Program-made: the position numbers and the translations under genes | Notes under the pieces: model-generated | The model's database searches: none | Told to the model about the DNA's origin: nothing | The model's input: the letters and a program-made list of their open reading frames with translations, nothing else | Source: Candidatus Enterousia sp. | GTDB lineage: Bacteria; Pseudomonadota; Alphaproteobacteria; Rs-D84 | Reading direction: 5' to 3' | DNA: 64,000 nucleotides | Assembly (NCBI GenBank): GCA_045634865.1 | Contig: JAZRBB010000002.1 | Location: 129,645 to 193,644 of the forward strand | Part shown: piece by piece, positions 1-64,000 of the stretch | Position numbering within the stretch: position 1 is the stretch's first letter | How the letters are laid out: each line of letters begins with the position of its first letter

Positions 1-828
1 TTGACACAATCAAAAAATGATATTCAACAGGCTAACAAACGCTTTGTTTTGTCGTATTGGAAAAATGCAATGTTTAATATGAGAAACGGAACTTTTGCAC
101 AAATGTTTCAAGAAAATATCTGCCATCATTATAATTACTATACGAATCAGGCTTATCACCAATCTGTGGCGATACATAAATATGAATACGAATCAACAAA
201 TCGCACAAAGCCTTTGGCTGCGATAGACACTTACCTGAAAAGAATGAATTTAAGTGGAATGACGGCAGAGTTATTTTTACAAAATAATTTTGATAACGCA
301 GAAACTACTGTTGATGTTGATGACGGGGTGACTGTTTTTGACAACAAGGGTAATAAATATTGTAATTATGCTCCAACAAGTCGACAAATTTTAGATAAAA
401 TCACATATTTTGAAAATAATATGCCATATAAAATTATTTTACGAAACAATCAGACAGACGAACAGGAAGAAGTGACTTTCATCGTTGAAAATATGAAAAA
501 GCTAGAATCTGCTATTAAGCAAAGAGATATGAATATCATCAGACAAATTTTTAATGAAGACCCACGTATTCTGAACAGGCAAACAGAGTCATCTGGCGAT
601 TTTCCTTTGTTGATGGCAATACAAAATAATAATCCAGAGGCCGTTGCTTTTATACTTAATAAACAACCTAATTTGCTATTAAAAACCAAAGATGGCCGCA
701 CTATTGTATCTGAATTAGATAAATTACAAGATGCAACCTTTCAGGCGATAATAAAATATTTGTATACTGAACAAGTCAAAGAACGCAGATCAGTAATGGC
801 AGATCAGATTATAGCAAAAATTAAATAA
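1..828 (+). CDS. Hypothetical protein with C-terminal ankyrin-like repeats (may be 5'-truncated by window edge)
   Basis: C-terminal GDFPLLMAIQNNNPEAVAFILNK and TKDGRT motifs resemble ankyrin repeats. Confidence 0.55.
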   Translation: MTQSKNDIQQANKRFVLSYWKNAMFNMRNGTFAQMFQENICHHYNYYTNQAYHQSVAIHKYEYESTNRTKPLAAIDTYLKRMNLSGMTAELFLQNNFDNAETTVDVDDGVTVFDNKGNKYCNYAPTSRQILDKITYFENNMPYKIILRNNQTDEQEEVTFIVENMKKLESAIKQRDMNIIRQIFNEDPRILNRQTESSGDFPLLMAIQNNNPEAVAFILNKQPNLLLKTKDGRTIVSELDKLQDATFQAIIKYLYTEQVKERRSVMADQIIAKIK

Positions 829-876
829 TGAAAATAAAAACTTGCCTTGCTGTGTAGTGGGTGTAATAATAAAATC

Positions 877-915
877 ATGACAATTTTATTTATAAATTTT
901 TACTGTTGTCGATAA
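877..915 (+). CDS. Putative cysS leader peptide MTILFINFYCCR
   Basis: 12-codon ORF with tandem TGT-TGT Cys codons just before the stop, directly upstream of cysS and of alternative hairpins. Confidence 0.6.
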   Translation: MTILFINFYCCR

Positions 916-917
916 TA

Positions 918-954
918 TATGTTTTCTGGCAAACATAGTGTTTGCTTTATTATT
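918..954 (+). promoter_or_regulatory. Putative attenuator (antiterminator/terminator) upstream of cysS
   Basis: tatgttt(918-924)/aaacata(931-937) competes with gcaaaca(929-935)/tgtttgc(939-945), which is followed by tttattatt. Confidence 0.5.
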
Positions 955-998
955 CCTGATTCAATATAATTAAACCAATCTAAACCAAAGGATTATAT

Positions 999-2432
999 AT
1001 GTCATTGAAAGTTTATAATGTTATGTCCAGAACCAAAGAAGACTTTGTTCCTTTAACACCTGGGGAAATCAAGATGTATGCATGCGGTATAACTGTGTCT
1101 GGCGATGCGCATATTGGACATGCATATCAATCTGTGGTGTTTGATGTTATAACAAGGTATTTTCGTTATTTGGGTTATAATGTAAAATATGTTCGCAATT
1201 ATACTGATGTGGACGATAAAATTATCGCAAATGCTGCAAAGACTGGCGAAAATCCAATAGATTTTGCAGAAAAGTATATGAAACAAACAGATGCAGAAAT
1301 GGATGCTTTGGGAAACGAACACCCAACAATTATGGCACGTGCAACACAATGCATAGATGATATTATAAATTTCGTTCAAAAATTGATAGATAATGGCCAT
1401 GCATATGTTTCTGAATTTGGTGATGTGTATTTCAGATTGGACAGTTTTCCACAATATGGTAAATTATCGCATGTTCAAACAGATAAAAACGATACAGGAG
1501 TAAGAAAAAGTATAGAACCAGGAAAGCAAAACGATTTAGATTTTGCATTGTGGAAGTCTGCTAAACCTGGTGAAGTTGCTTGGAAATCTCCATGGGGAAT
1601 GGGACGTCCGGGTTGGCATATTGAGTGCAGCGCTATGAATTTAAAATATTTGGGTGAACAAATTGATATTCATGGCGGCGGACGTGATTTAGTTTTTCCA
1701 CATCATGAAAATGAAATAGCACAAACAGAATCTTTGACGGGTAAAACATTTGCTAAATATTGGATTCATTGTGGGTTAGTCAAGGTTAATGGCCAAAAAA
1801 TGAGCAAATCTTTGAATAATGGTATATTATTGAAAGATGTGTTAGCCAAATATGATGCAGATACAATTCGGTTTGCTCTGTTGCGCAATACTTATTCTGC
1901 AGATATTGATATCACAGATGCTTTACTGCCTGAATCATTGAAACATGTATATAAAATGTATTCTACCTTTGCAACGATAGAAAACAAAGATTTTTCTGGG
2001 GCAGATAAAGCCAAAACAGACGCAAAAATTCAAGAAATTGTGTCTGAGTTTGAAAAGTCTATGAACGACAATTTTAATACTTTGGAAGTAATTGCTGCGG
2101 CATTTGGCTGGTTTAACTTTATAAATGCTGAATTAACTAAGAAAACAACAGAGTATGATTTATATGCAATTGCCAATAAAATCAAAGAATTATTCGGGGT
2201 TTTGAACATATTGCAGAAAGTGCCATCTGAATATATAGCAAAAATCAAATCAGATACATTGCAACAAAACGGTTTGACTGTCGCAGATATAGATAAAGCC
2301 ATTACTGCACGTGCCCAGGCAAAACAAGATAAGGACTGGACAACTGCAGATCAAATTCGTAATGATTTGTTGGCAAAAGGTATTGTCCTGAAAGATGGCG
2401 CAACCGGCACTTCTTGGGATGTAAATCTATAA
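999..2432 (+). CDS. cysS: Cysteine--tRNA ligase
   Basis: [25 protein letters not shown] and KMSKS motifs. Confidence 0.98.
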
Positions 2433-2509
2433 TAAAATTTTTATAAAAAACTGCTTGAATATAGCACTTTTTGTGCTATATTTATGGCACGTCTTAAAAA
2501 GGAATATCA

Positions 2510-3037
2510 ATGAATTACCCATATATGCCAAAATCTACCGCTTTGTGGTTGATTGAAAATACTGCTTTAACTTTTGAACAAATTGGTGAATTTTGTGGCT
2601 TGCACGAATTGGAAGTCAAAAATATCGCTGATGCTGAATCTAATAAAATGCAGGGCTTGAACCCGATTATCAATGGTCAAGTTTCGCGCGAAGACATCGA
2701 AAGATGTGAGGCTGATCCAAACGCACGTTTGGTTCTTCGCGATGTTATTATCGAAGCCCAAAAGAAACAAAACAAAAAAGGTGTTGGTTATACACCAAAA
2801 TTACACCGTCAAAACCGTTTGGGTGGTATTTTGTGGATTCTGAAAAATTATCCTGAATTATCAGATGGCCAGGTTGCTCGTTTAATGCGCAGCACAAATC
2901 CGACCGTAAAATCTATTCGTGAAAAAACACATAAATCGTATTCTGTTATCCAGATTCAAAGCCCATTGGTGTTGGGGTTGATTTCTGAATCTGCGTTGCA
3001 CGATGCAATTGCAAAAGCACAAAAATCACACAAATAA
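2510..3037 (+). CDS. trcR: DUF1013 family cell-cycle transcriptional regulator TrcR
   Basis: MPKSTALWLIENTALTFEQIGEFCGLHELEV N-terminus typical of DUF1013. Confidence 0.85.
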   Translation: MNYPYMPKSTALWLIENTALTFEQIGEFCGLHELEVKNIADAESNKMQGLNPIINGQVSREDIERCEADPNARLVLRDVIIEAQKKQNKKGVGYTPKLHRQNRLGGILWILKNYPELSDGQVARLMRSTNPTVKSIREKTHKSYSVIQIQSPLVLGLISESALHDAIAKAQKSHK

Positions 3038-3071
3038 GTTTTATGTTTCACAATAAATCAAAGGTTTTTTT

Positions 3072-5171
3072 ATGGCTAAAAAACTAGATGAAGCAACAAA
3101 ATTATTGATAGATTCTTTGCCAGAAAGTCTGAAAGAATTGGCTCTGTCTGCAACTGAAATTGGCTATTTATCCCAGATGGATTTTAATGCCGCGATTGAG
3201 GCTGATGAGGTTCCAGAAGACGAACGCGATGAAGTTTTGGAATTTTTCAAGCAAGATTTGGAACTGGAAGTCATAGAAACAGACGGCGACAAGTTTGCGC
3301 GTGATATGGAAAAATATTACGAAGAAGATGAAGAAGAATACAATCGTGATAAATCGCACGATTTGTTAAATGCTGATGCCGAACAGGTTGATGTTAACGA
3401 TGACGATTATGAATATTATGCAAAACAATTAGAACGCAGTTCTACGGGTAATTTAGTTCTGGGTGTCCAAGATTCTGTTCAATCTTATCTGAAACAAATC
3501 GGCACTGTTCAATTATTGACTGCTGCGGGCGAAATAGCCATCGCACAACGAATCGAAGCGGCATCGCGCTTGATGGTTTATGGTTTGTGTGAAAGCCCTA
3601 TGACAATTCAGGCAATGCTTGATTGGTATCAGCAGTTATTAAACGGTGATATTCGTTTGCGTCATATTATCAATTTGGAAGTTATGTATTCCAGTGAATC
3701 TGAACAAAAATCTTTGGCTGCTTTGGCAGATACCTTGAAGTCTAAGGGGGTAGAGCAGGTTGATGACTTGGACGATGAAGATTTGGACGATTTGGAAGAA
3801 TCTGTTGCGTCTGATGATGACGACGAAGATGACGAAAACGAAGATGATTTGGAAGATGAAGATGGCAAGAAAGAAGATTCACAACGTGGTTCTTCTGGCG
3901 TCCCAATTCCAGTTATGGAAGACTCTTTGTTGCCCATGATTACAGATTTGTTTGCGAAAATTAAACGCATATTTACCAGTATGCAAAAGTTGCAATCAAA
4001 ACGTTTGGAAAATCTGTTGACTTCATCTAAACCAGATGAAGCATTGGAAAAGAAATATACCAAGGCACGTTTGGAACTGTTCGAATATGTCGGAAAAATT
4101 CGTCTGAATGATGACAGAATTGCTGAAATTATGGAAAAATTGACTCAGCGTGATCAATTGCTGATGGGCTTAGAGGGAAAAATGTTGCGTTTAGCTTTGG
4201 CTTGCAAAATTAAACGTGAAGATTTCTTGGCTGAATATACCGGTAATGAACTGAATCGCAATTGGGTTAAAAAATTGGCTAAAAACAAAAGTGCAGCGTG
4301 GCAGAACTTTGCCAAGAAGCATGAGGCTGATGTGTTGAAGATTCAGGAAGATATCACCGCAATTGCAAAGGAGACAGGTCAACCAACAGCAGAATATAAG
4401 AAAGTGGTTGAATTGGTTCGTCGCGGACAGGCCGAAGCAGCACGTGCTAAACGTGAAATGATAGAGGCTAATTTGCGTTTAGTTATCAAATTCGCTAAAA
4501 AGTCTAGCAATCGTGGTTTGGGACTGGATTTTTCTGATTTGGTTCAAGATGGTAATATCGGTTTGATGAAGGCTGTTGATAAATTTGATTATCGTTTAGG
4601 TAATAAATTTTCTACTTATGCAACAAACTGGATTCAGCAGGGAATTTCGCGCAGTATTGCAGATCAGGCGCGCACAATCAGAATACCAGTGCATATGATT
4701 GATAATATTCACAAGATTCAACGTGCTTCACGTCAGTTTATGCATAAATATGGTCGTCAGCCAACCGCAGAAGAATTGTCCAAGATTATTTATTTGCCAG
4801 TCGACAAGATTCACAAGGCTATGAAATCAAATCTTAAACCAATTTCTTTGGAAGCACCAGTTGGTACCGAAGATGATAGTTCCAGAATTGAAATTATTGC
4901 GGACGAAACAGCTAAAAATCCGTTCACATCTGCAGCCCAGAAAAATTTGCGCAAGATTGTGACACAAATTCTTTCTGAATTGGACCCAAAGGAAGAAACT
5001 GTTTTGCGTCAGCGATTTGGTATGAGCACTAATAAAACCAGTACTTTGGAAGAGGTTGGTGAATATATTGGTGTGACACGTGAACGTATACGTCAGATTG
5101 AACAAAAGGCGTTAAACAAACTAAAACATCCAACACGTGCACGCAAGTTGCGCAGTTTCTTGGAAGATTAA
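3072..5171 (+). CDS. rpoD: RNA polymerase primary sigma factor
   Basis: Region 2 (ANLRLV, GNIGLMKAVDKF), RTIRIPVHM, region 4 (TRERIRQIE), acidic non-conserved region. Confidence 0.97.
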   Translation: MAKKLDEATKLLIDSLPESLKELALSATEIGYLSQMDFNAAIEADEVPEDERDEVLEFFKQDLELEVIETDGDKFARDMEKYYEEDEEEYNRDKSHDLLNADAEQVDVNDDDYEYYAKQLERSSTGNLVLGVQDSVQSYLKQIGTVQLLTAAGEIAIAQRIEAASRLMVYGLCESPMTIQAMLDWYQQLLNGDIRLRHIINLEVMYSSESEQKSLAALADTLKSKGVEQVDDLDDEDLDDLEESVASDDDDEDDENEDDLEDEDGKKEDSQRGSSGVPIPVMEDSLLPMITDLFAKIKRIFTSMQKLQSKRLENLLTSSKPDEALEKKYTKARLELFEYVGKIRLNDDRIAEIMEKLTQRDQLLMGLEGKMLRLALACKIKREDFLAEYTGNELNRNWVKKLAKNKSAAWQNFAKKHEADVLKIQEDITAIAKETGQPTAEYKKVVELVRRGQAEAARAKREMIEANLRLVIKFAKKSSNRGLGLDFSDLVQDGNIGLMKAVDKFDYRLGNKFSTYATNWIQQGISRSIADQARTIRIPVHMIDNIHKIQRASRQFMHKYGRQPTAEELSKIIYLPVDKIHKAMKSNLKPISLEAPVGTEDDSSRIEIIADETAKNPFTSAAQKNLRKIVTQILSELDPKEETVLRQRFGMSTNKTSTLEEVGEYIGVTRERIRQIEQKALNKLKHPTRARKLRSFLED

Positions 5172-5174
5172 AAT

Positions 5175-5204
5175 AAAAGCCCACTAATTTTTAGTGGGCT
5201 TTTT
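5175..5204. terminator. Bidirectional intrinsic terminator
   Basis: aaaagcccacta-atttt-tagtgggctttt between convergent genes. Confidence 0.85.
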
Positions 5205-5216
5205 CAATTTACGTGT

Positions 5217-7130
5217 TTATTTATGAATTGCGCTATAAATAGTTCCTAAATCAGATTTTAATATGGCCGCTTTTACCTTTGTCGCCTCATCTGTTTGGTC
5301 TGCACCGTTTAATATTTTTTCGAAATTGCGAATAAATTGGGTCGCTTGGGATTGAAATACTGTATCAGATTTCAATAACTCACGTATTTGTTTTTTGTCG
5401 GTCGCAGTCAACATCTTTGCCAGCCATTTAGCAAATATTTTATTATCGCCACTATTATATTTTTGCCATACGATATCTGGAATTTCAGCGCCAATCGCGC
5501 GTGTTAAATCAACAGATTGTTCGTACAACTTGTTGAACACATTATCAACTGTGGCCAAAAAATCTTTGGTGCTGATTGGTTTGTAATTTGTGGTGGGGGC
5601 TACCTTGATAGCGTCCATTGGTGCTGTTGCGCGCGCAACAATCATTTGTTTATTCAGGCTTTGCATAGCATCAACCGCTTTGGCATAATCAGACATTAAA
5701 TCAATCATTTGTTGACGCGATTGGCCAGCCAAATCACCAAGTTGAGTTGAAGAATTATTTATATCGTTCAATGATTCTGATATTGTTGTGCGCATAATGC
5801 CAATTTTTTCAACCAAAGCATTTACAATAGAATCCAGGTTTTCACCGATATCTTTTGACCCTTGTGATAAATCGGGCAGGGCTTTGTAATACCGTTCAAT
5901 CAGCTCGGACAATGGTTTTAATTGTTCTGTGGTTTCTTGCGACATTTTTATCAGGTTTTCAGACTGCCCGGATAATTGGGTGTGTGCTTTGTTCATTTCT
6001 ATCAATGTTTCGCGAACACCAACCCCCATACCCTTTACAGAATCTGCAAATTCTGTTGCTGCTGTTTTGGTATTTTCTAATGTAGTATTGGCAACACCAG
6101 ACACTTCTTGTAATTCTTTAACCACGCTGGACGAAAAATCATGTATTTCAGTATTAAATCTGTTTGTTAAACCCGATAATTCATTTGAAATATCATTCAC
6201 AGAAGTTTTTGTTGTGGTTGTAGAATTATTTAATGCCTCTATGGCAGATTCCAATTTGTTGATTTGTTTTTCAATAGAGGTTTCTGATAAGCGGACACGT
6301 GCACCGACAACATTTGCTGTTTCTGTCATGGTGTTTAATTGTTTTACCAATTCTTTATCTGCGCGCTTGCTGAATTCGGACATCTTGGTCAGATAGTCAT
6401 TCAATAATTTGTCATTTTTATGCATCGTTTCATCATAATCTGTGGATGCGGTTTTGATGTTATTAAATCCATCTGTGACACTGGCGCTTAAATTCGTTAG
6501 TTGTTGCTGTAATTCGTTGGCGGATTTGGTGATAGTGGCCATGTTTTCTGCATTGTTCTTGAACGAATCTTGTAATTGAGTTGATATTTGTTGTTCTGAA
6601 TCAGCACACTTTGTTATTTGTTCTTGGATTTGTACAGCATTTTCTGTTGTTGTATGTGTGACATCTTGAATTTTATTCAATAATCCATCAACATTAGAAG
6701 AAAAAGTATCTGCAGCGTTCTGAACATCTATCCAACCATTTGATTCAACAATATGGTGTAAACCATCAACGGTATTGTCTAAACGTTGGGACATATTGGT
6801 TATTTTTTTTACTGCGTCATCAGCGACTTCTATCAATTTGTCAGTTCGCACAGATAGGTCTTGTTTCATTTGTTCACAGTGTTCGATTTGCGTATTTAAT
6901 GTATTAGATATTGATTGGAAATTGTTATCGATTTTATTTATTTCATTTTTCAACAGGGTATCTAAAACCCGAATTGCGGATTGAATTTTTACTTGTTCGG
7001 GGTGTGTCATAATTTCTAACAAATCGCGCATAACACGTTGAGATTTGCGTGAAATAAAAAATAAACAAATTAAAGATATGAACAAAAGTCCACCTAATGA
7101 TACCAATATTATAAACAAAGTTTGATTCAT
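5217..7130 (-). CDS. Membrane-anchored coiled-coil protein, TipN-like polar landmark
   Basis: N-terminal TM helix, long coiled coil, C-terminal VWQKYNSGD...FEKIL...SDLG resembling the TipN C-terminal domain. Confidence 0.6.
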   Translation of the reverse strand: MNQTLFIILVSLGGLLFISLICLFFISRKSQRVMRDLLEIMTHPEQVKIQSAIRVLDTLLKNEINKIDNNFQSISNTLNTQIEHCEQMKQDLSVRTDKLIEVADDAVKKITNMSQRLDNTVDGLHHIVESNGWIDVQNAADTFSSNVDGLLNKIQDVTHTTTENAVQIQEQITKCADSEQQISTQLQDSFKNNAENMATITKSANELQQQLTNLSASVTDGFNNIKTASTDYDETMHKNDKLLNDYLTKMSEFSKRADKELVKQLNTMTETANVVGARVRLSETSIEKQINKLESAIEALNNSTTTTKTSVNDISNELSGLTNRFNTEIHDFSSSVVKELQEVSGVANTTLENTKTAATEFADSVKGMGVGVRETLIEMNKAHTQLSGQSENLIKMSQETTEQLKPLSELIERYYKALPDLSQGSKDIGENLDSIVNALVEKIGIMRTTISESLNDINNSSTQLGDLAGQSRQQMIDLMSDYAKAVDAMQSLNKQMIVARATAPMDAIKVAPTTNYKPISTKDFLATVDNVFNKLYEQSVDLTRAIGAEIPDIVWQKYNSGDNKIFAKWLAKMLTATDKKQIRELLKSDTVFQSQATQFIRNFEKILNGADQTDEATKVKAAILKSDLGTIYSAIHK

Positions 7131-7224
7131 GTTTTCCTTCCCTCAATTAAACAAAGATAAAAATATCGTTCTTGCAGTTATTGGAAATTTATACTAAAAT
7201 ATTTTGCATAAAGCAAGAGCATAA

Positions 7225-9858
7225 ATGAATCCAAAAGAAAAATTTTCACAAGATCAAATGCTGGCTTCGGATCCAACTAAAAATATTTGGGTTCAGGCCA
7301 ATGCAGGAACGGGAAAAACGACTGTTCTTATCCAGCGTTTGTTGCGTATTTTATTTCGTAATGGGTTTTATAATGGTGATAAAGCCCCTGGAATATTATG
7401 TTTAACATATACAAATGCCGCTGCGGGCGAAATGCGTAATCGTATTTTGGCGGGTTTGCGGGAATGGTCAATGGCAGACGACGAAAATTTAACTGAATTG
7501 TTGGATGGTATATCTGAAAAAACGCCCGCTACCAGTGAAGACTTATCATATGCACGCAAAGTCTTTTATAGGTATATCGATAATCCTGATGTGTTGAAAA
7601 TAAAAACTATCCACAGTTTTTGTGAAGAGATATTGCGTAGATTCCCTTTGGAGGCGGGTGTAAGTCCAGCATGGTCATTAGTATCTGGCGCGGCACAAAA
7701 GGTTTTATTACAAGACGCTTTTGAACGTATGATAAATAATTCTTTTAATAATCGGGCAAATATGCAACGAACTTTGGATGCTTTCTATCGAATTGTTGAT
7801 ATAAAATCAGAACATTTTCTAAGTGATTTGCAAAGTTTATTGATTGGGCGTTATAAATCTTTCTTTCAAATTGATAACCCAGAACAACATCGTGAATATT
7901 TTATTGAAAAGACGAAAGAAATTTTGCATTTAACCAAGCCTGTTGATATCACTGTTGATACAGAAAGTCTGACGAAAGTTCTAAATTTTGCACAAAGTTG
8001 TATAAATAAAACAAAAAAGCCGGCACAATATATGCAAAATATTGTAAAATATACACAACAGTATATTGATAAGACTGTTGATTTTGTTGTTTATAAAAAT
8101 GTATATTTAACACAGGAAAATGCCATAGCAAAAAATGTATTAAAAGATGATATTTTAGCCCAAGAAGCCCGGCGTGTATACGAAATTCAGCAATATTTAT
8201 TAAATGAAAGGGTGTTCAAGGATACTATGGCGGTTTTTGATTTGGCTATGGATTTTGCAGATAATTATCGTAAGGTCAAACAAGAACACAATGTTCTGGA
8301 TTTTGAGGATTTGATTCTTTATACCCAAAAATTATTTAATAAACCTGGGGTGATGGGGTGGGTGTTGTCTCAATTGGATGTGTCTCTTGGGCATATTTTA
8401 GTTGATGAGGCGCAAGATACAAGCCTGCAACAATGGAATATTTTGCGGACATTGGCGGGTGATTTTTTTGTTGATGGCGATAAAGAGAATAACCATTCTA
8501 TGTTTGTTGTTGGTGATACCAAGCAATCGATTTATGGTTTCCAAAATGCGGATCCTGTGGCTTTTGCGGAATCGCGTAATGCTATAGCAGAACAGATAAA
8601 GCAAAATTACAGGGCTATTCAAGAGGTTTCGTTAGATCAAAGTTATAGATCGGTTGAGCCAATATTGAAAACGGTTGATTATTTTTTTGATAATCCAAGT
8701 GTTATTCGTGATACAGGTTTTCATAATAATAAACATTTTTGTCATCGTAAGGGTGACGAGGGTTTTGTAGAAATGCATAACTTATCAAAATATGATGCAA
8801 CAGGAACCGATAAAAACAAGCAGTATGTAAAAACCATAGCTGATAAAATAGAATCTTTGGTAAAAGAAGAGAATGTGCAACCAAAAGATATAATGGTTCT
8901 GGTTCAGAAACGTGGTTCGTTTGCAGGACCTTTGGAATTGGCATTGAAGAAGAAGGGTATAGAAGTTGCAGGTAGTGACAGGGTAAATTTGCCATATTTT
9001 CCGGCGATAAAAGACATGCTGCACTTGATAAGATTCTGCATAGATAATACAAATGATTATAGTTTATGTTGTTTGTTAAAAAGTCCGATTTATCGATTGA
9101 CAGAAGTTGATATTTTTAATTTATGTAAAATAAAAAATGATTCAACGAGCAAAGAAAAACTGATAACAATTTTTGATGTTTTGCAAGAAAAGCACCCAGA
9201 TATTTATGCTGATTTGGTTGATATGGTTGAGCAGTCTAAAAAACTGGCACCATATTCATTTTTTACATATGTATTAAATAAAAATCATAATCGTGAACGT
9301 ATAATTGCTGCTTTGGGCAAACAGGTTATTGACCCATTGGAAGAGTTTTTAACAATATGTTTGTCATATGAAAGAACTCAGCCTGGCACATTATATAATT
9401 TTATAAAATGGTTTATTACGGGTGACAGCGAAATTAAACGCGATATGGACGCCAGTCAGGGCGTTCGTATAATGACTGTTCATGGTAGCAAAGGTTTGGC
9501 ATCACCAGTCGTATTTTTAATAGATACAGTATATGTTCCAAAACAAGAATCTATATTAAATACTAACTATCTGCATAATAATCCAAATTATGATTTATGG
9601 TTGTGGAAAACGGATAATTCGGATGCGGTTCAGGCTATCGCTGATAAAAACAGGCAAGATGATATTGCAGAATATTATCGTCTATTGTATGTTGCCATGA
9701 CACGCACACGTGATAAATTATATATTTATGGTTGTGATATGGCGCATGTCCCAGAAATATCGTGGCATACACAATTATGGAATGTTTTGTCTGGTATCAA
9801 AGATGCCTATATTGATGAAAATACAATCAGGATTACAAATGGCACAAAATTTGAATGA
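7225..9858 (+). CDS. addA: AddA helicase (UvrD/SF1), lacking C-terminal nuclease domain
   Basis: ANAGTGKT, TIHSFC, LVDEAQD, VGDTKQSIY, MTVHGSKGL, RLLYVAMTR motifs. Confidence 0.9.
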   Translation: MNPKEKFSQDQMLASDPTKNIWVQANAGTGKTTVLIQRLLRILFRNGFYNGDKAPGILCLTYTNAAAGEMRNRILAGLREWSMADDENLTELLDGISEKTPATSEDLSYARKVFYRYIDNPDVLKIKTIHSFCEEILRRFPLEAGVSPAWSLVSGAAQKVLLQDAFERMINNSFNNRANMQRTLDAFYRIVDIKSEHFLSDLQSLLIGRYKSFFQIDNPEQHREYFIEKTKEILHLTKPVDITVDTESLTKVLNFAQSCINKTKKPAQYMQNIVKYTQQYIDKTVDFVVYKNVYLTQENAIAKNVLKDDILAQEARRVYEIQQYLLNERVFKDTMAVFDLAMDFADNYRKVKQEHNVLDFEDLILYTQKLFNKPGVMGWVLSQLDVSLGHILVDEAQDTSLQQWNILRTLAGDFFVDGDKENNHSMFVVGDTKQSIYGFQNADPVAFAESRNAIAEQIKQNYRAIQEVSLDQSYRSVEPILKTVDYFFDNPSVIRDTGFHNNKHFCHRKGDEGFVEMHNLSKYDATGTDKNKQYVKTIADKIESLVKEENVQPKDIMVLVQKRGSFAGPLELALKKKGIEVAGSDRVNLPYFPAIKDMLHLIRFCIDNTNDYSLCCLLKSPIYRLTEVDIFNLCKIKNDSTSKEKLITIFDVLQEKHPDIYADLVDMVEQSKKLAPYSFFTYVLNKNHNRERIIAALGKQVIDPLEEFLTICLSYERTQPGTLYNFIKWFITGDSEIKRDMDASQGVRIMTVHGSKGLASPVVFLIDTVYVPKQESILNTNYLHNNPNYDLWLWKTDNSDAVQAIADKNRQDDIAEYYRLLYVAMTRTRDKLYIYGCDMAHVPEISWHTQLWNVLSGIKDAYIDENTIRITNGTKFE

Positions 9859-10294
9859 TTTTTTACAAAAAAACATGTCTAAACAATACGCAACAGAAAG
9901 TGGAATAAAAATGCATTTGCTGTTGCAGGGCGTTGTTATTGATACGATTAATGGCAATCGTGGCGATGATGAACTGGTATCTATTATATCGAACAAGCCT
10001 GAATTAAAGCCGTTTTTTGTTTCAGATGCCAAGACCGAGGTTCCAATTGCAGGCATTATTCATGGTGTTTTTGTCAGCAGACGTATCGACCGTTTGTTGA
10101 TAAACGATAAAGATAAAACGGTTGTTTTTATGGATTATAAAACAGATTTGAACAAAACAGAATTCTATGATAAATACAAGAAACAGTTGTTGGAATATGC
10201 AGAATTGTTGCGTTCGGCTTATCCGAAATATAAAATAAATGGTTTTATTTTATGGACACATGATTGGCAACTGGAACAGGTCGTTTCTGTATAA
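9839..10294 (+). CDS. PD-(D/E)XK RecB-family nuclease (AddA nuclease domain as a separate ORF)
   Basis: GIKMHLLLQ, EVPI, RIDRL, MDYKT, QLLEY motifs; ATG 9839 with AGGA upstream, overlapping the end of addA. Confidence 0.8.
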   Translation: MAQNLNDFLQKNMSKQYATESGIKMHLLLQGVVIDTINGNRGDDELVSIISNKPELKPFFVSDAKTEVPIAGIIHGVFVSRRIDRLLINDKDKTVVFMDYKTDLNKTEFYDKYKKQLLEYAELLRSAYPKYKINGFILWTHDWQLEQVVSV

Positions 10295-10335
10295 AAAACT
10301 TGAATTTTCTGAATTGTTTTGGCTATAATTCGGTC

Positions 10336-11988
10336 ATGTTAAATAACTTGTATATTTCTAATATAGTTCTGATTGAAAAACTGAATCTGCAGTTCGGTTC
10401 GGGCTTGAATATTATGACTGGTGAAACTGGCGCAGGTAAAAGTATTTTGTTGGACGCATTGGCGTTGGCTTTGGGCGCGCGTTCTGACGTTGGTTTGATT
10501 CGTGCTGGTTGTGATATGGCATCTGTGACTGCGGAATTTGATGATATAAACAGCAGTGTAAAAAACATATTAAATGAAAATGGTATTGAATATGATAACG
10601 GTCTGATTTTGCGTCGTACATTACAGGGTGATGGTAAAAGCAGGGCGTGGGTAAATGATATTCCTGTGTCTATCAAGATTCTAAAACAAATTGGCGATGA
10701 ATTGGTTGAAATTCATGGTCAGTTCGAGAATCACTCTTTGTTGGATGCAACAACACATCTGATGGCGTTGGATGAATATGCGTGTGCGAATAATCCAGAA
10801 TTTGCAAATTTATTGAAAGATATGCGTGTTGCATATAATGATTTGCATGAATCTGAAAAACAATTAAAGCAATTACAAGACTTGTTGGACAAGTCTGAAT
10901 CTGAACGCGAGTTTTTGGAACATAATGTGAGCGAATTGCGTAGCCTAAATCCACAGATTGGTGAAGAAGACGAATTAGCAACCAAGCGCGCACAAATGAT
11001 GGATGCTGAAAAAAATGCGGCAATATTGACTGATGCGGTGGAAGCACTGAAAAATAATGGACAATCATTGGACGAACAGATTTGTTCTGTGGCGCATGTG
11101 TTGGAACGTATCAAGACCGAGCCAAATCCATATTCTGAATGTATTGATAAATTATACGATGCAGCATCTATGGTGGCTGAGGTTTCTGAAAGTATCAAAC
11201 CAGAATCAACAGACACAGATACATTGGATTCTGTTGAAGAGAGATTGTTTGCTATACGTGCGGCTGCTCGTAAACACAGGGTTAGTGCTGATGAATTGCC
11301 GAACAAATTGGCAGAAATGACAGAACAATTAAATGCTATTGATAATTCAGATGCAGAATTAAAGAAATGCAAGAATAAATTGGCGGAATTATCCAAAGTG
11401 TTTAATGATTTTGCTATGCGTGTCAGCAATTTGCGCAAACAGTCAGCAGAAAATTTAAGAAAGCAGATATTGGTTGAATTACCAGATTTGAAATTGGGTT
11501 CTGCGGACTTTATGGTTGATATCACAAAGGGTGAACCGTCTGCGACAGGCACAGATAACGTTGTGTTTATGATTAAAACGAACCCTGGAACACCATTTGC
11601 ACCACTACATAAAATTGCGTCTGGGGGTGAATTATCACGTTTAATGTTGGCTTTGCGTGTTGTGCTGAACAATACAAATAATCATAAGACTTTTGTGTTT
11701 GATGAATTAGACACAGGAATAAGTGGCGCAACTGCCAGTGCGGTTGGTAAAAGATTGGATAATTTGTCCAAAAACGAACAGTTGTTGGTTATAACTCATT
11801 CTGCTCAGGTTGCGGGTTTTGCGGACAAGCATTTCCTGATATCAAAACAGAGTAGTGATAACACAACCTTTACCAACGTTGTTGAAATCACTGGTGATGA
11901 CCGAATAAATGAAATAGCACGCATAATCAGTGGCGCACAAATAACCCCTGAATCAATCGCCACCGCAAAAACATTGATAAAACAATAA
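10336..11988 (+). CDS. recN: DNA repair protein RecN
   Basis: TGETGAGKS Walker A, ASGGELSR signature, FDELD, ITHSAQVA; start taken at MLNNLYI. Confidence 0.96.
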   Translation: MLNNLYISNIVLIEKLNLQFGSGLNIMTGETGAGKSILLDALALALGARSDVGLIRAGCDMASVTAEFDDINSSVKNILNENGIEYDNGLILRRTLQGDGKSRAWVNDIPVSIKILKQIGDELVEIHGQFENHSLLDATTHLMALDEYACANNPEFANLLKDMRVAYNDLHESEKQLKQLQDLLDKSESEREFLEHNVSELRSLNPQIGEEDELATKRAQMMDAEKNAAILTDAVEALKNNGQSLDEQICSVAHVLERIKTEPNPYSECIDKLYDAASMVAEVSESIKPESTDTDTLDSVEERLFAIRAAARKHRVSADELPNKLAEMTEQLNAIDNSDAELKKCKNKLAELSKVFNDFAMRVSNLRKQSAENLRKQILVELPDLKLGSADFMVDITKGEPSATGTDNVVFMIKTNPGTPFAPLHKIASGGELSRLMLALRVVLNNTNNHKTFVFDELDTGISGATASAVGKRLDNLSKNEQLLVITHSAQVAGFADKHFLISKQSSDNTTFTNVVEITGDDRINEIARIISGAQITPESIATAKTLIKQ

Positions 11989-11996
11989 TCACAATT

Positions 11997-12026
11997 AAAA
12001 AATCCCGAATTGTCGGGATTTTTTTT
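11997..12026. terminator. Bidirectional intrinsic terminator
   Basis: aaaaaatcccga-attg-tcgggatttttt. Confidence 0.85.
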
Positions 12027-12435
12027 AATTGTGTTCGTTTTGATGAAATAATTCATAAAATTTACGATAGACTTGCTTTCTGGGGCATTTGCCATGTTGT
12101 ATATTATATGCGCAATCTGATATGCTGTTCACAGCGCATTTAAAACTTTTTTGTTCTTTTCTGGTTACAAAAATAAATACTTTCGCACATATGGACGGTT
12201 TTTTGTCGCCAGTCAGAGATTTTGTTTCAATTGTAGAAGAAAACTCTATTTCTGAAAAGCAAGAATCGTTAACAAATTGTTTTGTTGTTAAATCAAAAGC
12301 CAACTTGTTTAATTCTGAGAAAGTAAAATCGCATGTTGCCAAATGATATAAACAGGAATACGGGAAATTCCATTTGTCTTTGGCATTATTGATAAATATC
12401 AAACAGGTTTCTGTCTTGATTCTTATATCTTCCAT
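12025..12435 (-). CDS. Hypothetical Cys-containing protein
   Basis: 136-aa ORF, upstream TTGACA-N17-TATAAG-like promoter, no recognised domain. Confidence 0.55.
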   Translation of the reverse strand: MEDIRIKTETCLIFINNAKDKWNFPYSCLYHLATCDFTFSELNKLAFDLTTKQFVNDSCFSEIEFSSTIETKSLTGDKKPSICAKVFIFVTRKEQKSFKCAVNSISDCAYNIQHGKCPRKQVYRKFYELFHQNEHN

Positions 12436-12629
12436 ATTATCTGCCTTGATTGTTGTGATCTTTGTGGCATTTGTTGCATGTTTCTAGTACTGTGTTAAAA
12501 GCATGACAGTTGGCACATGTTTCTTATAATACTAAAATCGATAATTGTCAAGTGATTTGTTGAGGATAATAATCAAAAACAAGAAAACAAAAGAAAAACC
12601 CTGAAATTTTCAGGGTTTTTATATAATGT

Positions 12630-13172
12630 TTATTTACATCCTATGCCACGTCCTAATCTAATAGCCCTCAATAATCTTTCTTCTCTTTTCTTATCTTGAA
12701 ACTTGTTCCAAGCAATTTGTGCTTCAAGTTTAGCGTTTTTTTGTTCTGATTCTGCTAATTTTTGTTTGATGTCTTGTATCAGTTGGTTAGGCTTTGATAG
12801 CAATTTTACAATGTTTTTACAGTTATTATAAAGCGCATGTATCTCTGCTGTACGATCCCAATTATCTTTTAAATCTGTCTTTGCACCGTTGTTAATAAGC
12901 GATTTTACAATGCCTATGTAACCTTGACCGGCCGCAAACATCAATGCTGTCATACCTTTTTTATTTTGTAAATTTAAATCTGCACCGTTTTCAATAAGAA
13001 ATTCTGGTACGCCTTTGGGGTCATGATAAATAGCATACATCAATGCTGTCCAACCATAATCATCTTGTAAATCTAAATTTGCATTTTTTACAATATTTAG
13101 CCTTTCTTCTGGTGTTGCAGCATAAAGTGCCCTATACAAATCATAAGGCTTATCAAAAGAATAATCTTTCAT
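12630..13172 (-). CDS. Ankyrin repeat protein with C-terminal coiled coil
   Basis: DDYGWTALMYA, NKKGMTALMFAAGQG, GADLN, DNWDRTA repeats; start after AAAGGA RBS. Confidence 0.85.
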   Translation of the reverse strand: MKDYSFDKPYDLYRALYAATPEERLNIVKNANLDLQDDYGWTALMYAIYHDPKGVPEFLIENGADLNLQNKKGMTALMFAAGQGYIGIVKSLINNGAKTDLKDNWDRTAEIHALYNNCKNIVKLLSKPNQLIQDIKQKLAESEQKNAKLEAQIAWNKFQDKKREERLLRAIRLGRGIGCK

Positions 13173-13288
13173 ATTTTTGTCCTTTTTGTTGTTATCATGC
13201 ACTAATATAATACCTAAAATATAATTTGTCAAGTGTTTCTTGTAAACAATCTAAAAATGACTAAATTTGCAAAAGAAAAAATTGAATT

Positions 13289-13816
13289 TTATCTTGGTTT
13301 AATTTGCTTTGTGTCACGTAATGATTTAAATTTTTCTGTGCTGATATCCTTCCATTTCTTTTTAAGGCAATCTGCACAAGGCTCTGATAATCTTTCAATT
13401 ATTTCATTACATTTATCATATAAATCAATTTTATTTACGTTATAGAATATCATTTTCAAAATAAAATATTGAGAAGTGTTTTCTACAAGTGTTGAAAAAT
13501 TTGGGAAGGACTCATATAACCACGATACATCGCCGGTATTTTGTTGGTTGTGCCATATATCAAAAAGCATCTTGCATTTACAACTTTTGTTGCAACGGTT
13601 GGGTCGAAATTCTTGCATGTCCAGTGAATTGTTATCTTTTATCGGCATAGGGCAATCGCGTTTTAGAACCTTGATATATACATCACACTTTTGCATAGAC
13701 AAACTGTCAGCCTGGGATGTCGTATCAGACAACACCATTTCTTTACCTGTATTTGTGACCACTTTTTCCAGCGTCGCATTTTCAGACAATAATTGACGCG
13801 CTTGTCCATAATTCAT
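13289..13816 (-). CDS. Hypothetical Cys-rich protein
   Basis: ORF with AAAGGA RBS before ATG 13816; CNKSCKC and CADC motifs. Confidence 0.55.
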   Translation of the reverse strand: MNYGQARQLLSENATLEKVVTNTGKEMVLSDTTSQADSLSMQKCDVYIKVLKRDCPMPIKDNNSLDMQEFRPNRCNKSCKCKMLFDIWHNQQNTGDVSWLYESFPNFSTLVENTSQYFILKMIFYNVNKIDLYDKCNEIIERLSEPCADCLKKKWKDISTEKFKSLRDTKQIKPR

Positions 13817-13904
13817 TTTTAATCCTTTTTCTGTATATTTACAGCATTCTCTTGTCTTTGCAAACTGTACCATGCTAGCAATAAAGCACTGTAAAAGCAA
13901 GTTT

Positions 13905-15143
13905 TTATAGCTTTACGGTGTCGTCTGCGAATTCTATGCTGGCTGGTTTTTTGTTTTCAGATGCGCGCGATATGATTGTGCCGGCTTCGTCACGAACAAT
14001 CGCATAACCACGCTGTAATACATTTTTATAACTCAAAGATTTCAACATTTGTTCAGCATGCACAATTGATTGATTTAATGTTTGGAATCTGTTTTCCAGA
14101 ATAATCGGAAAACGTGCCACTAAATCAAGTTTCTGACGTGCATTTTGCATTTTATTATTGATAATCAATCCCATAGTTTTACCCAAATCGTCCAGCCTTT
14201 GTGCCTGTTCCATCAAGACTTGTTTTGGGCTTTTGATATTTACAGTTGCAATTTGTTGTTTCAGATTTATCAATTTGGTTGTGAAACTGGCAGACAAGCG
14301 ATGCGCCAAATTATCCAGTTCTTGAATCAAAGATATTTTTGTTGGGACAACCATTTCTGCGGCACCAGTTGGGGTTGGGGCACGCACGTCTGCTGCAAAA
14401 TCAATCAGCATCCAGTCTGGCTCATGTCCGACACCAGAAATCAGTGGTATATGGCTGGCTGCGGCCGCGCGCACAACAATTTCTTCGGAAAAAGGCAGTA
14501 AATCTTCCAAGGCGCCACCACCACGCGCGACAATAATGACATCTACATTATTCATACGATTAAAATATTCGATACCGGCCGCAACTTCTGCTGCTGCGGT
14601 TGTGCCTTGGACAGTTGCAGGGTACAATAAAACGCGCACAGGAAATCTTTCGCGTAATCTGTTTTGTATGTCTTGAAAGGCTGCGCCAGTCGGACTGGTC
14701 ACCACACCAATGGTTTGTGGGAATTTTGGAAGTGGCTTTTTCTTTGCTGTATCAAACAAACCCTCTTTGGCAAGTTTTTGTTTGCGTTCTTCCAACATTT
14801 TCAATATTGCGCCAACCCCCGCCATTTCAATAGAATTAATTACAATTTGATAATTACTGCGGGCAGGGTAAGTTGTAAAACGACCGGTTACGATAACTTC
14901 CATACCGTCTTCTAACTTGAAATTTACAGGTGTTCCGCGCCAGATAATCGCGTTGATTGCCGTATTTGTGTCCTTGATAGTCATATACATATGACCAGAA
15001 CTGGCCAATGTTATTTGGGATAATTCACCACGAATTCTGATTTCTGGAAAAGCGGTTTCAACTACGTTTTTCAACAATGCAGACGCATCAGATACAGAAA
15101 AAATCATATCAGGTTTTACAAATGGTTCTGGTTTTGGTAACAC
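13905..15143 (-). CDS. xseA: Exodeoxyribonuclease VII large subunit
   Basis: GELSQ..SGHMY, VVTSPTGAA, ARGGG, GVGHEPD, APTPTGAAE; GTG start with RBS. Confidence 0.95.
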   Translation of the reverse strand: MLPKPEPFVKPDMIFSVSDASALLKNVVETAFPEIRIRGELSQITLASSGHMYMTIKDTNTAINAIIWRGTPVNFKLEDGMEVIVTGRFTTYPARSNYQIVINSIEMAGVGAILKMLEERKQKLAKEGLFDTAKKKPLPKFPQTIGVVTSPTGAAFQDIQNRLRERFPVRVLLYPATVQGTTAAAEVAAGIEYFNRMNNVDVIIVARGGGALEDLLPFSEEIVVRAAAASHIPLISGVGHEPDWMLIDFAADVRAPTPTGAAEMVVPTKISLIQELDNLAHRLSASFTTKLINLKQQIATVNIKSPKQVLMEQAQRLDDLGKTMGLIINNKMQNARQKLDLVARFPIILENRFQTLNQSIVHAEQMLKSLSYKNVLQRGYAIVRDEAGTIISRASENKKPASIEFADDTVKL

Positions 15144-15172
15144 TGATCTTTCCTTTGCTTTATAGATGTCAA

Positions 15173-16297
15173 TTATAATTCGGTCAATGGCCAACGTGGA
15201 CGTGGTGCAATTGGTTCTTTCACAACTTTGCCAATTCTGTAATTTTCCAGTCCTGCCCACGCAATCATTGCGCCGTTGTCTGTACATAAACTCATTGGTG
15301 GGGCAGCAAACAGCATATTTGATTGTTTTGCCAGATTTTCCATTGCTGCGCGAATTGCGCTATTTTTTGCAACGCCACCCGCAACCACCATTGTTTTTGG
15401 TTGTGCGATTGTCACGCGTTCGTCTTTTAATGCGTTGTGTAATCTGTTTGTTATACAATCAACAACTGCAGCCTGAAACGAAGCGCAGAAATCGTTTATA
15501 AATTGTTCATCTATATCTGATTCAGATGTTTTATCCAGCATCATTCTGGCTGCTGTTTTTATGCCTGAAAATGAAAAATCACAACCAGGTTTGTCACACA
15601 AAGGACGCGGAAAATGAAAACGTTTCGCGTCACCAAGTTTTGCACGATTATCAACGATTGGGCCACCAGGATATCCAAGGTTTAACATCTTGGCGATTTT
15701 ATCAAAAGCCTCACCAGCACTATCATCTAATGTTTGTCCGATCAACTCATACTTACCTACATTATGAACCAATAATATCTGACAATGTCCCCCAGATGCC
15801 AGCATCAACAAATACGGAAATTCAACATCAATATTTGTTTTGGAATCGCTGGCCGAAGCGGCGCTTAAACGTGGAACCAAAGCGTGTCCTTCCAGATGAT
15901 TGACTGCAACCAATGGTTTGTTTGTCGCATTTGCAATACCTGTGGCAGCCATCCAACCAATTAAAACACCACCAATCAAGCCAGGACCCGCAGTTGCAGC
16001 GATAACATCAATATCATCAATAGTTTTGTTCGCGCGCTCCAACGTCAGTTTTATAACTTCGTCAACAGCCAATATATGTGCGCGCGCAGCCAGTTCAGGA
16101 ACAACTCCGCCGTATTTCTGATGTTCAGGAATTTGGGAATAAATAATGTGTGCCAAAATGTTTTTATCAGAATCAACAATCGCAGCACTTGTTTCATCGC
16201 ATGACGATTCAATACCCAGACACAAAGTTGTTTTGCCTGAATTATTGTGGCTTTGGGTAGCCCCCATATCCATACGAATAATATTATCAGATTCCAT
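15173..16297 (-). CDS. tsaD: tRNA N6-adenosine threonylcarbamoyltransferase
   Basis: LGIESSCDET, GGVVPELAAR, NHLEGH, GEAFDK, CTDNGAMIA. Confidence 0.97.
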   Translation of the reverse strand: MESDNIIRMDMGATQSHNNSGKTTLCLGIESSCDETSAAIVDSDKNILAHIIYSQIPEHQKYGGVVPELAARAHILAVDEVIKLTLERANKTIDDIDVIAATAGPGLIGGVLIGWMAATGIANATNKPLVAVNHLEGHALVPRLSAASASDSKTNIDVEFPYLLMLASGGHCQILLVHNVGKYELIGQTLDDSAGEAFDKIAKMLNLGYPGGPIVDNRAKLGDAKRFHFPRPLCDKPGCDFSFSGIKTAARMMLDKTSESDIDEQFINDFCASFQAAVVDCITNRLHNALKDERVTIAQPKTMVVAGGVAKNSAIRAAMENLAKQSNMLFAAPPMSLCTDNGAMIAWAGLENYRIGKVVKEPIAPRPRWPLTEL

Positions 16298-16298
16298 T

Positions 16299-16670
16299 TT
16301 ATTTTGCCGATTGTTGTTCTGTTTCTGATTCTGACTCTTTAGTAGTAGACGCAGAATTCAATTTTATCCCAGCATGACACAAAGACGCAGCGCTTTGTAT
16401 AATCATATTAGATGATTCAGGTAAAGTTGCGATTTTGTTCATGCATGCCAATAATAAATCTTGATTTTCAATGTTTGGAATTATTTTTTGTAATGTTTCA
16501 ATGCGCTGTAAATCGGTCAATGCAGTCCATTTGCCCATATTAGCATTTTCCAAGGAGCGTTTATGTTTAACAAAGAATCCCAGAAAAACAAACAATACCA
16601 CCAAACCAGATGCGACAGATATCTTGATAAATCTTTTAATTTTCTGAAATTTCGTCTTTTTTACTCGCAT
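16299..16670 (-). CDS. Hypothetical membrane-anchored protein
   Basis: N-terminal hydrophobic helix; tight operon spacing with neighbours. Confidence 0.6.
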   Translation of the reverse strand: MRVKKTKFQKIKRFIKISVASGLVVLFVFLGFFVKHKRSLENANMGKWTALTDLQRIETLQKIIPNIENQDLLLACMNKIATLPESSNMIIQSAASLCHAGIKLNSASTTKESESETEQQSAK

Positions 16671-17023
16671 TTTTCAATCCATACATCATAAGTGTCATCT
16701 TGTAATGGGTTTTGACCAGGTTCATTACGGTTCATCCAGCCACTGAAAATACGTCCGTCTGTTTTTGTATATATTTCAAGAAATACGAAAAAGTTTTCGG
16801 CTTCAAACGGATCAGACTGTTTACAATTACGCACAGTTATGTTCAATCCGTCATATTGAATTGTTTCGCCAACTTTTACTGGTACAACTTGGGTTTTCCC
16901 AGCGGGTTTATTCATAATACGAACGACAGCCGTTTCTTGTTCAATATATGCAAAAGCATGGTCAATAGAAAATAAAAACAGGGGAACAATAGCAAAACAC
17001 AGTATTTTTATAATGTTCTTCAT
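16661..17023 (-). CDS. DUF2155 domain secreted protein
   Basis: Signal peptide; IFSGWM...YDVW..C motif. Confidence 0.8.
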   Translation of the reverse strand: MKNIIKILCFAIVPLFLFSIDHAFAYIEQETAVVRIMNKPAGKTQVVPVKVGETIQYDGLNITVRNCKQSDPFEAENFFVFLEIYTKTDGRIFSGWMNRNEPGQNPLQDDTYDVWIEKCE

Positions 17024-17049
17024 ATTGTCCCCCTTTGTAATAATAAAGA

Positions 17050-17439
17050 TTATTTGTCTTCGGATTTTACTGCATTAGCAGACAAATCTTCGACAATACG
17101 AGCTTTCTTGCCAGACAATCCACGTAAAAAGAACAATTTCGAACGGCGAACTTTACCAGTACGAACTTTTTCAATTTTTTCGATTGCAGGTGTGTATAAT
17201 GGGAATTTGCGTTCTACACCAACGCCATAAGATTCGCGACGTACAGTGAAAGAGGCGTTGTTTCCGGTTCCGCCATCGCGTGCAATAACTACACCTTCAA
17301 ATAACTGAATACGGAATTTGTCCCCATCTTTAATTTTTACATGAACCTTAACAGTATCACCAGCCTTGAAATCTGGGATATTTTTGTTGCTTTTCAGTTT
17401 AGCAATTTGTTCTTGTTCAATTTTTTTAATAATGCTCAT
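17050..17439 (-). CDS. rplS: 50S ribosomal protein L19
   Basis: [30 protein letters not shown]. Confidence 0.98.
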
Positions 17440-17440
17440 T

Positions 17441-18115
17441 TTATTTTTCCTTTATTAAATCCGGACGACGTTCTTTTGTTATTTCGTCCGATTGTTGTTT
17501 CCGCCACCGTTCGATATTGCCATGGTGACCGGACAGCAGGACTTCTGGGACTTGGTGTCCACGCCATACTGACGGACGGGTGTATAATGGCCATTCAAGC
17601 CCGCCGATTTCGAAACTTTCATTTTGGGTGGATTCTGTTCCACCGCCTAATACATTATCCATCAGGCGAACCACACTGTCAATAAAAACTTGTGCAGCGA
17701 TTTCGCCCCCAGATAACACATAATCGCCAATAGATAATTCTTCGATATTATATTCATCGATAACTCGCTGATCAATGCCTTCATACCGACCACAGAGCAG
17801 GGTGATTGTATCATATTTCAAATAATCATGCACCATTTTTTGATTCAAGGTTTTACCACGTGGTGAAAAGAATATAATTTTGCCGGGCTTTTTAATTGAA
17901 TCAATTGCGTTGCCCAGAACATCGGGACGCATAACCATGCCTGCGCCACCACCGAATTGTTCATCATCAACACTGCCGTAATCATTGATAGCAAAATCGC
18001 GAATATTAACAGTATCATATGACCATATTTTTTTATCCAAAGCACGCCCCACGACACCTTCACCAAGTGTGCCTGGAAACATTTCTGGAAAAATGGTCAA
18101 TATATTAAAGTGCAT
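17441..18115 (-). CDS. trmD: tRNA (guanine-N1)-methyltransferase
   Basis: [35 protein letters not shown]. Confidence 0.98.
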
Positions 18116-18125
18116 ATGTTTGTTT

Positions 18126-18593
18126 TTATTGTACTGTTATGGTTTTGTTTTTGGTGTCAACCAAAGCCCCAACAAAAGACACCATTTCGCCATTGTTTAA
18201 TTCGATTATATCGCCACCGCCAAAGTTCTGAAAACCGTCTACAATCCCGATTTTGATACCATCTTGGATGACAGTAAAACCGATCAAATCATGTTGATAG
18301 AATTCGTTTTGTTTCAACTCTGGTAAATCAGAACGCATAATAAACAATTCTGTACCACGCAGATTCTCCGCACCAGTGCGATCAGACACTGTGTCAATTT
18401 TTGCAATGACCATATTGGATTTCTGATTCTGGACACGAACAAAATGAAATTGTTCTGGTGTGAATGTGTCAGAAATAATACGAAATGTCCTAAAATCATT
18501 TGGGTTGTTGGAAAAACTTTGGATGCGAAATTCACCACGCAACCCTTGGGGGGCTACTATTTTTCCAACCAAGATTTTATCGTTTGTGTTCAT
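18126..18593 (-). CDS. rimM: Ribosome maturation factor RimM
   Basis: VGKIVAPQGLRG, EFYQHDLIG; position between rpsP and trmD. Confidence 0.95.
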   Translation of the reverse strand: MNTNDKILVGKIVAPQGLRGEFRIQSFSNNPNDFRTFRIISDTFTPEQFHFVRVQNQKSNMVIAKIDTVSDRTGAENLRGTELFIMRSDLPELKQNEFYQHDLIGFTVIQDGIKIGIVDGFQNFGGGDIIELNNGEMVSFVGALVDTKNKTITVQ

Positions 18594-18645
18594 ATCGCTA
18601 TCAAATTACTTGGCGGTTTCCCGCCAAGTGTTATTTGCAAAATTA

Positions 18646-19143
18646 TTATTCAGCAGTTGCTTCTGTTGTTGCTTCAGATTCTGTAACTGGTGCTTCTTCG
18701 GCGACAGGTGCAGCGGTTTCTTCTACTGCTGGTTGTTCAGCGGGTGCTTCTGCGGCAGCCTTGGCTGCAGCTTCTGCTGCTGCTTTTTCTTCGGCTATTT
18801 TTGCCAATTTTTCTGCTTTATCTTTGGCTTTCATCTGTGTCTTTTCAGATGGTTGATTTTTCTTTGTCTGATTTGGAATTGGTTTGGCAGATACTAAACC
18901 AGCCTTGACCAAGAATTTATAAACGCGGTCAGATGGTTTTGCGCCTTTGGCCATCCAAGATTTGATTTTTTCAATATCCAAGATTACACGTTTTTCATCA
19001 TCTTTGCTTAACATCGGGTTGTATTTACCGACTGTTTCCAATATAGAACCAGAATTACGCGCGTTGCGTGAATCTGTCACAACGACATGGTAATAAGGGC
19101 GTTTTTTTGCACCATAACGTGCCAATCTGATAACTGTTGCCAT
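18646..19143 (-). CDS. rpsP: 30S ribosomal protein S16 with Ala/Glu-rich tail
   Basis: [27 protein letters not shown]. Confidence 0.98.
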
Positions 19144-19393
19144 AATTTTGCTCCTTGTTTTTTTTATATTTTAAGTTATCTGTTTTCCCCGAAACTGCAC
19201 ACAAAAAACGCCATCAAGAGCGAAAACTCGCCGGTTGATGTTCCTAGTGCTACCACACTCAGGTTTAACGTTCATAGCAATCTTTGGGATTTGCAAGCTT
19301 ATTATGAACTAAAAATCCCAGAAAGTCAAATATTTGTTAAATTTTTTGTCTGGACATTTGTCGTATTAAAATATAGAATACAAACACGAGATT

Positions 19394-19467
19394 GCGGGCA
19401 TGGTATAATGGTAGCACGAAAGCTTCCCAAGCTTTAGACGAGGGTTCGATTCCCTTTGCCCGCACCA
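19394..19467 (+). tRNA. tRNA-Gly(CCC)
   Basis: Cloverleaf: gcgggca/tgcccgc acceptor, aaagc-ttCCCaa-gcttt anticodon arm, GGTTCGATTCC T-arm, encoded CCA. Confidence 0.95.
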
Positions 19468-19634
19468 AAAATTCAACCGGCTTTTGCCGGTTTAATTTTT
19501 GTCTTGCAGACACGGAAGCGAACCCGGTAAAGAGGGGGCGACTATGAGTAAGTGAAAACGAGCAAATGCGAAGTTTGAACGCTAACGAATGCCACGCAGG
19601 CATTTATGCCGAGTGATTCCCTTTGTCCGCACCA
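19448..19634 (+). repeat. tRNA 3'-end direct repeat bracketing a 167-bp unit
   Basis: gattccctttgcccgcacca (19448-19467) vs gattccctttgtccgcacca (19615-19634), one mismatch. Confidence 0.8.
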
Positions 19635-19750
19635 CCAATTTTCGTTATTGCGCGCGAAGCGCACAATTAAGAAAATTGAGTGTCGCGCCGTAGCGTTGGC
19701 CATAATTACACCATTGACTTAGTGTTTTATCGGCGAAGATGAACAAAACT

Positions 19751-19778
19751 AATAAGACCGGCAAAAGCCGGTCTTATT
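19751..19778. terminator. Intrinsic terminator
   Basis: aataagaccggc-aaaa-gccggtcttatt at the 3' end of the 775-aa gene. Confidence 0.8.
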
Positions 19779-22105
19779 TATCGACCAATATTTTCTTTGT
19801 TGCGCAAAGTGATTTTTAACAAGTTTACCAAACTAGCGGTATATGCTCGTTTTAATTCTTGGCGCCATTTTTCAATCAAGCTAACACTATCTGCACGCAA
19901 ACACAAACAAGGATATCGACGAATTTTTCTAATTTGAACAATATCAGGGTGCTGGTTTTGATGTGTCTGCAAAATGTGCAATATTTCTTTGCTTGGTATA
20001 TTTAACATGTTGCTTAATCGCTGAGAGCCTAACCATGTCTCATCAATAGTAAATTCGGGTAATGCACAAAATGTGTCGATATGATTACGATTTAGACACA
20101 AACCTTTCTTTTTATGCTGTATGTATTCTGGCATAGTGTTTTTATAGTTTTCTAATAGTTTTGTTATTTGATGAGTAGATAAAACGGTTTTTGTTGTTTG
20201 TTTGATTTTAATGGGTGTCAGCCATTCTTCTGTGCGTTTATCCACTATGTTTGCAACACAGAATCCATACATCTTAGCAATCTCTTGAATATGTTCTACA
20301 TTCAATAAATATCTTTGTTCGCTGATTTTATACACCCAATCGGGATGTGTACCCTTGTTATATAAATCTTTTGCAGCAGCTAAAATAAATGTCTTGTTTT
20401 GTCTTGGTGTAACATAAAAAGAATGTAATATTTCAGTTGGTTGCAACCAATGTATGCTGCTATCAAACACGGTGTAATGTTCAAATCCGTATTGTGTACA
20501 AAATTCGTCCAAATATTTTTTGTTGAACAAAATACGTTTGGCACTTAATTGTTTTACCCAATTACAACACTCTGGACGATTGCATACGTCTATCAAAGCA
20601 TCACGAATTTTGTGACGTAAATCACTGCCATTCATAATTTGCTGTCTGACTTCTGTGGCGTTTAACCATTCATTAACTATTGTATTGATTGGCTTTTTTC
20701 TCAGATCGCGGGTATGACGTTTGTGTTGCGCAACAGGTTTGTCACATAATTCCAAATTATACATTTTGCAAAATTCGACTAAATGTTTTTTGTTAAATAC
20801 ATAACGCCTGTTGCTTGTTTTACGAATCCAATCGTTATGGTCTGGTCTATTAAACAGGTCTATCATAGCTTGTTGTAAAATTTTTCTGTTTTTAATACCA
20901 TCAATAATAAGGGTTCTAAGTTCTGTTTTTGTAATCCAATTATCGCTATTATTTGCAACATTATCGTTGTCGTTGGTTGATTCTATTATTTTCGAAGTAC
21001 GTTTGTTGACAAGATTATAGCAAGGTTGTAGACCATATAAATCACAAAATTCTTGCACATGATCAGCCCGCACTACGTATCGTTTGGCGGAAATTCGACG
21101 AATCCAATCAGGACGGTTGGGTTTGCTATATAAATCCATCAAGAAAGCAGTAATTTGGTTATGATTTTCTTGTCCCCCACGAATCATTTGTGCCAATTTG
21201 TGTTTTGATAACCATACAATAGGCTTTTGTGTTGCACAATTATCATCTGTTGTTTGTTCTATTATTTCTTGAATTTTATTCAAATGTTGTTTGTGAACAC
21301 ATAACACACGACCTTTCAGAGTTTGTTTTGTTTGGATTATATCTGGCATTTTGTTTTTGTATTGTTCCAAAATTGTGCGGATACTGGATTTAGAATATGA
21401 TATTTGGTGGGATATTTCGCTAATACTCAACCAATCAGATGTTTTATACGTGTATTCAAGATTGTTATCATGGCAAAATTCTTGAATAAAATCTCTGCGA
21501 AGACACAACATTTGAACGCATGGCCTTACAAGCTTGTAACCTGCTCTGTCTGGTCTTGTTTTGCAGTATGCCAATAAAGCAGAATGAATACGGTCAGTTT
21601 GTTCAAGGCCGTTGCGGATAAAGCGCTGTAAATGCTTTATGGTCACCCATTCTTTGGTTCTTATTAAAGTTTCGTTAGTGTTAGCCAACATAATGTGTGC
21701 TTTTCTGCAGAAACGGTTTAATTGGTTTTTGTCTAAATAAAATGTGACTTTGTCGCCTTCTGTTTTTGATATTATACATAACGGTAATATGGGTTTCAAG
21801 TTTTTGAGCATTTTATTAATACTACCAGGGGTTTTGTTGATAACTAGTTCGCTGATATCTTTTGCGTTTAACCATAGTGTCTCTTGTTCATCAGAGCTAA
21901 TTAATTCATAATGGAATAGGGCGCAAAACTCTTTGAGTTTGTCGATGTTTAAATATAAAGATCTGGAATTTGTTGCGCGAACCCAACCTGGATACAGGTC
22001 TGTTTTTTTCTGTATTTGTGATAATGCCTGATAAATATTATATGGTTTTTTTATTAATTGTTTCAGGTCTTGTGCCTTTACCCATTTTGTTTTTTCTATT
22101 ATCAT
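19778..22105 (-). CDS. Protein of ten tandem ~65-90-aa repeats resembling Xis/MerR-type winged helix-turn-helix domains
   Basis: Ten W-[LVI]-x3-[EDK]-[LI]...P[DE]W[IV]...R[YI]..N..HL.EFC units visible in the translation. Confidence 0.65.
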   Translation of the reverse strand: MIIEKTKWVKAQDLKQLIKKPYNIYQALSQIQKKTDLYPGWVRATNSRSLYLNIDKLKEFCALFHYELISSDEQETLWLNAKDISELVINKTPGSINKMLKNLKPILPLCIISKTEGDKVTFYLDKNQLNRFCRKAHIMLANTNETLIRTKEWVTIKHLQRFIRNGLEQTDRIHSALLAYCKTRPDRAGYKLVRPCVQMLCLRRDFIQEFCHDNNLEYTYKTSDWLSISEISHQISYSKSSIRTILEQYKNKMPDIIQTKQTLKGRVLCVHKQHLNKIQEIIEQTTDDNCATQKPIVWLSKHKLAQMIRGGQENHNQITAFLMDLYSKPNRPDWIRRISAKRYVVRADHVQEFCDLYGLQPCYNLVNKRTSKIIESTNDNDNVANNSDNWITKTELRTLIIDGIKNRKILQQAMIDLFNRPDHNDWIRKTSNRRYVFNKKHLVEFCKMYNLELCDKPVAQHKRHTRDLRKKPINTIVNEWLNATEVRQQIMNGSDLRHKIRDALIDVCNRPECCNWVKQLSAKRILFNKKYLDEFCTQYGFEHYTVFDSSIHWLQPTEILHSFYVTPRQNKTFILAAAKDLYNKGTHPDWVYKISEQRYLLNVEHIQEIAKMYGFCVANIVDKRTEEWLTPIKIKQTTKTVLSTHQITKLLENYKNTMPEYIQHKKKGLCLNRNHIDTFCALPEFTIDETWLGSQRLSNMLNIPSKEILHILQTHQNQHPDIVQIRKIRRYPCLCLRADSVSLIEKWRQELKRAYTASLVNLLKITLRNKENIGR

Positions 22106-22227
22106 CTAAAACCTCTGTTTTTTTGTTTATGTTTAATACATGTATTATATACCAAATATACAAATTGTCAAGTTCCCTTTATTGGGCGTATATGTGCACA
22201 AAAAACTGCTAAACTAGCGGTCTTTTT

Positions 22228-22485
22228 TTATCTTTTGTTTTGATATTCATCATTTATGCGTTCGATTTTTGCGGCTATACTGCGCAGAATCTTTTTTGGT
22301 AGAGTGGTTTTTGTGTTTTCTAACTGGTGCAACATATTATGCAACATTTGCACAATCTTAGATGGTAAAGCTCTTTTTTGTAATAAGAATTTTATAGCAC
22401 AAGCCAAATCGTCAGCTTTTTCTTGTTCTGGCGTCATAAATTTGTTGTTTATATAATCACTGTGTTGTTTCCGTTTTTCGTTCAT
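22228..22485 (-). CDS. Small hypothetical protein
   Basis: 85-aa ORF with AAAGGAG RBS. Confidence 0.6.
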   Translation of the reverse strand: MNEKRKQHSDYINNKFMTPEQEKADDLACAIKFLLQKRALPSKIVQMLHNMLHQLENTKTTLPKKILRSIAAKIERINDEYQNKR

Positions 22486-22504
22486 GCACAGCTCCTTTGG
22501 TTAA

Positions 22505-23632
22505 TTATTGCTTGGTTGGTATTTGCAATAATTGTTCTGGAAAAATTAAATCTGGATTGCTGATATTATTACGTTCTGCAATCATTGTGAATAATACGCC
22601 ACGACGCAAGAAATTGCGTGCGATTATCCACAAACAATCACCACGACGCACAGTATAGAAAGTATTGTCATCACCAGTCATTTCAGGCATAACAAAACTG
22701 TGTTCTACATTTGCGATGGTTGTTCCTTCGGTATCATGCAAACGTATATTTAATTTATAGTTTTCACCAGCTTTCAATTCGCCAACATCAACACCCAGAC
22801 CAAAATTTTTATAATCAGACACGCGTGCAAAACCTAAATATTTATCGTTCAGTGTTAAGGATACGCGCAATCTTGGCAACGCTTTACCAGTAATAACCAT
22901 ACGGCCAGTATCTAAATAATCTATCTTGGACACGACCAAATCGCCATCTAATAATTCTGGTGCTTGCATAACTTTGCTGCCATGTTCTGTCATCAACAAA
23001 GATACAGAGTTTTTATAACCTTGTTCAGAAACATAGACGAATACAGAATTTTTAGATTTGATATTTTTATCTGTATCAACTAAATATATCACATAGTTGC
23101 CAGGTGCCAAAGCGTCTGATGGAGCATAAACAAATTCGCCATCTTGGTTTGTGCGTTCTGTGGCAACAACTTTTTTATTCATAATGATTGATATGTTTGA
23201 TTCAGATTTATTGCGCCCCGCAATTACTATATTACCAGACTGCTCGATGCGCACCAAATCAAATGTTGGTTCAGATACAGGCTTTTTAGCGACAGGCTGT
23301 ACAACAGGTTCTGGCACAGCAGGCGCAACAACTTTTACAGGTGTGTTTATCTTGAAAAACATTACAATAATCGCAATCAGAATCACCAACAATGCACATG
23401 TAATAGGTAACCAATATGCACGCAACGCACCCTTGTTTTTTGATTCGTGTTCTTGACGTATTGGTTGAACTTTTACTTCTTCTGGTTCGTTTTTACGAAA
23501 CATATGAAATCTGCTTAAAAAACCGCGAGTGAAAGAACGACGACTTTCAAGCCAAGATTGTTGTCTGTCCACAGCGTCATTTATCATTTCATCAGTTGAA
23601 CGTTTTGTTTTTCCAATATTAGTTGTAGCCAT
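22505..23632 (-). CDS. LysM peptidoglycan-binding membrane protein
   Basis: TM helix, PTFDLVRI Ig-like region, C-terminal YTVRRGDCLWIIA...NPDLIFP LysM domain. Confidence 0.85.
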   Translation of the reverse strand: MATTNIGKTKRSTDEMINDAVDRQQSWLESRRSFTRGFLSRFHMFRKNEPEEVKVQPIRQEHESKNKGALRAYWLPITCALLVILIAIIVMFFKINTPVKVVAPAVPEPVVQPVAKKPVSEPTFDLVRIEQSGNIVIAGRNKSESNISIIMNKKVVATERTNQDGEFVYAPSDALAPGNYVIYLVDTDKNIKSKNSVFVYVSEQGYKNSVSLLMTEHGSKVMQAPELLDGDLVVSKIDYLDTGRMVITGKALPRLRVSLTLNDKYLGFARVSDYKNFGLGVDVGELKAGENYKLNIRLHDTEGTTIANVEHSFVMPEMTGDDNTFYTVRRGDCLWIIARNFLRRGVLFTMIAERNNISNPDLIFPEQLLQIPTKQ

Positions 23633-23736
23633 AATATACCTCTGTTATTCCTTTTGACAAAAGTATTCCAAAATATATTTATTTGTCAAGGCATTTGTGG
23701 TATAATACAGAACATAAAACAAAATAGGAGATAAAA

Positions 23737-24825
23737 TTGAAAACCAAGAAAATCGGTATTATGACTACTGGGGGCGATTGCTCTGGGCTAAATACAGTAA
23801 TCCAGCGTGCTATGGATGGATGCGTACTTCGTAAATGGAATTTAATTGGGATATTGGATGGCACAGACGGTTTGTATTCATCACCAGCAAAAACAATGGA
23901 GTTGAATTATAAAGATTTTCAATTTGCAAACAGTCATCTTGCGGGCAGTATCTTATCAAATGGGCATTCGTGTGCGACTAATTTCGAGAGTTCTGCCAAA
24001 GTTGGCAAATTGTCTGTGTTTAATAACAGGTTGAAAAAATCTTTGCACGATTTAGATTTAGATGCGTTGATTTTGGTTGGTGGCAATGGCAGTTTATCTT
24101 TGGCGCATACATATCGTGAAATTTACAGTGGTTTGTCTTTGGTCTGTATTCCAAAAACCATTGATATGGATATTCCCAAGACAGATAAAACCATTGGTTT
24201 TGATACTGCCGTACAGCAACTTGTATCATATTGCGACCAGTTGTTGATGACTGCACGCAGTCATCATCGATGGTTTGTTGTGCAGACTATGGGACGCGAT
24301 TGCGGGCAATTGGCTTTGCATGCAGGTGTTGCAATTGCAGCAGATGCAATTTTAATTCCAGAAATAAAATTTGATGTTGATAATTTGGTTAAACATATAA
24401 AAGCATCTAAACGTGATTATGGAATTATTTTGGTGTCAGAGGGCATAACAATGCGTGGTCATTCTGGAAAACCTGCAGATATGATTTCTCGTAAATTGAC
24501 TGCTGCAAATATTCCAAATCGAACTGCTTTCCCAGAACATATTCAAAGGGCAGGTGATACAGTTGCAAGTGATAGAATATTGGCCGCTGGTTTTGTAGAT
24601 TGTGCATTGTCAGCAATTGAAAATAATGAAACTTTTGTTATGACTTCATTGAAAAATGGTGAATATAAAACAGTTTCTTTGGACGAATTTTTTGCATCTG
24701 GCAAATTCCAACAAGACCCAAATATACCAGGTGCAATAACATCAAATGCCTATGTGGAACCAGATAATATTTTGTTGAAAATTGCGACAGATATGGGAAT
24801 ATATATTGGCGAAACCAAGAAATAA
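23737..24825 (+). CDS. pfkA: 6-phosphofructokinase family protein
   Basis: TGGDCSGLN, GGNGS, PKTID, TMGR, HIQR motifs. Confidence 0.85.
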   Translation: MKTKKIGIMTTGGDCSGLNTVIQRAMDGCVLRKWNLIGILDGTDGLYSSPAKTMELNYKDFQFANSHLAGSILSNGHSCATNFESSAKVGKLSVFNNRLKKSLHDLDLDALILVGGNGSLSLAHTYREIYSGLSLVCIPKTIDMDIPKTDKTIGFDTAVQQLVSYCDQLLMTARSHHRWFVVQTMGRDCGQLALHAGVAIAADAILIPEIKFDVDNLVKHIKASKRDYGIILVSEGITMRGHSGKPADMISRKLTAANIPNRTAFPEHIQRAGDTVASDRILAAGFVDCALSAIENNETFVMTSLKNGEYKTVSLDEFFASGKFQQDPNIPGAITSNAYVEPDNILLKIATDMGIYIGETKK

Positions 24826-24872
24826 AAACAACCGGTCGTTTGACCGGTTTTTTGTTTATTAGTCAACAACAA

Positions 24873-26771
24873 TTATTTCTTTTCAGAAAAATCTGCATCT
24901 GTTGTTTTGTTTTCACCAGATTCAGAATTGTTTTCTGATGCTTGTTGCTGTTGCGCTTCTTGGGCAGCCTTATAAACTGCTTCACCCAACTTCATAGCCT
25001 TTTCAGACAAAGCATCTGTCTTTGCCTTCAATGATTCAGCAGTCGCTTCAGCTTTTGCCAATTCGTCAGACAATTCTTGTTTTGCCTTTTCGATGGCTTC
25101 GCGTTCTTCAGCGCTGATTTTATCGCCATGTTCTTTCAGTGATTTTTCAATACTGAATATTGCTGTTTCAGCGGTGTTTTTTGCTTCGGCTAATGCTTTT
25201 TTCTTTTTATCTGATTCTGCATTTGCAGCGGCTTCATTAACCATGCGGTTGATTTCATCTTCACTTAACCCACCGTCAGATTTAATAGAAATCGCTTGTT
25301 CTTTGCCTGTGCCTTTATCTTTTGCAGATACGTGTACAATACCATTTGCATCGATATCAAAAGACACTTCGATTTGTGGCATACCACGTGGGGCAGGTGC
25401 GATACCTTCCAAATTAAATTGACCCAGCAATTTATTATCAGCAGCCATATCACGTTCGCCTTGGAATACACGAATAGTCACAGCAGATTGATTGTCTTCT
25501 GCAGTACTGAATATTTGTGATTTTTTTGTTGGTATTGTTGTGTTGCGGTCAATCAATCTTGTGAATACACCACCCAAAGTTTCAATACCCAAAGACAAAG
25601 GGGTCACATCCAACAATAAAACGTCTTTGACTTCGCCTTTCAATACACCACCTTGAATCGCAGCACCCAATGCAACCACTTCGTCTGGGTTAACGCCTTT
25701 GTGTGGTTCGCGACCAAAGAATTCTTTCACGGTTTCAACAACTTTTGGCATACGTGTTTGACCACCAACCAAAATAACTTCGTTGATTTGTGAAGTTGTT
25801 AAACCTGCATCTTTTAATGCTTTTTTGCATGGTTCAATTGTCTTTTCAATTAAATCAGCAACCAAAGATTCCAACTTTGCACGTGTCAAAGTGATATTGA
25901 AATGTTTTGGACCTGTGGCATCTGCAGTCAAATAAGGTAAATTCACATCTGTTGAAGTTTTAGAAGACAATTCAATCTTCGCTTTTTCAGCAGCTTCTTT
26001 CAAACGTTGTAATGCCAATTTGTCATTTGATAAGTCAATACCTGTCTGCGCCTTAAACTCATCAATAAAGTATTTCAGAACGCGCGCATCAAAGTCTGCG
26101 CCGCCCAGTTCAGTATCACCGTTTGTAGATTTAACCTCAAACACACCGTCAACGATTTCCAAGATAGATACATCGAATGTTCCACCACCAAGGTCATATA
26201 CAGCAATTACACCATCTTTATCCTTATCCAAACCGTATGCCAAAGCAGCAGCCGTAGGTTCGTTAACAATACGCAACACGTTCAGACCTGCAATACGACC
26301 TGCGTCTTTTGTTGCTTGACGTTGTGAATCGTTAAAGTATGCAGGAACAGTAATAACTGCATCGGTTACGGTTTCGCCCAAATAACTTTCGGCATCTTTT
26401 TTCAATTTAGATAAAATCATAGCAGAAATTTGTGATGGTGCATATTTTTTACCTTCGATTTCAACCCAAGCATCGCCATTATCACCTGCAACAATTTTAT
26501 AAGGAACACGTTTTTGGATTTCTTTCACAGCTTCGCTGTCAAAACGCAAACCCATTAAACGTTTAATTTCATAAATGGTATTTTCTGGATTTGTAACAGC
26601 CTGATTCTTTGCTGTAATACCAACCAATTGTTCGCCATTATTAGTAATTGCAACAACAGATGGTGTTGTACGTTGACCTTCGCTGTTTTCAATGATTTTT
26701 GGATCATTTCCGTCCATGAAAGCCATAGCGGAATTAGTTGTTCCTAAATCGATACCTAATACTTTTCCCAT
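24873..26771 (-). CDS. dnaK: Chaperone DnaK
   Basis: [32 protein letters not shown]. Confidence 0.99.
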
Positions 26772-26806
26772 ATTTTACTCCTTGGTTAAAACTTTGTATG
26801 CTGTTG

Positions 26807-26834
26807 ATATAGTTAATACAAGTACGATTTCAAG
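26807..26834 (-). promoter_or_regulatory. Putative RpoH (sigma32) promoter of dnaK
   Basis: CTTGAA-N16-CTATAT on the minus strand, resembling alphaproteobacterial RpoH promoters. Confidence 0.6.
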
Positions 26835-26872
26835 GGGTAAAATTATAAAAAAGTTTTGAACTTTTTCTTATT

Positions 26873-27400
26873 TTAAAACTCTGTTCTAAAATCCATTTTT
26901 ACACCGTCGGATGACGCGGATACTCGTAGGTTATTATAAGGTGTAACAAACATCCAGGTAAATAGACCGCTTATGGCAGCACCTGCAACAACATCATGAA
27001 AATAATGTTTTTCAGCGCGTATTCTGGAATAGCCTGTGAAAGCAGCCATTAAATATGGCAGTATGGCTTTTTTAATACCATATCTTTTGTGTATAAAACT
27101 AGCACCGGAAACAGCGCTGGCGGTATGTCCGCTGGGAAAAGAATTTTTATCGCTTCTATCTGGTCTTGGCTCTTTTATGGCAGATTTCAAGCTAACGACT
27201 GCTAATTCTGTGCTTCCAAAAGAATAAATAAATTGTCTGATGCCCTCAAAATCATCTTCTGCTACTGCCATTCCAAAAGCATATGCAGGGACTATCACTT
27301 GTGTATAATTGCCAAGTTCTTCTATTGCCGAATAACCCGCGCAGGCACTTTTGCAGGTTAACAACAAAAGGATTATACCAAGGGTTCTAAACCTTGTCAT
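26873..27400 (-). CDS. PAP2 family phosphatase (LpxE/LpxF-like)
   Basis: K..I...RP, SFPSGH, SRI...HYFHDV..G motifs; signal peptide. Confidence 0.85.
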   Translation of the reverse strand: MTRFRTLGIILLLLTCKSACAGYSAIEELGNYTQVIVPAYAFGMAVAEDDFEGIRQFIYSFGSTELAVVSLKSAIKEPRPDRSDKNSFPSGHTASAVSGASFIHKRYGIKKAILPYLMAAFTGYSRIRAEKHYFHDVVAGAAISGLFTWMFVTPYNNLRVSASSDGVKMDFRTEF

Positions 27401-27424
27401 TTCTGACTCCTTTTTGTGTTTTTA

Positions 27425-27610
27425 TAAATAAAAAGACCGCATGTTAGGCGGTCGGGAGTTAGAAACGTCAGATATAATTGACTCCGTTGTCTTACGAGCA
27501 ACAGCATCCCGACCGTTTATGGTCAGGACATTTTTGTAGCCTATGTTATATCTCGGGTTTCTAAACCGATCTACTAACTATGTCTTGGCGCTTTTTTATC
27601 AGCGCAACAT
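27425..27610 (-). ncRNA. Structured leader RNA with terminator/antiterminator (possibly C4-antisense-like)
   Basis: Nested inverted repeats 27458-27477/27546-27566 and 27449-27457/27507-27515; terminator gaccgc/gcggtc plus U-tract. Confidence 0.5.
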
Positions 27611-27710
27611 AACTCTACAAAAGAAAAAACTAAAATTCAATCATTAAAATGCACAAACAATAAAAAAACCGCCAAAAACGGCGGTTTTAATTTGCAAATC
27701 AAAGAATTTG

Positions 27711-28355
27711 TTATTTCTTTGCAGGTGCAGCGGCAGGCGCAGCAGTTGTTGTAGCAGCAGCGGCCGCAGCGGCTTGTTTATTATCTGCTTCTTCTGGCAT
27801 TTTACCACCGATTGTTGCAAATGCCAATTCAGCCTGGTGTAAGCCCAATTTAATACCGTTTGGTAATACCAAATCTGAACCATGAACTGTATCACCAATC
27901 GTCACATCAGATAAATCAATTGTGATTTTTTCAGGCATATCTTGAACCAAACCAATCAATGCGACTTTACGCACTGCAAAGTTCAATACACCGCCCAATT
28001 TGATACCTTTGGATGTATCGACATTGATAACTTCCACAGGAACAACGACGTGTACAGGTTCTTTGACGTTAATACGTTTGAAATCAACATGCACAACACG
28101 GTCAGACACTGGGTGATATTGAATATCCATCAACATAGCATCTTCTTTGTTGCCGTTTGTTGTGATTTCGAATAATTTTGTCCGCAAAGACGGTTGTCCC
28201 AGCAACATATTAAATTCATGTCCATTTAATTCAATAGACACAGGTTCTTTCTTTTCGCCATAGATAACAGCAGGGATGTTTTGGTTCTTGCGAACTGCAC
28301 GTGCGGCCCCCTTGCCAGCAACTTTGCGAATTTCAGCGTTTAATTTAATAGCCAT
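27711..28355 (-). CDS. rplY: 50S ribosomal protein L25/Ctc
   Basis: GKGAARAVR, IPAVIYG, QYHPV...HVDF. Confidence 0.96.
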   Translation of the reverse strand: MAIKLNAEIRKVAGKGAARAVRKNQNIPAVIYGEKKEPVSIELNGHEFNMLLGQPSLRTKLFEITTNGNKEDAMLMDIQYHPVSDRVVHVDFKRINVKEPVHVVVPVEVINVDTSKGIKLGGVLNFAVRKVALIGLVQDMPEKITIDLSDVTIGDTVHGSDLVLPNGIKLGLHQAELAFATIGGKMPEEADNKQAAAAAAATTTAAPAAAPAKK

Positions 28356-28388
28356 TTTGTAATCCTTTTACATTGTATTTATACTTAT

Positions 28389-28412
28389 ACACGACCTCCA
28401 AGGGTGTCGTGC
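28389..28412 (-). promoter_or_regulatory. Hairpin in rplY leader, possible L25 autoregulatory element
   Basis: gcacgacacccttggaggtcgtgt GC-rich hairpin about 35 nt upstream of the rplY ATG. Confidence 0.4.
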
Positions 28413-28529
28413 AGGGCATATTATTTATCAAAAATATCGAAAAATCAAGTGTTTTATTTGTTTTTATAGACTTTTGTTGACTTTTTAGTTTTTTTGTGTC
28501 AAAATATTTTTGAAGCAAAGGGAAATACT

Positions 28530-29660
28530 ATGAAACCACAACTTAAAGAGATAAATTTACACATAACAGATGTTTGTAGTGCTAAATGCCCAATGTGTTA
28601 TCAAACATCAGAAAACACACCCAAAATTCATGGCAATTTAGAAACGTTAAAGATTATAGTAAAAAATGCCATAAAAAATGGTCATGTTGAACGGTTTGTT
28701 ATGGTTGGTGGCGATCCTTGTGCTCACCCAAATTTTGTAGAATTATTAAAGCACGTCAAAGAAATAGGTAATCAATATAATATCAATCCCAAAACTATCG
28801 TATTATCAAACACACACGATTATAAAGAAAATGGTAAACTTGTGGACATAAAATACACATCTCAATATATAGACGAAATTGATGTAACTATTCACGGTGC
28901 AACCGCAGAAAAGCATAATTCTTTTAATAGGTGTCCTGGTTCATATGAACATGTAATGAAAAACATTCAGCGATTTGCAGATATAAAAAACCAAAATCAA
29001 GAAATATGTGCTGTTATTAACCTAATGCCTTATACAATGATACATATTGAAGAAATTATGACAAATACAATAAAAAACTCAGGTGGCAATATAAATAGTT
29101 TTATGATTCAACGAATTGGATTTGCTGGCAAAGCATGTGAAGCACCACAAAAATGGGTTGTTGGTGCACAAGATATTAATCCGTTTATGTCAGTTTGTGA
29201 TAAGATGAACAAAAATGGGTATCCTGTTGTATTTTGCGATGTATTGCCATGGTGTTCAGTGAAAGAAGAATATAGATATTTGTTGCCAGAAGGTGGATGC
29301 AATTGGGGTTATGATACATGTGCAGTATTTATGGATGGTTCGGTCAAAAGATGTGCACTTGGGACGAACAATTTATCAAAAAACATTACGCAACTTGATA
29401 CACCAGAAAAATTTATAAATTGGTGGCAAAATGATACCGAATTAACCCAATTTAGAAAAAAATGTCACCTTGATGTCAGATGTAAATCGTGTGATTTGTT
29501 AGCAAAATGTGGTGGCGGATGCGTACTTGCAAGACTTGAAGGAGACCCTTACAAAAAAACAGATATTACGGTAGATTTTGCAAGAGCACCGTTTGTATGG
29601 GGGGAAGCGAAATCTTTGCCTCTGGGGCATGATTATTTAGCAAAAGGTTTGTCACGATGA
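28530..29660 (+). CDS. Radical SAM protein with SPASM domain
   Basis: CSAKCPMC (CxxxCxxC), GGDP, C-terminal C..C.V..DG.V..C and CKSC...CGGGC. Confidence 0.9.
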   Translation: MKPQLKEINLHITDVCSAKCPMCYQTSENTPKIHGNLETLKIIVKNAIKNGHVERFVMVGGDPCAHPNFVELLKHVKEIGNQYNINPKTIVLSNTHDYKENGKLVDIKYTSQYIDEIDVTIHGATAEKHNSFNRCPGSYEHVMKNIQRFADIKNQNQEICAVINLMPYTMIHIEEIMTNTIKNSGGNINSFMIQRIGFAGKACEAPQKWVVGAQDINPFMSVCDKMNKNGYPVVFCDVLPWCSVKEEYRYLLPEGGCNWGYDTCAVFMDGSVKRCALGTNNLSKNITQLDTPEKFINWWQNDTELTQFRKKCHLDVRCKSCDLLAKCGGGCVLARLEGDPYKKTDITVDFARAPFVWGEAKSLPLGHDYLAKGLSR

Positions 29661-30043
29661 CGTTTGTATTGTCATTTGATTACATAAATTTGATAAAAAA
29701 TAGCGACCAAGTTGTTTTTGCAACCTCTGATTCAAACAATCAACCACGTGCAATAATTGTACAACCTAGTAAAATAGACCAAAACGGGATTATTTTATCA
29801 AATATTCAAATGAATAAAACTATTGAAAATATCAAATGCAATAATAAATGTTTTCTAAATGTGTATTGTAAAGATAATTCAGATATGCAACTAAAAATTA
29901 CGGGAACGGCGACAATATACAAAGATGGAATTTTATATAACGAAATAAAAAACTATGAAGAAAAGAATAACTTACCAAATGAGTTAAAAGTGCATTCAAT
30001 CATTGTTATAAAACCAGAATATATTGAAGTATCACAAGAATAG
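29657..30043 (+). CDS. Pyridoxamine 5'-phosphate oxidase-like (split-barrel flavin-binding) protein
   Basis: FATSD.NNQP, KTIENI..N, QLKITGTA; ATGA overlap with the radical SAM gene. Confidence 0.75.
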   Translation: MTFVLSFDYINLIKNSDQVVFATSDSNNQPRAIIVQPSKIDQNGIILSNIQMNKTIENIKCNNKCFLNVYCKDNSDMQLKITGTATIYKDGILYNEIKNYEEKNNLPNELKVHSIIVIKPEYIEVSQE

Positions 30044-30058
30044 AAACAAAATTTATGC

Positions 30059-30604
30059 TCATTTTTTTCTTAAAATCAAAAATCTGGCGCGACCGTAGGT
30101 TTTATCTTTTAATATTTCCAAATTATCGTCTATTTTTGGGGTTAGCTGATTTGATTCGTATTCCCATATAATAATTGTTCCGGATTTTACAATTTTTGCC
30201 AGTTTTTTAATAAATACTAACCCTATACCAAACATAGAATAAGGCGGATCCAGAAAGATTAAATCGCTATCTGGACCATATGTTTTGATTACTGACAATG
30301 CATCAACTTTTTCCAATTTTGCAGTTGCTTTCATAGAATCAAGATTTTTTCTGACGGCATCTGGCACGACATCTGTAAAAATAACTTTGGCATTATCGTA
30401 TCTGGAAATACACTCCAGACCAAAAGCACCAGACCCTGCAAATGCATCCCAAACAACGAATGGTTTGGTCGTATCAAGTGGCAAATCCAAAATCATATTA
30501 AACAAAGCACCACGCGCCAAGTTTTGTGTTGGACGCGCGCCATCTGGTAAAAACAATTTTTTACCACGATATCTGCCAGAAATGATTTGCAAATTAGATT
30601 TCAT
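30059..30604 (-). CDS. rsmD: 16S rRNA m2G966 methyltransferase
   Basis: IISGRYRGKKL, RPT, DAFAGSGA, FLDPPY. Confidence 0.92.
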   Translation of the reverse strand: MKSNLQIISGRYRGKKLFLPDGARPTQNLARGALFNMILDLPLDTTKPFVVWDAFAGSGAFGLECISRYDNAKVIFTDVVPDAVRKNLDSMKATAKLEKVDALSVIKTYGPDSDLIFLDPPYSMFGIGLVFIKKLAKIVKSGTIIIWEYESNQLTPKIDDNLEILKDKTYGRARFLILRKK

Positions 30605-30621
30605 ACTGTAAAGTATAAAAT

Positions 30622-31074
30622 ATGAACTTTATGAATCAAGCATTTATTTTGGCAAACAAAGCATTGGCACATAATGATGTACCGATTGGTGCAGTTATTG
30701 TCAAAGACGGCAAGATTATTGCGCGTGGTGAAAATAGGGTGCAAAAATCTAAAAATCCAACTTTACACGCTGAAATTGTCGCCATAAACAAAGCATGCAA
30801 AAAATTAAACTCTAAGTTTTTAGACGGCTGTGATTTATATGTGACTTTGGAACCTTGTTCTATGTGTGCAACTGCTATATCTTTTGCTCGAATACAAAAT
30901 GTTTATTTTGCAGCACGTGATGAAAAAGGTGGCGGAATATTACACAATGCAAAAATATTTGATAATGACAAACATTTGTGGAAACCAAATATTCATGAAA
31001 TGCCAGAATACGCAGAACAATCTGCACAAATACTGAAACAATTTTTCGCACAGTTGCGCAATAAACTATCTTGA
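30622..31074 (+). CDS. tadA: tRNA adenosine(34) deaminase
   Basis: VPIGAVIV, HAE, TLEPCSMC, DEKGG. Confidence 0.85.
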   Translation: MNFMNQAFILANKALAHNDVPIGAVIVKDGKIIARGENRVQKSKNPTLHAEIVAINKACKKLNSKFLDGCDLYVTLEPCSMCATAISFARIQNVYFAARDEKGGGILHNAKIFDNDKHLWKPNIHEMPEYAEQSAQILKQFFAQLRNKLS

Positions 31075-31602
31075 TGGTTTATATATAACGCGTTTTGATT
31101 CAACATATTGTTTTAACACATCTTCGCCTAATTCTGTTTCTATATTGCCATACACGTTTATTCCGCGTTTTTGGAACTCTTTCAGCCAGTTTGGCTTGAA
31201 ACCTTCGTCAAATCCTGTAATTTTTTCTACGACTTTTGACGGTACACCATAATAAACATTTTTTATACCAGACCACATAATCGCACCAATGCACATCATG
31301 CAAGGTTCAGCAGTAATATATAAATCCAGATTTTTTGGCGCCAAATCATAGGTTTTCAATTCGGATTGTGCTGCACGAATAACGTTTATTTCTGCATGAT
31401 GATTACTGCAATCATCCATAACAACAGTATTTGCACGTTGTGCTATCAAATATGGTCCCTGATATATCGCTGCTAAAAAAGGGCCATGTCCACGTTCAAT
31501 ATATTCACGCAATTCGTTTTGCAATTTTGTAATTATCTCTGTTGCGCGTTTCAATTTTTTTGCGTTTATCTTATCTGCATTAGTAATAATTTTTGTGTTC
31601 AT
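31066..31602 (-). CDS. Nucleoside/guanine deaminase (CDA superfamily)
   Basis: GPFLAAI, HAE, EPCMMC.GAI.W, GFDEG. Confidence 0.85.
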   Translation of the reverse strand: MNTKIITNADKINAKKLKRATEIITKLQNELREYIERGHGPFLAAIYQGPYLIAQRANTVVMDDCSNHHAEINVIRAAQSELKTYDLAPKNLDLYITAEPCMMCIGAIMWSGIKNVYYGVPSKVVEKITGFDEGFKPNWLKEFQKRGINVYGNIETELGEDVLKQYVESKRVIYKPSR

Positions 31603-31605
31603 AAT

Positions 31606-33081
31606 TTATTTTTCCTTTATCAAAGATTTTCCAGTCATTGCTTTTGGTTGTTTTATGTTTAACAAATCCAAGATTGTTGGTGCGACATCTTGCAACCCAC
31701 CATCATTCACAACAAAATCACCATTAGAAACCATTATAAAATTCACAGGGTTGATTGTGTGTGATGTCAACGGAACATTATGTTCATCGTCCCACATTTG
31801 CTCTGCATTGCCATGATCTGCAATAATCAACATAGCGCCGTTCAAGGCCAGTACGGCAGGAACAAGTTCAGACAATTGTTTATCCAAACATTCCATCGCT
31901 TTGATTGCAGCAGACTCATTACCGGTATGACCAACCATATCGCCATTTGCAAAGTTCAGAATAACAACATCAAATTGCGATAATCTCGGCAACAAAGCCG
32001 TTGTGATTTCATTAGCAGACATTTCAGGTTTTATATCGAAAGTCGCAACATCTGGGGACGGTATTAAAACTTTTTCTTCTTTATCATAATCAATATTGCG
32101 TTCAGCATCCATAAAATATGTCACATGATTATACTTTTCTGTTTCTGCAATACGCAATTGGGATTTTCCGTTTTCTGCCAAAACATCGCCCAAAGTATCT
32201 GTTGTTTTTATGTCAGGCAACAAAGCAGGGCAAACCTCGTCCAGTCCTTCGCCATATTGTGAAAAACACAGAATATGACAGCCGTTTTCAATGACCTTGC
32301 GCATAATTTGACGCGCACGATCACTGCGATAATTACCAAACACAAAACCATCACGTACTGTCAGTTTTGTTGGGGTTATAACAGTTGGTTTTATAAATTC
32401 GTCTGTTTCACCACGTGCATAAGCATCAGCCAATGCTTCATCTATTGTTTGTGCGTGGAACTCCGCTTCTGCATTTGATATAGCATCAAAAGCAAGTTGT
32501 GTTCTGTCGAGATTATTGTTTCTGTCCATTGTGTAATAACGCCCAGACAAAGTCCCAAAAAACACAGAATCATTTTCCAAAGCATCTTGTAATTCCGATT
32601 TAATCAAATCAATATATTTTTGTGCAGATTGGGGTGGAGTATCACGACCATCTGCAATAAAATGAATACAAACACGCAATCCACTATCTATAATATATTT
32701 AATTGTCTTGATAATATCAGTTATATTCGCGTGTACGCGCCCATCAGACATCAAGCCTGCGACATGAACAATGCCGCCGTCATTATAAACAGATTTAATA
32801 AAAGTATTTAGTGGTTTGTTTTTGCTTAGATTTTCAATCTCGAACCGGCGCAAAAATTGATTCACAATACGACCAGAACCAATAGTAATGTGTCCAACTT
32901 CTGAATTACCCATAATACCGTCTGGCAAACCAACTGCATTACCGCTGGCATTTAACAAAGAATGCGGATAATCATTTAATAATTTGTTGAAAAACGGCAT
33001 ATTTGCCATGGCTACGGCATTATGTTTTGGGTTTTTATTAACACCAACACCGTCCAATATACATAAAACAACAGGTTTCAT
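31606..33081 (-). CDS. gpmI: 2,3-bisphosphoglycerate-independent phosphoglycerate mutase
   Basis: ILDG, GNSEVGH, DGRDT, AETEKY, DMVGHTG, ADHGNAE. Confidence 0.97.
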   Translation of the reverse strand: MKPVVLCILDGVGVNKNPKHNAVAMANMPFFNKLLNDYPHSLLNASGNAVGLPDGIMGNSEVGHITIGSGRIVNQFLRRFEIENLSKNKPLNTFIKSVYNDGGIVHVAGLMSDGRVHANITDIIKTIKYIIDSGLRVCIHFIADGRDTPPQSAQKYIDLIKSELQDALENDSVFFGTLSGRYYTMDRNNNLDRTQLAFDAISNAEAEFHAQTIDEALADAYARGETDEFIKPTVITPTKLTVRDGFVFGNYRSDRARQIMRKVIENGCHILCFSQYGEGLDEVCPALLPDIKTTDTLGDVLAENGKSQLRIAETEKYNHVTYFMDAERNIDYDKEEKVLIPSPDVATFDIKPEMSANEITTALLPRLSQFDVVILNFANGDMVGHTGNESAAIKAMECLDKQLSELVPAVLALNGAMLIIADHGNAEQMWDDEHNVPLTSHTINPVNFIMVSNGDFVVNDGGLQDVAPTILDLLNIKQPKAMTGKSLIKEK

Positions 33082-33188
33082 TTTATACATCCTTTCTGAT
33101 TATTACAGATTACCATATATGTTTTTTCATTGCAAAACAAAAAGAAAAAATGTATAAATATCATATAATAAAACAATAAGGTCTTGAT

Positions 33189-33605
33189 ATGGCAAGGAAA
33201 GCAGGAATTATAAATTCAGTAGATAATTATATCGCACAACGTTTGCAGTTGCGTCGTGTAATGCTTGGGATGACCCAATCTGATTTGGCAAAACGTTGTG
33301 GCGTCAGTTTTCAGCAGATACAAAAATATGAAACTGCTGGAAACCGAATTCCTGCATCACGTTTATTTGATTTAAGTCAGGCTTTGGAAACATCGGTTGC
33401 CTTTTTCTTTTCGGGATTACCGGGTAATTTTCCACCGGAAACCAAGGCAAATCGTTCCATGCGTGTATCTGAACCAAAAGAAAACGACCCTTTAACGAAA
33501 AATGAGACATTGCAATTAGTAAATCTTTATTGGAACCTGCCAAACGATGAACAACGTGAAATGGTTATGAAGATGCTAAAAACATTAACTGGCAATAAAG
33601 AATAA
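33189..33605 (+). CDS. XRE/Cro-type HTH transcriptional regulator
   Basis: RRVMLGMTQSDLA...SFQQIQKYE..NRI. Confidence 0.9.
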   Translation: MARKAGIINSVDNYIAQRLQLRRVMLGMTQSDLAKRCGVSFQQIQKYETAGNRIPASRLFDLSQALETSVAFFFSGLPGNFPPETKANRSMRVSEPKENDPLTKNETLQLVNLYWNLPNDEQREMVMKMLKTLTGNKE

Positions 33606-33623
33606 CGGCTATAGCTCAACAAA

Positions 33624-36263
33624 CTAATTATGTTTTTGTGATTGTAATATATTTTGTTGTGCGTACGCTTTCGTATCCATATCAAAACCTTTACTGGTAT
33701 TATTATAATCTTGTTCTTGTGGAGCTTTATTTCTGTGATTATCTGTACCAAGCATCGTGTTAGTAACAGTGGTGAATGACTCTTTTATAAATCCTCTGTT
33801 GGATGAGGAAGAATTGATGTTTGTGTTTTTACTGTCATTAATAGATCTTTCTGTTGCGGCAATATTGCAATTGCCATTTTTATAATTGCCCGTAGAATCC
33901 AACCATCTACACAACTTCTGTGTATAAGTTTTGTTCAAATTACACGACACTTTATCTCTATCAACATCACCTTTGCCTGCACAAAATTTCTCAATTGAAG
34001 CCTCTAAACACACACCAACATCACCAGTTTTGATAGAACCCAAAATCGACTGCAAAGATGTTCCACCATAATATGTCTTATAATAATCTTGATTTAAATC
34101 GTCTACCGTTAAAATACCAGATGTCAAGGATTTTACTGCTGTAGCGCCGTCATCATACCAAACACCACCAGAATCTTCGCATCCCATTGCAAAGGCCAAG
34201 CCTAATTCATCAAAAATACCTTTTATAACACGATTAACAATATCAGTATTAAAAGCAGATTTTTCTCTGTCGTTGATATTAGATTCATCACTACGCACCA
34301 TATCTAATGCACAAAATTTGTTTGCCCAATCTGTTAAATCTGCTCGCAACTGTGATTTCGACATACTTGCACAACGATCCGGATATTCAGCAAGTACATA
34401 ATCCCCAGTAATTTCATCTACTATATAATTACCACTTGCGTCTGTTTTATATGTATCAGAAGCAGGGGTGCATAGCTCGTGTGCACGCGCTGTCAATGTT
34501 GTTTCACACTCAGCCGCAACCTTTGATGAATCCACAGTATCCACAAACGTCAATAATGCTTGCAAACCACATTTGTTTCCCTCAATCGCTGATATTTTTC
34601 TAGTTGTTCTATCATACTGACATCCGTCAGAACCGCCGTGTAATGCTGCACAAGCCATAACTTTGTCATAACATGTAGCCCTGGCTACAACAACGGAACC
34701 CGCACCAAAATTATATTGATCATCAACTTCTGCAAAATCATTCAATTCTCCTGTTTGATAGTTATAACAATCTTTGATGACAGACACGCAAGAATCTTTT
34801 GCGTTTTGGACAAGTTCGTCCTGTTTTTGCGCGATCTTTATCATAGCAATATGTTTAAATTCATTCCATACATCTTCTGCCAAATCACGACACCCATCCA
34901 ATGCAGTTACTGCGTACAATTGCCTTTTATTTTCTAATTCTTGGTTCCAACGAGGATTAGCCGTAAGCACATCATCATCACCTAGCTTGGGCGTGATTTC
35001 TGATATTTTAAACAGCTGATTATAAATTGGTTTACCAGTTGTTTGATTTATATAATCACCTGTATAATCCAAACATTTTATATAATCTTCACCGCATACT
35101 GCTTCTTCAACCTTGTCTAAGCATGCGTTAAAATCTTGAGAATTATGAGCCCGATATTCTTCAAGACGTGCATCTCTTAATAACGATTCTGCTTTACGAA
35201 CTGTTTGGCTAACAGACTCTTTTTTTGCGTTTATACTTTGTTCAACTATATTACAATCCTGTGTAATCATAATGGAGTATGCTGAGGATGCAAGATTGAA
35301 TAATGCATCGCTTGAACAACTATCGCGTGTAATAGCAGTGCATTGACTGCTGGCACGTTTGTACAAAGCCTCGCCTTCTAGTCCCGAAATATTATCAACT
35401 GAGCTTCGATTAAATATAGAATTATCAGAATTAGACCAAATATCACCCAAATCAGAAAAACTTCCAAAATTTATTATGCCTAATGAAGATGATGCGCTTT
35501 TATTTGAACTAGACCTTTTACCAGACAATATATCGCCAATTTCATCAAGTAATTTTTGTGATGCACTGGTGTCCTTCTTTATTGCGTCTTCACCGGCAGT
35601 CGAAGAATACATAGCATCAACTTCCGCTGTGGTTTTATCAATAACGTTCAAATTATTATTCTGAAAATCTGCCAACATACCCAATGCCTGGTCCAAATTG
35701 TCAGACATATCCCTTAAACCTTGAAACTTATTACTGCAAAAACAACGTCTGTACGAATCGTCTGCATTTGCACAAAATTGATCCATACATGTTGCATAGG
35801 CGTCGCGACAATTAGAATAACCACCACCAATTTTCGTTACGTCGCTAAACACCGCCGTTGCGCGCGAAGCGGCTGCACGAGAGACATGATTATTAATATT
35901 TGTGTTTTTGGCACTTCTGTTTACAGATGAACGCGCCGTTCCAGATTTAGAAACAGCAGCCCGAGATAAATTGGAACCAGAAGATACAACACGCGCACCA
36001 GAACGAACAGATATGTTTGATGTAGTGCGTGCAATCGCAGGGCGCGCGGTTACTGTTTTTCCCGAACGACGTGCGTTTGCACTTGTTGAACGTGCAATAA
36101 CAGAAGTAGCAGAACGCCGTATCAATGTGTTGTTATCTAACGATTGATTTCGGGTCAAGACTTTGGAACTGGTTGCGCGCGGACTTTGCCCGCCAAAAGC
36201 GACAGCAGGCGCAACAATTGCAAACACACAAACACGAAAGATTTTATTAATAAATCCCGCCAC
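33624..36263 (-). CDS. Large secreted Cys-rich hypothetical protein
   Basis: Signal peptide, Arg/Ser/Ala-rich N-terminal region, many paired cysteines (CRDAYATCMDQFC...CFCS). Confidence 0.7.
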   Translation of the reverse strand: MAGFINKIFRVCVFAIVAPAVAFGGQSPRATSSKVLTRNQSLDNNTLIRRSATSVIARSTSANARRSGKTVTARPAIARTTSNISVRSGARVVSSGSNLSRAAVSKSGTARSSVNRSAKNTNINNHVSRAAASRATAVFSDVTKIGGGYSNCRDAYATCMDQFCANADDSYRRCFCSNKFQGLRDMSDNLDQALGMLADFQNNNLNVIDKTTAEVDAMYSSTAGEDAIKKDTSASQKLLDEIGDILSGKRSSSNKSASSSLGIINFGSFSDLGDIWSNSDNSIFNRSSVDNISGLEGEALYKRASSQCTAITRDSCSSDALFNLASSAYSIMITQDCNIVEQSINAKKESVSQTVRKAESLLRDARLEEYRAHNSQDFNACLDKVEEAVCGEDYIKCLDYTGDYINQTTGKPIYNQLFKISEITPKLGDDDVLTANPRWNQELENKRQLYAVTALDGCRDLAEDVWNEFKHIAMIKIAQKQDELVQNAKDSCVSVIKDCYNYQTGELNDFAEVDDQYNFGAGSVVVARATCYDKVMACAALHGGSDGCQYDRTTRKISAIEGNKCGLQALLTFVDTVDSSKVAAECETTLTARAHELCTPASDTYKTDASGNYIVDEITGDYVLAEYPDRCASMSKSQLRADLTDWANKFCALDMVRSDESNINDREKSAFNTDIVNRVIKGIFDELGLAFAMGCEDSGGVWYDDGATAVKSLTSGILTVDDLNQDYYKTYYGGTSLQSILGSIKTGDVGVCLEASIEKFCAGKGDVDRDKVSCNLNKTYTQKLCRWLDSTGNYKNGNCNIAATERSINDSKNTNINSSSSNRGFIKESFTTVTNTMLGTDNHRNKAPQEQDYNNTSKGFDMDTKAYAQQNILQSQKHN

Positions 36264-36327
36264 GATATCTTATTCTCTCTTACTGTCCCTGTTATTTTAC
36301 CATTTTTGGGCAAGCCAAATCAAGCAT

Positions 36328-36921
36328 TTATTCAATGCAACAATTTACCGCTTTCTTTACCCATTGACCCAGTTTTTTTACACCAGACACTTTTTCATCT
36401 GTCTTTTTTGTCTTTTCATCTGTTGTTTTTGATATATTACAAGCCTTGGTCGCGCCATCATAAAAGTCTGGTACAGATTCATGAACGCCACTCAAATCTA
36501 TCAAATCCATATTTAATCCCCAAAACAAAGAATATAAATCATATGCCTTACTAAACATTTCATAGGCTTCTTTTTTCTTACCAGCACCAAGTGCCTTGGT
36601 TCCAACTTCGTATAAGCGCATAGATGCAGCCAACAAATGCTTAGAAATACACCAAACTTCACCATTTTCGGAACTGGATTTCTTTACAATGCGTTCCATT
36701 AATTCTTTGCGCATATTACGAACAACATTTATCAAATCATAAAAACCAGGTTTTTGAGTTTTTGCACCGCTGAAAAAGAAATGTTCTTCCAAAGACACCA
36801 GGTTCATCAATGCAATAGACAAATCTTGGTCTGAAGATAAATCCAGTGGATTAGTTTTCTTGGCCGCATCCAGTTTTTTTATCATTTCGTCCATTGATAA
36901 TTTTTTATCAGTTTTTTTCAT
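36328..36921 (-). CDS. Hypothetical helical protein with WCISKHLL and C-terminal CC motif
   Basis: 197-aa ORF with RBS, co-oriented with the upstream membrane protein. Confidence 0.7.
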   Translation of the reverse strand: MKKTDKKLSMDEMIKKLDAAKKTNPLDLSSDQDLSIALMNLVSLEEHFFFSGAKTQKPGFYDLINVVRNMRKELMERIVKKSSSENGEVWCISKHLLAASMRLYEVGTKALGAGKKKEAYEMFSKAYDLYSLFWGLNMDLIDLSGVHESVPDFYDGATKACNISKTTDEKTKKTDEKVSGVKKLGQWVKKAVNCCIE

Positions 36922-36946
36922 TTTTTATCCTTTATTGTTATATCTT

Positions 36947-37495
36947 TTAGCACAAAACTATACCGACGGTTGGTAGATATTTTATAATCAGCCAGAAAAT
37001 TCCAGTCATAATCAACAACCCACCAAAAGGCATTACAACTTTCTGAAAAGGAAATAGGGCATGACCACCATTTTTTTGTTTGATGTGTTTATACCACACT
37101 TCCATTAAAATAAATGTTGTTGCGCCAACCAATATTCCCAATAAAAACTGGTCAATTCCCCACATGCAATTATCCCACCATTTTACAATTGGATTGCCAC
37201 GTGGCACAAAATACACAGCCCCCAACAAAGACGCATACACCAAAACATTTAATATATACCAAAAAACGTTCTTAACATTATGTTTTTTCATATAATTAGC
37301 CGTCCAACCAATCAAGGAAACCGTTAAACCACCAGCCCATATACCTGTCAAAACATCTTTGACACCCAATATACGCATGCCTTCGAGTCCTGCACCAATT
37401 GCAATCGTACAAACTGGACATACAGCCTCTGCCGTATTGAACAACAGAAAAAAACATGCAAAAACACATATAAACCAAGGTAATATCTTTCTCAT
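36947..37495 (-). CDS. Hypothetical multi-pass membrane protein with CPVC motif
   Basis: Signal-like N-terminus, AVCPVCT, several hydrophobic helices. Confidence 0.7.
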   Translation of the reverse strand: MRKILPWFICVFACFFLLFNTAEAVCPVCTIAIGAGLEGMRILGVKDVLTGIWAGGLTVSLIGWTANYMKKHNVKNVFWYILNVLVYASLLGAVYFVPRGNPIVKWWDNCMWGIDQFLLGILVGATTFILMEVWYKHIKQKNGGHALFPFQKVVMPFGGLLIMTGIFWLIIKYLPTVGIVLC

Positions 37496-37561
37496 CTTTC
37501 CTTTTCCTTTTGTAGTCTTTTTATTTTATACAAAATCACAAATCAGGTCAACACCATATTT

Positions 37562-38413
37562 TCATAATTTTTGTACCCCTCGTAAATGCGCAGATCTGGC
37601 ACGTGAATTATTCTCTAACTCTTGCACAGACGGCGTATAAACCTTTAACATTTTGTATTCTGGTTCTGAAACATTTGGCATGCGTGGGTCACCAGAAACA
37701 TTTGTCCACTGACGAAACGCGTTTTTTACAATTCTATCTTCGATTGAATGAAAAGTGACACACAAACACCGCCCGCCAGAACATAATAATTTATGCACAC
37801 TGTCTAATGCTGATTTTAATTGTCCCATTTCGTCATTTACTGCGATACGTAAAGCCTGAAATACAGGCGCTATGTCATGTGGATTTTTGATTAAATCACG
37901 CAATTGAAAAGTTGTTGTTGGTAAATTTTGCTTTAATATATTTGCAATCAATTTAGATTTTTTTACATCGCCATATTCGTACAGAATATTTGCTAATTCA
38001 TTCACAGACATATTTTTTATCAAATCTGTTGCACCACATTCTAAACGACAATCCATGCGCATATCTAGTGGTGCATCAAATCGAAACGAAAATCCGCGTT
38101 CCGCGTTATCAATCTGCATTGAAGATATACCCAAATCAAAAACAATATCATCAAATTCGGTTGAATCTAACTTATCAACATCTGAAAAAGGTGCATTTAT
38201 AAATCGGAAGTTGTCACCGTATTTGTGTTTTATTTCGTTCGCATCAACAACAACATTTGTATCACGATCAAAAGCAATTACTTTTGCACCTGCATCCAAT
38301 AATGCACGTGTATATCCGCCTGCACCAAAAGTACAATCAACAACAGTTCGACCACGAACATCACCAAAAACACTCATAACACTATCTAAAAGAACAGGTA
38401 TATGTTTTATCAT
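37562..38413 (-). CDS. rsmH: 16S rRNA m4C1402 methyltransferase
   Basis: HIPVLL, DCTFGAGG, DLGISSMQ, PLDMRM, FQALRIAVN, FHSIEDR. Confidence 0.97.
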   Translation of the reverse strand: MIKHIPVLLDSVMSVFGDVRGRTVVDCTFGAGGYTRALLDAGAKVIAFDRDTNVVVDANEIKHKYGDNFRFINAPFSDVDKLDSTEFDDIVFDLGISSMQIDNAERGFSFRFDAPLDMRMDCRLECGATDLIKNMSVNELANILYEYGDVKKSKLIANILKQNLPTTTFQLRDLIKNPHDIAPVFQALRIAVNDEMGQLKSALDSVHKLLCSGGRCLCVTFHSIEDRIVKNAFRQWTNVSGDPRMPNVSEPEYKMLKVYTPSVQELENNSRARSAHLRGVQKL

Positions 38414-41400
38414 TCTATTGTCACCTTGGTCCCCAAAGCAGTTAAATCTTTCGCAGTTGTTGCACCCAATTCAATCGTTCGTTTTAATATTAATGCTGCA
38501 TTTTTATCGTCAGAATGCAAATTTAATACAACCTGGGTCTGACCAGCAGGTAATGCCATCAAAGCCTTTTTAATATCGGGCAATATAGATTGATTACTCA
38601 CATCAATAGTTATTGTCTTTGCAATTTTTGCGACCCATTTTGTCAAAGGCATAACAGAATCAACAAAGATAGAAACTCTGTCATCACGAATCGAAGTTTT
38701 TCCCGAAAGTACCACAGCCGTTTCATTGCTTAACGATTGCGCTAAATCAAATGTATTTTCACCAAACGCAACCCCTTCAAGATTACCAAAACTGTCTGAC
38801 GCATTTATGGTCAACATATCTTTACCAGTTTTGGTTTTGCGCCTTGAATAAGAATTAACATTTACAGCAATCTGAACCATTTTTCTGTCACCAACAGATT
38901 CCAAAGTCGCACTAGTTGCTAATTTTGCACGCGCAATTAAATGTTTATACTGATCCAACGGATGTGCAGAAATATAAAAGCCCAAAGCAGACAATTCGTT
39001 TTCTAATCTTTGTGCAAAAGTCCATGGCGTTGTCTTTGGTAAATCTTTCAATAATCTGTCTTCGCCAACATCATCTTCGGTTGTATTAGCAAATAATGAT
39101 AAAGAATTTACACTTTCACGTGATTTAGATGCATAAGCCAAAATCGCATCTGCATTCATAAATATCAACGCACGATTTTTTTCGATTGAATCCAAAACAC
39201 CAACTTTTGCGAACGCTTCCAGTATACGTTTGTTTATAAACGGCGAACATCTTTTTGCAAAATCTGTCAAATTCTTGAATTTTCCATGTGCTTCACGTTC
39301 TGCAACAATTGCATCAGTTGCAACTGCGCCAACCCCCTTTATTGCAGCCAAAGCATAAATAATCTTGCCATCTTTCACTGTGAACAAAGATTCGCTCTGA
39401 TTTATATCTGGCGGAACAATTTGTATGTTGAAATTAGACTTGGCATCATCAACAAATATGGCCAATTGATCTGTATCGTTCATATTACTGGACATAGATG
39501 ATGCTAAAAACTCAGCAGGAAAATGCGCTTTCAGATACGCACATTGATTTGCAACAATGGAATAGGCCACCGCGTGTGATTTATTAAACGCATATTTTGC
39601 AAATTCCTTGAATTTTTCCCACAAATCTTTGGCGGTGGCTTCATCCAAAGTATCTTCTTTCTTGCACCCCTCCAAAAATTTGATTTCAAGTTTAGCCAAC
39701 AAATCAAGTTTCTTTTTACCCATCGCTTTACGTACAGTATCTGATTCACCACGTGTAAAACCCGCAAGCACTCTGGTCAATTGCATAACCTGTTCTTGGT
39801 AAACGATAATACCATAACTTTCTTTTAATATTGGTTCAGCACGCGGATGAACATATTCAATTGGTTCTTCGCCATGCATACGTGCGATAAATTGTGGAAT
39901 AAATGCAATAGGGCCAGGACGATTCAACGCGTTTAATGCAGATATTTCCAAGAAACTTGTTGGATGCATTTTCTTTAATGTCTGTTGAACAAATGTGGCA
40001 TCGAATTGGAATATACCTTCGGTCAAACCAGACTGCCATAATTCCATTGTTTTTGCATCGTCAGTTGGGATTTTATCTAAGTCAACATTCACACCACGTG
40101 TTTTTTGTATCAACTTTACAGCATATTTTAATACAACCAAGGTTTCTAACCCCAAAAAGTCAAATTTGATTAAACCGGCAGATTCCAAATAATGCCCATC
40201 AAATTGACATGATGGCAAAGGGTTTGCTGGATCACGATAAACGGGCGCAATCTTAGTAGTTGGTCTGTCACCAATAACTACACCACATGCATGTTGTCCC
40301 AGGTTTCGTATAGAACCTTCTAAATCTTCTGCAACCTGAACCACCTTTTTCATATCCGCATCATTGTCCAGGATTTCTTGCATTTCACGTGATGCATCAA
40401 CGGCTTCACGCAAAGTTTTTGCGTCCGCAGGAATCAATTTAGATAATCTGTCTGATTTAGAATACGGAATACCATAAACGCGACCAATATCACGTATTGC
40501 ACCACGTGCCTGCAAACTGCCAAATGTAATAATTCGACACACAGAATCACGACCATATTTTTCGCCAACATAATCCAGCACCCGTTCAATTCCCGTTGGC
40601 TCAAAATCAACATCAAAATCAGGCATAGAAATACGATCTGGGTTCAGAAACCTTTCAAACAATAAACCATACTTTAACGGGTTTACATGCGTTATACCCA
40701 AAGCCCACGCAACAATAGAACCCGCACCCGAACCACGACCAGGCCCAGTTAAAATATCATTTTGACGGCACCAGTTTATATAATCAGCAACAATTAAAAA
40801 GTACCCAGGGAATCCCATACCAATGATAACACCTAGTTCATATTCTGCTTGCTCAAAATAGGGCGCGGTATCTGTAATGTTATGTTGTTTAATACGTTCT
40901 TTTAATCCGTTCATAGTTGCATCACGCAACATTTGACATTCGGTTTCTAAATCTGCGCCAAAACGTGGCAACAAGGGCTTTTCGTGTACATTTACGAAAA
41001 AGGCACAACGTTTTGCTATGTTTACGGTGTTTTCTATCGCCTCTGGTAAATCTGAAAACAATTCAGACATTTCTTCTGATGATTTGAAATATTGTTCTGA
41101 TGATTTGCGCGGTCTTTCTGGATCAATTATTTTTGTCTGCCCCAAAACACAACTTAACGCATCCATTGCTTCATAATCAGAACGCGCAGGGAAACAAACA
41201 TCATTTGTTGCAACAATTGGTATATTTAAATCACACGCAATTTGCAGAAACAAGGGTTCTGTTTTTATTTCGTCTTCCAGGCCATGTCTTTGTATTTCAA
41301 TATAAAAATTATCACCAAACATATCTAAAAATTGTTTGGCTAAATCAAATGCTGTATCATTTTGATTGTTTAATATTGCCATACCAATCGGTCCAGTATG

Positions 41401-41844
41401 CGCACCAGACAAACAAATCAAATCATCTTTGTATTTTTCTAATTCCTCCAATGTAATATGCGGTCCTAAATGATGATTTTCTTTGCGCATATACATAACA
41501 CGACTGATTTCGCACAGATTTAGATAACCTGCATGATGTTTAGCCAACAAAACAATCTTTGACAACGAAGATTGACGTAATATTTTAGGATCTGCATTAT
41601 GATGATTCAGTGATAATTCTACACCGATAATCGGTTGAATTTTGTTTGACGGCATAACATCAGAAAACTCTGCACAGCCCGACATCATATTTGTATCAGT
41701 CAACGCACAAGCCGTCATATTGTTATCAATACATAATTCAGGAATACCCTTTAATATGCCTAATTTTTTATTGCTGGCCACAGACAAAGTACTGCCACCA
41801 ACAGATATTTTTGAATGAACACGCAAATGCACAAACTCAGGCAT
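38410..41844 (-). CDS. dnaE: DNA polymerase III alpha subunit
   Basis: PHP HLRVHS, GPGRGSGAGS, FERFLNPDR..MPDFDVDF, YAFNKSH. Confidence 0.98.
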   Translation of the reverse strand: MPEFVHLRVHSKISVGGSTLSVASNKKLGILKGIPELCIDNNMTACALTDTNMMSGCAEFSDVMPSNKIQPIIGVELSLNHHNADPKILRQSSLSKIVLLAKHHAGYLNLCEISRVMYMRKENHHLGPHITLEELEKYKDDLICLSGAHTGPIGMAILNNQNDTAFDLAKQFLDMFGDNFYIEIQRHGLEDEIKTEPLFLQIACDLNIPIVATNDVCFPARSDYEAMDALSCVLGQTKIIDPERPRKSSEQYFKSSEEMSELFSDLPEAIENTVNIAKRCAFFVNVHEKPLLPRFGADLETECQMLRDATMNGLKERIKQHNITDTAPYFEQAEYELGVIIGMGFPGYFLIVADYINWCRQNDILTGPGRGSGAGSIVAWALGITHVNPLKYGLLFERFLNPDRISMPDFDVDFEPTGIERVLDYVGEKYGRDSVCRIITFGSLQARGAIRDIGRVYGIPYSKSDRLSKLIPADAKTLREAVDASREMQEILDNDADMKKVVQVAEDLEGSIRNLGQHACGVVIGDRPTTKIAPVYRDPANPLPSCQFDGHYLESAGLIKFDFLGLETLVVLKYAVKLIQKTRGVNVDLDKIPTDDAKTMELWQSGLTEGIFQFDATFVQQTLKKMHPTSFLEISALNALNRPGPIAFIPQFIARMHGEEPIEYVHPRAEPILKESYGIIVYQEQVMQLTRVLAGFTRGESDTVRKAMGKKKLDLLAKLEIKFLEGCKKEDTLDEATAKDLWEKFKEFAKYAFNKSHAVAYSIVANQCAYLKAHFPAEFLASSMSSNMNDTDQLAIFVDDAKSNFNIQIVPPDINQSESLFTVKDGKIIYALAAIKGVGAVATDAIVAEREAHGKFKNLTDFAKRCSPFINKRILEAFAKVGVLDSIEKNRALIFMNADAILAYASKSRESVNSLSLFANTTEDDVGEDRLLKDLPKTTPWTFAQRLENELSALGFYISAHPLDQYKHLIARAKLATSATLESVGDRKMVQIAVNVNSYSRRKTKTGKDMLTINASDSFGNLEGVAFGENTFDLAQSLSNETAVVLSGKTSIRDDRVSIFVDSVMPLTKWVAKIAKTITIDVSNQSILPDIKKALMALPAGQTQVVLNLHSDDKNAALILKRTIELGATTAKDLTALGTKVTIE

Positions 41845-41882
41845 ATAAAACTTTCCTTTTATTCTTTCTGATTTTTACCCAA

Positions 41883-44513
41883 TCAATGCAATTTTCCATG
41901 ACAATGTTTATATTTCAAACCAGAGCCACATGGGCATAAAGCATTCCTGGAAATATTCATATTTGCCATATTATTTTCAGAAGCATTTTGATTCAATTCA
42001 GAATCATGTTGAGCTTGTTGTTGGGCAGTCTTATCAACATCTGCACGCGTCAATTCCATACGACAAATGTATGCGACAGACATCAACTTGAAATTCTGCA
42101 TTGTGTTTCTAAATAATTCCAATGCCTCGTTTTTATATTCATATAATGGATTTTTCTGGGCATAGCCACGCAAACCAATTGACCCTTGCAAATAATCCAT
42201 CTGTTGTAAATGACGTTTCCATACAGAATCCAAAGCACCCAACATCATTTGTTTTTGTGCTGTCTGCATCAATTCATTTCCGTATTTTGCAACTTGTTGA
42301 TTATAACGATGCATCGCTAAATTGAACAAAGTTGTATAAGCATTACGTTCAGATATGGTTTCATCTGTTTTCCACTTTTCAATATCTGTAATATCTAATG
42401 CAAATATACGCATCATATCATTATGAATACCGGTTATATTCCAATCCATCGGATGCGCTTTTTCAGGGATATTATTTTCACAAATTATTTCAACAACGTC
42501 GCCGATTAATTCTTGGGCAAAAGGCGCCAAATCTTCAGAAGACATTAAATCATTACGTTGTTTATAAACAACTGTTCTTTGTTCGTTCATAACATCGTCG
42601 TATTTTAACAATTCTTTACGTGCCTCAAAATATCTTGCTTCTACACGTTTTTGTGCTTTTTCCAAAGCCTTTGTTATCCATGGATGCGTAATTGCTTCGC
42701 CTGGTTTTAACCCAAGTGTAGTCAACATGCCTTCTAATCTACTGGCACCAAAAATACGCATCAAATCATCGTCAAGTGCTAAAAAGAATTTAGAATCACC
42801 AGGGTCGCCTTGACGGCCAGAACGACCGCGCAACTGATTATCAATGCGTCTTGATTCATGACGTTCTGTTCCGATTACATACAAACCACCTGCATCTTTG
42901 ACAATCTGTTTGTTTGCTTCGATTCTATCTTCAATCTCTTTTTTCTTGGACTCAAAATCAGGTGCGGTTTCGTCCAATTCGGCAATCAGATGTTCCGCAT
43001 TACCACCAAGTTTAATATCAGTTCCACGACCTGCCATGTTTGTAGCAATTGTCACAGCACCAGGTGCACCGGCTTGGGAAACTATTTTTGCTTCTGATTC
43101 ATGATGTTTTGCATTCAACACCGCAGGATTTATATTCAATTTTTCACGAACCAAGTTTGCCAATTCTTCGGACTTTTCAATAGAAACAGTTCCCACCAAT
43201 ACCGGTTGTTTACGCTCTACACATTCTTTGATTTGTTTCAATATAGCATCGTATTTTTCGGTTTTATTACGATATATTTCATCATGATGATCAATACGCG
43301 CCACAGGTTTGTTGGTTGGAATTGAAACAACACGCAATTTATAGATTTCCTCAAACTCTGCGGCTTCGGTCATAGCGGTTCCAGTCATACCAGATAACAC
43401 AGGGTACATTCTGAATAAATTTTGATAAGAAATACTGGACACTGTTTGATTTTCAGGTTGAACATCAACATGTTCTTTGGCTTCAATTGCCTGATGCAAA
43501 CCTTTACCAAAACGACGACCAGACATTACACGACCTGTGAATTCATCAACAATCAAAACCTCGCCATTACGCACAACATAATTTACATTTTTTACATACA
43601 AATGATGCGCCAACAAAGATTGCTGAATATGCATGACAACTACTGCATTTTCAGCCGCATATAAATTATCACCAACCAATACCCCTGAATCTTTCAACAA
43701 CTTTGTCACATGATCAATACCGGTATCAGTCAATGTCACATGTCTATCTTTTTCATCAATTTTGTAATCTTCAGAATTTAATTGAACAACAACATCATCG
43801 ACTTTGCTATATAATTCACTGGTATCTTCTGCAGGCCCAGAAATAATAAGTGGTGTGCGCGCCTCATCAATTAAAATACTATCAACTTCGTCAACAATAG
43901 CATAAAAGAACGGACGTAAAACTTGCTGTTCTTTTGTAAATTTCATATTATCACGCAAATAATCAAACCCCAATTCAGAATTAGTCACATAAGTAATATC
44001 ACAATTATAAGCATTTCTTCTGTCTTCATCTGACATATCATGCTGAATTACACCAACAGTCATACCCAAGAAACGATAAACTTGCCCCATCCAACCAGCA
44101 TCACGCGAAGCCAAATAGTCATTAACTGTAATCAAATGCGCGCCCTTGCCATGCAACGCTTTCAAATACAAGGCCAGTGTTGCAACCAGTGTTTTACCTT
44201 CACCTGTTTTCATTTCAGAAATCTGGCCATTGTTCAAAACCATACCGCCAATCAATTGCACATCAAAATGACGCAAACCAATGGAACGCTTAGCCGCTTC
44301 ACGTACAGCAGCAAAAACATCCGGCAAAATATCGTTTTCAGATTCACCGTTTTTCATGCGTTCACGAAAAACAGTTGTCAAATTATGAATCTCATCATCA
44401 GATAACGAAACATATTTTGGTTCTAAATCATTGATTTTTGCAACAGTTTTTTCATAAGATTTTACAAGTCTATCATTAGCTGAACCTAATAACATTTTCA
44501 GTATATTTTTCAT
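41883..44513 (-). CDS. secA: Preprotein translocase SecA
   Basis: MKTGEGKT, DEVDSILIDEARTPLIISG, NMAGRGTDI, C-terminal CPCGSG...CH. Confidence 0.99.
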   Translation of the reverse strand: MKNILKMLLGSANDRLVKSYEKTVAKINDLEPKYVSLSDDEIHNLTTVFRERMKNGESENDILPDVFAAVREAAKRSIGLRHFDVQLIGGMVLNNGQISEMKTGEGKTLVATLALYLKALHGKGAHLITVNDYLASRDAGWMGQVYRFLGMTVGVIQHDMSDEDRRNAYNCDITYVTNSELGFDYLRDNMKFTKEQQVLRPFFYAIVDEVDSILIDEARTPLIISGPAEDTSELYSKVDDVVVQLNSEDYKIDEKDRHVTLTDTGIDHVTKLLKDSGVLVGDNLYAAENAVVVMHIQQSLLAHHLYVKNVNYVVRNGEVLIVDEFTGRVMSGRRFGKGLHQAIEAKEHVDVQPENQTVSSISYQNLFRMYPVLSGMTGTAMTEAAEFEEIYKLRVVSIPTNKPVARIDHHDEIYRNKTEKYDAILKQIKECVERKQPVLVGTVSIEKSEELANLVREKLNINPAVLNAKHHESEAKIVSQAGAPGAVTIATNMAGRGTDIKLGGNAEHLIAELDETAPDFESKKKEIEDRIEANKQIVKDAGGLYVIGTERHESRRIDNQLRGRSGRQGDPGDSKFFLALDDDLMRIFGASRLEGMLTTLGLKPGEAITHPWITKALEKAQKRVEARYFEARKELLKYDDVMNEQRTVVYKQRNDLMSSEDLAPFAQELIGDVVEIICENNIPEKAHPMDWNITGIHNDMMRIFALDITDIEKWKTDETISERNAYTTLFNLAMHRYNQQVAKYGNELMQTAQKQMMLGALDSVWKRHLQQMDYLQGSIGLRGYAQKNPLYEYKNEALELFRNTMQNFKLMSVAYICRMELTRADVDKTAQQQAQHDSELNQNASENNMANMNISRNALCPCGSGLKYKHCHGKLH

Positions 44514-44738
44514 TTCTTTTCCTTACCGTTTAGTGCAGGGTATAAACCAACCCAAAACACAGCCATATTGATATTGTTTTATAGCAATTTTGTGCCTTTG
44601 GGTCAAGACACTTTATTTATATAATGAAGGATTTTTTATAAAACAAGAGATAGATACCAAAAAACACAAAAATTTGTTTTTAATTCACATTTTTTGTGTT
44701 ATCATTGTGGTGATGAAATTAAAAAGCAGGGGGGATTT

Positions 44739-44951
44739 ATGAAATCTAACGATATCCAAACATTAAAAACTTCTGATATAACTAGTGAGGTTTTTGTTAT
44801 CGCCCCGGCACAAATTGAATTTATATCCGAAAGTTTTGGTAATGCAGTTGCAGAGGCGATGAATATGCGTCCTTTGGCACAAAAAATTCGTCAAATTGCG
44901 GCAGAAACATTGATAAAAACCTTGCAATCTGCAAAGAAAATGGGCGAATAA
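44739..44951 (+). CDS. Small hypothetical protein
   Basis: 70-aa ORF with GGGGGA RBS and downstream terminator. Confidence 0.5.
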   Translation: MKSNDIQTLKTSDITSEVFVIAPAQIEFISESFGNAVAEAMNMRPLAQKIRQIAAETLIKTLQSAKKMGE

Positions 44952-44976
44952 TTTTATAGGTTTTATTTGTTTGATT

Positions 44977-45007
44977 AAAAAACTCTCTTGAATCAAGAGA
45001 GTTTTTT
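44977..45007. terminator. Bidirectional intrinsic terminator
   Basis: aaaaaactctcttga-a-tcaagagagtttttt palindrome between convergent genes. Confidence 0.8.
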
Positions 45008-45034
45008 ACGTTTGACGGAAATGCAGCCTAAAAT

Positions 45035-48000
45035 CTACTGTGCGGTTAAATCGTACACATTATAGGTTTCTTCGCCATACCTTATATGCAACTTGGATTC
45101 TGTTCCACCATTCATGGTCTTGCTACAGTTTTTGCACATATGCCCATAATATACCGTTCCGTCTATCTTTATTGCCAATGCTGGTGATGTTGGTTTTTCT
45201 GTATATAAGCATATAGCCGTATCACCTATGTGCAAGTATTTCTGACTGATACACGAATGTTCCCACTTTGCCCAGAATGTTTTGTGTCTAGTCGAGCCAA
45301 GCGCTATTGTCTTTTCAAGCTCACAATTTTCTGTCATTTCTTCGTTTTCACACCAGCCCAAGAATACATAATTATCTTTTCTCGGTTTAGACAAAGTTAT
45401 CGGCAAATCAAGCGCATTATAACGTTGCGGATCCGGATTAGTTGTAATAATCTGGTTGTGCGAATTTACCCACTTTGCTCCTTCTGTGTTTTTGTACACA
45501 ATGTTCGCATAACAAGCACCAGTTGTTGCATCCTTGAGTGGAAATTCAGCGCTACACCCAATCGCTTGCCATTGTGCATACATAGTCACAGTATTTTCTG
45601 CAGCATCAACAGATACCAAATTAAATACTTCCTCTTCATCCGTATAGAAATTGACGTCTGAATCATTGCACTCTGTGACACCTTTGCACCAGCCAACAAA
45701 ATCATAATCTGTTTTTTCAAATCCGTTTGATAACAAGGCCTTGCGTTCGTCATAATCAAATGTTTCTGGCAACATAGAACCACTCGTTGCACCATTACCA
45801 TCGAACAATACCGTATATGTTATTGGTGTCCATTTTGCATACATTGTGATTGTTGCATTATCTGATGAGGTCAAGTTAGAAACAACCGCTTCATTTACAT
45901 AGAAATTAGCATCTGTTGTATTGCATGCTGTTGCCCCCTTGCACCAGCCAACAAAATTCCAACCTGTTTTCTCAAACGCATTGGCACTCAATGCCTTTGA
46001 TTCATCATATGCAAATGTTTCATCTGCCATAGAACCTCTTGTTGCACCATTACCATCAAATACAACTTTGTATGTTATAGGCGACCATTTTGCATACAAT
46101 TTATTATCGCCACTCAATGCTGTTTCTGTGGTCACTGCATTACCTGTCACAGCAGCATTAACATACCAACCACCAAAATTATAGCCAGTCACAGAAGGCA
46201 ATTCTGGTAATGCAGCCAATGTGTATGTTGTCGCACCTTCTGAATATTGTTCTATGTGATTTTCAGGGTTAGCTATTCCAACTTTGTTAGAATCAAATTC
46301 AACCACAGCATAACATTGGGTAACATCGGTTAACTCACCATCATGATGGCTGTAATCATCTGGGCATACCATTTCCCATTGAGCGGTAAACTCTAAATCC
46401 CCCGTGGTTCCCTCTGAAACTTCACGTTCAACAAATGTCACCAACTCATCAGTTTCCTCATCAAATGCTAACTGTATAGTATTTGCCAAACAATCCGTCT
46501 TAGATTCTCCAGCCAAACACCATCCATTAAATGCGTGATGTGGTTTCTTGGGATTACGAAGTATGAATGGCAACATATCTGGTGTATATTGTGACGGATT
46601 CATCAAATATTCACCAGGATTTTCAGGATCTATTGGCCATGTAATATCTTCATCATCTACGTTTTGGTATGTTATATCCGCATAACACATACCAACTGTA
46701 TCATTATAATGAGCAAAACCATCTATACACAAAATTGATGTCTGACAACTGTGCCAATTACCAACTGTCGGTATGCTTTGTATATTAGATACAGGAGACA
46801 ACCTTGTCATTAAGTATTGAATTGTTCGTTGTTCTGGAGTTGTATACAAAGTATTCATCATCCAACTTAATACATCGACAGTTGAAATACGACTTAAATC
46901 ATCAGCCGATCCATCTGGTCCCATAATTGTATCGTTCCAAACAGATTTATAACAAATATCTACCGATTTTTCTATACACTTGCTATATTTACCATCTGGT
47001 GCACCATCTTCGTCTGGTGATTCTTGATTGTTAACCCATGCACAAGACACTATTTTAGCTTTTGCATTTGATATAGAGTCTTCCGCCGCTTCATAAGATG
47101 CAACATTATCAACCACCAAATAAGTATTTACACAAGCAAAATCATCAAGTGTTTGACCATATTGTACCAGCTCTGCCCCTTTTTCATAATATACTCCATC
47201 AGGTCTATAATTTTCACCAGACACACATTGACAATCTGTAACAAATTGTGCACCGATATCGGATACAGAACCGTACGGACATCTACGTTGACCCAATACA
47301 CCATTTTCTTCTCTACCTGTGCAGAAATAGTTTTCTTTACATGGTTCTGGCAGTCCGGTTTCTGGATCTGTATATTTTCCAGCGTTAGGTAACTCATAAC
47401 AATGATCTGCATTATCATCAGATATTCTTTTTATATTTGTTATTGGGTTTTTACCACAGCCATATCTACCCACAGAATCCTTGTGCATAGTCGTATATTC
47501 AATCAAACCAACTTCTAATTTATCAAACCCTGGGCAATATGAATATGAGTCCGCAAGAGGATCGTTTGCACCACACTTTACACAAACATAAGCCTCTGTA
47601 TCTGCATCTTTCTTTTTATAATAACCAGTATACATGCACTCTGATTCAGGAATTAACACTGAAACACCTGTATCTTCATCAATACACTGTCCATTTTCCC
47701 ATCTATAGTGCTTTGGTGTGCATCCAGGATCTGTATAACATTGTTTTGCACCAATATCAGAGTTTAATCCACTTGGACAAAGTATTTTTCCTTCTCCTTG
47801 ATGTTCCCAATCAAAAAATGCCTGTTCGTTTTCTGAAAACCTTGGCACAGGACCATTGGCCGGACAATAATAACCAGCAGGACACAGTGTATCACATTTA
47901 AACCTATTATCTCCTGCATCATAAAATCTCTCTTTACAATAATATCCACACTTATCAATCGATTTAGACGCCTCAGATAATGTCTGTAACCCATTATCCG

Positions 48001-50968
48001 TCGGAACATCTATGTATCTTCCTGCCCTGTCACTCAATATTTCCGAAACACCAACACCACAAGGTTTACAGCCATCATAAGTATCAGGATGTTCCGGGTC
48101 AACAGCATAATCTTGTTGTGTTCCCTTTGTATATTCACGATATGTGCCTTTCGGACAAGCGTATCTTCCAGGATATCTTGGTGAAACTTTACCACCAGGA
48201 CAATAATAACCAGCAGGACAATCAACACACTCTATTGTTGTAGTATTCAACGATGTACCCTTTTCACACACAGTATCAGCAACCATCATCGCGTAGTATT
48301 TAAAACTTTCTGGCGCTATTCGGTTTTCTTGTGCTTTTGTATCTATAACTGGTTTTGTATCTGGCGAAACCCATCCGGAACCATTACATGCATCTGATGT
48401 CTTATCCCCATTTGGGCATATCACACATTCTTTTTTATGTTTACGGTGGTCTAAAATCTGTACTTTATAACCAGCAGGACAACAGAACTCTGTTCCACGA
48501 CACCAGCCCGCAAATACATATCCATTTTGGACCTTACGTGAACTCATAGATTCCGGGTTTATTAAACCTTCTTCTGGTGTAACAGGGTTCGAGAAATTGT
48601 ACCCATGTTCTGTTGGTTGCCAATCTATTTCAAAAGAGTTTGCCGCAACATACTCACCATCATTGTTTCTGATGTGACCATACTGATAATACTGCGACCA
48701 ATAAGCGCATTCATCACGCCATCCACAAGCTTTTCCATGTTCTTGAATACCCATATCTAAATCTATATTCGAATACCATAAGCCAACATAATATGTGTCC
48801 AATTCACATCCCGAAGTCCCCAGATGTCGCACCATAAGCTCTGGATCATCATTTAATTCTGGGAACAACGTATCCTTATAAGGCATCATTGCTTCCACAG
48901 CACAAGAACAAGTGGTACGCTCTGCATTAACAGCTGCACCAACAACAGAACATGTATGGCACTCACCATTTGGCGTTCTGTATTGATTTTCTCCAAGCAC
49001 GCAAAGCTCTGGTTCACCTTGTATTATTAATATTGCACCAGTACAATAAGTCTTGTTTCTACATGCCATACAGTTTTCAGATTGACTGTCTATCGAACAT
49101 ATCAAATTACACGCTGCGTCTTCCTCTGAATTTCCGCTACCACATGGTTTGCATTCGTATGAACCATCAGAATAAGTACGCAAATCCAACCCTGCGCCAC
49201 AGCATGCTTTGTTCGGTTCACAGCATGCACGTGTTTTCGAGTTCCATTCGTATCCTTCTGGACAAGAACAAGCTGTTTTTGTTTCATTTGGTTGAATATA
49301 ATTGTTATCAACATTATCAGTTGTTACATAAACTGATGAATCAGAGCTATTACTTCCATATACAACAACATTTTGCTGTTCACAAATACTTATACCAACG
49401 TTTTCAGAAGTATGTTCGTCATACAACACACCGCCAGGACAATATGCACTAGCATTCAATCCAGCATCCACACAAGACTTACATTCTCCAGCAGCCTTAT
49501 TATAATATTGGCCAGCAGGGCAGAAAGATTTACACTGACTGGCCTCATAGCTTCCCATTTCTACAGTTGTCGAATTAGACTTATAATCATTACAATTTGT
49601 GCCTCCCAAAGAAAAGCCATTTGTATAATATCTAATCTGTTCCTGATCATACGTATCCGCATGATATTTTGTATCATTATACGTTGCGTCACGGAAAAAT
49701 GTTCCACCCAGACAATATGAACCAATCGGACAAGGTTCACAGGTTGTATAAAAAGCACGCCATCCACCCAAGAAATAATCTGATGTATAATAATCATTAG
49801 CATTTCTGCTGTGATGATTGTCATCATATTGATTCACAATATGCATATAATAACCAGCAGGGCAGGTATAAGAGCATCTGAACGAACCTGTATCAGAATG
49901 TCCCTTTAACAAACATGCTTGCTTTTCAGTATTCCATACTAAATCCGCCTTTATTTCATTTGCTTTTGTACAAGCACCGCTTGTTGTGATATTTTTTACT
50001 TCGGTTGTTGTACCCGCTATAAAACATTTTTTATGTGTTGTGTTCCACGCAAATCCGTTTGTCTTGGCAGTAATGCAATCAGACGAACTTTCGATTGTCA
50101 CAACATCATTGTATTTATCAGGACAAGCATTCATGCTATCCTTGTACTTTGCAGCAGTAAATATACCACCCAAACAGAAATTATCTGCATCACAAGTCTC
50201 TTTTGTATAAGTATATCCACAATACAAAGAAGACTTTATACCCGTCACTTCTTCATTAGTATCTTTATTGATGCACTTGCCATTTTCCCATTGATAATTA
50301 TGTTCCGTGTCCACAGAACGTTTTAATTGTTTACCAGGTCCCAAATCATAATAAGCACAAGCATCTATGCTGGTTGAATGTAATCCAAAACCCGCCTGTC
50401 TGGTTGCTCTGGTTGTTGTGTCCCCAGGACATTTACATTTACCAATAGATGTAAAACCACATTCAGATTCAGAAGTTATACCCACCACAACTTGATTTGT
50501 TTCAGAATCTATACATTGATTATTTCTCCACTTATAGTTTTTATTTTCTTCTGTCATTCCACCTTCTGCAACATTATTAACACCACCACACACAGTATCA
50601 TTTACTGTTTGTACAGACAAATACCTGCTTGGGCACCAATAGCCAACAGGACATTCTTTGCACCTGGGTTCACTACCAGACAAATCCAAATATTCACCAG
50701 GATCACAGTTTTTGGATATAATCGCACAATTATCATCATCGACATTATAATATCCTGTATCACATATCTTACGGTACACAGGGGTCATTTTGATATTTGC
50801 ACCACCAAATAAATCATACAACGCATCACAAGAAGACTCTCCAATTGCGACAAGCTCTCCATCAATCTCTTGGAACAGTGTATATTCATATTCCTCTGCC
50901 ATGACTTTGGCACCAGGCATCGCAAATGCAAATAAAGTTATCATAAATAATAATATACGTTTTAACAT
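45035..50968 (-). CDS. Secreted Cys-rich surface protein (GCC2/GCC3-like CPAGYYC repeats, InlB B/Flg_new repeats); candidate fibre base/anchor
   Basis: Signal peptide; C.PC..G.YCPG repeats; GY.F.GW...LYAKW repeats; distinct C-terminal domain. Confidence 0.8.
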   Translation of the reverse strand: MLKRILLFMITLFAFAMPGAKVMAEEYEYTLFQEIDGELVAIGESSCDALYDLFGGANIKMTPVYRKICDTGYYNVDDDNCAIISKNCDPGEYLDLSGSEPRCKECPVGYWCPSRYLSVQTVNDTVCGGVNNVAEGGMTEENKNYKWRNNQCIDSETNQVVVGITSESECGFTSIGKCKCPGDTTTRATRQAGFGLHSTSIDACAYYDLGPGKQLKRSVDTEHNYQWENGKCINKDTNEEVTGIKSSLYCGYTYTKETCDADNFCLGGIFTAAKYKDSMNACPDKYNDVVTIESSSDCITAKTNGFAWNTTHKKCFIAGTTTEVKNITTSGACTKANEIKADLVWNTEKQACLLKGHSDTGSFRCSYTCPAGYYMHIVNQYDDNHHSRNANDYYTSDYFLGGWRAFYTTCEPCPIGSYCLGGTFFRDATYNDTKYHADTYDQEQIRYYTNGFSLGGTNCNDYKSNSTTVEMGSYEASQCKSFCPAGQYYNKAAGECKSCVDAGLNASAYCPGGVLYDEHTSENVGISICEQQNVVVYGSNSSDSSVYVTTDNVDNNYIQPNETKTACSCPEGYEWNSKTRACCEPNKACCGAGLDLRTYSDGSYECKPCGSGNSEEDAACNLICSIDSQSENCMACRNKTYCTGAILIIQGEPELCVLGENQYRTPNGECHTCSVVGAAVNAERTTCSCAVEAMMPYKDTLFPELNDDPELMVRHLGTSGCELDTYYVGLWYSNIDLDMGIQEHGKACGWRDECAYWSQYYQYGHIRNNDGEYVAANSFEIDWQPTEHGYNFSNPVTPEEGLINPESMSSRKVQNGYVFAGWCRGTEFCCPAGYKVQILDHRKHKKECVICPNGDKTSDACNGSGWVSPDTKPVIDTKAQENRIAPESFKYYAMMVADTVCEKGTSLNTTTIECVDCPAGYYCPGGKVSPRYPGRYACPKGTYREYTKGTQQDYAVDPEHPDTYDGCKPCGVGVSEILSDRAGRYIDVPTDNGLQTLSEASKSIDKCGYYCKERFYDAGDNRFKCDTLCPAGYYCPANGPVPRFSENEQAFFDWEHQGEGKILCPSGLNSDIGAKQCYTDPGCTPKHYRWENGQCIDEDTGVSVLIPESECMYTGYYKKKDADTEAYVCVKCGANDPLADSYSYCPGFDKLEVGLIEYTTMHKDSVGRYGCGKNPITNIKRISDDNADHCYELPNAGKYTDPETGLPEPCKENYFCTGREENGVLGQRRCPYGSVSDIGAQFVTDCQCVSGENYRPDGVYYEKGAELVQYGQTLDDFACVNTYLVVDNVASYEAAEDSISNAKAKIVSCAWVNNQESPDEDGAPDGKYSKCIEKSVDICYKSVWNDTIMGPDGSADDLSRISTVDVLSWMMNTLYTTPEQRTIQYLMTRLSPVSNIQSIPTVGNWHSCQTSILCIDGFAHYNDTVGMCYADITYQNVDDEDITWPIDPENPGEYLMNPSQYTPDMLPFILRNPKKPHHAFNGWCLAGESKTDCLANTIQLAFDEETDELVTFVEREVSEGTTGDLEFTAQWEMVCPDDYSHHDGELTDVTQCYAVVEFDSNKVGIANPENHIEQYSEGATTYTLAALPELPSVTGYNFGGWYVNAAVTGNAVTTETALSGDNKLYAKWSPITYKVVFDGNGATRGSMADETFAYDESKALSANAFEKTGWNFVGWCKGATACNTTDANFYVNEAVVSNLTSSDNATITMYAKWTPITYTVLFDGNGATSGSMLPETFDYDERKALLSNGFEKTDYDFVGWCKGVTECNDSDVNFYTDEEEVFNLVSVDAAENTVTMYAQWQAIGCSAEFPLKDATTGACYANIVYKNTEGAKWVNSHNQIITTNPDPQRYNALDLPITLSKPRKDNYVFLGWCENEEMTENCELEKTIALGSTRHKTFWAKWEHSCISQKYLHIGDTAICLYTEKPTSPALAIKIDGTVYYGHMCKNCSKTMNGGTESKLHIRYGEETYNVYDLTAQ

Positions 50969-51121
50969 ATCACTGTACCCATTTTTTATCTCTGTATCTC
51001 TATATAACCTTGTTGGTCTCTAAAGATTTTATTTATTTTCCTTGGTCTGCGGTATGTTCTGGCTTATATTGCCAGAACTACCACAAACCTCTCTCACCTT
51101 GTTATATAACCCCATCAGATA

Positions 51122-52216
51122 CTAAGGTTGTTCAGAAGGTTGTTCAGATTGTTCTTCGATTTCGATTTTCCAACCTACGAACTTATAACCCTCATCAGCT
51201 GTAGGTTCGCTTGCCGGAGCTGTGAATCCACCACCGTATGTACATGTAGTGTTGATGTTATCACCCCAGTTAATATTAACCTCATTAGCAACACAGAAAT
51301 ATCTGTTGCCAACCATTTTTGCAAATCTATTACCATCAGCTGTTGTCTGATCTACAAAGAACGCCCCCACAGTTTGATCGCTTAACTGTGCACAACCAGT
51401 CTCACAAGCTGTCAGATCGTTATATTGTGCTGCTTCCAAAGTATCTCCGTTGATTGCATGACCATTTAAACTTGTTGCACGCATAAAGCAACCGACTTTG
51501 CTGCTATCAACAACAGAAGTTTTACAATGTGCTACACCACCAACAGTCAAATCACCCAAAATAGCGGTCCATGTAGTAGAACCATTTTGTGTGCTTGCTG
51601 TATATGCACCAGGTGTTGTTGGTAATTCATCTCCTATGATATCTGCAACAGAAGTTCTGGTATAACCAGCGTCACATCCATTAACTGCAACTATCTTTTC
51701 ACAGAATTGTTGTAATGTCGGATCTTCGTTATACGTTGCTGTACCAGAAACCAAAGAATAAGAAGATGCATGATCCATGGTGTAGTTCAAATCATTCAAA
51801 GAACAAGTTGCACTACAGCCATTTATACTGGTTGCATCCGCACCATCAGTGTACCCAGCTGGACAAGTTCCTAAACCTTGGGTGCTGACTGTACCATTGA
51901 CAATTTCTATTGAACCACCAGGGCAGTAATGTCCTGTGCTGTTACAGGTTGTACAACTTGCGTTTTTGATTTTTCCATCTTCTGGATCAATGTATGCATT
52001 GTCTGCAACATTAAAATAAGTACCAGCTGCGCAAGTATCTGTTACAAAAATCGCCCGCATCTGCAAAGGATTTTGTGCTGTAAAATCCCCTTGGAAATCT
52101 TCGCCAGAACAGCTTCCATTGTCTTCTGGTGAAATAATTGGCTTTATGTCAAGTGTGGCACCCATAGCTGGCAACACACTAAATAACACTCCACCTGTGA
52201 TTAACAACTTTTTCAT
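51122..52216 (-). CDS. Secreted Cys-rich protein; candidate fibre shaft subunit
   Basis: AAAGGAG RBS, signal peptide MKKLLITGGVLFSVLPAMG, truncated B-repeat at C-terminus. Confidence 0.8.
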   Translation of the reverse strand: MKKLLITGGVLFSVLPAMGATLDIKPIISPEDNGSCSGEDFQGDFTAQNPLQMRAIFVTDTCAAGTYFNVADNAYIDPEDGKIKNASCTTCNSTGHYCPGGSIEIVNGTVSTQGLGTCPAGYTDGADATSINGCSATCSLNDLNYTMDHASSYSLVSGTATYNEDPTLQQFCEKIVAVNGCDAGYTRTSVADIIGDELPTTPGAYTASTQNGSTTWTAILGDLTVGGVAHCKTSVVDSSKVGCFMRATSLNGHAINGDTLEAAQYNDLTACETGCAQLSDQTVGAFFVDQTTADGNRFAKMVGNRYFCVANEVNINWGDNINTTCTYGGGFTAPASEPTADEGYKFVGWKIEIEEQSEQPSEQP

Positions 52217-52327
52217 TTTTTCTCCTTTTTTTGTTTTTTGTTTTGTTTGCTCCATTCTGACATTAATGTCAAAATGCAATTTCTACTTCGTTCCGGTCTA
52301 TCTCACTTTCTCTACTTCGTTACCAGG

Positions 52328-55300
52328 TTATTCTCCCTTTCCAATTTCTTCGCCATTATCTTGTTCATTTGAATTAGAATTGTCATTATTATTTAATACA
52401 GATGATACTATCCTATAACCTATGAATGTATAACCTTGTGGTATTGTCTTAGGCGCATCCGGTACTGTATAACTACTGCCATACGTACATGTCGTATTGA
52501 CACCATCACCCCAGTTAATGTGTACTGTATTCCCTTCACACAAATGCGTTGACGTGTTCCAGGAATACCCCACATCACAAGTGCAACTGCTGGTACTACC
52601 ATTTGACGTTGAACCAGAAGGACATGCATATTTACCATTATCTTCAACCGTCAAATCTGAACCACCAGTGCTGTTCAATCCTGTGCAATAATACCCCTCT
52701 GGACATGCTTGACATTCCAAATTCGCATCTGCATATTGTCCCGCAGAACAAGTCGTGCTGGCTGCTACACATCTGCTTGTCGCTGTTGCAGACGCCAACG
52801 AACTTGGCGACTGGGTGAAATATGTACCCAAAGCGCTTGTTCCATTGATGTCCAACATCGCTTGCATAATACCAACTGCATTGCCAGCGCTCATCAATGT
52901 CATCATATTATCTGTATCACACAATGAATATTTTGGTGTGCACAAATCTGTTGCTACATTACCCGTATTATATTTACAGAACGCAACCGAAGCACCCGCA
53001 TCAATCCAATCATTTATATCCATACTTGGACTTTGCCCATCAAACAACACAGAACCATCATTATAATACACACGCATCGCTACACAGTCATTTGGTGTTG
53101 AGCCATAAGAACCCTCCATACCATCCCCCATCTGCATCATACCAGCCCCAGATAAACTCATGTTGGAAAAGTCGCTTGCATCTGGACATACAATACCGCT
53201 ACATCTGTTCAACGCACTATCTTTACTTAAATCACTTACAGACTCTGTGAAATAATTTCCAATTGTATTGTCGTTAGTTATACCTAATACAGCCTTCATA
53301 ACCCCAACAGAATTACCCGAAGCAAACAGGCTCATAACATTATCAGTTGAGCACAATGAATATTTCGGTGTGCAATCCCCGTCATAATGACCAGTATTTG
53401 GATTGTATTTGCAGAATGCAACCGACGCACCAGCATTCACATAATCACTTGCCGTCATATTTTCCATGCCACCAGCACTCATAAATGGTGTAGAATTTTC
53501 ATAATACACCCTTATTGCTACACATTCATCTTGGCTTGAACCATAAGAAGATTCTGTACCCAAATTCATATTTTGCATATCCAATTCTATAACCCCTGGA
53601 CCACCAGTTGTATTAATCGGTGCCGGTGATGTATAATACCCATTAGTAGCAGGACAAGTAATCGGTTTCACACTTTCTGTATAAGTTGTTGGGCAAGATG
53701 AGCCAGAGCAAGGCTGACAGCTGTTTGTTGTCGCGTCATACTTTGTTCCCGCCAAACAGCACGCATAACCGTCCGGACAACAGTTGTTACCGGTATACAC
53801 ATCCCTTTCTTTTTTATCATCGTAATAATTTTCCCAATAGTAACCTGTCGCACAACTTCCTCTGATCATTTGTGGCATACCTGTATCTGGACATGCATTC
53901 GCTGTCTGAAGCGTATCTATACCCAAAGTATTTGATACTTGTTCAAATGAATCGTCTGACAATGAAGAACCTCCACCAAACATCTGTGCCAAATTACTGA
54001 TAATCGTACCAGTAGGAGCCAACATTAACTGTGCAATCTGACCATTACACGCTGTAAATGCAGGAGTACATTCATTATACTTACTATCTGTTGCATTATA
54101 TTTACATATTATAACACGCGCACCAGCCTGGGTCAGTAAATCATCACTAGACATACCACCTGTGTACCAATTATTGAACGCAGTCATATTTACTGCAGAT
54201 ACATATACATTTGCACAGGCAGAATACTCATTGTCATTATCATCTGTCAATGTTATAACTTCTGGCGTCTTGATTGTAGACATGTTACCAACAGAAACGT
54301 TCACGATAGAGTTACCAGCAGGATTGGTCGCAGAACCACTTGGACATGTACATGCACTCAATGACGTTGAACCAGCAGAAGAGGTTGAACCAGTTGGACA
54401 AGCACTGCACTCAGTAGCACCAGATCCACTGAACGTATTTTGTGCACATGTGTATTTTCCAGAATCAAATGTTGTAGTCACATCCCATATAATACCAGGA
54501 CAATATGAACCAGCATCACAAGTCACACATTGATATTCATTTTGACCGATCTGATTAATATACTCCCCAGCAGGGCAAACAAACGATTTTGTATAAGTTG
54601 CTGTACAAGTATCATTTTTGGAACAATCCACGCAACGACCTTCTTCCATATCATATTCATATCCAGCCAAGCAACATGCATAACCATCTGGGCAACATGT
54701 GTTACCTGTATACACAGTTTCTGCGTTTTTATCATCATAATAACTTTCCCATTCATACCCAACAGGACACGATGCAGCACATGTTGGTATGCCGTCTGAA
54801 GCATCGCCATAGAAGTTTCTGACCCCATCAATGCCCAATGCACCAGACGCATCTGCGTTACCCATAATAACATTTGGCAAAGCTGGAGCACCATACTGTG
54901 TCGCTATTGCAGTAGCTATTTGTTCTGTTGTGTAATTCAACATCATATAACTATAGCTTGTATCACATGCCGGTATTGCATTCGAACAACTTGTATATTT
55001 ACCTGTCTTTCCATCATATTCACACATTATCAAACGCATACCTGATTTTGATAATTCGTCTGCAGTTGCATTTGCGATACCATTTGCAAATACTGTATTA
55101 TCCAACACAGATACATATGCCTTGGTACAACTCTGATACGTTTCGTTTTTCTTCATATCATAAAACGTTACCAATGCACTTTGTTTGCCTGCGCCAGACA
55201 CAAATGTTGTTCCTGCTGGATCATATTGTGAACCATCAACACAGGTTGTCGTGCTACATGCAGAATCAGATGTTGAACCTGTTGCACCACCTGTCGACAT

Positions 55301-58300
55301 ACCACCAGAACAAATCTTACATGCCGCTAATCCAGTCTCATCAGCATACGATCCATCTGCACATGCATATTTACCCGCCTGTTCATCAGTAAGTGTCGAT
55401 TGTTCATTCCATTCCACACTGACCCCCGGACAATAATGACCAACCGGACATGTCACACACTGATTGTTAGTCCCAATTGCTGACTGGTCTATGTACGAAC
55501 CCTCTGGGCACACCACACGTTCGGTATATGTCGTCGGACATGAGGCACCAGAGCATTCTATGCAAGTTTCTGATTTACCAGATAAATCATACGTTGTTCC
55601 AGCCAAACAGCATGCATAACCATTTGGACAGCAGTTGTTACCGGTATACACATCCCTTTCTTTTTTATCATCGTAATGATGTTCCCAATAATAACCTGTC
55701 GCACAACTTCCACCAATTGCTTGTGGCATATTTGGATCTGGACATGCGTTTGCCGTCTGTATCGTATCAACCCCAAAAGTATCCGACACTTCTTCGAATA
55801 TATCATCTGGTAACGAAGAACCTTCACCAAACATTTGTGCCAAATTATCAACAACTGTGCCAGTAGGTGCCAACATTAATTGTGCGATTGTACCATTACA
55901 TGCTGTGAACGCAGGTGAACACAAATTATATTTCTGGTCTTCTGGGTTATACTTACACATTACAACACGCGCACCAGCCTGGGTCAACAAATCATTCGAA
56001 GACATACCACCAGATACCCAACTGTTAAATGCAGTCGAATTTATTGCAGACACATACACATTCATACAAGCTTGATATTCCACATCATCTTTACCTTTGG
56101 TTGTGGTTAACATTACAACCTCTGGTGTTTTGGTTGTGGACATATTGCCAACAGAAATGTTCACAATTGAATTACCCGCAGGATTATACGCAGAACCACT
56201 AACGCAAGTACATGCAGACGCACCAGCAGCTGAGGTTGAACCAGCAAGGCAGGCGAATTTACCAGCTGTGTACACATTCGAATTGGTTGGATCCACAGAA
56301 AAATCACCATTTGCAAATGAATATGTCTTGCTGTCTGGACAGAAAGATCCAGCAGGGCAAGGTTCGCAAGAACCTGTTCCAACACCATTTACATATTCAA
56401 TACGTGCATATTCGCCCGCCACACAAGTTTGCGTATCACACCCAACGCTAGACTTTGTAATATTTGCACTACTGCTCAACGTGCTTATATCATTTATATA
56501 ACTATTATTTTGCTTGAATAATGTATTCCAATTTACAGTACTTTGAGTTAATCCCTTACGTCCCAATTCAATATCCAAAAAGTCATCTGCTGAAGCGGAA
56601 TTTCCCATAAACAAGCCAGCCATCGTCTGTAAATCTGACGCGTCACACACAGTCACCATTGATGAACAACCTGTATAATTACCCGTAGAAACATCATAAT
56701 TACAAGACATCAAGCCCGCTTCCATATTATTTGGATTACAAGGTTGATCCAAGCCCAGTGCATAATAATAATCCCCGAACTGTTTTTGCAATTCTGCCGC
56801 AGGAGTCGAACATTTCAGAGTTTCCAAATTTATCGAATATGCTGGTTTGATACATTCACTGTTTGATTCTATACCATCGCCATTAAAGTCTTTCCATACA
56901 GGATCTGCATTAGATGAATAGAAGAAATTATATGGTTCTTCTGTTTTGATTGGCACATAGTACGGACTGGTAGAATCAGAACTATATCCATGATATGATG
57001 GACATCTGAAATAACAATCATCAGCAGATTCAGCCCCCATATCACTATATGCTTTGTTTGGATTAGCAGATGAACAAGCGTGCGCACCATTATCTTCTGC
57101 TGTTAAATCAGAACCACCCATACTATTCATGCCATCACAATAGAAGTTTTGTGGACACTGTTGGCAACCCAAACTAACCCCATTATAGTAAGCATATTGA
57201 CCAGCAGGACAATTTACAATTTGTGGGCCGAAACTTGCATACGCATACAAATTGGCACCATACATACCATATACACTGGTTTCGCCTGAACCAGACCATG
57301 TTTCACTGAACCAGGTACAATCATTGCTGTTGGCGGCAGTATTCACATCACCTTGATAAGATGTACAAACATACCAACCGCGGAATTCTTGATTCCCAGA
57401 CGGCGAAGCCAACTGTATCGCACTATTAGAAACTTCATATGAATTCGCATCTGTATAATGATAGTAATTACCATCATACCAATAGTTTCCGGGGTTATAC
57501 GGCACAGATGTAGCCCCAGTATAATCATAAGTTATACTATATATCGGTGCCCATTTAGCATATAAATACAAATTTGTTTTGTTCGATACATTTAAATATC
57601 CACCATAGTTATAATCATACGCACTATAATCCGACCTGGCCGTCAAATACTTTGTAGGATATGTACAATCATAGTTCGCCGCAGCAGCCTCACTTGCGCT
57701 ATCAAATACACACCAACCTACAAAACCAAAATTATCTCTGGTTGGACTGTATAGCGATTTAATATAATCCACGCTGCTCCAAGAAATATCATTCGCATTG
57801 TTTTTGTAATACAATGTTGAACCACCAACATAGTATTGTATAGGATTGGTGGAAGCTTCAGCATCTGCATTCATACTGTCATAAGTGATACTGTATATCG
57901 GCGCCCACTTCGCATATAATGTTATATCGCCTGTTGAACCCGTAGCAATTTCTGTAATTGCAGAACCTGTGAATTGGTTATTATCATACCAACCAAGAAA
58001 AACGAAACCAGACTTTGTTGGCTCTCGCAATGTTATTGGTAGAGTGGTTTCTATTGTATAACTTGACGGATTGTCCGCATCATTCGTTGCATCAGCCATA
58101 TTGTTATATGTTATAGAGTATTCTTGTAAACACTGGGTTGCTGTTGAATTACTGTCATATCCATATGCCGCCTTTGCATTGCTAATATAGCCAGTTGGAC
58201 ACTGTTGAACAAAGCCTGTGTCACATGTATCACCAGAACCGCATACTGCACAGGCCTTGGTCGTTGAATCATATTTCAATCCTTGTTTACAATATATTTC

Positions 58301-61300
58301 ATCGTCTGCAACACACGCAACCTTGTTACCAAAATAATTGTCGAACCCAGTTGTTGCCTTATGCGTTCCGTCTGGACACGATGTGCGCAAAGAAGTATAG
58401 GAGAAAACTTCAGACATTTGATTGGTTATAGTTGTATTTGCATCAAGTCCTGCAAATAACGTGGCGGGGATATAATACTCATCAGGACCATAAAAATCAT
58501 AGACATCATGTCCCAGGTTACGACAATAATAAAACATATCATAAAACATTGCTTGAACAATCTGCCCGCGTATACCACTAAACAAATTCCCAGGTATCAA
58601 ACCAATTAACCTTGTACAGCCTGAAAACGTACCAGTAAACTTTGGTTGTATAGCACTCAAAGCATCAGAATCATAAGCCAAACCAGCCGTCGGGTCGTAT
58701 TGCATGGTTGCACCAATTGTCGGGAACAATGCACCCAATGAACCAGATATGCCAGCAACCTTTAATTGTGTGTTCAAACCGTAACCATCGGAGCCAAAAA
58801 CTATAGCAGCGATATAAGAACCTGTTGAATACCCCGTTGCCAAACCATCAAATTTTATATCATACGAACGAGCGGTGGTATTTGTATATGTGTGAAAATA
58901 ATATCGTTTCGTTGTATTATTCGTGCGATCAATACGTTCAATTGTGCCATCACCCCAATCAATCCAGAATACACCCGCTGCAGACATTTGGAACTGGAAA
59001 TAATCATTTGTACCAGTTCCGTCTGACACAATGTCATTTGTTGTTGTTATTTGGAATTTATTTTCGAATGTCCCCCATTTGGCATACAATGTTACACTGC
59101 CATCAACCTCTGGGACTAACGTTTTAACCTCAGCACCCGTAAAATCAGCATTTTTATACCAACCCATAAATTTATAATTTGCTTTGCTTGGATCTTTTAA
59201 CGTTACTGTTTCATCATACAGAGACGGATTATCCGAATCATTTGATCCACCATTTAAATTATACGTTATTGAATTCGCACTTAACGTCCATTTCGCATAT
59301 AATGTTTGACCTCCTGTTGTAGTAATTTGCGTTACTGTATCAATAAATCTATCATCATCATACCAACCAGAGAATGTATAGAAACGTTTCGTCGGATTAT
59401 GCAATGTTATCGGTAAATCTTCAACTGTATACGTCAACGGATTATCTGAACTATTCGTTGCACCAGCCATATTGTTGTATGTTATAGTGTATCCCTGTAA
59501 ACACTGTGTTGCTGTTGAATCACTATCATATCCATATGCCGCCTTTGCATTGCTAATATAGCCAGTTGGACACTGTTGTACAAAACCAGTATTACATGTA
59601 TCATTAGAAGAACACCAATCACAGCTCCTAGTTGCAGAATTATATTTTGATCCACGTGCACAATATATTTCATCATCTGCAACACATGCAACTCTGCCAT
59701 CAAAATAACTTTCAAATCCAGTTGTTGCCTGACGCGTTCCATCTGGACATGATGTGCTCAAACCGGATTCGTAAAAAACCCCACTCATCGGATTGACTAA
59801 ATCCGTATTCACGTCAATTCCAGCAAATAAAGTAACAGGTATCGTACCGGTCAATCTACGACACCCTCTAAATGTAGAGTTAAACAGATCCCGTACTAGT
59901 ACACCCGATATACCACTAAACAATCCTGCAGGTATTGAGGTTACATAAGTATAAACAAACGTGGCACTAAACATCCCGCGAATCGGTTGCCCCCTTACAC
60001 CACTAAACAGTCCTGCTGGTATCGAACCTGTTAAGCTAGAACCCAAAAATGTACCACTAAAACTTGGTTGTATACTATAGATTGGCAACCCACAAAAGTC
60101 ACTGTATGGATTTAATCCGGCCGTCGGATCGTATTGATCAGTTGCACCAATCGTTGGAAACAATGCCCCCAAAGAACCAGATATGCCCGCAACAAGCGTG
60201 CCCGTAGGACCAACAACCGTTCTATTTTCATTGACCGAAGATGTAGCACTGGCACCATAAAGATACTGAAAACTCACCGCAGGGAGAGCACAGTCATTAT
60301 ACCCTGTTGCCCGACCATCAAATTTTATATCATATGAACGGGCAATGGTATTTGTATACGTATGCGAATAGTATTGTTCCGTTGTGTTATTTGTACGATC
60401 AATACGTTCAATTGTGCCATCACCCCAATCAACCCAGAATACACCCGCAGCAGACATTCCGAATACAAAATAATCACCTGTACCAGTTCCATCTGAAACT
60501 ATGTTATCAGTTGTTGTTATTTGGAATTTATTCTCAAACGTTCCCCATTTGGCATACAACGTAACATCACCATCGGTTTCATGAACCAAAGTTTTAACCT
60601 CGACACCCGTAAAATCAGCATTTTTATACCAACCCATAAATTTATAATTTGCTTTGCTTGGGTCTTTTAACGTTGTTGATGTCAAGTATGTTGACGAATT
60701 ATCTGGATTATTCGTTCCACCATTCAGATTATAAGTTATCGAATTTGGGGCAATACATGCAGTAGAAGTCGAATTGCCCCCCATTCCATTTGGACAGGTA
60801 TAAATCGCACCCAACTCTGGACACGTATAACCAGATTGACAGGTAACACACGCATTGGTATTTGTATCAAACCTTTCACCCTTTTTACAATAAACCTTGT
60901 CAGCCGCGACACATGCAACATAACCATCAAAATAACTTTCAAATCCAGTTGTTGCCTGATGTGTTCCATCTGGACAAGATGTAAGTAAACTCGTGTCTTC
61001 AAAAGGATCGATTATGGTTGTACTAATAATACCCGCAAATAAAGTAACAGGTATCGTACCGGTCAAACTATAACACCTTTTAAATATAAGATCAAACATT
61101 TGTGGAGCAGCCTGCCCACCCACACCATTAAATAACTCATCAGGTATGGTACCGGCTAAAAAAGTACATTGTTCAAACACACCTACAAAGCGTGGTTGTA
61201 TAGCCTTCAACGCAGAAGAATCGGCAACCAAACCAATCGTAGCATCTGCACCACCAATCGTCGGAAACAACGCCCCCAAAGAACCAGATATACCTGCAAC

Positions 61301-61954
61301 CTTTTCATACGTCGTGCCAGAAACAGTTCTATTTTCATTGACCGACACAGTATCATCACCAGCATATCCAAACAGTATTGCTTGACTAAATAAAAAATCT
61401 TCATACCCTGTTGCCTGACCATCAAATTTTATATCATACGAACGAGCGGTGGTATTTGTATACGTATGCGTATAATACTGGTATGCTGTATTACCACGTC
61501 TATCAATAACCTCTATACCACTATTATCACCCCAATCAACATAAAACACACCCTCCGCCGACATCTTGAATGCAAAATAATCGTTACTGCCTGTTCCATC
61601 TGAAACTATATCATCAGTCGTTGTTATTTGGAATTTACTCTCAAACGTTCCCCATTTTGCGTAGTATGTTTTATCACCAGACGTACTGTTTGCGGATATC
61701 CATTTCACTGGATCACCCGTAAAATTGCTGTTTTCGTACCAACCTTTGAACACATAGCCAGACTTTATCGGTAAATCTAACACTTTTAATGTATCATCGT
61801 CGTATGTCGCTGGGTTAGATACACCAGATGCCAATGTCCCCCCATCCAATTCATACGTTATGTTATATGTCGTCGCAAATGCAGGTGAAACCAGCATCAC
61901 AAAGGCAATTACCAATGCTTTCAGAACACGTTTTATACTATTTTGGAACAACAT
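52328..61954 (-). CDS. Giant secreted adhesin-like protein (Flg_new repeats, PKD-like DWGDG domains, LRR-like and Cys-rich modules); candidate fibre tip
   Basis: Signal peptide ending PAFA; repeated YNLNGG...GYVFKGWY...LYAKW, VDWGDG, IP.TLFAGI, CPAG.YC. Confidence 0.8.
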   Translation of the reverse strand: MLFQNSIKRVLKALVIAFVMLVSPAFATTYNITYELDGGTLASGVSNPATYDDDTLKVLDLPIKSGYVFKGWYENSNFTGDPVKWISANSTSGDKTYYAKWGTFESKFQITTTDDIVSDGTGSNDYFAFKMSAEGVFYVDWGDNSGIEVIDRRGNTAYQYYTHTYTNTTARSYDIKFDGQATGYEDFLFSQAILFGYAGDDTVSVNENRTVSGTTYEKVAGISGSLGALFPTIGGADATIGLVADSSALKAIQPRFVGVFEQCTFLAGTIPDELFNGVGGQAAPQMFDLIFKRCYSLTGTIPVTLFAGIISTTIIDPFEDTSLLTSCPDGTHQATTGFESYFDGYVACVAADKVYCKKGERFDTNTNACVTCQSGYTCPELGAIYTCPNGMGGNSTSTACIAPNSITYNLNGGTNNPDNSSTYLTSTTLKDPSKANYKFMGWYKNADFTGVEVKTLVHETDGDVTLYAKWGTFENKFQITTTDNIVSDGTGTGDYFVFGMSAAGVFWVDWGDGTIERIDRTNNTTEQYYSHTYTNTIARSYDIKFDGRATGYNDCALPAVSFQYLYGASATSSVNENRTVVGPTGTLVAGISGSLGALFPTIGATDQYDPTAGLNPYSDFCGLPIYSIQPSFSGTFLGSSLTGSIPAGLFSGVRGQPIRGMFSATFVYTYVTSIPAGLFSGISGVLVRDLFNSTFRGCRRLTGTIPVTLFAGIDVNTDLVNPMSGVFYESGLSTSCPDGTRQATTGFESYFDGRVACVADDEIYCARGSKYNSATRSCDWCSSNDTCNTGFVQQCPTGYISNAKAAYGYDSDSTATQCLQGYTITYNNMAGATNSSDNPLTYTVEDLPITLHNPTKRFYTFSGWYDDDRFIDTVTQITTTGGQTLYAKWTLSANSITYNLNGGSNDSDNPSLYDETVTLKDPSKANYKFMGWYKNADFTGAEVKTLVPEVDGSVTLYAKWGTFENKFQITTTNDIVSDGTGTNDYFQFQMSAAGVFWIDWGDGTIERIDRTNNTTKRYYFHTYTNTTARSYDIKFDGLATGYSTGSYIAAIVFGSDGYGLNTQLKVAGISGSLGALFPTIGATMQYDPTAGLAYDSDALSAIQPKFTGTFSGCTRLIGLIPGNLFSGIRGQIVQAMFYDMFYYCRNLGHDVYDFYGPDEYYIPATLFAGLDANTTITNQMSEVFSYTSLRTSCPDGTHKATTGFDNYFGNKVACVADDEIYCKQGLKYDSTTKACAVCGSGDTCDTGFVQQCPTGYISNAKAAYGYDSNSTATQCLQEYSITYNNMADATNDADNPSSYTIETTLPITLREPTKSGFVFLGWYDNNQFTGSAITEIATGSTGDITLYAKWAPIYSITYDSMNADAEASTNPIQYYVGGSTLYYKNNANDISWSSVDYIKSLYSPTRDNFGFVGWCVFDSASEAAAANYDCTYPTKYLTARSDYSAYDYNYGGYLNVSNKTNLYLYAKWAPIYSITYDYTGATSVPYNPGNYWYDGNYYHYTDANSYEVSNSAIQLASPSGNQEFRGWYVCTSYQGDVNTAANSNDCTWFSETWSGSGETSVYGMYGANLYAYASFGPQIVNCPAGQYAYYNGVSLGCQQCPQNFYCDGMNSMGGSDLTAEDNGAHACSSANPNKAYSDMGAESADDCYFRCPSYHGYSSDSTSPYYVPIKTEEPYNFFYSSNADPVWKDFNGDGIESNSECIKPAYSINLETLKCSTPAAELQKQFGDYYYALGLDQPCNPNNMEAGLMSCNYDVSTGNYTGCSSMVTVCDASDLQTMAGLFMGNSASADDFLDIELGRKGLTQSTVNWNTLFKQNNSYINDISTLSSSANITKSSVGCDTQTCVAGEYARIEYVNGVGTGSCEPCPAGSFCPDSKTYSFANGDFSVDPTNSNVYTAGKFACLAGSTSAAGASACTCVSGSAYNPAGNSIVNISVGNMSTTKTPEVVMLTTTKGKDDVEYQACMNVYVSAINSTAFNSWVSGGMSSNDLLTQAGARVVMCKYNPEDQKYNLCSPAFTACNGTIAQLMLAPTGTVVDNLAQMFGEGSSLPDDIFEEVSDTFGVDTIQTANACPDPNMPQAIGGSCATGYYWEHHYDDKKERDVYTGNNCCPNGYACCLAGTTYDLSGKSETCIECSGASCPTTYTERVVCPEGSYIDQSAIGTNNQCVTCPVGHYCPGVSVEWNEQSTLTDEQAGKYACADGSYADETGLAACKICSGGMSTGGATGSTSDSACSTTTCVDGSQYDPAGTTFVSGAGKQSALVTFYDMKKNETYQSCTKAYVSVLDNTVFANGIANATADELSKSGMRLIMCEYDGKTGKYTSCSNAIPACDTSYSYMMLNYTTEQIATAIATQYGAPALPNVIMGNADASGALGIDGVRNFYGDASDGIPTCAASCPVGYEWESYYDDKNAETVYTGNTCCPDGYACCLAGYEYDMEEGRCVDCSKNDTCTATYTKSFVCPAGEYINQIGQNEYQCVTCDAGSYCPGIIWDVTTTFDSGKYTCAQNTFSGSGATECSACPTGSTSSAGSTSLSACTCPSGSATNPAGNSIVNVSVGNMSTIKTPEVITLTDDNDNEYSACANVYVSAVNMTAFNNWYTGGMSSDDLLTQAGARVIICKYNATDSKYNECTPAFTACNGQIAQLMLAPTGTIISNLAQMFGGGSSLSDDSFEQVSNTLGIDTLQTANACPDTGMPQMIRGSCATGYYWENYYDDKKERDVYTGNNCCPDGYACCLAGTKYDATTNSCQPCSGSSCPTTYTESVKPITCPATNGYYTSPAPINTTGGPGVIELDMQNMNLGTESSYGSSQDECVAIRVYYENSTPFMSAGGMENMTASDYVNAGASVAFCKYNPNTGHYDGDCTPKYSLCSTDNVMSLFASGNSVGVMKAVLGITNDNTIGNYFTESVSDLSKDSALNRCSGIVCPDASDFSNMSLSGAGMMQMGDGMEGSYGSTPNDCVAMRVYYNDGSVLFDGQSPSMDINDWIDAGASVAFCKYNTGNVATDLCTPKYSLCDTDNMMTLMSAGNAVGIMQAMLDINGTSALGTYFTQSPSSLASATATSRCVAASTTCSAGQYADANLECQACPEGYYCTGLNSTGGSDLTVEDNGKYACPSGSTSNGSTSSCTCDVGYSWNTSTHLCEGNTVHINWGDGVNTTCTYGSSYTVPDAPKTIPQGYTFIGYRIVSSVLNNNDNSNSNEQDNGEEIGKGE

Positions 61955-62123
61955 TTGTGATAAATCTCCCTTTACTTTCACAGAAATCTTAGAACAAAAT
62001 ATTACAGTTATGCAACAACTTTATTTATTAGTAAAATCAATTAATTATACAAACCAACACTTCGCCACAACACCCATCATCATCCGAATCGGTTTTATTT
62101 CATATAAGTATAAATTCTTGTCA

Positions 62124-62503
62124 CAGTCCGAGAGCAAAATTCTCCCTTTGGAGGGAGTACCCGTAGGGGGAGGGAGGGTTCAATTGTTATTGTTCCAGAC
62201 GTTCATTATTACAAACGCACCAGAATACCCGCCCTGCAAGTTCCCCTCCTGCGGAGGGGTGCCGGAACGGCAGGGTGGTCTTTCTCGTGTTATCTGGAAT
62301 CAAAGACCAACCTCCCTCCCAGCTACGCCCCCCCCAAGGGGAGAATTGCGTTTGTGGGGAAAATCGCTCCCGCTAGGGACATTCTTGGTTCCCCGTCTTG
62401 TGACTGCGTCACAATCCACCCCGCCATGGGCGGGGAATTAACATGGGTTCAGTCCGAGAGCAAAATTCCCCCTTTGGAGGGAGCACCCGCAGGGGGAGGG
62501 AGG
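62124..62503. repeat. Cluster of GC-rich REP-like palindromic repeats
   Basis: 54-bp direct repeat 62124-62177/62450-62503, inverted copy about 62311-62348, related palindromes at 62240-62280 and 62400-62439. Confidence 0.75.
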
Positions 62504-62555
62504 ATCTCACTAATATATATTGAAAAAACAAAAATCATTGCTATATTATATCCCG

Positions 62556-62884
62556 ACGGGTACGAAAGAGCATAGCTGAATATTTTTGTATTCAGAGGAA
62601 AGTCCGGACTGCATGGGACAGCATAGTGGCTAACGACCACACAGGGCAACCTGATGATCAGAGCAACAGTGACGTAAGCGATTAAATTCGTAGTGAAACG
62701 GGCAATCTCTATGTGCAGCAACCTCAAAAAGGGTTCTTTGGTCGTCCCAACCGTTTAAAGAACCGGGTAGAGGGCTTGACAATTTGTGGCAACACATTTT
62801 GCAGATTAATTATGCTCGCAACCTTTGGCTTGTTCGTCGAACTCGCCTTTGGCTGAACAGAATCCGGCTTATTGAAATACCCGC
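62556..62884 (+). ncRNA. rnpB: RNase P RNA (type A, reduced)
   Basis: GAGGAAAGTCCGG and AACAGAATCCGGCTTA universal motifs; P1 cgggta/tacccg, P2 gagcata/tatgctc, P6 tgggac/gtccca. Confidence 0.95.
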
Positions 62885-62925
62885 TTATAAAAAATCCGCC
62901 ACAACGATGGCGGTATTTTTTATTA

Positions 62926-63672
62926 CTACATAACTTTGCCCTTGCTGGGATAGAAAGTTAAACTGATATCTTTCCATGCATCATATTCATTACGTGGCAA
63001 CATTGAAAACGGCTGACAAATACGAATCGCTTCTTTGACAGTATCCAACACATAAGCAAAAGCAGAATCCGTTTGCGCACGCGATTCTGATTCATACCAT
63101 ATTTTATCAATTACACCGGTCGGCAACATTTTCAAATGCGCAGTCAAACGAATATCTTCTATGTCTGGATATTCCGTATCTATATTCCAACAACGCGTCA
63201 AAGCAACACGCAACGCATCAATTACCGATATCGTTATAGTCCTGTCCAAAGACAAAACCTCACGCTTTACTTTTACCACTGTTTTTTTGCGCGGCACAGG
63301 GGTTGGCTCCGGCTTTTTCACATCTTTTTTAGGCGTTTCTTCTTTTGTTAAATCTTTACTTTCATTTTCAACCATAGTCGGTTGTTTTAACATAACTTTT
63401 TCAGTTTTTGTATATTGTTTTACAAACTCTTTTTTCTGGGGTTTTGCCCCTTCTTTTGCTGGTTCCGTTGTTGTGTTTTGCAACTTGGTTTCATTGCCGG
63501 TTATTTTGACGTTTTCCAAATCCAATTCTATAATTTCAATACGATTTGGCGCAACATTTTTTGCGCGTTCAACCACCACCGACAAAGACAATGTTATGAT
63601 AGCAAACAAAACCAGATGCCCAAAAACAGACATCAAAAAATTTTCACTTTCAAATTGCTTTTTTATAATCAT
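62926..63672 (-). CDS. tolA: TolA-like cell envelope protein
   Basis: N-terminal S...H TM helix, Lys/Glu/Pro-rich linker, RCWN...AIR.CQPF..LP..Y..W C-terminal domain; downstream of tolR. Confidence 0.7.
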   Translation of the reverse strand: MIIKKQFESENFLMSVFGHLVLFAIITLSLSVVVERAKNVAPNRIEIIELDLENVKITGNETKLQNTTTEPAKEGAKPQKKEFVKQYTKTEKVMLKQPTMVENESKDLTKEETPKKDVKKPEPTPVPRKKTVVKVKREVLSLDRTITISVIDALRVALTRCWNIDTEYPDIEDIRLTAHLKMLPTGVIDKIWYESESRAQTDSAFAYVLDTVKEAIRICQPFSMLPRNEYDAWKDISLTFYPSKGKVM

Positions 63673-64000
63673 TGTTTGTTATCAATCTGTGTCCTGAGCC
63701 CAACACGTTGGAAACCAACATCCTTTAACCGCCCCATAACTGTCATCACCGCGCCATAATCAGCATGTGTATCACCACTTAATGTAATTGCAAGATTTGG
63801 ATTTTCGCCACGCATAGCCACAGCACGCTTTACAACATCATCAATCGACATTTTTGTGTCCAACAAATAATAATTCCCAAGTGAATCGACAGAGATTTGA
63901 ATCGCACGATCATTACCCGTCATCACCGATGTTCCAGCACGTGGTAAATCTATATCAATCCCAGCCGTCATCATAGGCGTCGTCACCATAAACACCGCCA
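63669..64000 (-). CDS. tolR: TolR/ExbD biopolymer transport protein (5' part outside window)
   Basis: VFMVTTPM, IDLP, GD..ADYGAVMTVMGRL..GF..VGL. Confidence 0.88.
   Translation of the reverse strand, partial: AVFMVTTPMMTAGIDIDLPRAGTSVMTGNDRAIQISVDSLGNYYLLDTKMSIDDVVKRAVAMRGENPNLAITLSGDTHADYGAVMTVMGRLKDVGFQRVGLRTQIDNKQ

What the first reader, a model, noticed from the sequence alone, without database searches (positions are those of the whole stretch)
45035..61954. Candidate new surface-fibre system: tip/shaft/base subunits joined by a split, complementing B-repeat domain
Seen in the sequence: three co-oriented genes, each with a signal peptide. Complete InlB-B/Flg_new-like repeats inside these proteins read I.Y/W...P...GY.F.GW...[T/V]LYA.W. 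The ~3200-aa and ~364-aa proteins end in the same half-repeat, which stops right after the GY.F.G[WY] strand and runs into a disordered tail (NTVHINWGDGVNTTCTYGSSYTVPDAPKTIPQGYTFIGYRIV, ~52405-52532; NEVNINWGDNINTTCTYGGGFTAPASEPTADEGYKFVGWKI, ~51170-51286). The ~364-aa and 1977-aa proteins begin, just after the signal peptide, with a short segment containing a Cys and a strand resembling the missing LYAKW strand (SCSGEDF...PLQMRAIF, ~52042-52159; SSCDALYDLFGGANIKMTPVY, ~50770-50896). So gene 1 has only the acceptor half, gene 2 has donor plus acceptor, and gene 3 has only the donor plus a different C-terminal domain. Inference: head-to-tail strand complementation, in which the small protein self-polymerises, the giant adhesin caps one end and the third protein terminates or anchors the fibre. 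The lone Cys in each half (TTCTY and SC) could form an inter-subunit disulfide. This is analogous to, but built from a different fold than, chaperone-usher or type V pili. No usher, chaperone or sortase gene is adjacent.
Basis: partly seen in the sequence, partly recalled or inferred. Interest (0 to 1): 0.9.

Follow-up and report, generated by a model that had tools for sequence, protein, structure and literature searches.

The report
Split-domain docking of surface proteins
Three neighbouring secreted proteins of a small gut bacterium carry complementary halves of one small domain, and comparison with relatives suggests that the halves join between proteins, locked by a disulfide, to hang a giant adhesin-like protein on a surface anchor, a joining principle I did not find described.

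Summary
g1 (52328-61954) and g2 (51122-52216) end in the first ~45 residues of a Flg_new (InlB B-repeat) domain ("ACC"). g2 and g3 (45035-50968) begin, right after the signal peptide, with a segment matching its second half ("D"). The 0.9-Mb genome holds exactly these two ACC and two D. Relatives carry the same Cys-bearing domain unsplit inside giant proteins, with ACC followed by D and one Cys in each half.

In 14 gene pairs of 12 related genomes, an ACC-ending gene is directly followed by a D-first gene. That gene ends in the ~72-aa C-terminal domain of g3 ("CTD-X"). The Cys of ACC and the Cys of the neighbour's D are both present (11/11) or both absent (3/3), and the Cys counts of the mature proteins fit a disulfide between the two proteins.

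Best reading (0.6): fold complementation in trans docks CTD-X-less cargo (g1, via g2) onto a CTD-X anchor (g3).

The usual pattern in relatives is two genes (cargo plus a small adaptor), not three. No complex prediction was available, so physical binding is inferred and not shown.

The parts
52328..61954 (-). g1: giant secreted protein (3208 aa from ATG 61954; the ORF is open from GTG 61981). It holds 5 complete Flg_new repeats, three copies of an 'FQITTT...VDWGDG' plus BspA-like leucine-rich module and many Cys-rich modules. It carries an acceptor half only.
52385..52540 (-). g1 acceptor half (ACC): CEGNTVHINWGDGVNTTCTYGSS...GYTFIGYRIV, the first ~45 positions of a Flg_new repeat. An 18-aa polar tail (52331-52384) follows.
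51122..52216 (-). g2: 364-aa secreted protein (ATG 52216; the ORF is open from TTG 52279). It has a donor half at the N-terminus, a Cys-rich middle and an acceptor half at the C-terminus.
52010..52120 (-). g2 donor half (D): NGSCSGEDFQGDFTAQNPLQMRAIFVTDTCAAGTYFN, starting 14 residues after the predicted signal-peptide cut.
51158..51295 (-). g2 acceptor half (ACC): CVANEVNINWGDNINTTCTYGGG...GYKFVGWKI, followed by an 11-aa acidic tail that a 12-nt tandem repeat encodes.
45035..50968 (-). g3: 1977-aa secreted protein with a donor half at the N-terminus, Cys-rich modules, 4 Flg_new repeats and CTD-X at the C-terminus. It has no acceptor half.
50744..50836 (-). g3 donor half (D): SSCDALYDLFGGANIKMTPVYRKICDTGYYN.
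45038..45253 (-). g3 CTD-X: a ~72-aa C-terminal domain (KYLHIGD...YGEETYNVYDLTAQ). It is shared with two leucine-rich-repeat proteins of the same genome and with the small donor-first adaptors of relatives.
44920..44936 (-). Terminator-like hairpin after g3. None was found in the g1-g2 (111 nt) or g2-g3 (153 nt) gaps, which fits one transcription unit.

Best explanation
g1, g2 and g3 are parts of a surface-protein docking system built on a naturally split, Cys-bearing Flg_new (InlB B-repeat-like) domain. The first half (ACC: strands 1-2, the long loop, and the GYxFxGW strand) ends a cargo protein. The second half (D: a Cys-bearing segment plus the LYAKW-like last strand) sits just behind the signal peptide of the partner.

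Proposed sequence of events:
1. All three proteins are exported by Sec, and their Cys-rich modules are oxidised in the periplasm.
2. D of one protein completes ACC of another in trans. One disulfide then locks the joint, between the Cys of ACC strand 2 ('TCTY') and the Cys of D.
3. In this genome the most likely product is a defined chain: g1 (cargo or tip, ACC only), then g2 (linker, D plus ACC), then g3 (D plus CTD-X).
4. CTD-X, the usual C-terminal domain of large surface proteins in this clade, supplies whatever sorting or anchoring the ACC-ending proteins lack.

What is shown: the two halves, their homology to an unsplit domain, their exclusive occurrence in these three genes, the recurrent ACC-gene then D-CTD-X-gene pairs in relatives, and the Cys covariation and parity.

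What is inferred: physical binding, the disulfide, the order g1-g2-g3 (as opposed to g1-g3 with g2 closed on itself), a surface location, and the role of CTD-X.
For: 1. Split of one domain.
- ACC matches Flg_new profile positions 9-41 of 65.
- In relatives an ACC is followed within 8-17 residues by a Cys-bearing D-like second half in one chain, in 9 of the 11 internal ACCs examined. Further such cases are L041, L040, L043, L046 and L047.
- The D HMM hits that second half at E 3.1e-07.
- The unsplit L041 domain passes the Pfam Flg_new cut-off (35.7 bits against 27).
- In the InlB B repeat, strands 2 and 3 are the edge strands (PMC8900821, passages read). The missing last strand would therefore lie in the middle of the sheet (my inference).

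2. Position.
- 74 of the 157 proteins in hand have a full ACC. It ends within 20 aa of the C-terminus in 71 of those 74.
- 51 proteins have a D, always single and starting at residue 19-54.
- None of the 12 ACC proteins of at least 1000 aa has a D.

3. Own genome. There are exactly 2 ACC (g1, g2) and 2 D (g2, g3), in adjacent co-oriented genes.

4. Partner genes.
- I took the best ACC locus of each of 30 genomes. 17 of these have a terminal ACC.
- 12 of those 17 are followed on the same strand by a D-first and/or CTD-X-ending gene.
- Over all loci fetched there are 14 such pairs in 12 genomes. In 13 the partner is a 188-259-aa adaptor made of a signal peptide, D, one Cys-rich module and CTD-X. 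In one it is a 2830-aa protein with D and CTD-X, like g3.

5. Covariation between different proteins.
- All 11 pairs with Cys in ACC strand 2 have Cys in the neighbour's D.
- All 3 pairs without it (TVTY or SVEY) have a Cys-less D (NAA.FE.LG). There are 0 mismatches in 14.
- In Cys-bearing pairs both mature proteins have odd Cys counts: 15 or 13 upstream (7 of 7 determined) and 7 in the adaptor.
- In Cys-less pairs both are even: 14 upstream (2 of 2 determined) and 6 in the adaptor.

6. Against cis-only pairing.
- The upstream 400-480-aa proteins carry their own Cys-less N-terminal D' together with a Cys-bearing ACC.
- G099 holds a three-part set whose Cys states match at each joint.

7. ACC and CTD-X exclude each other. 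0 of 74 ACC proteins has CTD-X. CTD-X itself is in 100 of 107 genomes of the genus.

8. Co-occurrence. By my count from the tables, 35 of 57 ACC-positive genomes are D-positive, against 9 of 94 ACC-negative genomes. The genomes are related, so this is not an independent test.

9. Plausibility. The genome encodes BamA, a DsbA-like protein and a secretin. g2 has 16 Cys (even) and g3 has 111 (odd).
Against: - No model coordinates were visible either, so neither binding nor Cys-Cys distance was examined.
- AF2 models mature g2 alone with confident termini (pLDDT 83-92 at the N-terminus, 86-91 at the C-terminus). That is compatible with D packing on ACC of the same chain.
- Profile-profile comparison of D with the window's own complete repeats puts the D strand on the last strand, but only weakly (E 0.021, probability 2%, 10 columns).
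- g1 has 134 Cys, an even number, where the simple parity rule predicts an odd one. Its leucine-rich modules contain consensus Cys that may stay free, so I read this as neutral.
- 5 of 17 terminal-ACC loci have no partner gene downstream.
- ACC is not always terminal. In P0075, P0109, L026, L016, L017, L019 and L078 it is followed by a ~190-aa 'LPxGYTxLEYI' domain.
- G069 has 25 ACC matches, the one I examined (L026) being of this ACC-plus-LamG type, and no detectable D. An ACC can therefore exist without a recognisable D.
- The three Cys-less pairs are related to each other and may trace back to one or two events.
- g2 homologues in L001 and L002 stand alone among housekeeping genes.
Confidence: 0.6

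Rival explanations
1. Closure in cis. In proteins that hold both halves (g2 and its family) the N-terminal D completes the C-terminal ACC of the same chain. This amounts to a circularly permuted Flg_new with the variable Cys-rich body as an insertion. In this genome only g1 (ACC) and g3 (D) would then pair in trans, and g2 would be a separate closed protein.
For: - The termini are the most conserved parts of the g2 family.
- D+A proteins with a Cys-bearing D nearly all have even Cys counts: 28 even and 2 odd, and one of the odd ones is a signal-peptide Cys by my reading.
- The AF2 monomer model is confident at both termini.
- g2 homologues stand alone in L001 and L002.
Against: - Proteins with a Cys-less D' and a Cys-bearing ACC in the same chain have odd Cys counts, and a matching adaptor is encoded next door.
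- A closed g2 would have no CTD-X and no free half to attach by.
- The middle of the family varies by whole Cys-rich modules, which is easier to accommodate in an open chain.
- AF2 monomers are known to self-complement donor strands (recalled, not tested here).
Confidence: 0.13
2. g2 polymerises head to tail into a shaft of many copies, capped by g1 and terminated or anchored by g3.
For: - g2 has a Cys-bearing D and a Cys-bearing ACC, so self-pairing is formally allowed.
- Some relatives hold many D+A paralogues. G145 has 11 ACC and 13 D matches.
- L038_2850 (G142) has Cys-less D' and Cys-less ACC and could also self-pair.
Against: - There is no evidence of oligomers.
- In G099 and in the G040-type pairs the middle protein has mismatched Cys states at its two ends, which argues for defined chains.
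- No assembly machinery (usher, chaperone, sortase) was found in the genome.
- This genome has a single g2 gene.
Confidence: 0.13
3. No pairing at all. The conserved ends are export, sorting or recombination cassettes of a variable multigene family. The ACC end would be a C-terminal signal read by some machinery, and the conserved 3' end, gap and 5' end would be a substrate for gene shuffling.
For: - There are up to 43 ACC matches per 0.9-Mb genome, many at contig ends.
- The family has conserved termini and a variable middle.
- ACC occurs without a detectable D in G069.
Against: This reading does not explain several observations:
- why the two ends are the two halves of one known fold in the order that completes it;
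- the Cys covariation and parity between adjacent genes;
- the mutual exclusion of ACC and CTD-X.
Confidence: 0.09
4. Relics of gene fission. A giant repeat protein was cut inside a repeat, and the halves have no function of their own.
For: Unsplit versions exist inside giant proteins of relatives.
Against: - The split is kept in 54 of 107 genomes of the genus and in proteins of 112-4396 aa with unrelated bodies.
- Each downstream part has gained a signal peptide.
- The Cys covary between the two halves.
Confidence: 0.03

Closest known systems
Donor-strand complementation or exchange in chaperone-usher pili (Fim, Pap) (recalled knowledge)
   Same: An incomplete fold in one subunit is completed by an N-terminal segment of the next subunit. 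Which subunit has only an acceptor, both parts, or only a donor sets the order of the chain.
   Different: - The fold here is a Flg_new (beta-grasp-like) domain, not an Ig-like pilin.
- The acceptor is a small terminal half-domain on otherwise unrelated, often giant proteins.
- The donor is half a domain, not one strand.
- A disulfide is inferred to lock the joint.
- No usher or PapD-like chaperone is in the genome.
Cohesin-dockerin docking on anchoring scaffoldins (cellulosomes) (recalled knowledge)
   Same: Diverse cargo proteins carry a small terminal module that docks on a receptor module of a cell-surface anchor protein. Some adaptors here carry two donor segments, like a small scaffold.
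   Different: - Cohesin and dockerin are two complete domains that bind non-covalently with Ca2+. Here the two modules are halves of one domain, and a covalent lock is inferred.
- No cohesin or dockerin Pfam match was listed for g1-g3 at E up to 0.01.
SpyTag/SpyCatcher and related engineered split adhesin domains (recalled knowledge)
   Same: A split domain reconstitutes from two polypeptides and becomes covalently locked.
   Different: Those are laboratory constructs from a CnaB2 domain with an isopeptide bond. This one would be natural, in a different fold, with a disulfide.
Flg_new / InlB B repeat (PF09479; PMC8900821, passages read)
   Same: g1 and g3 hold complete repeats. The two halves align to the first ~41 and the last ~25 profile positions.
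   Different: The variant here carries a Cys pair (strand 2 and second half) and occurs split over two gene products. No such split is mentioned in the passages I read or in the listings of my searches.
Type V pili (FimA/Mfa1), archaeal threads and bundling pili, TasA, and Bacillus Ena fibres with disulfide-linked N-terminal connectors (recalled knowledge)
   Same: Strand exchange or N-terminal connectors join the subunits. Ena fibres add disulfides.
   Different: Those are homopolymeric fibres of dedicated pilin-like subunits in other folds. A polymer is not shown here.
C-terminal sorting domains such as the type IX secretion CTD (recalled knowledge), compared with CTD-X
   Same: A ~70-80-aa all-beta domain sits at the extreme C-terminus of many large surface proteins of one clade.
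   Different: There is no sequence or fold match to any solved structure and no NCBIfam or Pfam match. The clade is alphaproteobacterial, and the machinery is unknown.

Membership tests
Flg_new / List_Bact_rpt (PF09479, TIGR02543) | Match to the whole ~65-position profile above the curated cut-off | tested here: met
   This holds for the complete repeats. g1 has 5 stretches (E 3.3e-58) and g3 has 4 (E 1.9e-26), and TIGR02543 matches both.
Flg_new / List_Bact_rpt (PF09479) | The terminal pieces of g1 and g2 are complete domains | tested here: not met
   g2's end covers profile positions 9-41 of 65 at 18.3-21.3 bits (cut-off 27). g1's end covers 10-37 at E 0.039. The chains end 11-18 residues after GW or GY. 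The donor segments give no Pfam match on their own.
Flg_new, unsplit Cys-bearing variant | Acceptor-type first half and donor-type second half contiguous in one chain, with one Cys in each | tested here: met
   This was seen in relatives only. 9 of 11 internal ACCs show it. Further cases are L041, L040, L043, L046, L047 and P0118. L041 scores 35.7 bits on PF09479.
Chaperone-usher pilus | Outer-membrane usher (PF00577) and PapD-like chaperone (PF00345) | tested here: not met
   Neither has a match in the own genome, which is 93% complete. The control genomes gave matches.
Chaperone-usher pilus | Ig-like pilin subunit lacking its last strand | tested here: not met
   No pilin family was among the Pfam matches of g1-g3 at E up to 0.01. 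The incomplete unit is Flg_new-like.
Sortase-assembled pilus | Sortase (PF04203) and a C-terminal LPXTG-type signal | tested here: not met
   No sortase match in the genome. The three C-termini show no LPXTG plus hydrophobic tail.
Type V pilus (FimA/Mfa1) | Lipoprotein precursor, proteolytic removal of the N-terminal strand, FimA-type fold | not tested
   No FimA-type family was listed by Pfam for g1-g3. No dedicated search was made.
Cohesin-dockerin | Cohesin and dockerin domains | tested here: not met
   Neither was listed by Pfam for g1-g3 at E up to 0.01.
Fold complementation between subunits (mechanism, not a family) | The acceptor lacks an element of its fold that the partner's N-terminal segment supplies in trans | tested here: inconclusive
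   The sequence anatomy, the gene neighbourhood and the Cys covariation (14 of 14 pairs) point to it. No complex prediction or coordinates could be obtained.
Type IX secretion CTD or other curated sorting domains (for CTD-X) | Match to a curated C-terminal sorting-domain model | tested here: not met
   NCBIfam lists only TIGR02543 for g3. Pfam at E up to 1 gives nothing on CTD-X itself in the last 121 aa. The PDB sequence profile's best hit is E 0.17 and the best Foldseek hit is E 0.42.

The most novel reading that the evidence does not exclude
This clade of gut alphaproteobacteria has evolved a general, modular and covalent 'plug and socket' for building its surface. Any secreted protein that ends in the first half of a Cys-bearing Flg_new domain is captured by any protein that starts with the matching second half. 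The joint is locked by a disulfide. Cys-bearing and Cys-less flavours may act as orthogonal connectors, so defined chains (tip, linker, anchor) or variable heteropolymers are assembled without an usher, chaperone or sortase, and are held by a new C-terminal anchor domain (CTD-X). It would be a natural counterpart of engineered split-domain ligation tags.
Probability: 0.45. Interest if true: 0.9.

Novelty: new variant of a known kind. Interest (0 to 1): 0.8.

Why it matters
If the halves really join in trans, this is a new way for a diderm bacterium to build its surface. Cargo proteins of any size, here a 3200-aa adhesin-like protein, would be hung on a small set of anchor proteins by completing a split beta-grasp-like domain and locking it with a disulfide. 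None of the known pilus or sortase machineries would be involved.

It would explain how dozens of secreted proteins in these 0.8-1.1-Mb genomes do without the clade's usual C-terminal domain. Some genomes have up to 43 acceptor matches.

It would give a function to a variant of the widespread but poorly understood Flg_new repeat.

It could also supply a small natural pair of covalent protein connectors (about 45 aa plus about 30 aa) of interest to protein engineers.

The claim is directly testable with two short fragments and a non-reducing gel.

Tried and rejected
Complex prediction. I designed one job with three chains: the g1 C-terminal 113 aa with alignment A5, mature g2 with alignment A3, and g3 residues 25-130, with g2 as the partner. 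It was meant to ask whether g2 bridges g1 and g3 or closes on itself. Searches were answered 'machine busy'. One search was answered 'not available, do not try again'. Nothing was folded, so I draw no conclusion from it.

Structure of g2. AF2 with 44 sequences gave mean pLDDT 78.6 and pTM 0.59. No coordinates are given, so cis contacts between D and ACC and the Cys-Cys distance could not be read. Foldseek against the PDB found 0 matches at E up to 0.001 (best 0.44).

Structure of the g3 end. CTD-X (model residues ~110-183) came out at pLDDT 85-92 with six strands. The preceding repeat was poor (pLDDT below 50) because the alignment does not cover it. Foldseek against the PDB found 0 matches at E up to 0.001 (best 0.42). 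The PDB sequence profile's best hit was E 0.17. The unsplit L041 domain had no PDB sequence match at E up to 0.01.

Profile-profile comparison with the window's nine complete repeats (A8). The register is as expected, but the result is weak for D (E 0.021, 10 columns). For ACC only the GYxFxGW strand aligned (E 3.3e-05).

Cys parity.
- It is useful for small proteins.
- It is not informative for giant ones. Among the 11 giant acceptor-only proteins, my reading gives 6 even and 5 odd. g1 is even at 134.
- My first regex-based donor classification missed many donors, and I replaced it with an HMM.
- The crude Cys counts for L053-L055 were wrong by one, because the cut removed the first Cys. One search is the count I use.

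Export route. The only secretin sits beside a TcpQ-like gene, which suggests a type IVb-pilus-like system. I could not link it to these proteins.

Promoter scan. It found no more than chance (76 found against 67.8 +/- 8.6 expected).

Literature. Four searches listed no paper on a split Flg_new domain, on strand complementation in this fold, or on surface proteins of these bacteria. I saw listings and abstract starts only, except for PMC8900821, where I read passages. Supplements were not looked at.


Full report
**What is in the window.** Three co-oriented minus-strand genes fill 45035-61981.
- g1 is 3217 aa from GTG 61981. By homology to P0075 and P0109 it more likely starts at ATG 61954.
- g2 is 385 aa from TTG 52279. 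It more likely starts at ATG 52216 (364 aa), where all homologues start with MKKLLITGG.
- g3 is 1977 aa.
- secA and dnaE follow downstream.
- A terminator-like hairpin lies only after g3 (44920-44936), and none lies in the 111-nt and 153-nt gaps between the genes.

The window lies in an 899,630-base, 11-contig genome estimated 93% complete. Relatives found through g2 are titled Alphaproteobacteria bacterium UBA1185, UBA1218 and Candidatus Enterousia sp.. The genome encodes an Omp85/BamA protein, a DsbA-like protein and one secretin. It is therefore a diderm that can oxidise Cys-rich proteins in its periplasm.

Pfam finds 5 complete Flg_new repeats in g1 and 4 in g3. The last ~45 residues before the short polar tails of g1 and g2 match only the first part of the profile: positions 9-41 of 65 for g2 (18.3-21.3 bits, cut-off 27) and 10-37 for g1. 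I call this piece ACC. Its pattern is C-x5-[IV]x[IV]xW...TC[TS][YF]G...P...GYxFxGW.

g2 and g3 carry a second conserved piece 14-20 residues behind the predicted signal-peptide cut, which I call D. It has a Cys, then 10-25 residues, then h-x-h-x-A/P-x-[YFW], then the first Cys of a CxxGxY module.

I searched HMMs of the two pieces against all 6,891 six-frame ORFs of the genome.
- ACC is found only in g2 (8.1e-24) and g1 (2.9e-21).
- D is found only in g2 (1e-12) and g3 (3.8e-07).

The genome thus holds two sockets and two plugs, in three neighbouring genes, in the order ACC / D+ACC / D.

**The pieces are two halves of one domain.** g2 belongs to a family in which the two termini are the best conserved parts and the middle varies by whole Cys-rich modules.

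Giant proteins of relatives contain the same Cys-bearing variant of Flg_new unsplit. An ACC-type first half is followed after 8-17 residues by a second half of the form '..aG..i..gC....lGvysGts..i.AqW'. I saw this in 9 of 11 internal ACCs in an unselected set, and in L041, L040, L043, L046, L047 and P0118. The D model hits that second half (E 3.1e-07). The unsplit L041 domain passes the Pfam cut-off (35.7 bits).

Each half of the unsplit domain has one Cys at the positions kept in ACC ('TCTY') and in D. D is therefore the whole second half, not only the last strand. In the solved InlB B repeat the fold resembles a beta-grasp in which strands 2 and 3 are the two parallel edge strands (PMC8900821, passages read). 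From that I infer that the last strand lies in the middle of the sheet, so an ACC alone would be a broken sheet.

A direct profile-profile comparison of D with the window's own nine complete repeats puts the D strand on the LYAKW strand. It is weak, though (E 0.021).

**Distribution.**
- ACC occurs in 57 of 151 genomes sampled from the order and in 54 of 107 of the genus, with up to 43 matches per genome.
- A profile search of 1.84 billion representatives gave 610 proteins at E up to 0.001.
- Among the 157 proteins I held, 74 have a full ACC, and 71 of those end within 20 residues of it. They range from 112 to 4396 aa.
- 51 proteins have a D, always single and starting at residue 19-54.
- 44 have both halves (335-668 aa).
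- None of the 12 ACC proteins of at least 1000 aa has a D.

**The partner genes.** g3's last ~72 residues (CTD-X) also end two leucine-rich-repeat proteins of the same genome. They occur in 107 of 151 genomes, including 100 of 107 in the genus, usually several per genome and on proteins of up to 6344 aa. None of the 74 ACC proteins has CTD-X.

I took the best ACC locus of each of 30 genomes. 17 of them have a terminal ACC. In 12 of those 17 the next gene on the same strand starts with D and/or ends in CTD-X. In 5 it does not.

Over all loci fetched there are 14 such pairs in 12 genomes.
- In 13 the partner is a 188-259-aa 'adaptor' made of a signal peptide, D, one Cys-rich module and CTD-X.
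- In one (L035) it is a 2830-aa protein with D at the start and CTD-X near the end, like g3.
- Some adaptors carry two D segments: L058 by HMM, and L056, L066 and L067 by eye.

**Covariation between different proteins.** In the 14 pairs, the Cys of ACC strand 2 and the Cys of the neighbour's D are both present (11 pairs) or both absent (3 pairs: L038, L052, L057, with TVTY or SVEY facing NAA.FE.LG). There are no mismatches.

Counts of Cys in the mature proteins agree.
- In the Cys-bearing pairs the upstream protein has 15 or 13 Cys (7 of 7 that I could cut), and the single-D adaptor has 7. Both are odd.
- In the Cys-less pairs the numbers are 14 (2 of 2) and 6. Both are even.

This is what an inter-protein disulfide predicts. 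The three Cys-less pairs are related, so the number of independent events may be one or two.

In the window both joints are Cys-bearing. g2 has 16 Cys and g3 has 111, as expected. g1 has 134, which is even and does not fit. However, g1 contains leucine-rich modules with consensus Cys that may stay free.

**Cis or trans.**
- The upstream 400-480-aa proteins of the common pairs carry their own N-terminal D' without Cys, next to a Cys-bearing ACC, and their Cys count is odd. Pairing within the chain does not account for that, whereas pairing with the adaptor does.
- G099 has exactly two ACC and two D matches, like the window's genome. They are a 1108-aa ACC-only protein without the Cys, a 420-aa protein with Cys-less D' and Cys-bearing ACC, and a 190-aa adaptor with Cys-bearing D and CTD-X. 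The Cys states match at each joint. This is an independent tip-linker-anchor set, and its linker should not polymerise with itself if the Cys states must match.
- For g2 itself both ends are Cys-bearing, so three options remain open: a closed monomer, a linker between g1 and g3, or a homopolymer.

I rank the linker reading first. A closed g2 would have no means of attachment, and the gene order, the stoichiometry and the G099 analogue all fit a chain.

**Caveats.**
- ACC is not always terminal. In P0075, P0109, L026, L016, L017, L019 and L078 it is followed directly by a ~190-aa domain starting 'LPxGYTxLEYI', and in P0137 that domain precedes it.
- G069 has 25 ACC matches, the one I examined (L026) being of this type, and no detectable D. 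An ACC-like half can therefore exist without a recognisable D.
- g2 homologues in L001 and L002 stand alone.
- Co-occurrence of D with ACC is strong: 35 of 57 ACC-positive genomes against 9 of 94 ACC-negative ones, by my count from the tables. All 21 genomes with a D match at E up to 1e-10 are ACC-positive. The genomes are kin, however, and the D models are less sensitive than the ACC model.

**Comparison with known systems.**
- The logic is that of donor-strand complementation in chaperone-usher pili. The fold, the half-domain donor, the inferred disulfide and the absence of usher, chaperone and sortase set it apart.
- Functionally it resembles cohesin-dockerin docking on an anchoring scaffoldin, and chemically the engineered split-domain ligation tags. 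Both comparisons are recalled.
- CTD-X is a confidently predicted six-stranded domain (pLDDT 85-92). It has no fold or sequence match in the PDB and no Pfam or NCBIfam model.
- My four literature searches listed nothing on a split Flg_new domain or on the surface proteins of these bacteria.

**Verdict.** I rate it a new variant of a known kind of mechanism, with confidence 0.6 and interest 0.8.

Noticed in passing
window 45038-45253 (-); own genome C2:256155-256388 (+) and C8:32615-32851 (-): CTD-X is a ~72-aa C-terminal domain found in 100 of 107 genomes of the genus, on proteins of up to 6344 aa. It is predicted as six beta-strands at pLDDT 85-92. It has no Pfam, NCBIfam or PDB match. It may be a clade-specific sorting or anchoring domain in its own right.
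   Followed up: partly
window ~60600-61500, ~58200-59000, ~56900-57800 (g1); own genome C2:253767-256388 and C8:32615-34489: An N-terminal module 'FQITTT...F.F.MSA.G.F.VDWGDG' followed by BspA-like leucine-rich repeats occurs three times in g1. It also opens two CTD-X proteins of the genome and several giant proteins of relatives (P0070, P0075, P0145, L070). Pfam lists no family for it.
   Followed up: no
P0075, P0109, P0137; L016:2095-2955 (-), L017:2123-3046 (-), L019:667-1449 (+), L026:925-2052 (-), L078:1269-3005 (-): An acceptor half is fused directly to a ~190-aa domain starting 'LPxGYTxLEYI...' and ending '...NVVGMYD...F'. The look is concanavalin/LamG-like by recall and was not tested. 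G069 has 25 acceptor matches, the one I examined (L026) being of this type, and no detectable donor.
   Followed up: partly
L056:1448-2221 (+), L058:484-1248 (+), L066:700-1413 (+), L067:475-1260 (-): These adaptors carry two donor segments, each followed by a Cys-rich module, before CTD-X. They could hold two cargo proteins, like a small scaffold.
   Followed up: partly
L021:1039-1887 (-) and P0137 N-terminus: Runs of 'HTHTHTHTHT' are encoded just upstream of the signal peptides. These are dinucleotide repeats in the 5' region and could be phase-variation switches.
   Followed up: no
many proteins; in g2 about window 51300-51560: A conserved module 'G.YCWC/R...W(V/I)F...C..C...C...FR.A.F' precedes the acceptor half in many family members. 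Its function is unknown.
   Followed up: no
window 62124-62177 and 62450-62503: A 54-nt direct repeat occurs in two copies 326 nt apart (94% identity) upstream of g1, each containing a terminator-like hairpin. Its ~24-nt core recurs at 15 or more places in the genome, several of them near contig ends.
   Followed up: partly
window 51124-51148: A 12-nt tandem repeat (2.1 copies) encodes the EQPSEQP tail of g2. The tails after the acceptor half are short, polar and variable (N-, Q- or E-rich) in all family members.
   Followed up: no
own genome C3:234783-237372 (L079:6784-9373): The genome's only secretin (PF00263) lies directly after a TcpQ-like gene (PF10671), which suggests a type IVb-pilus-like or related system. 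No link to g1-g3 was found.
   Followed up: partly
coordinates near contig starts and ends: Many acceptor, donor and CTD-X matches lie within a few hundred bases of contig ends. These multigene families evidently break the assemblies, so copy numbers are lower bounds.
   Followed up: no
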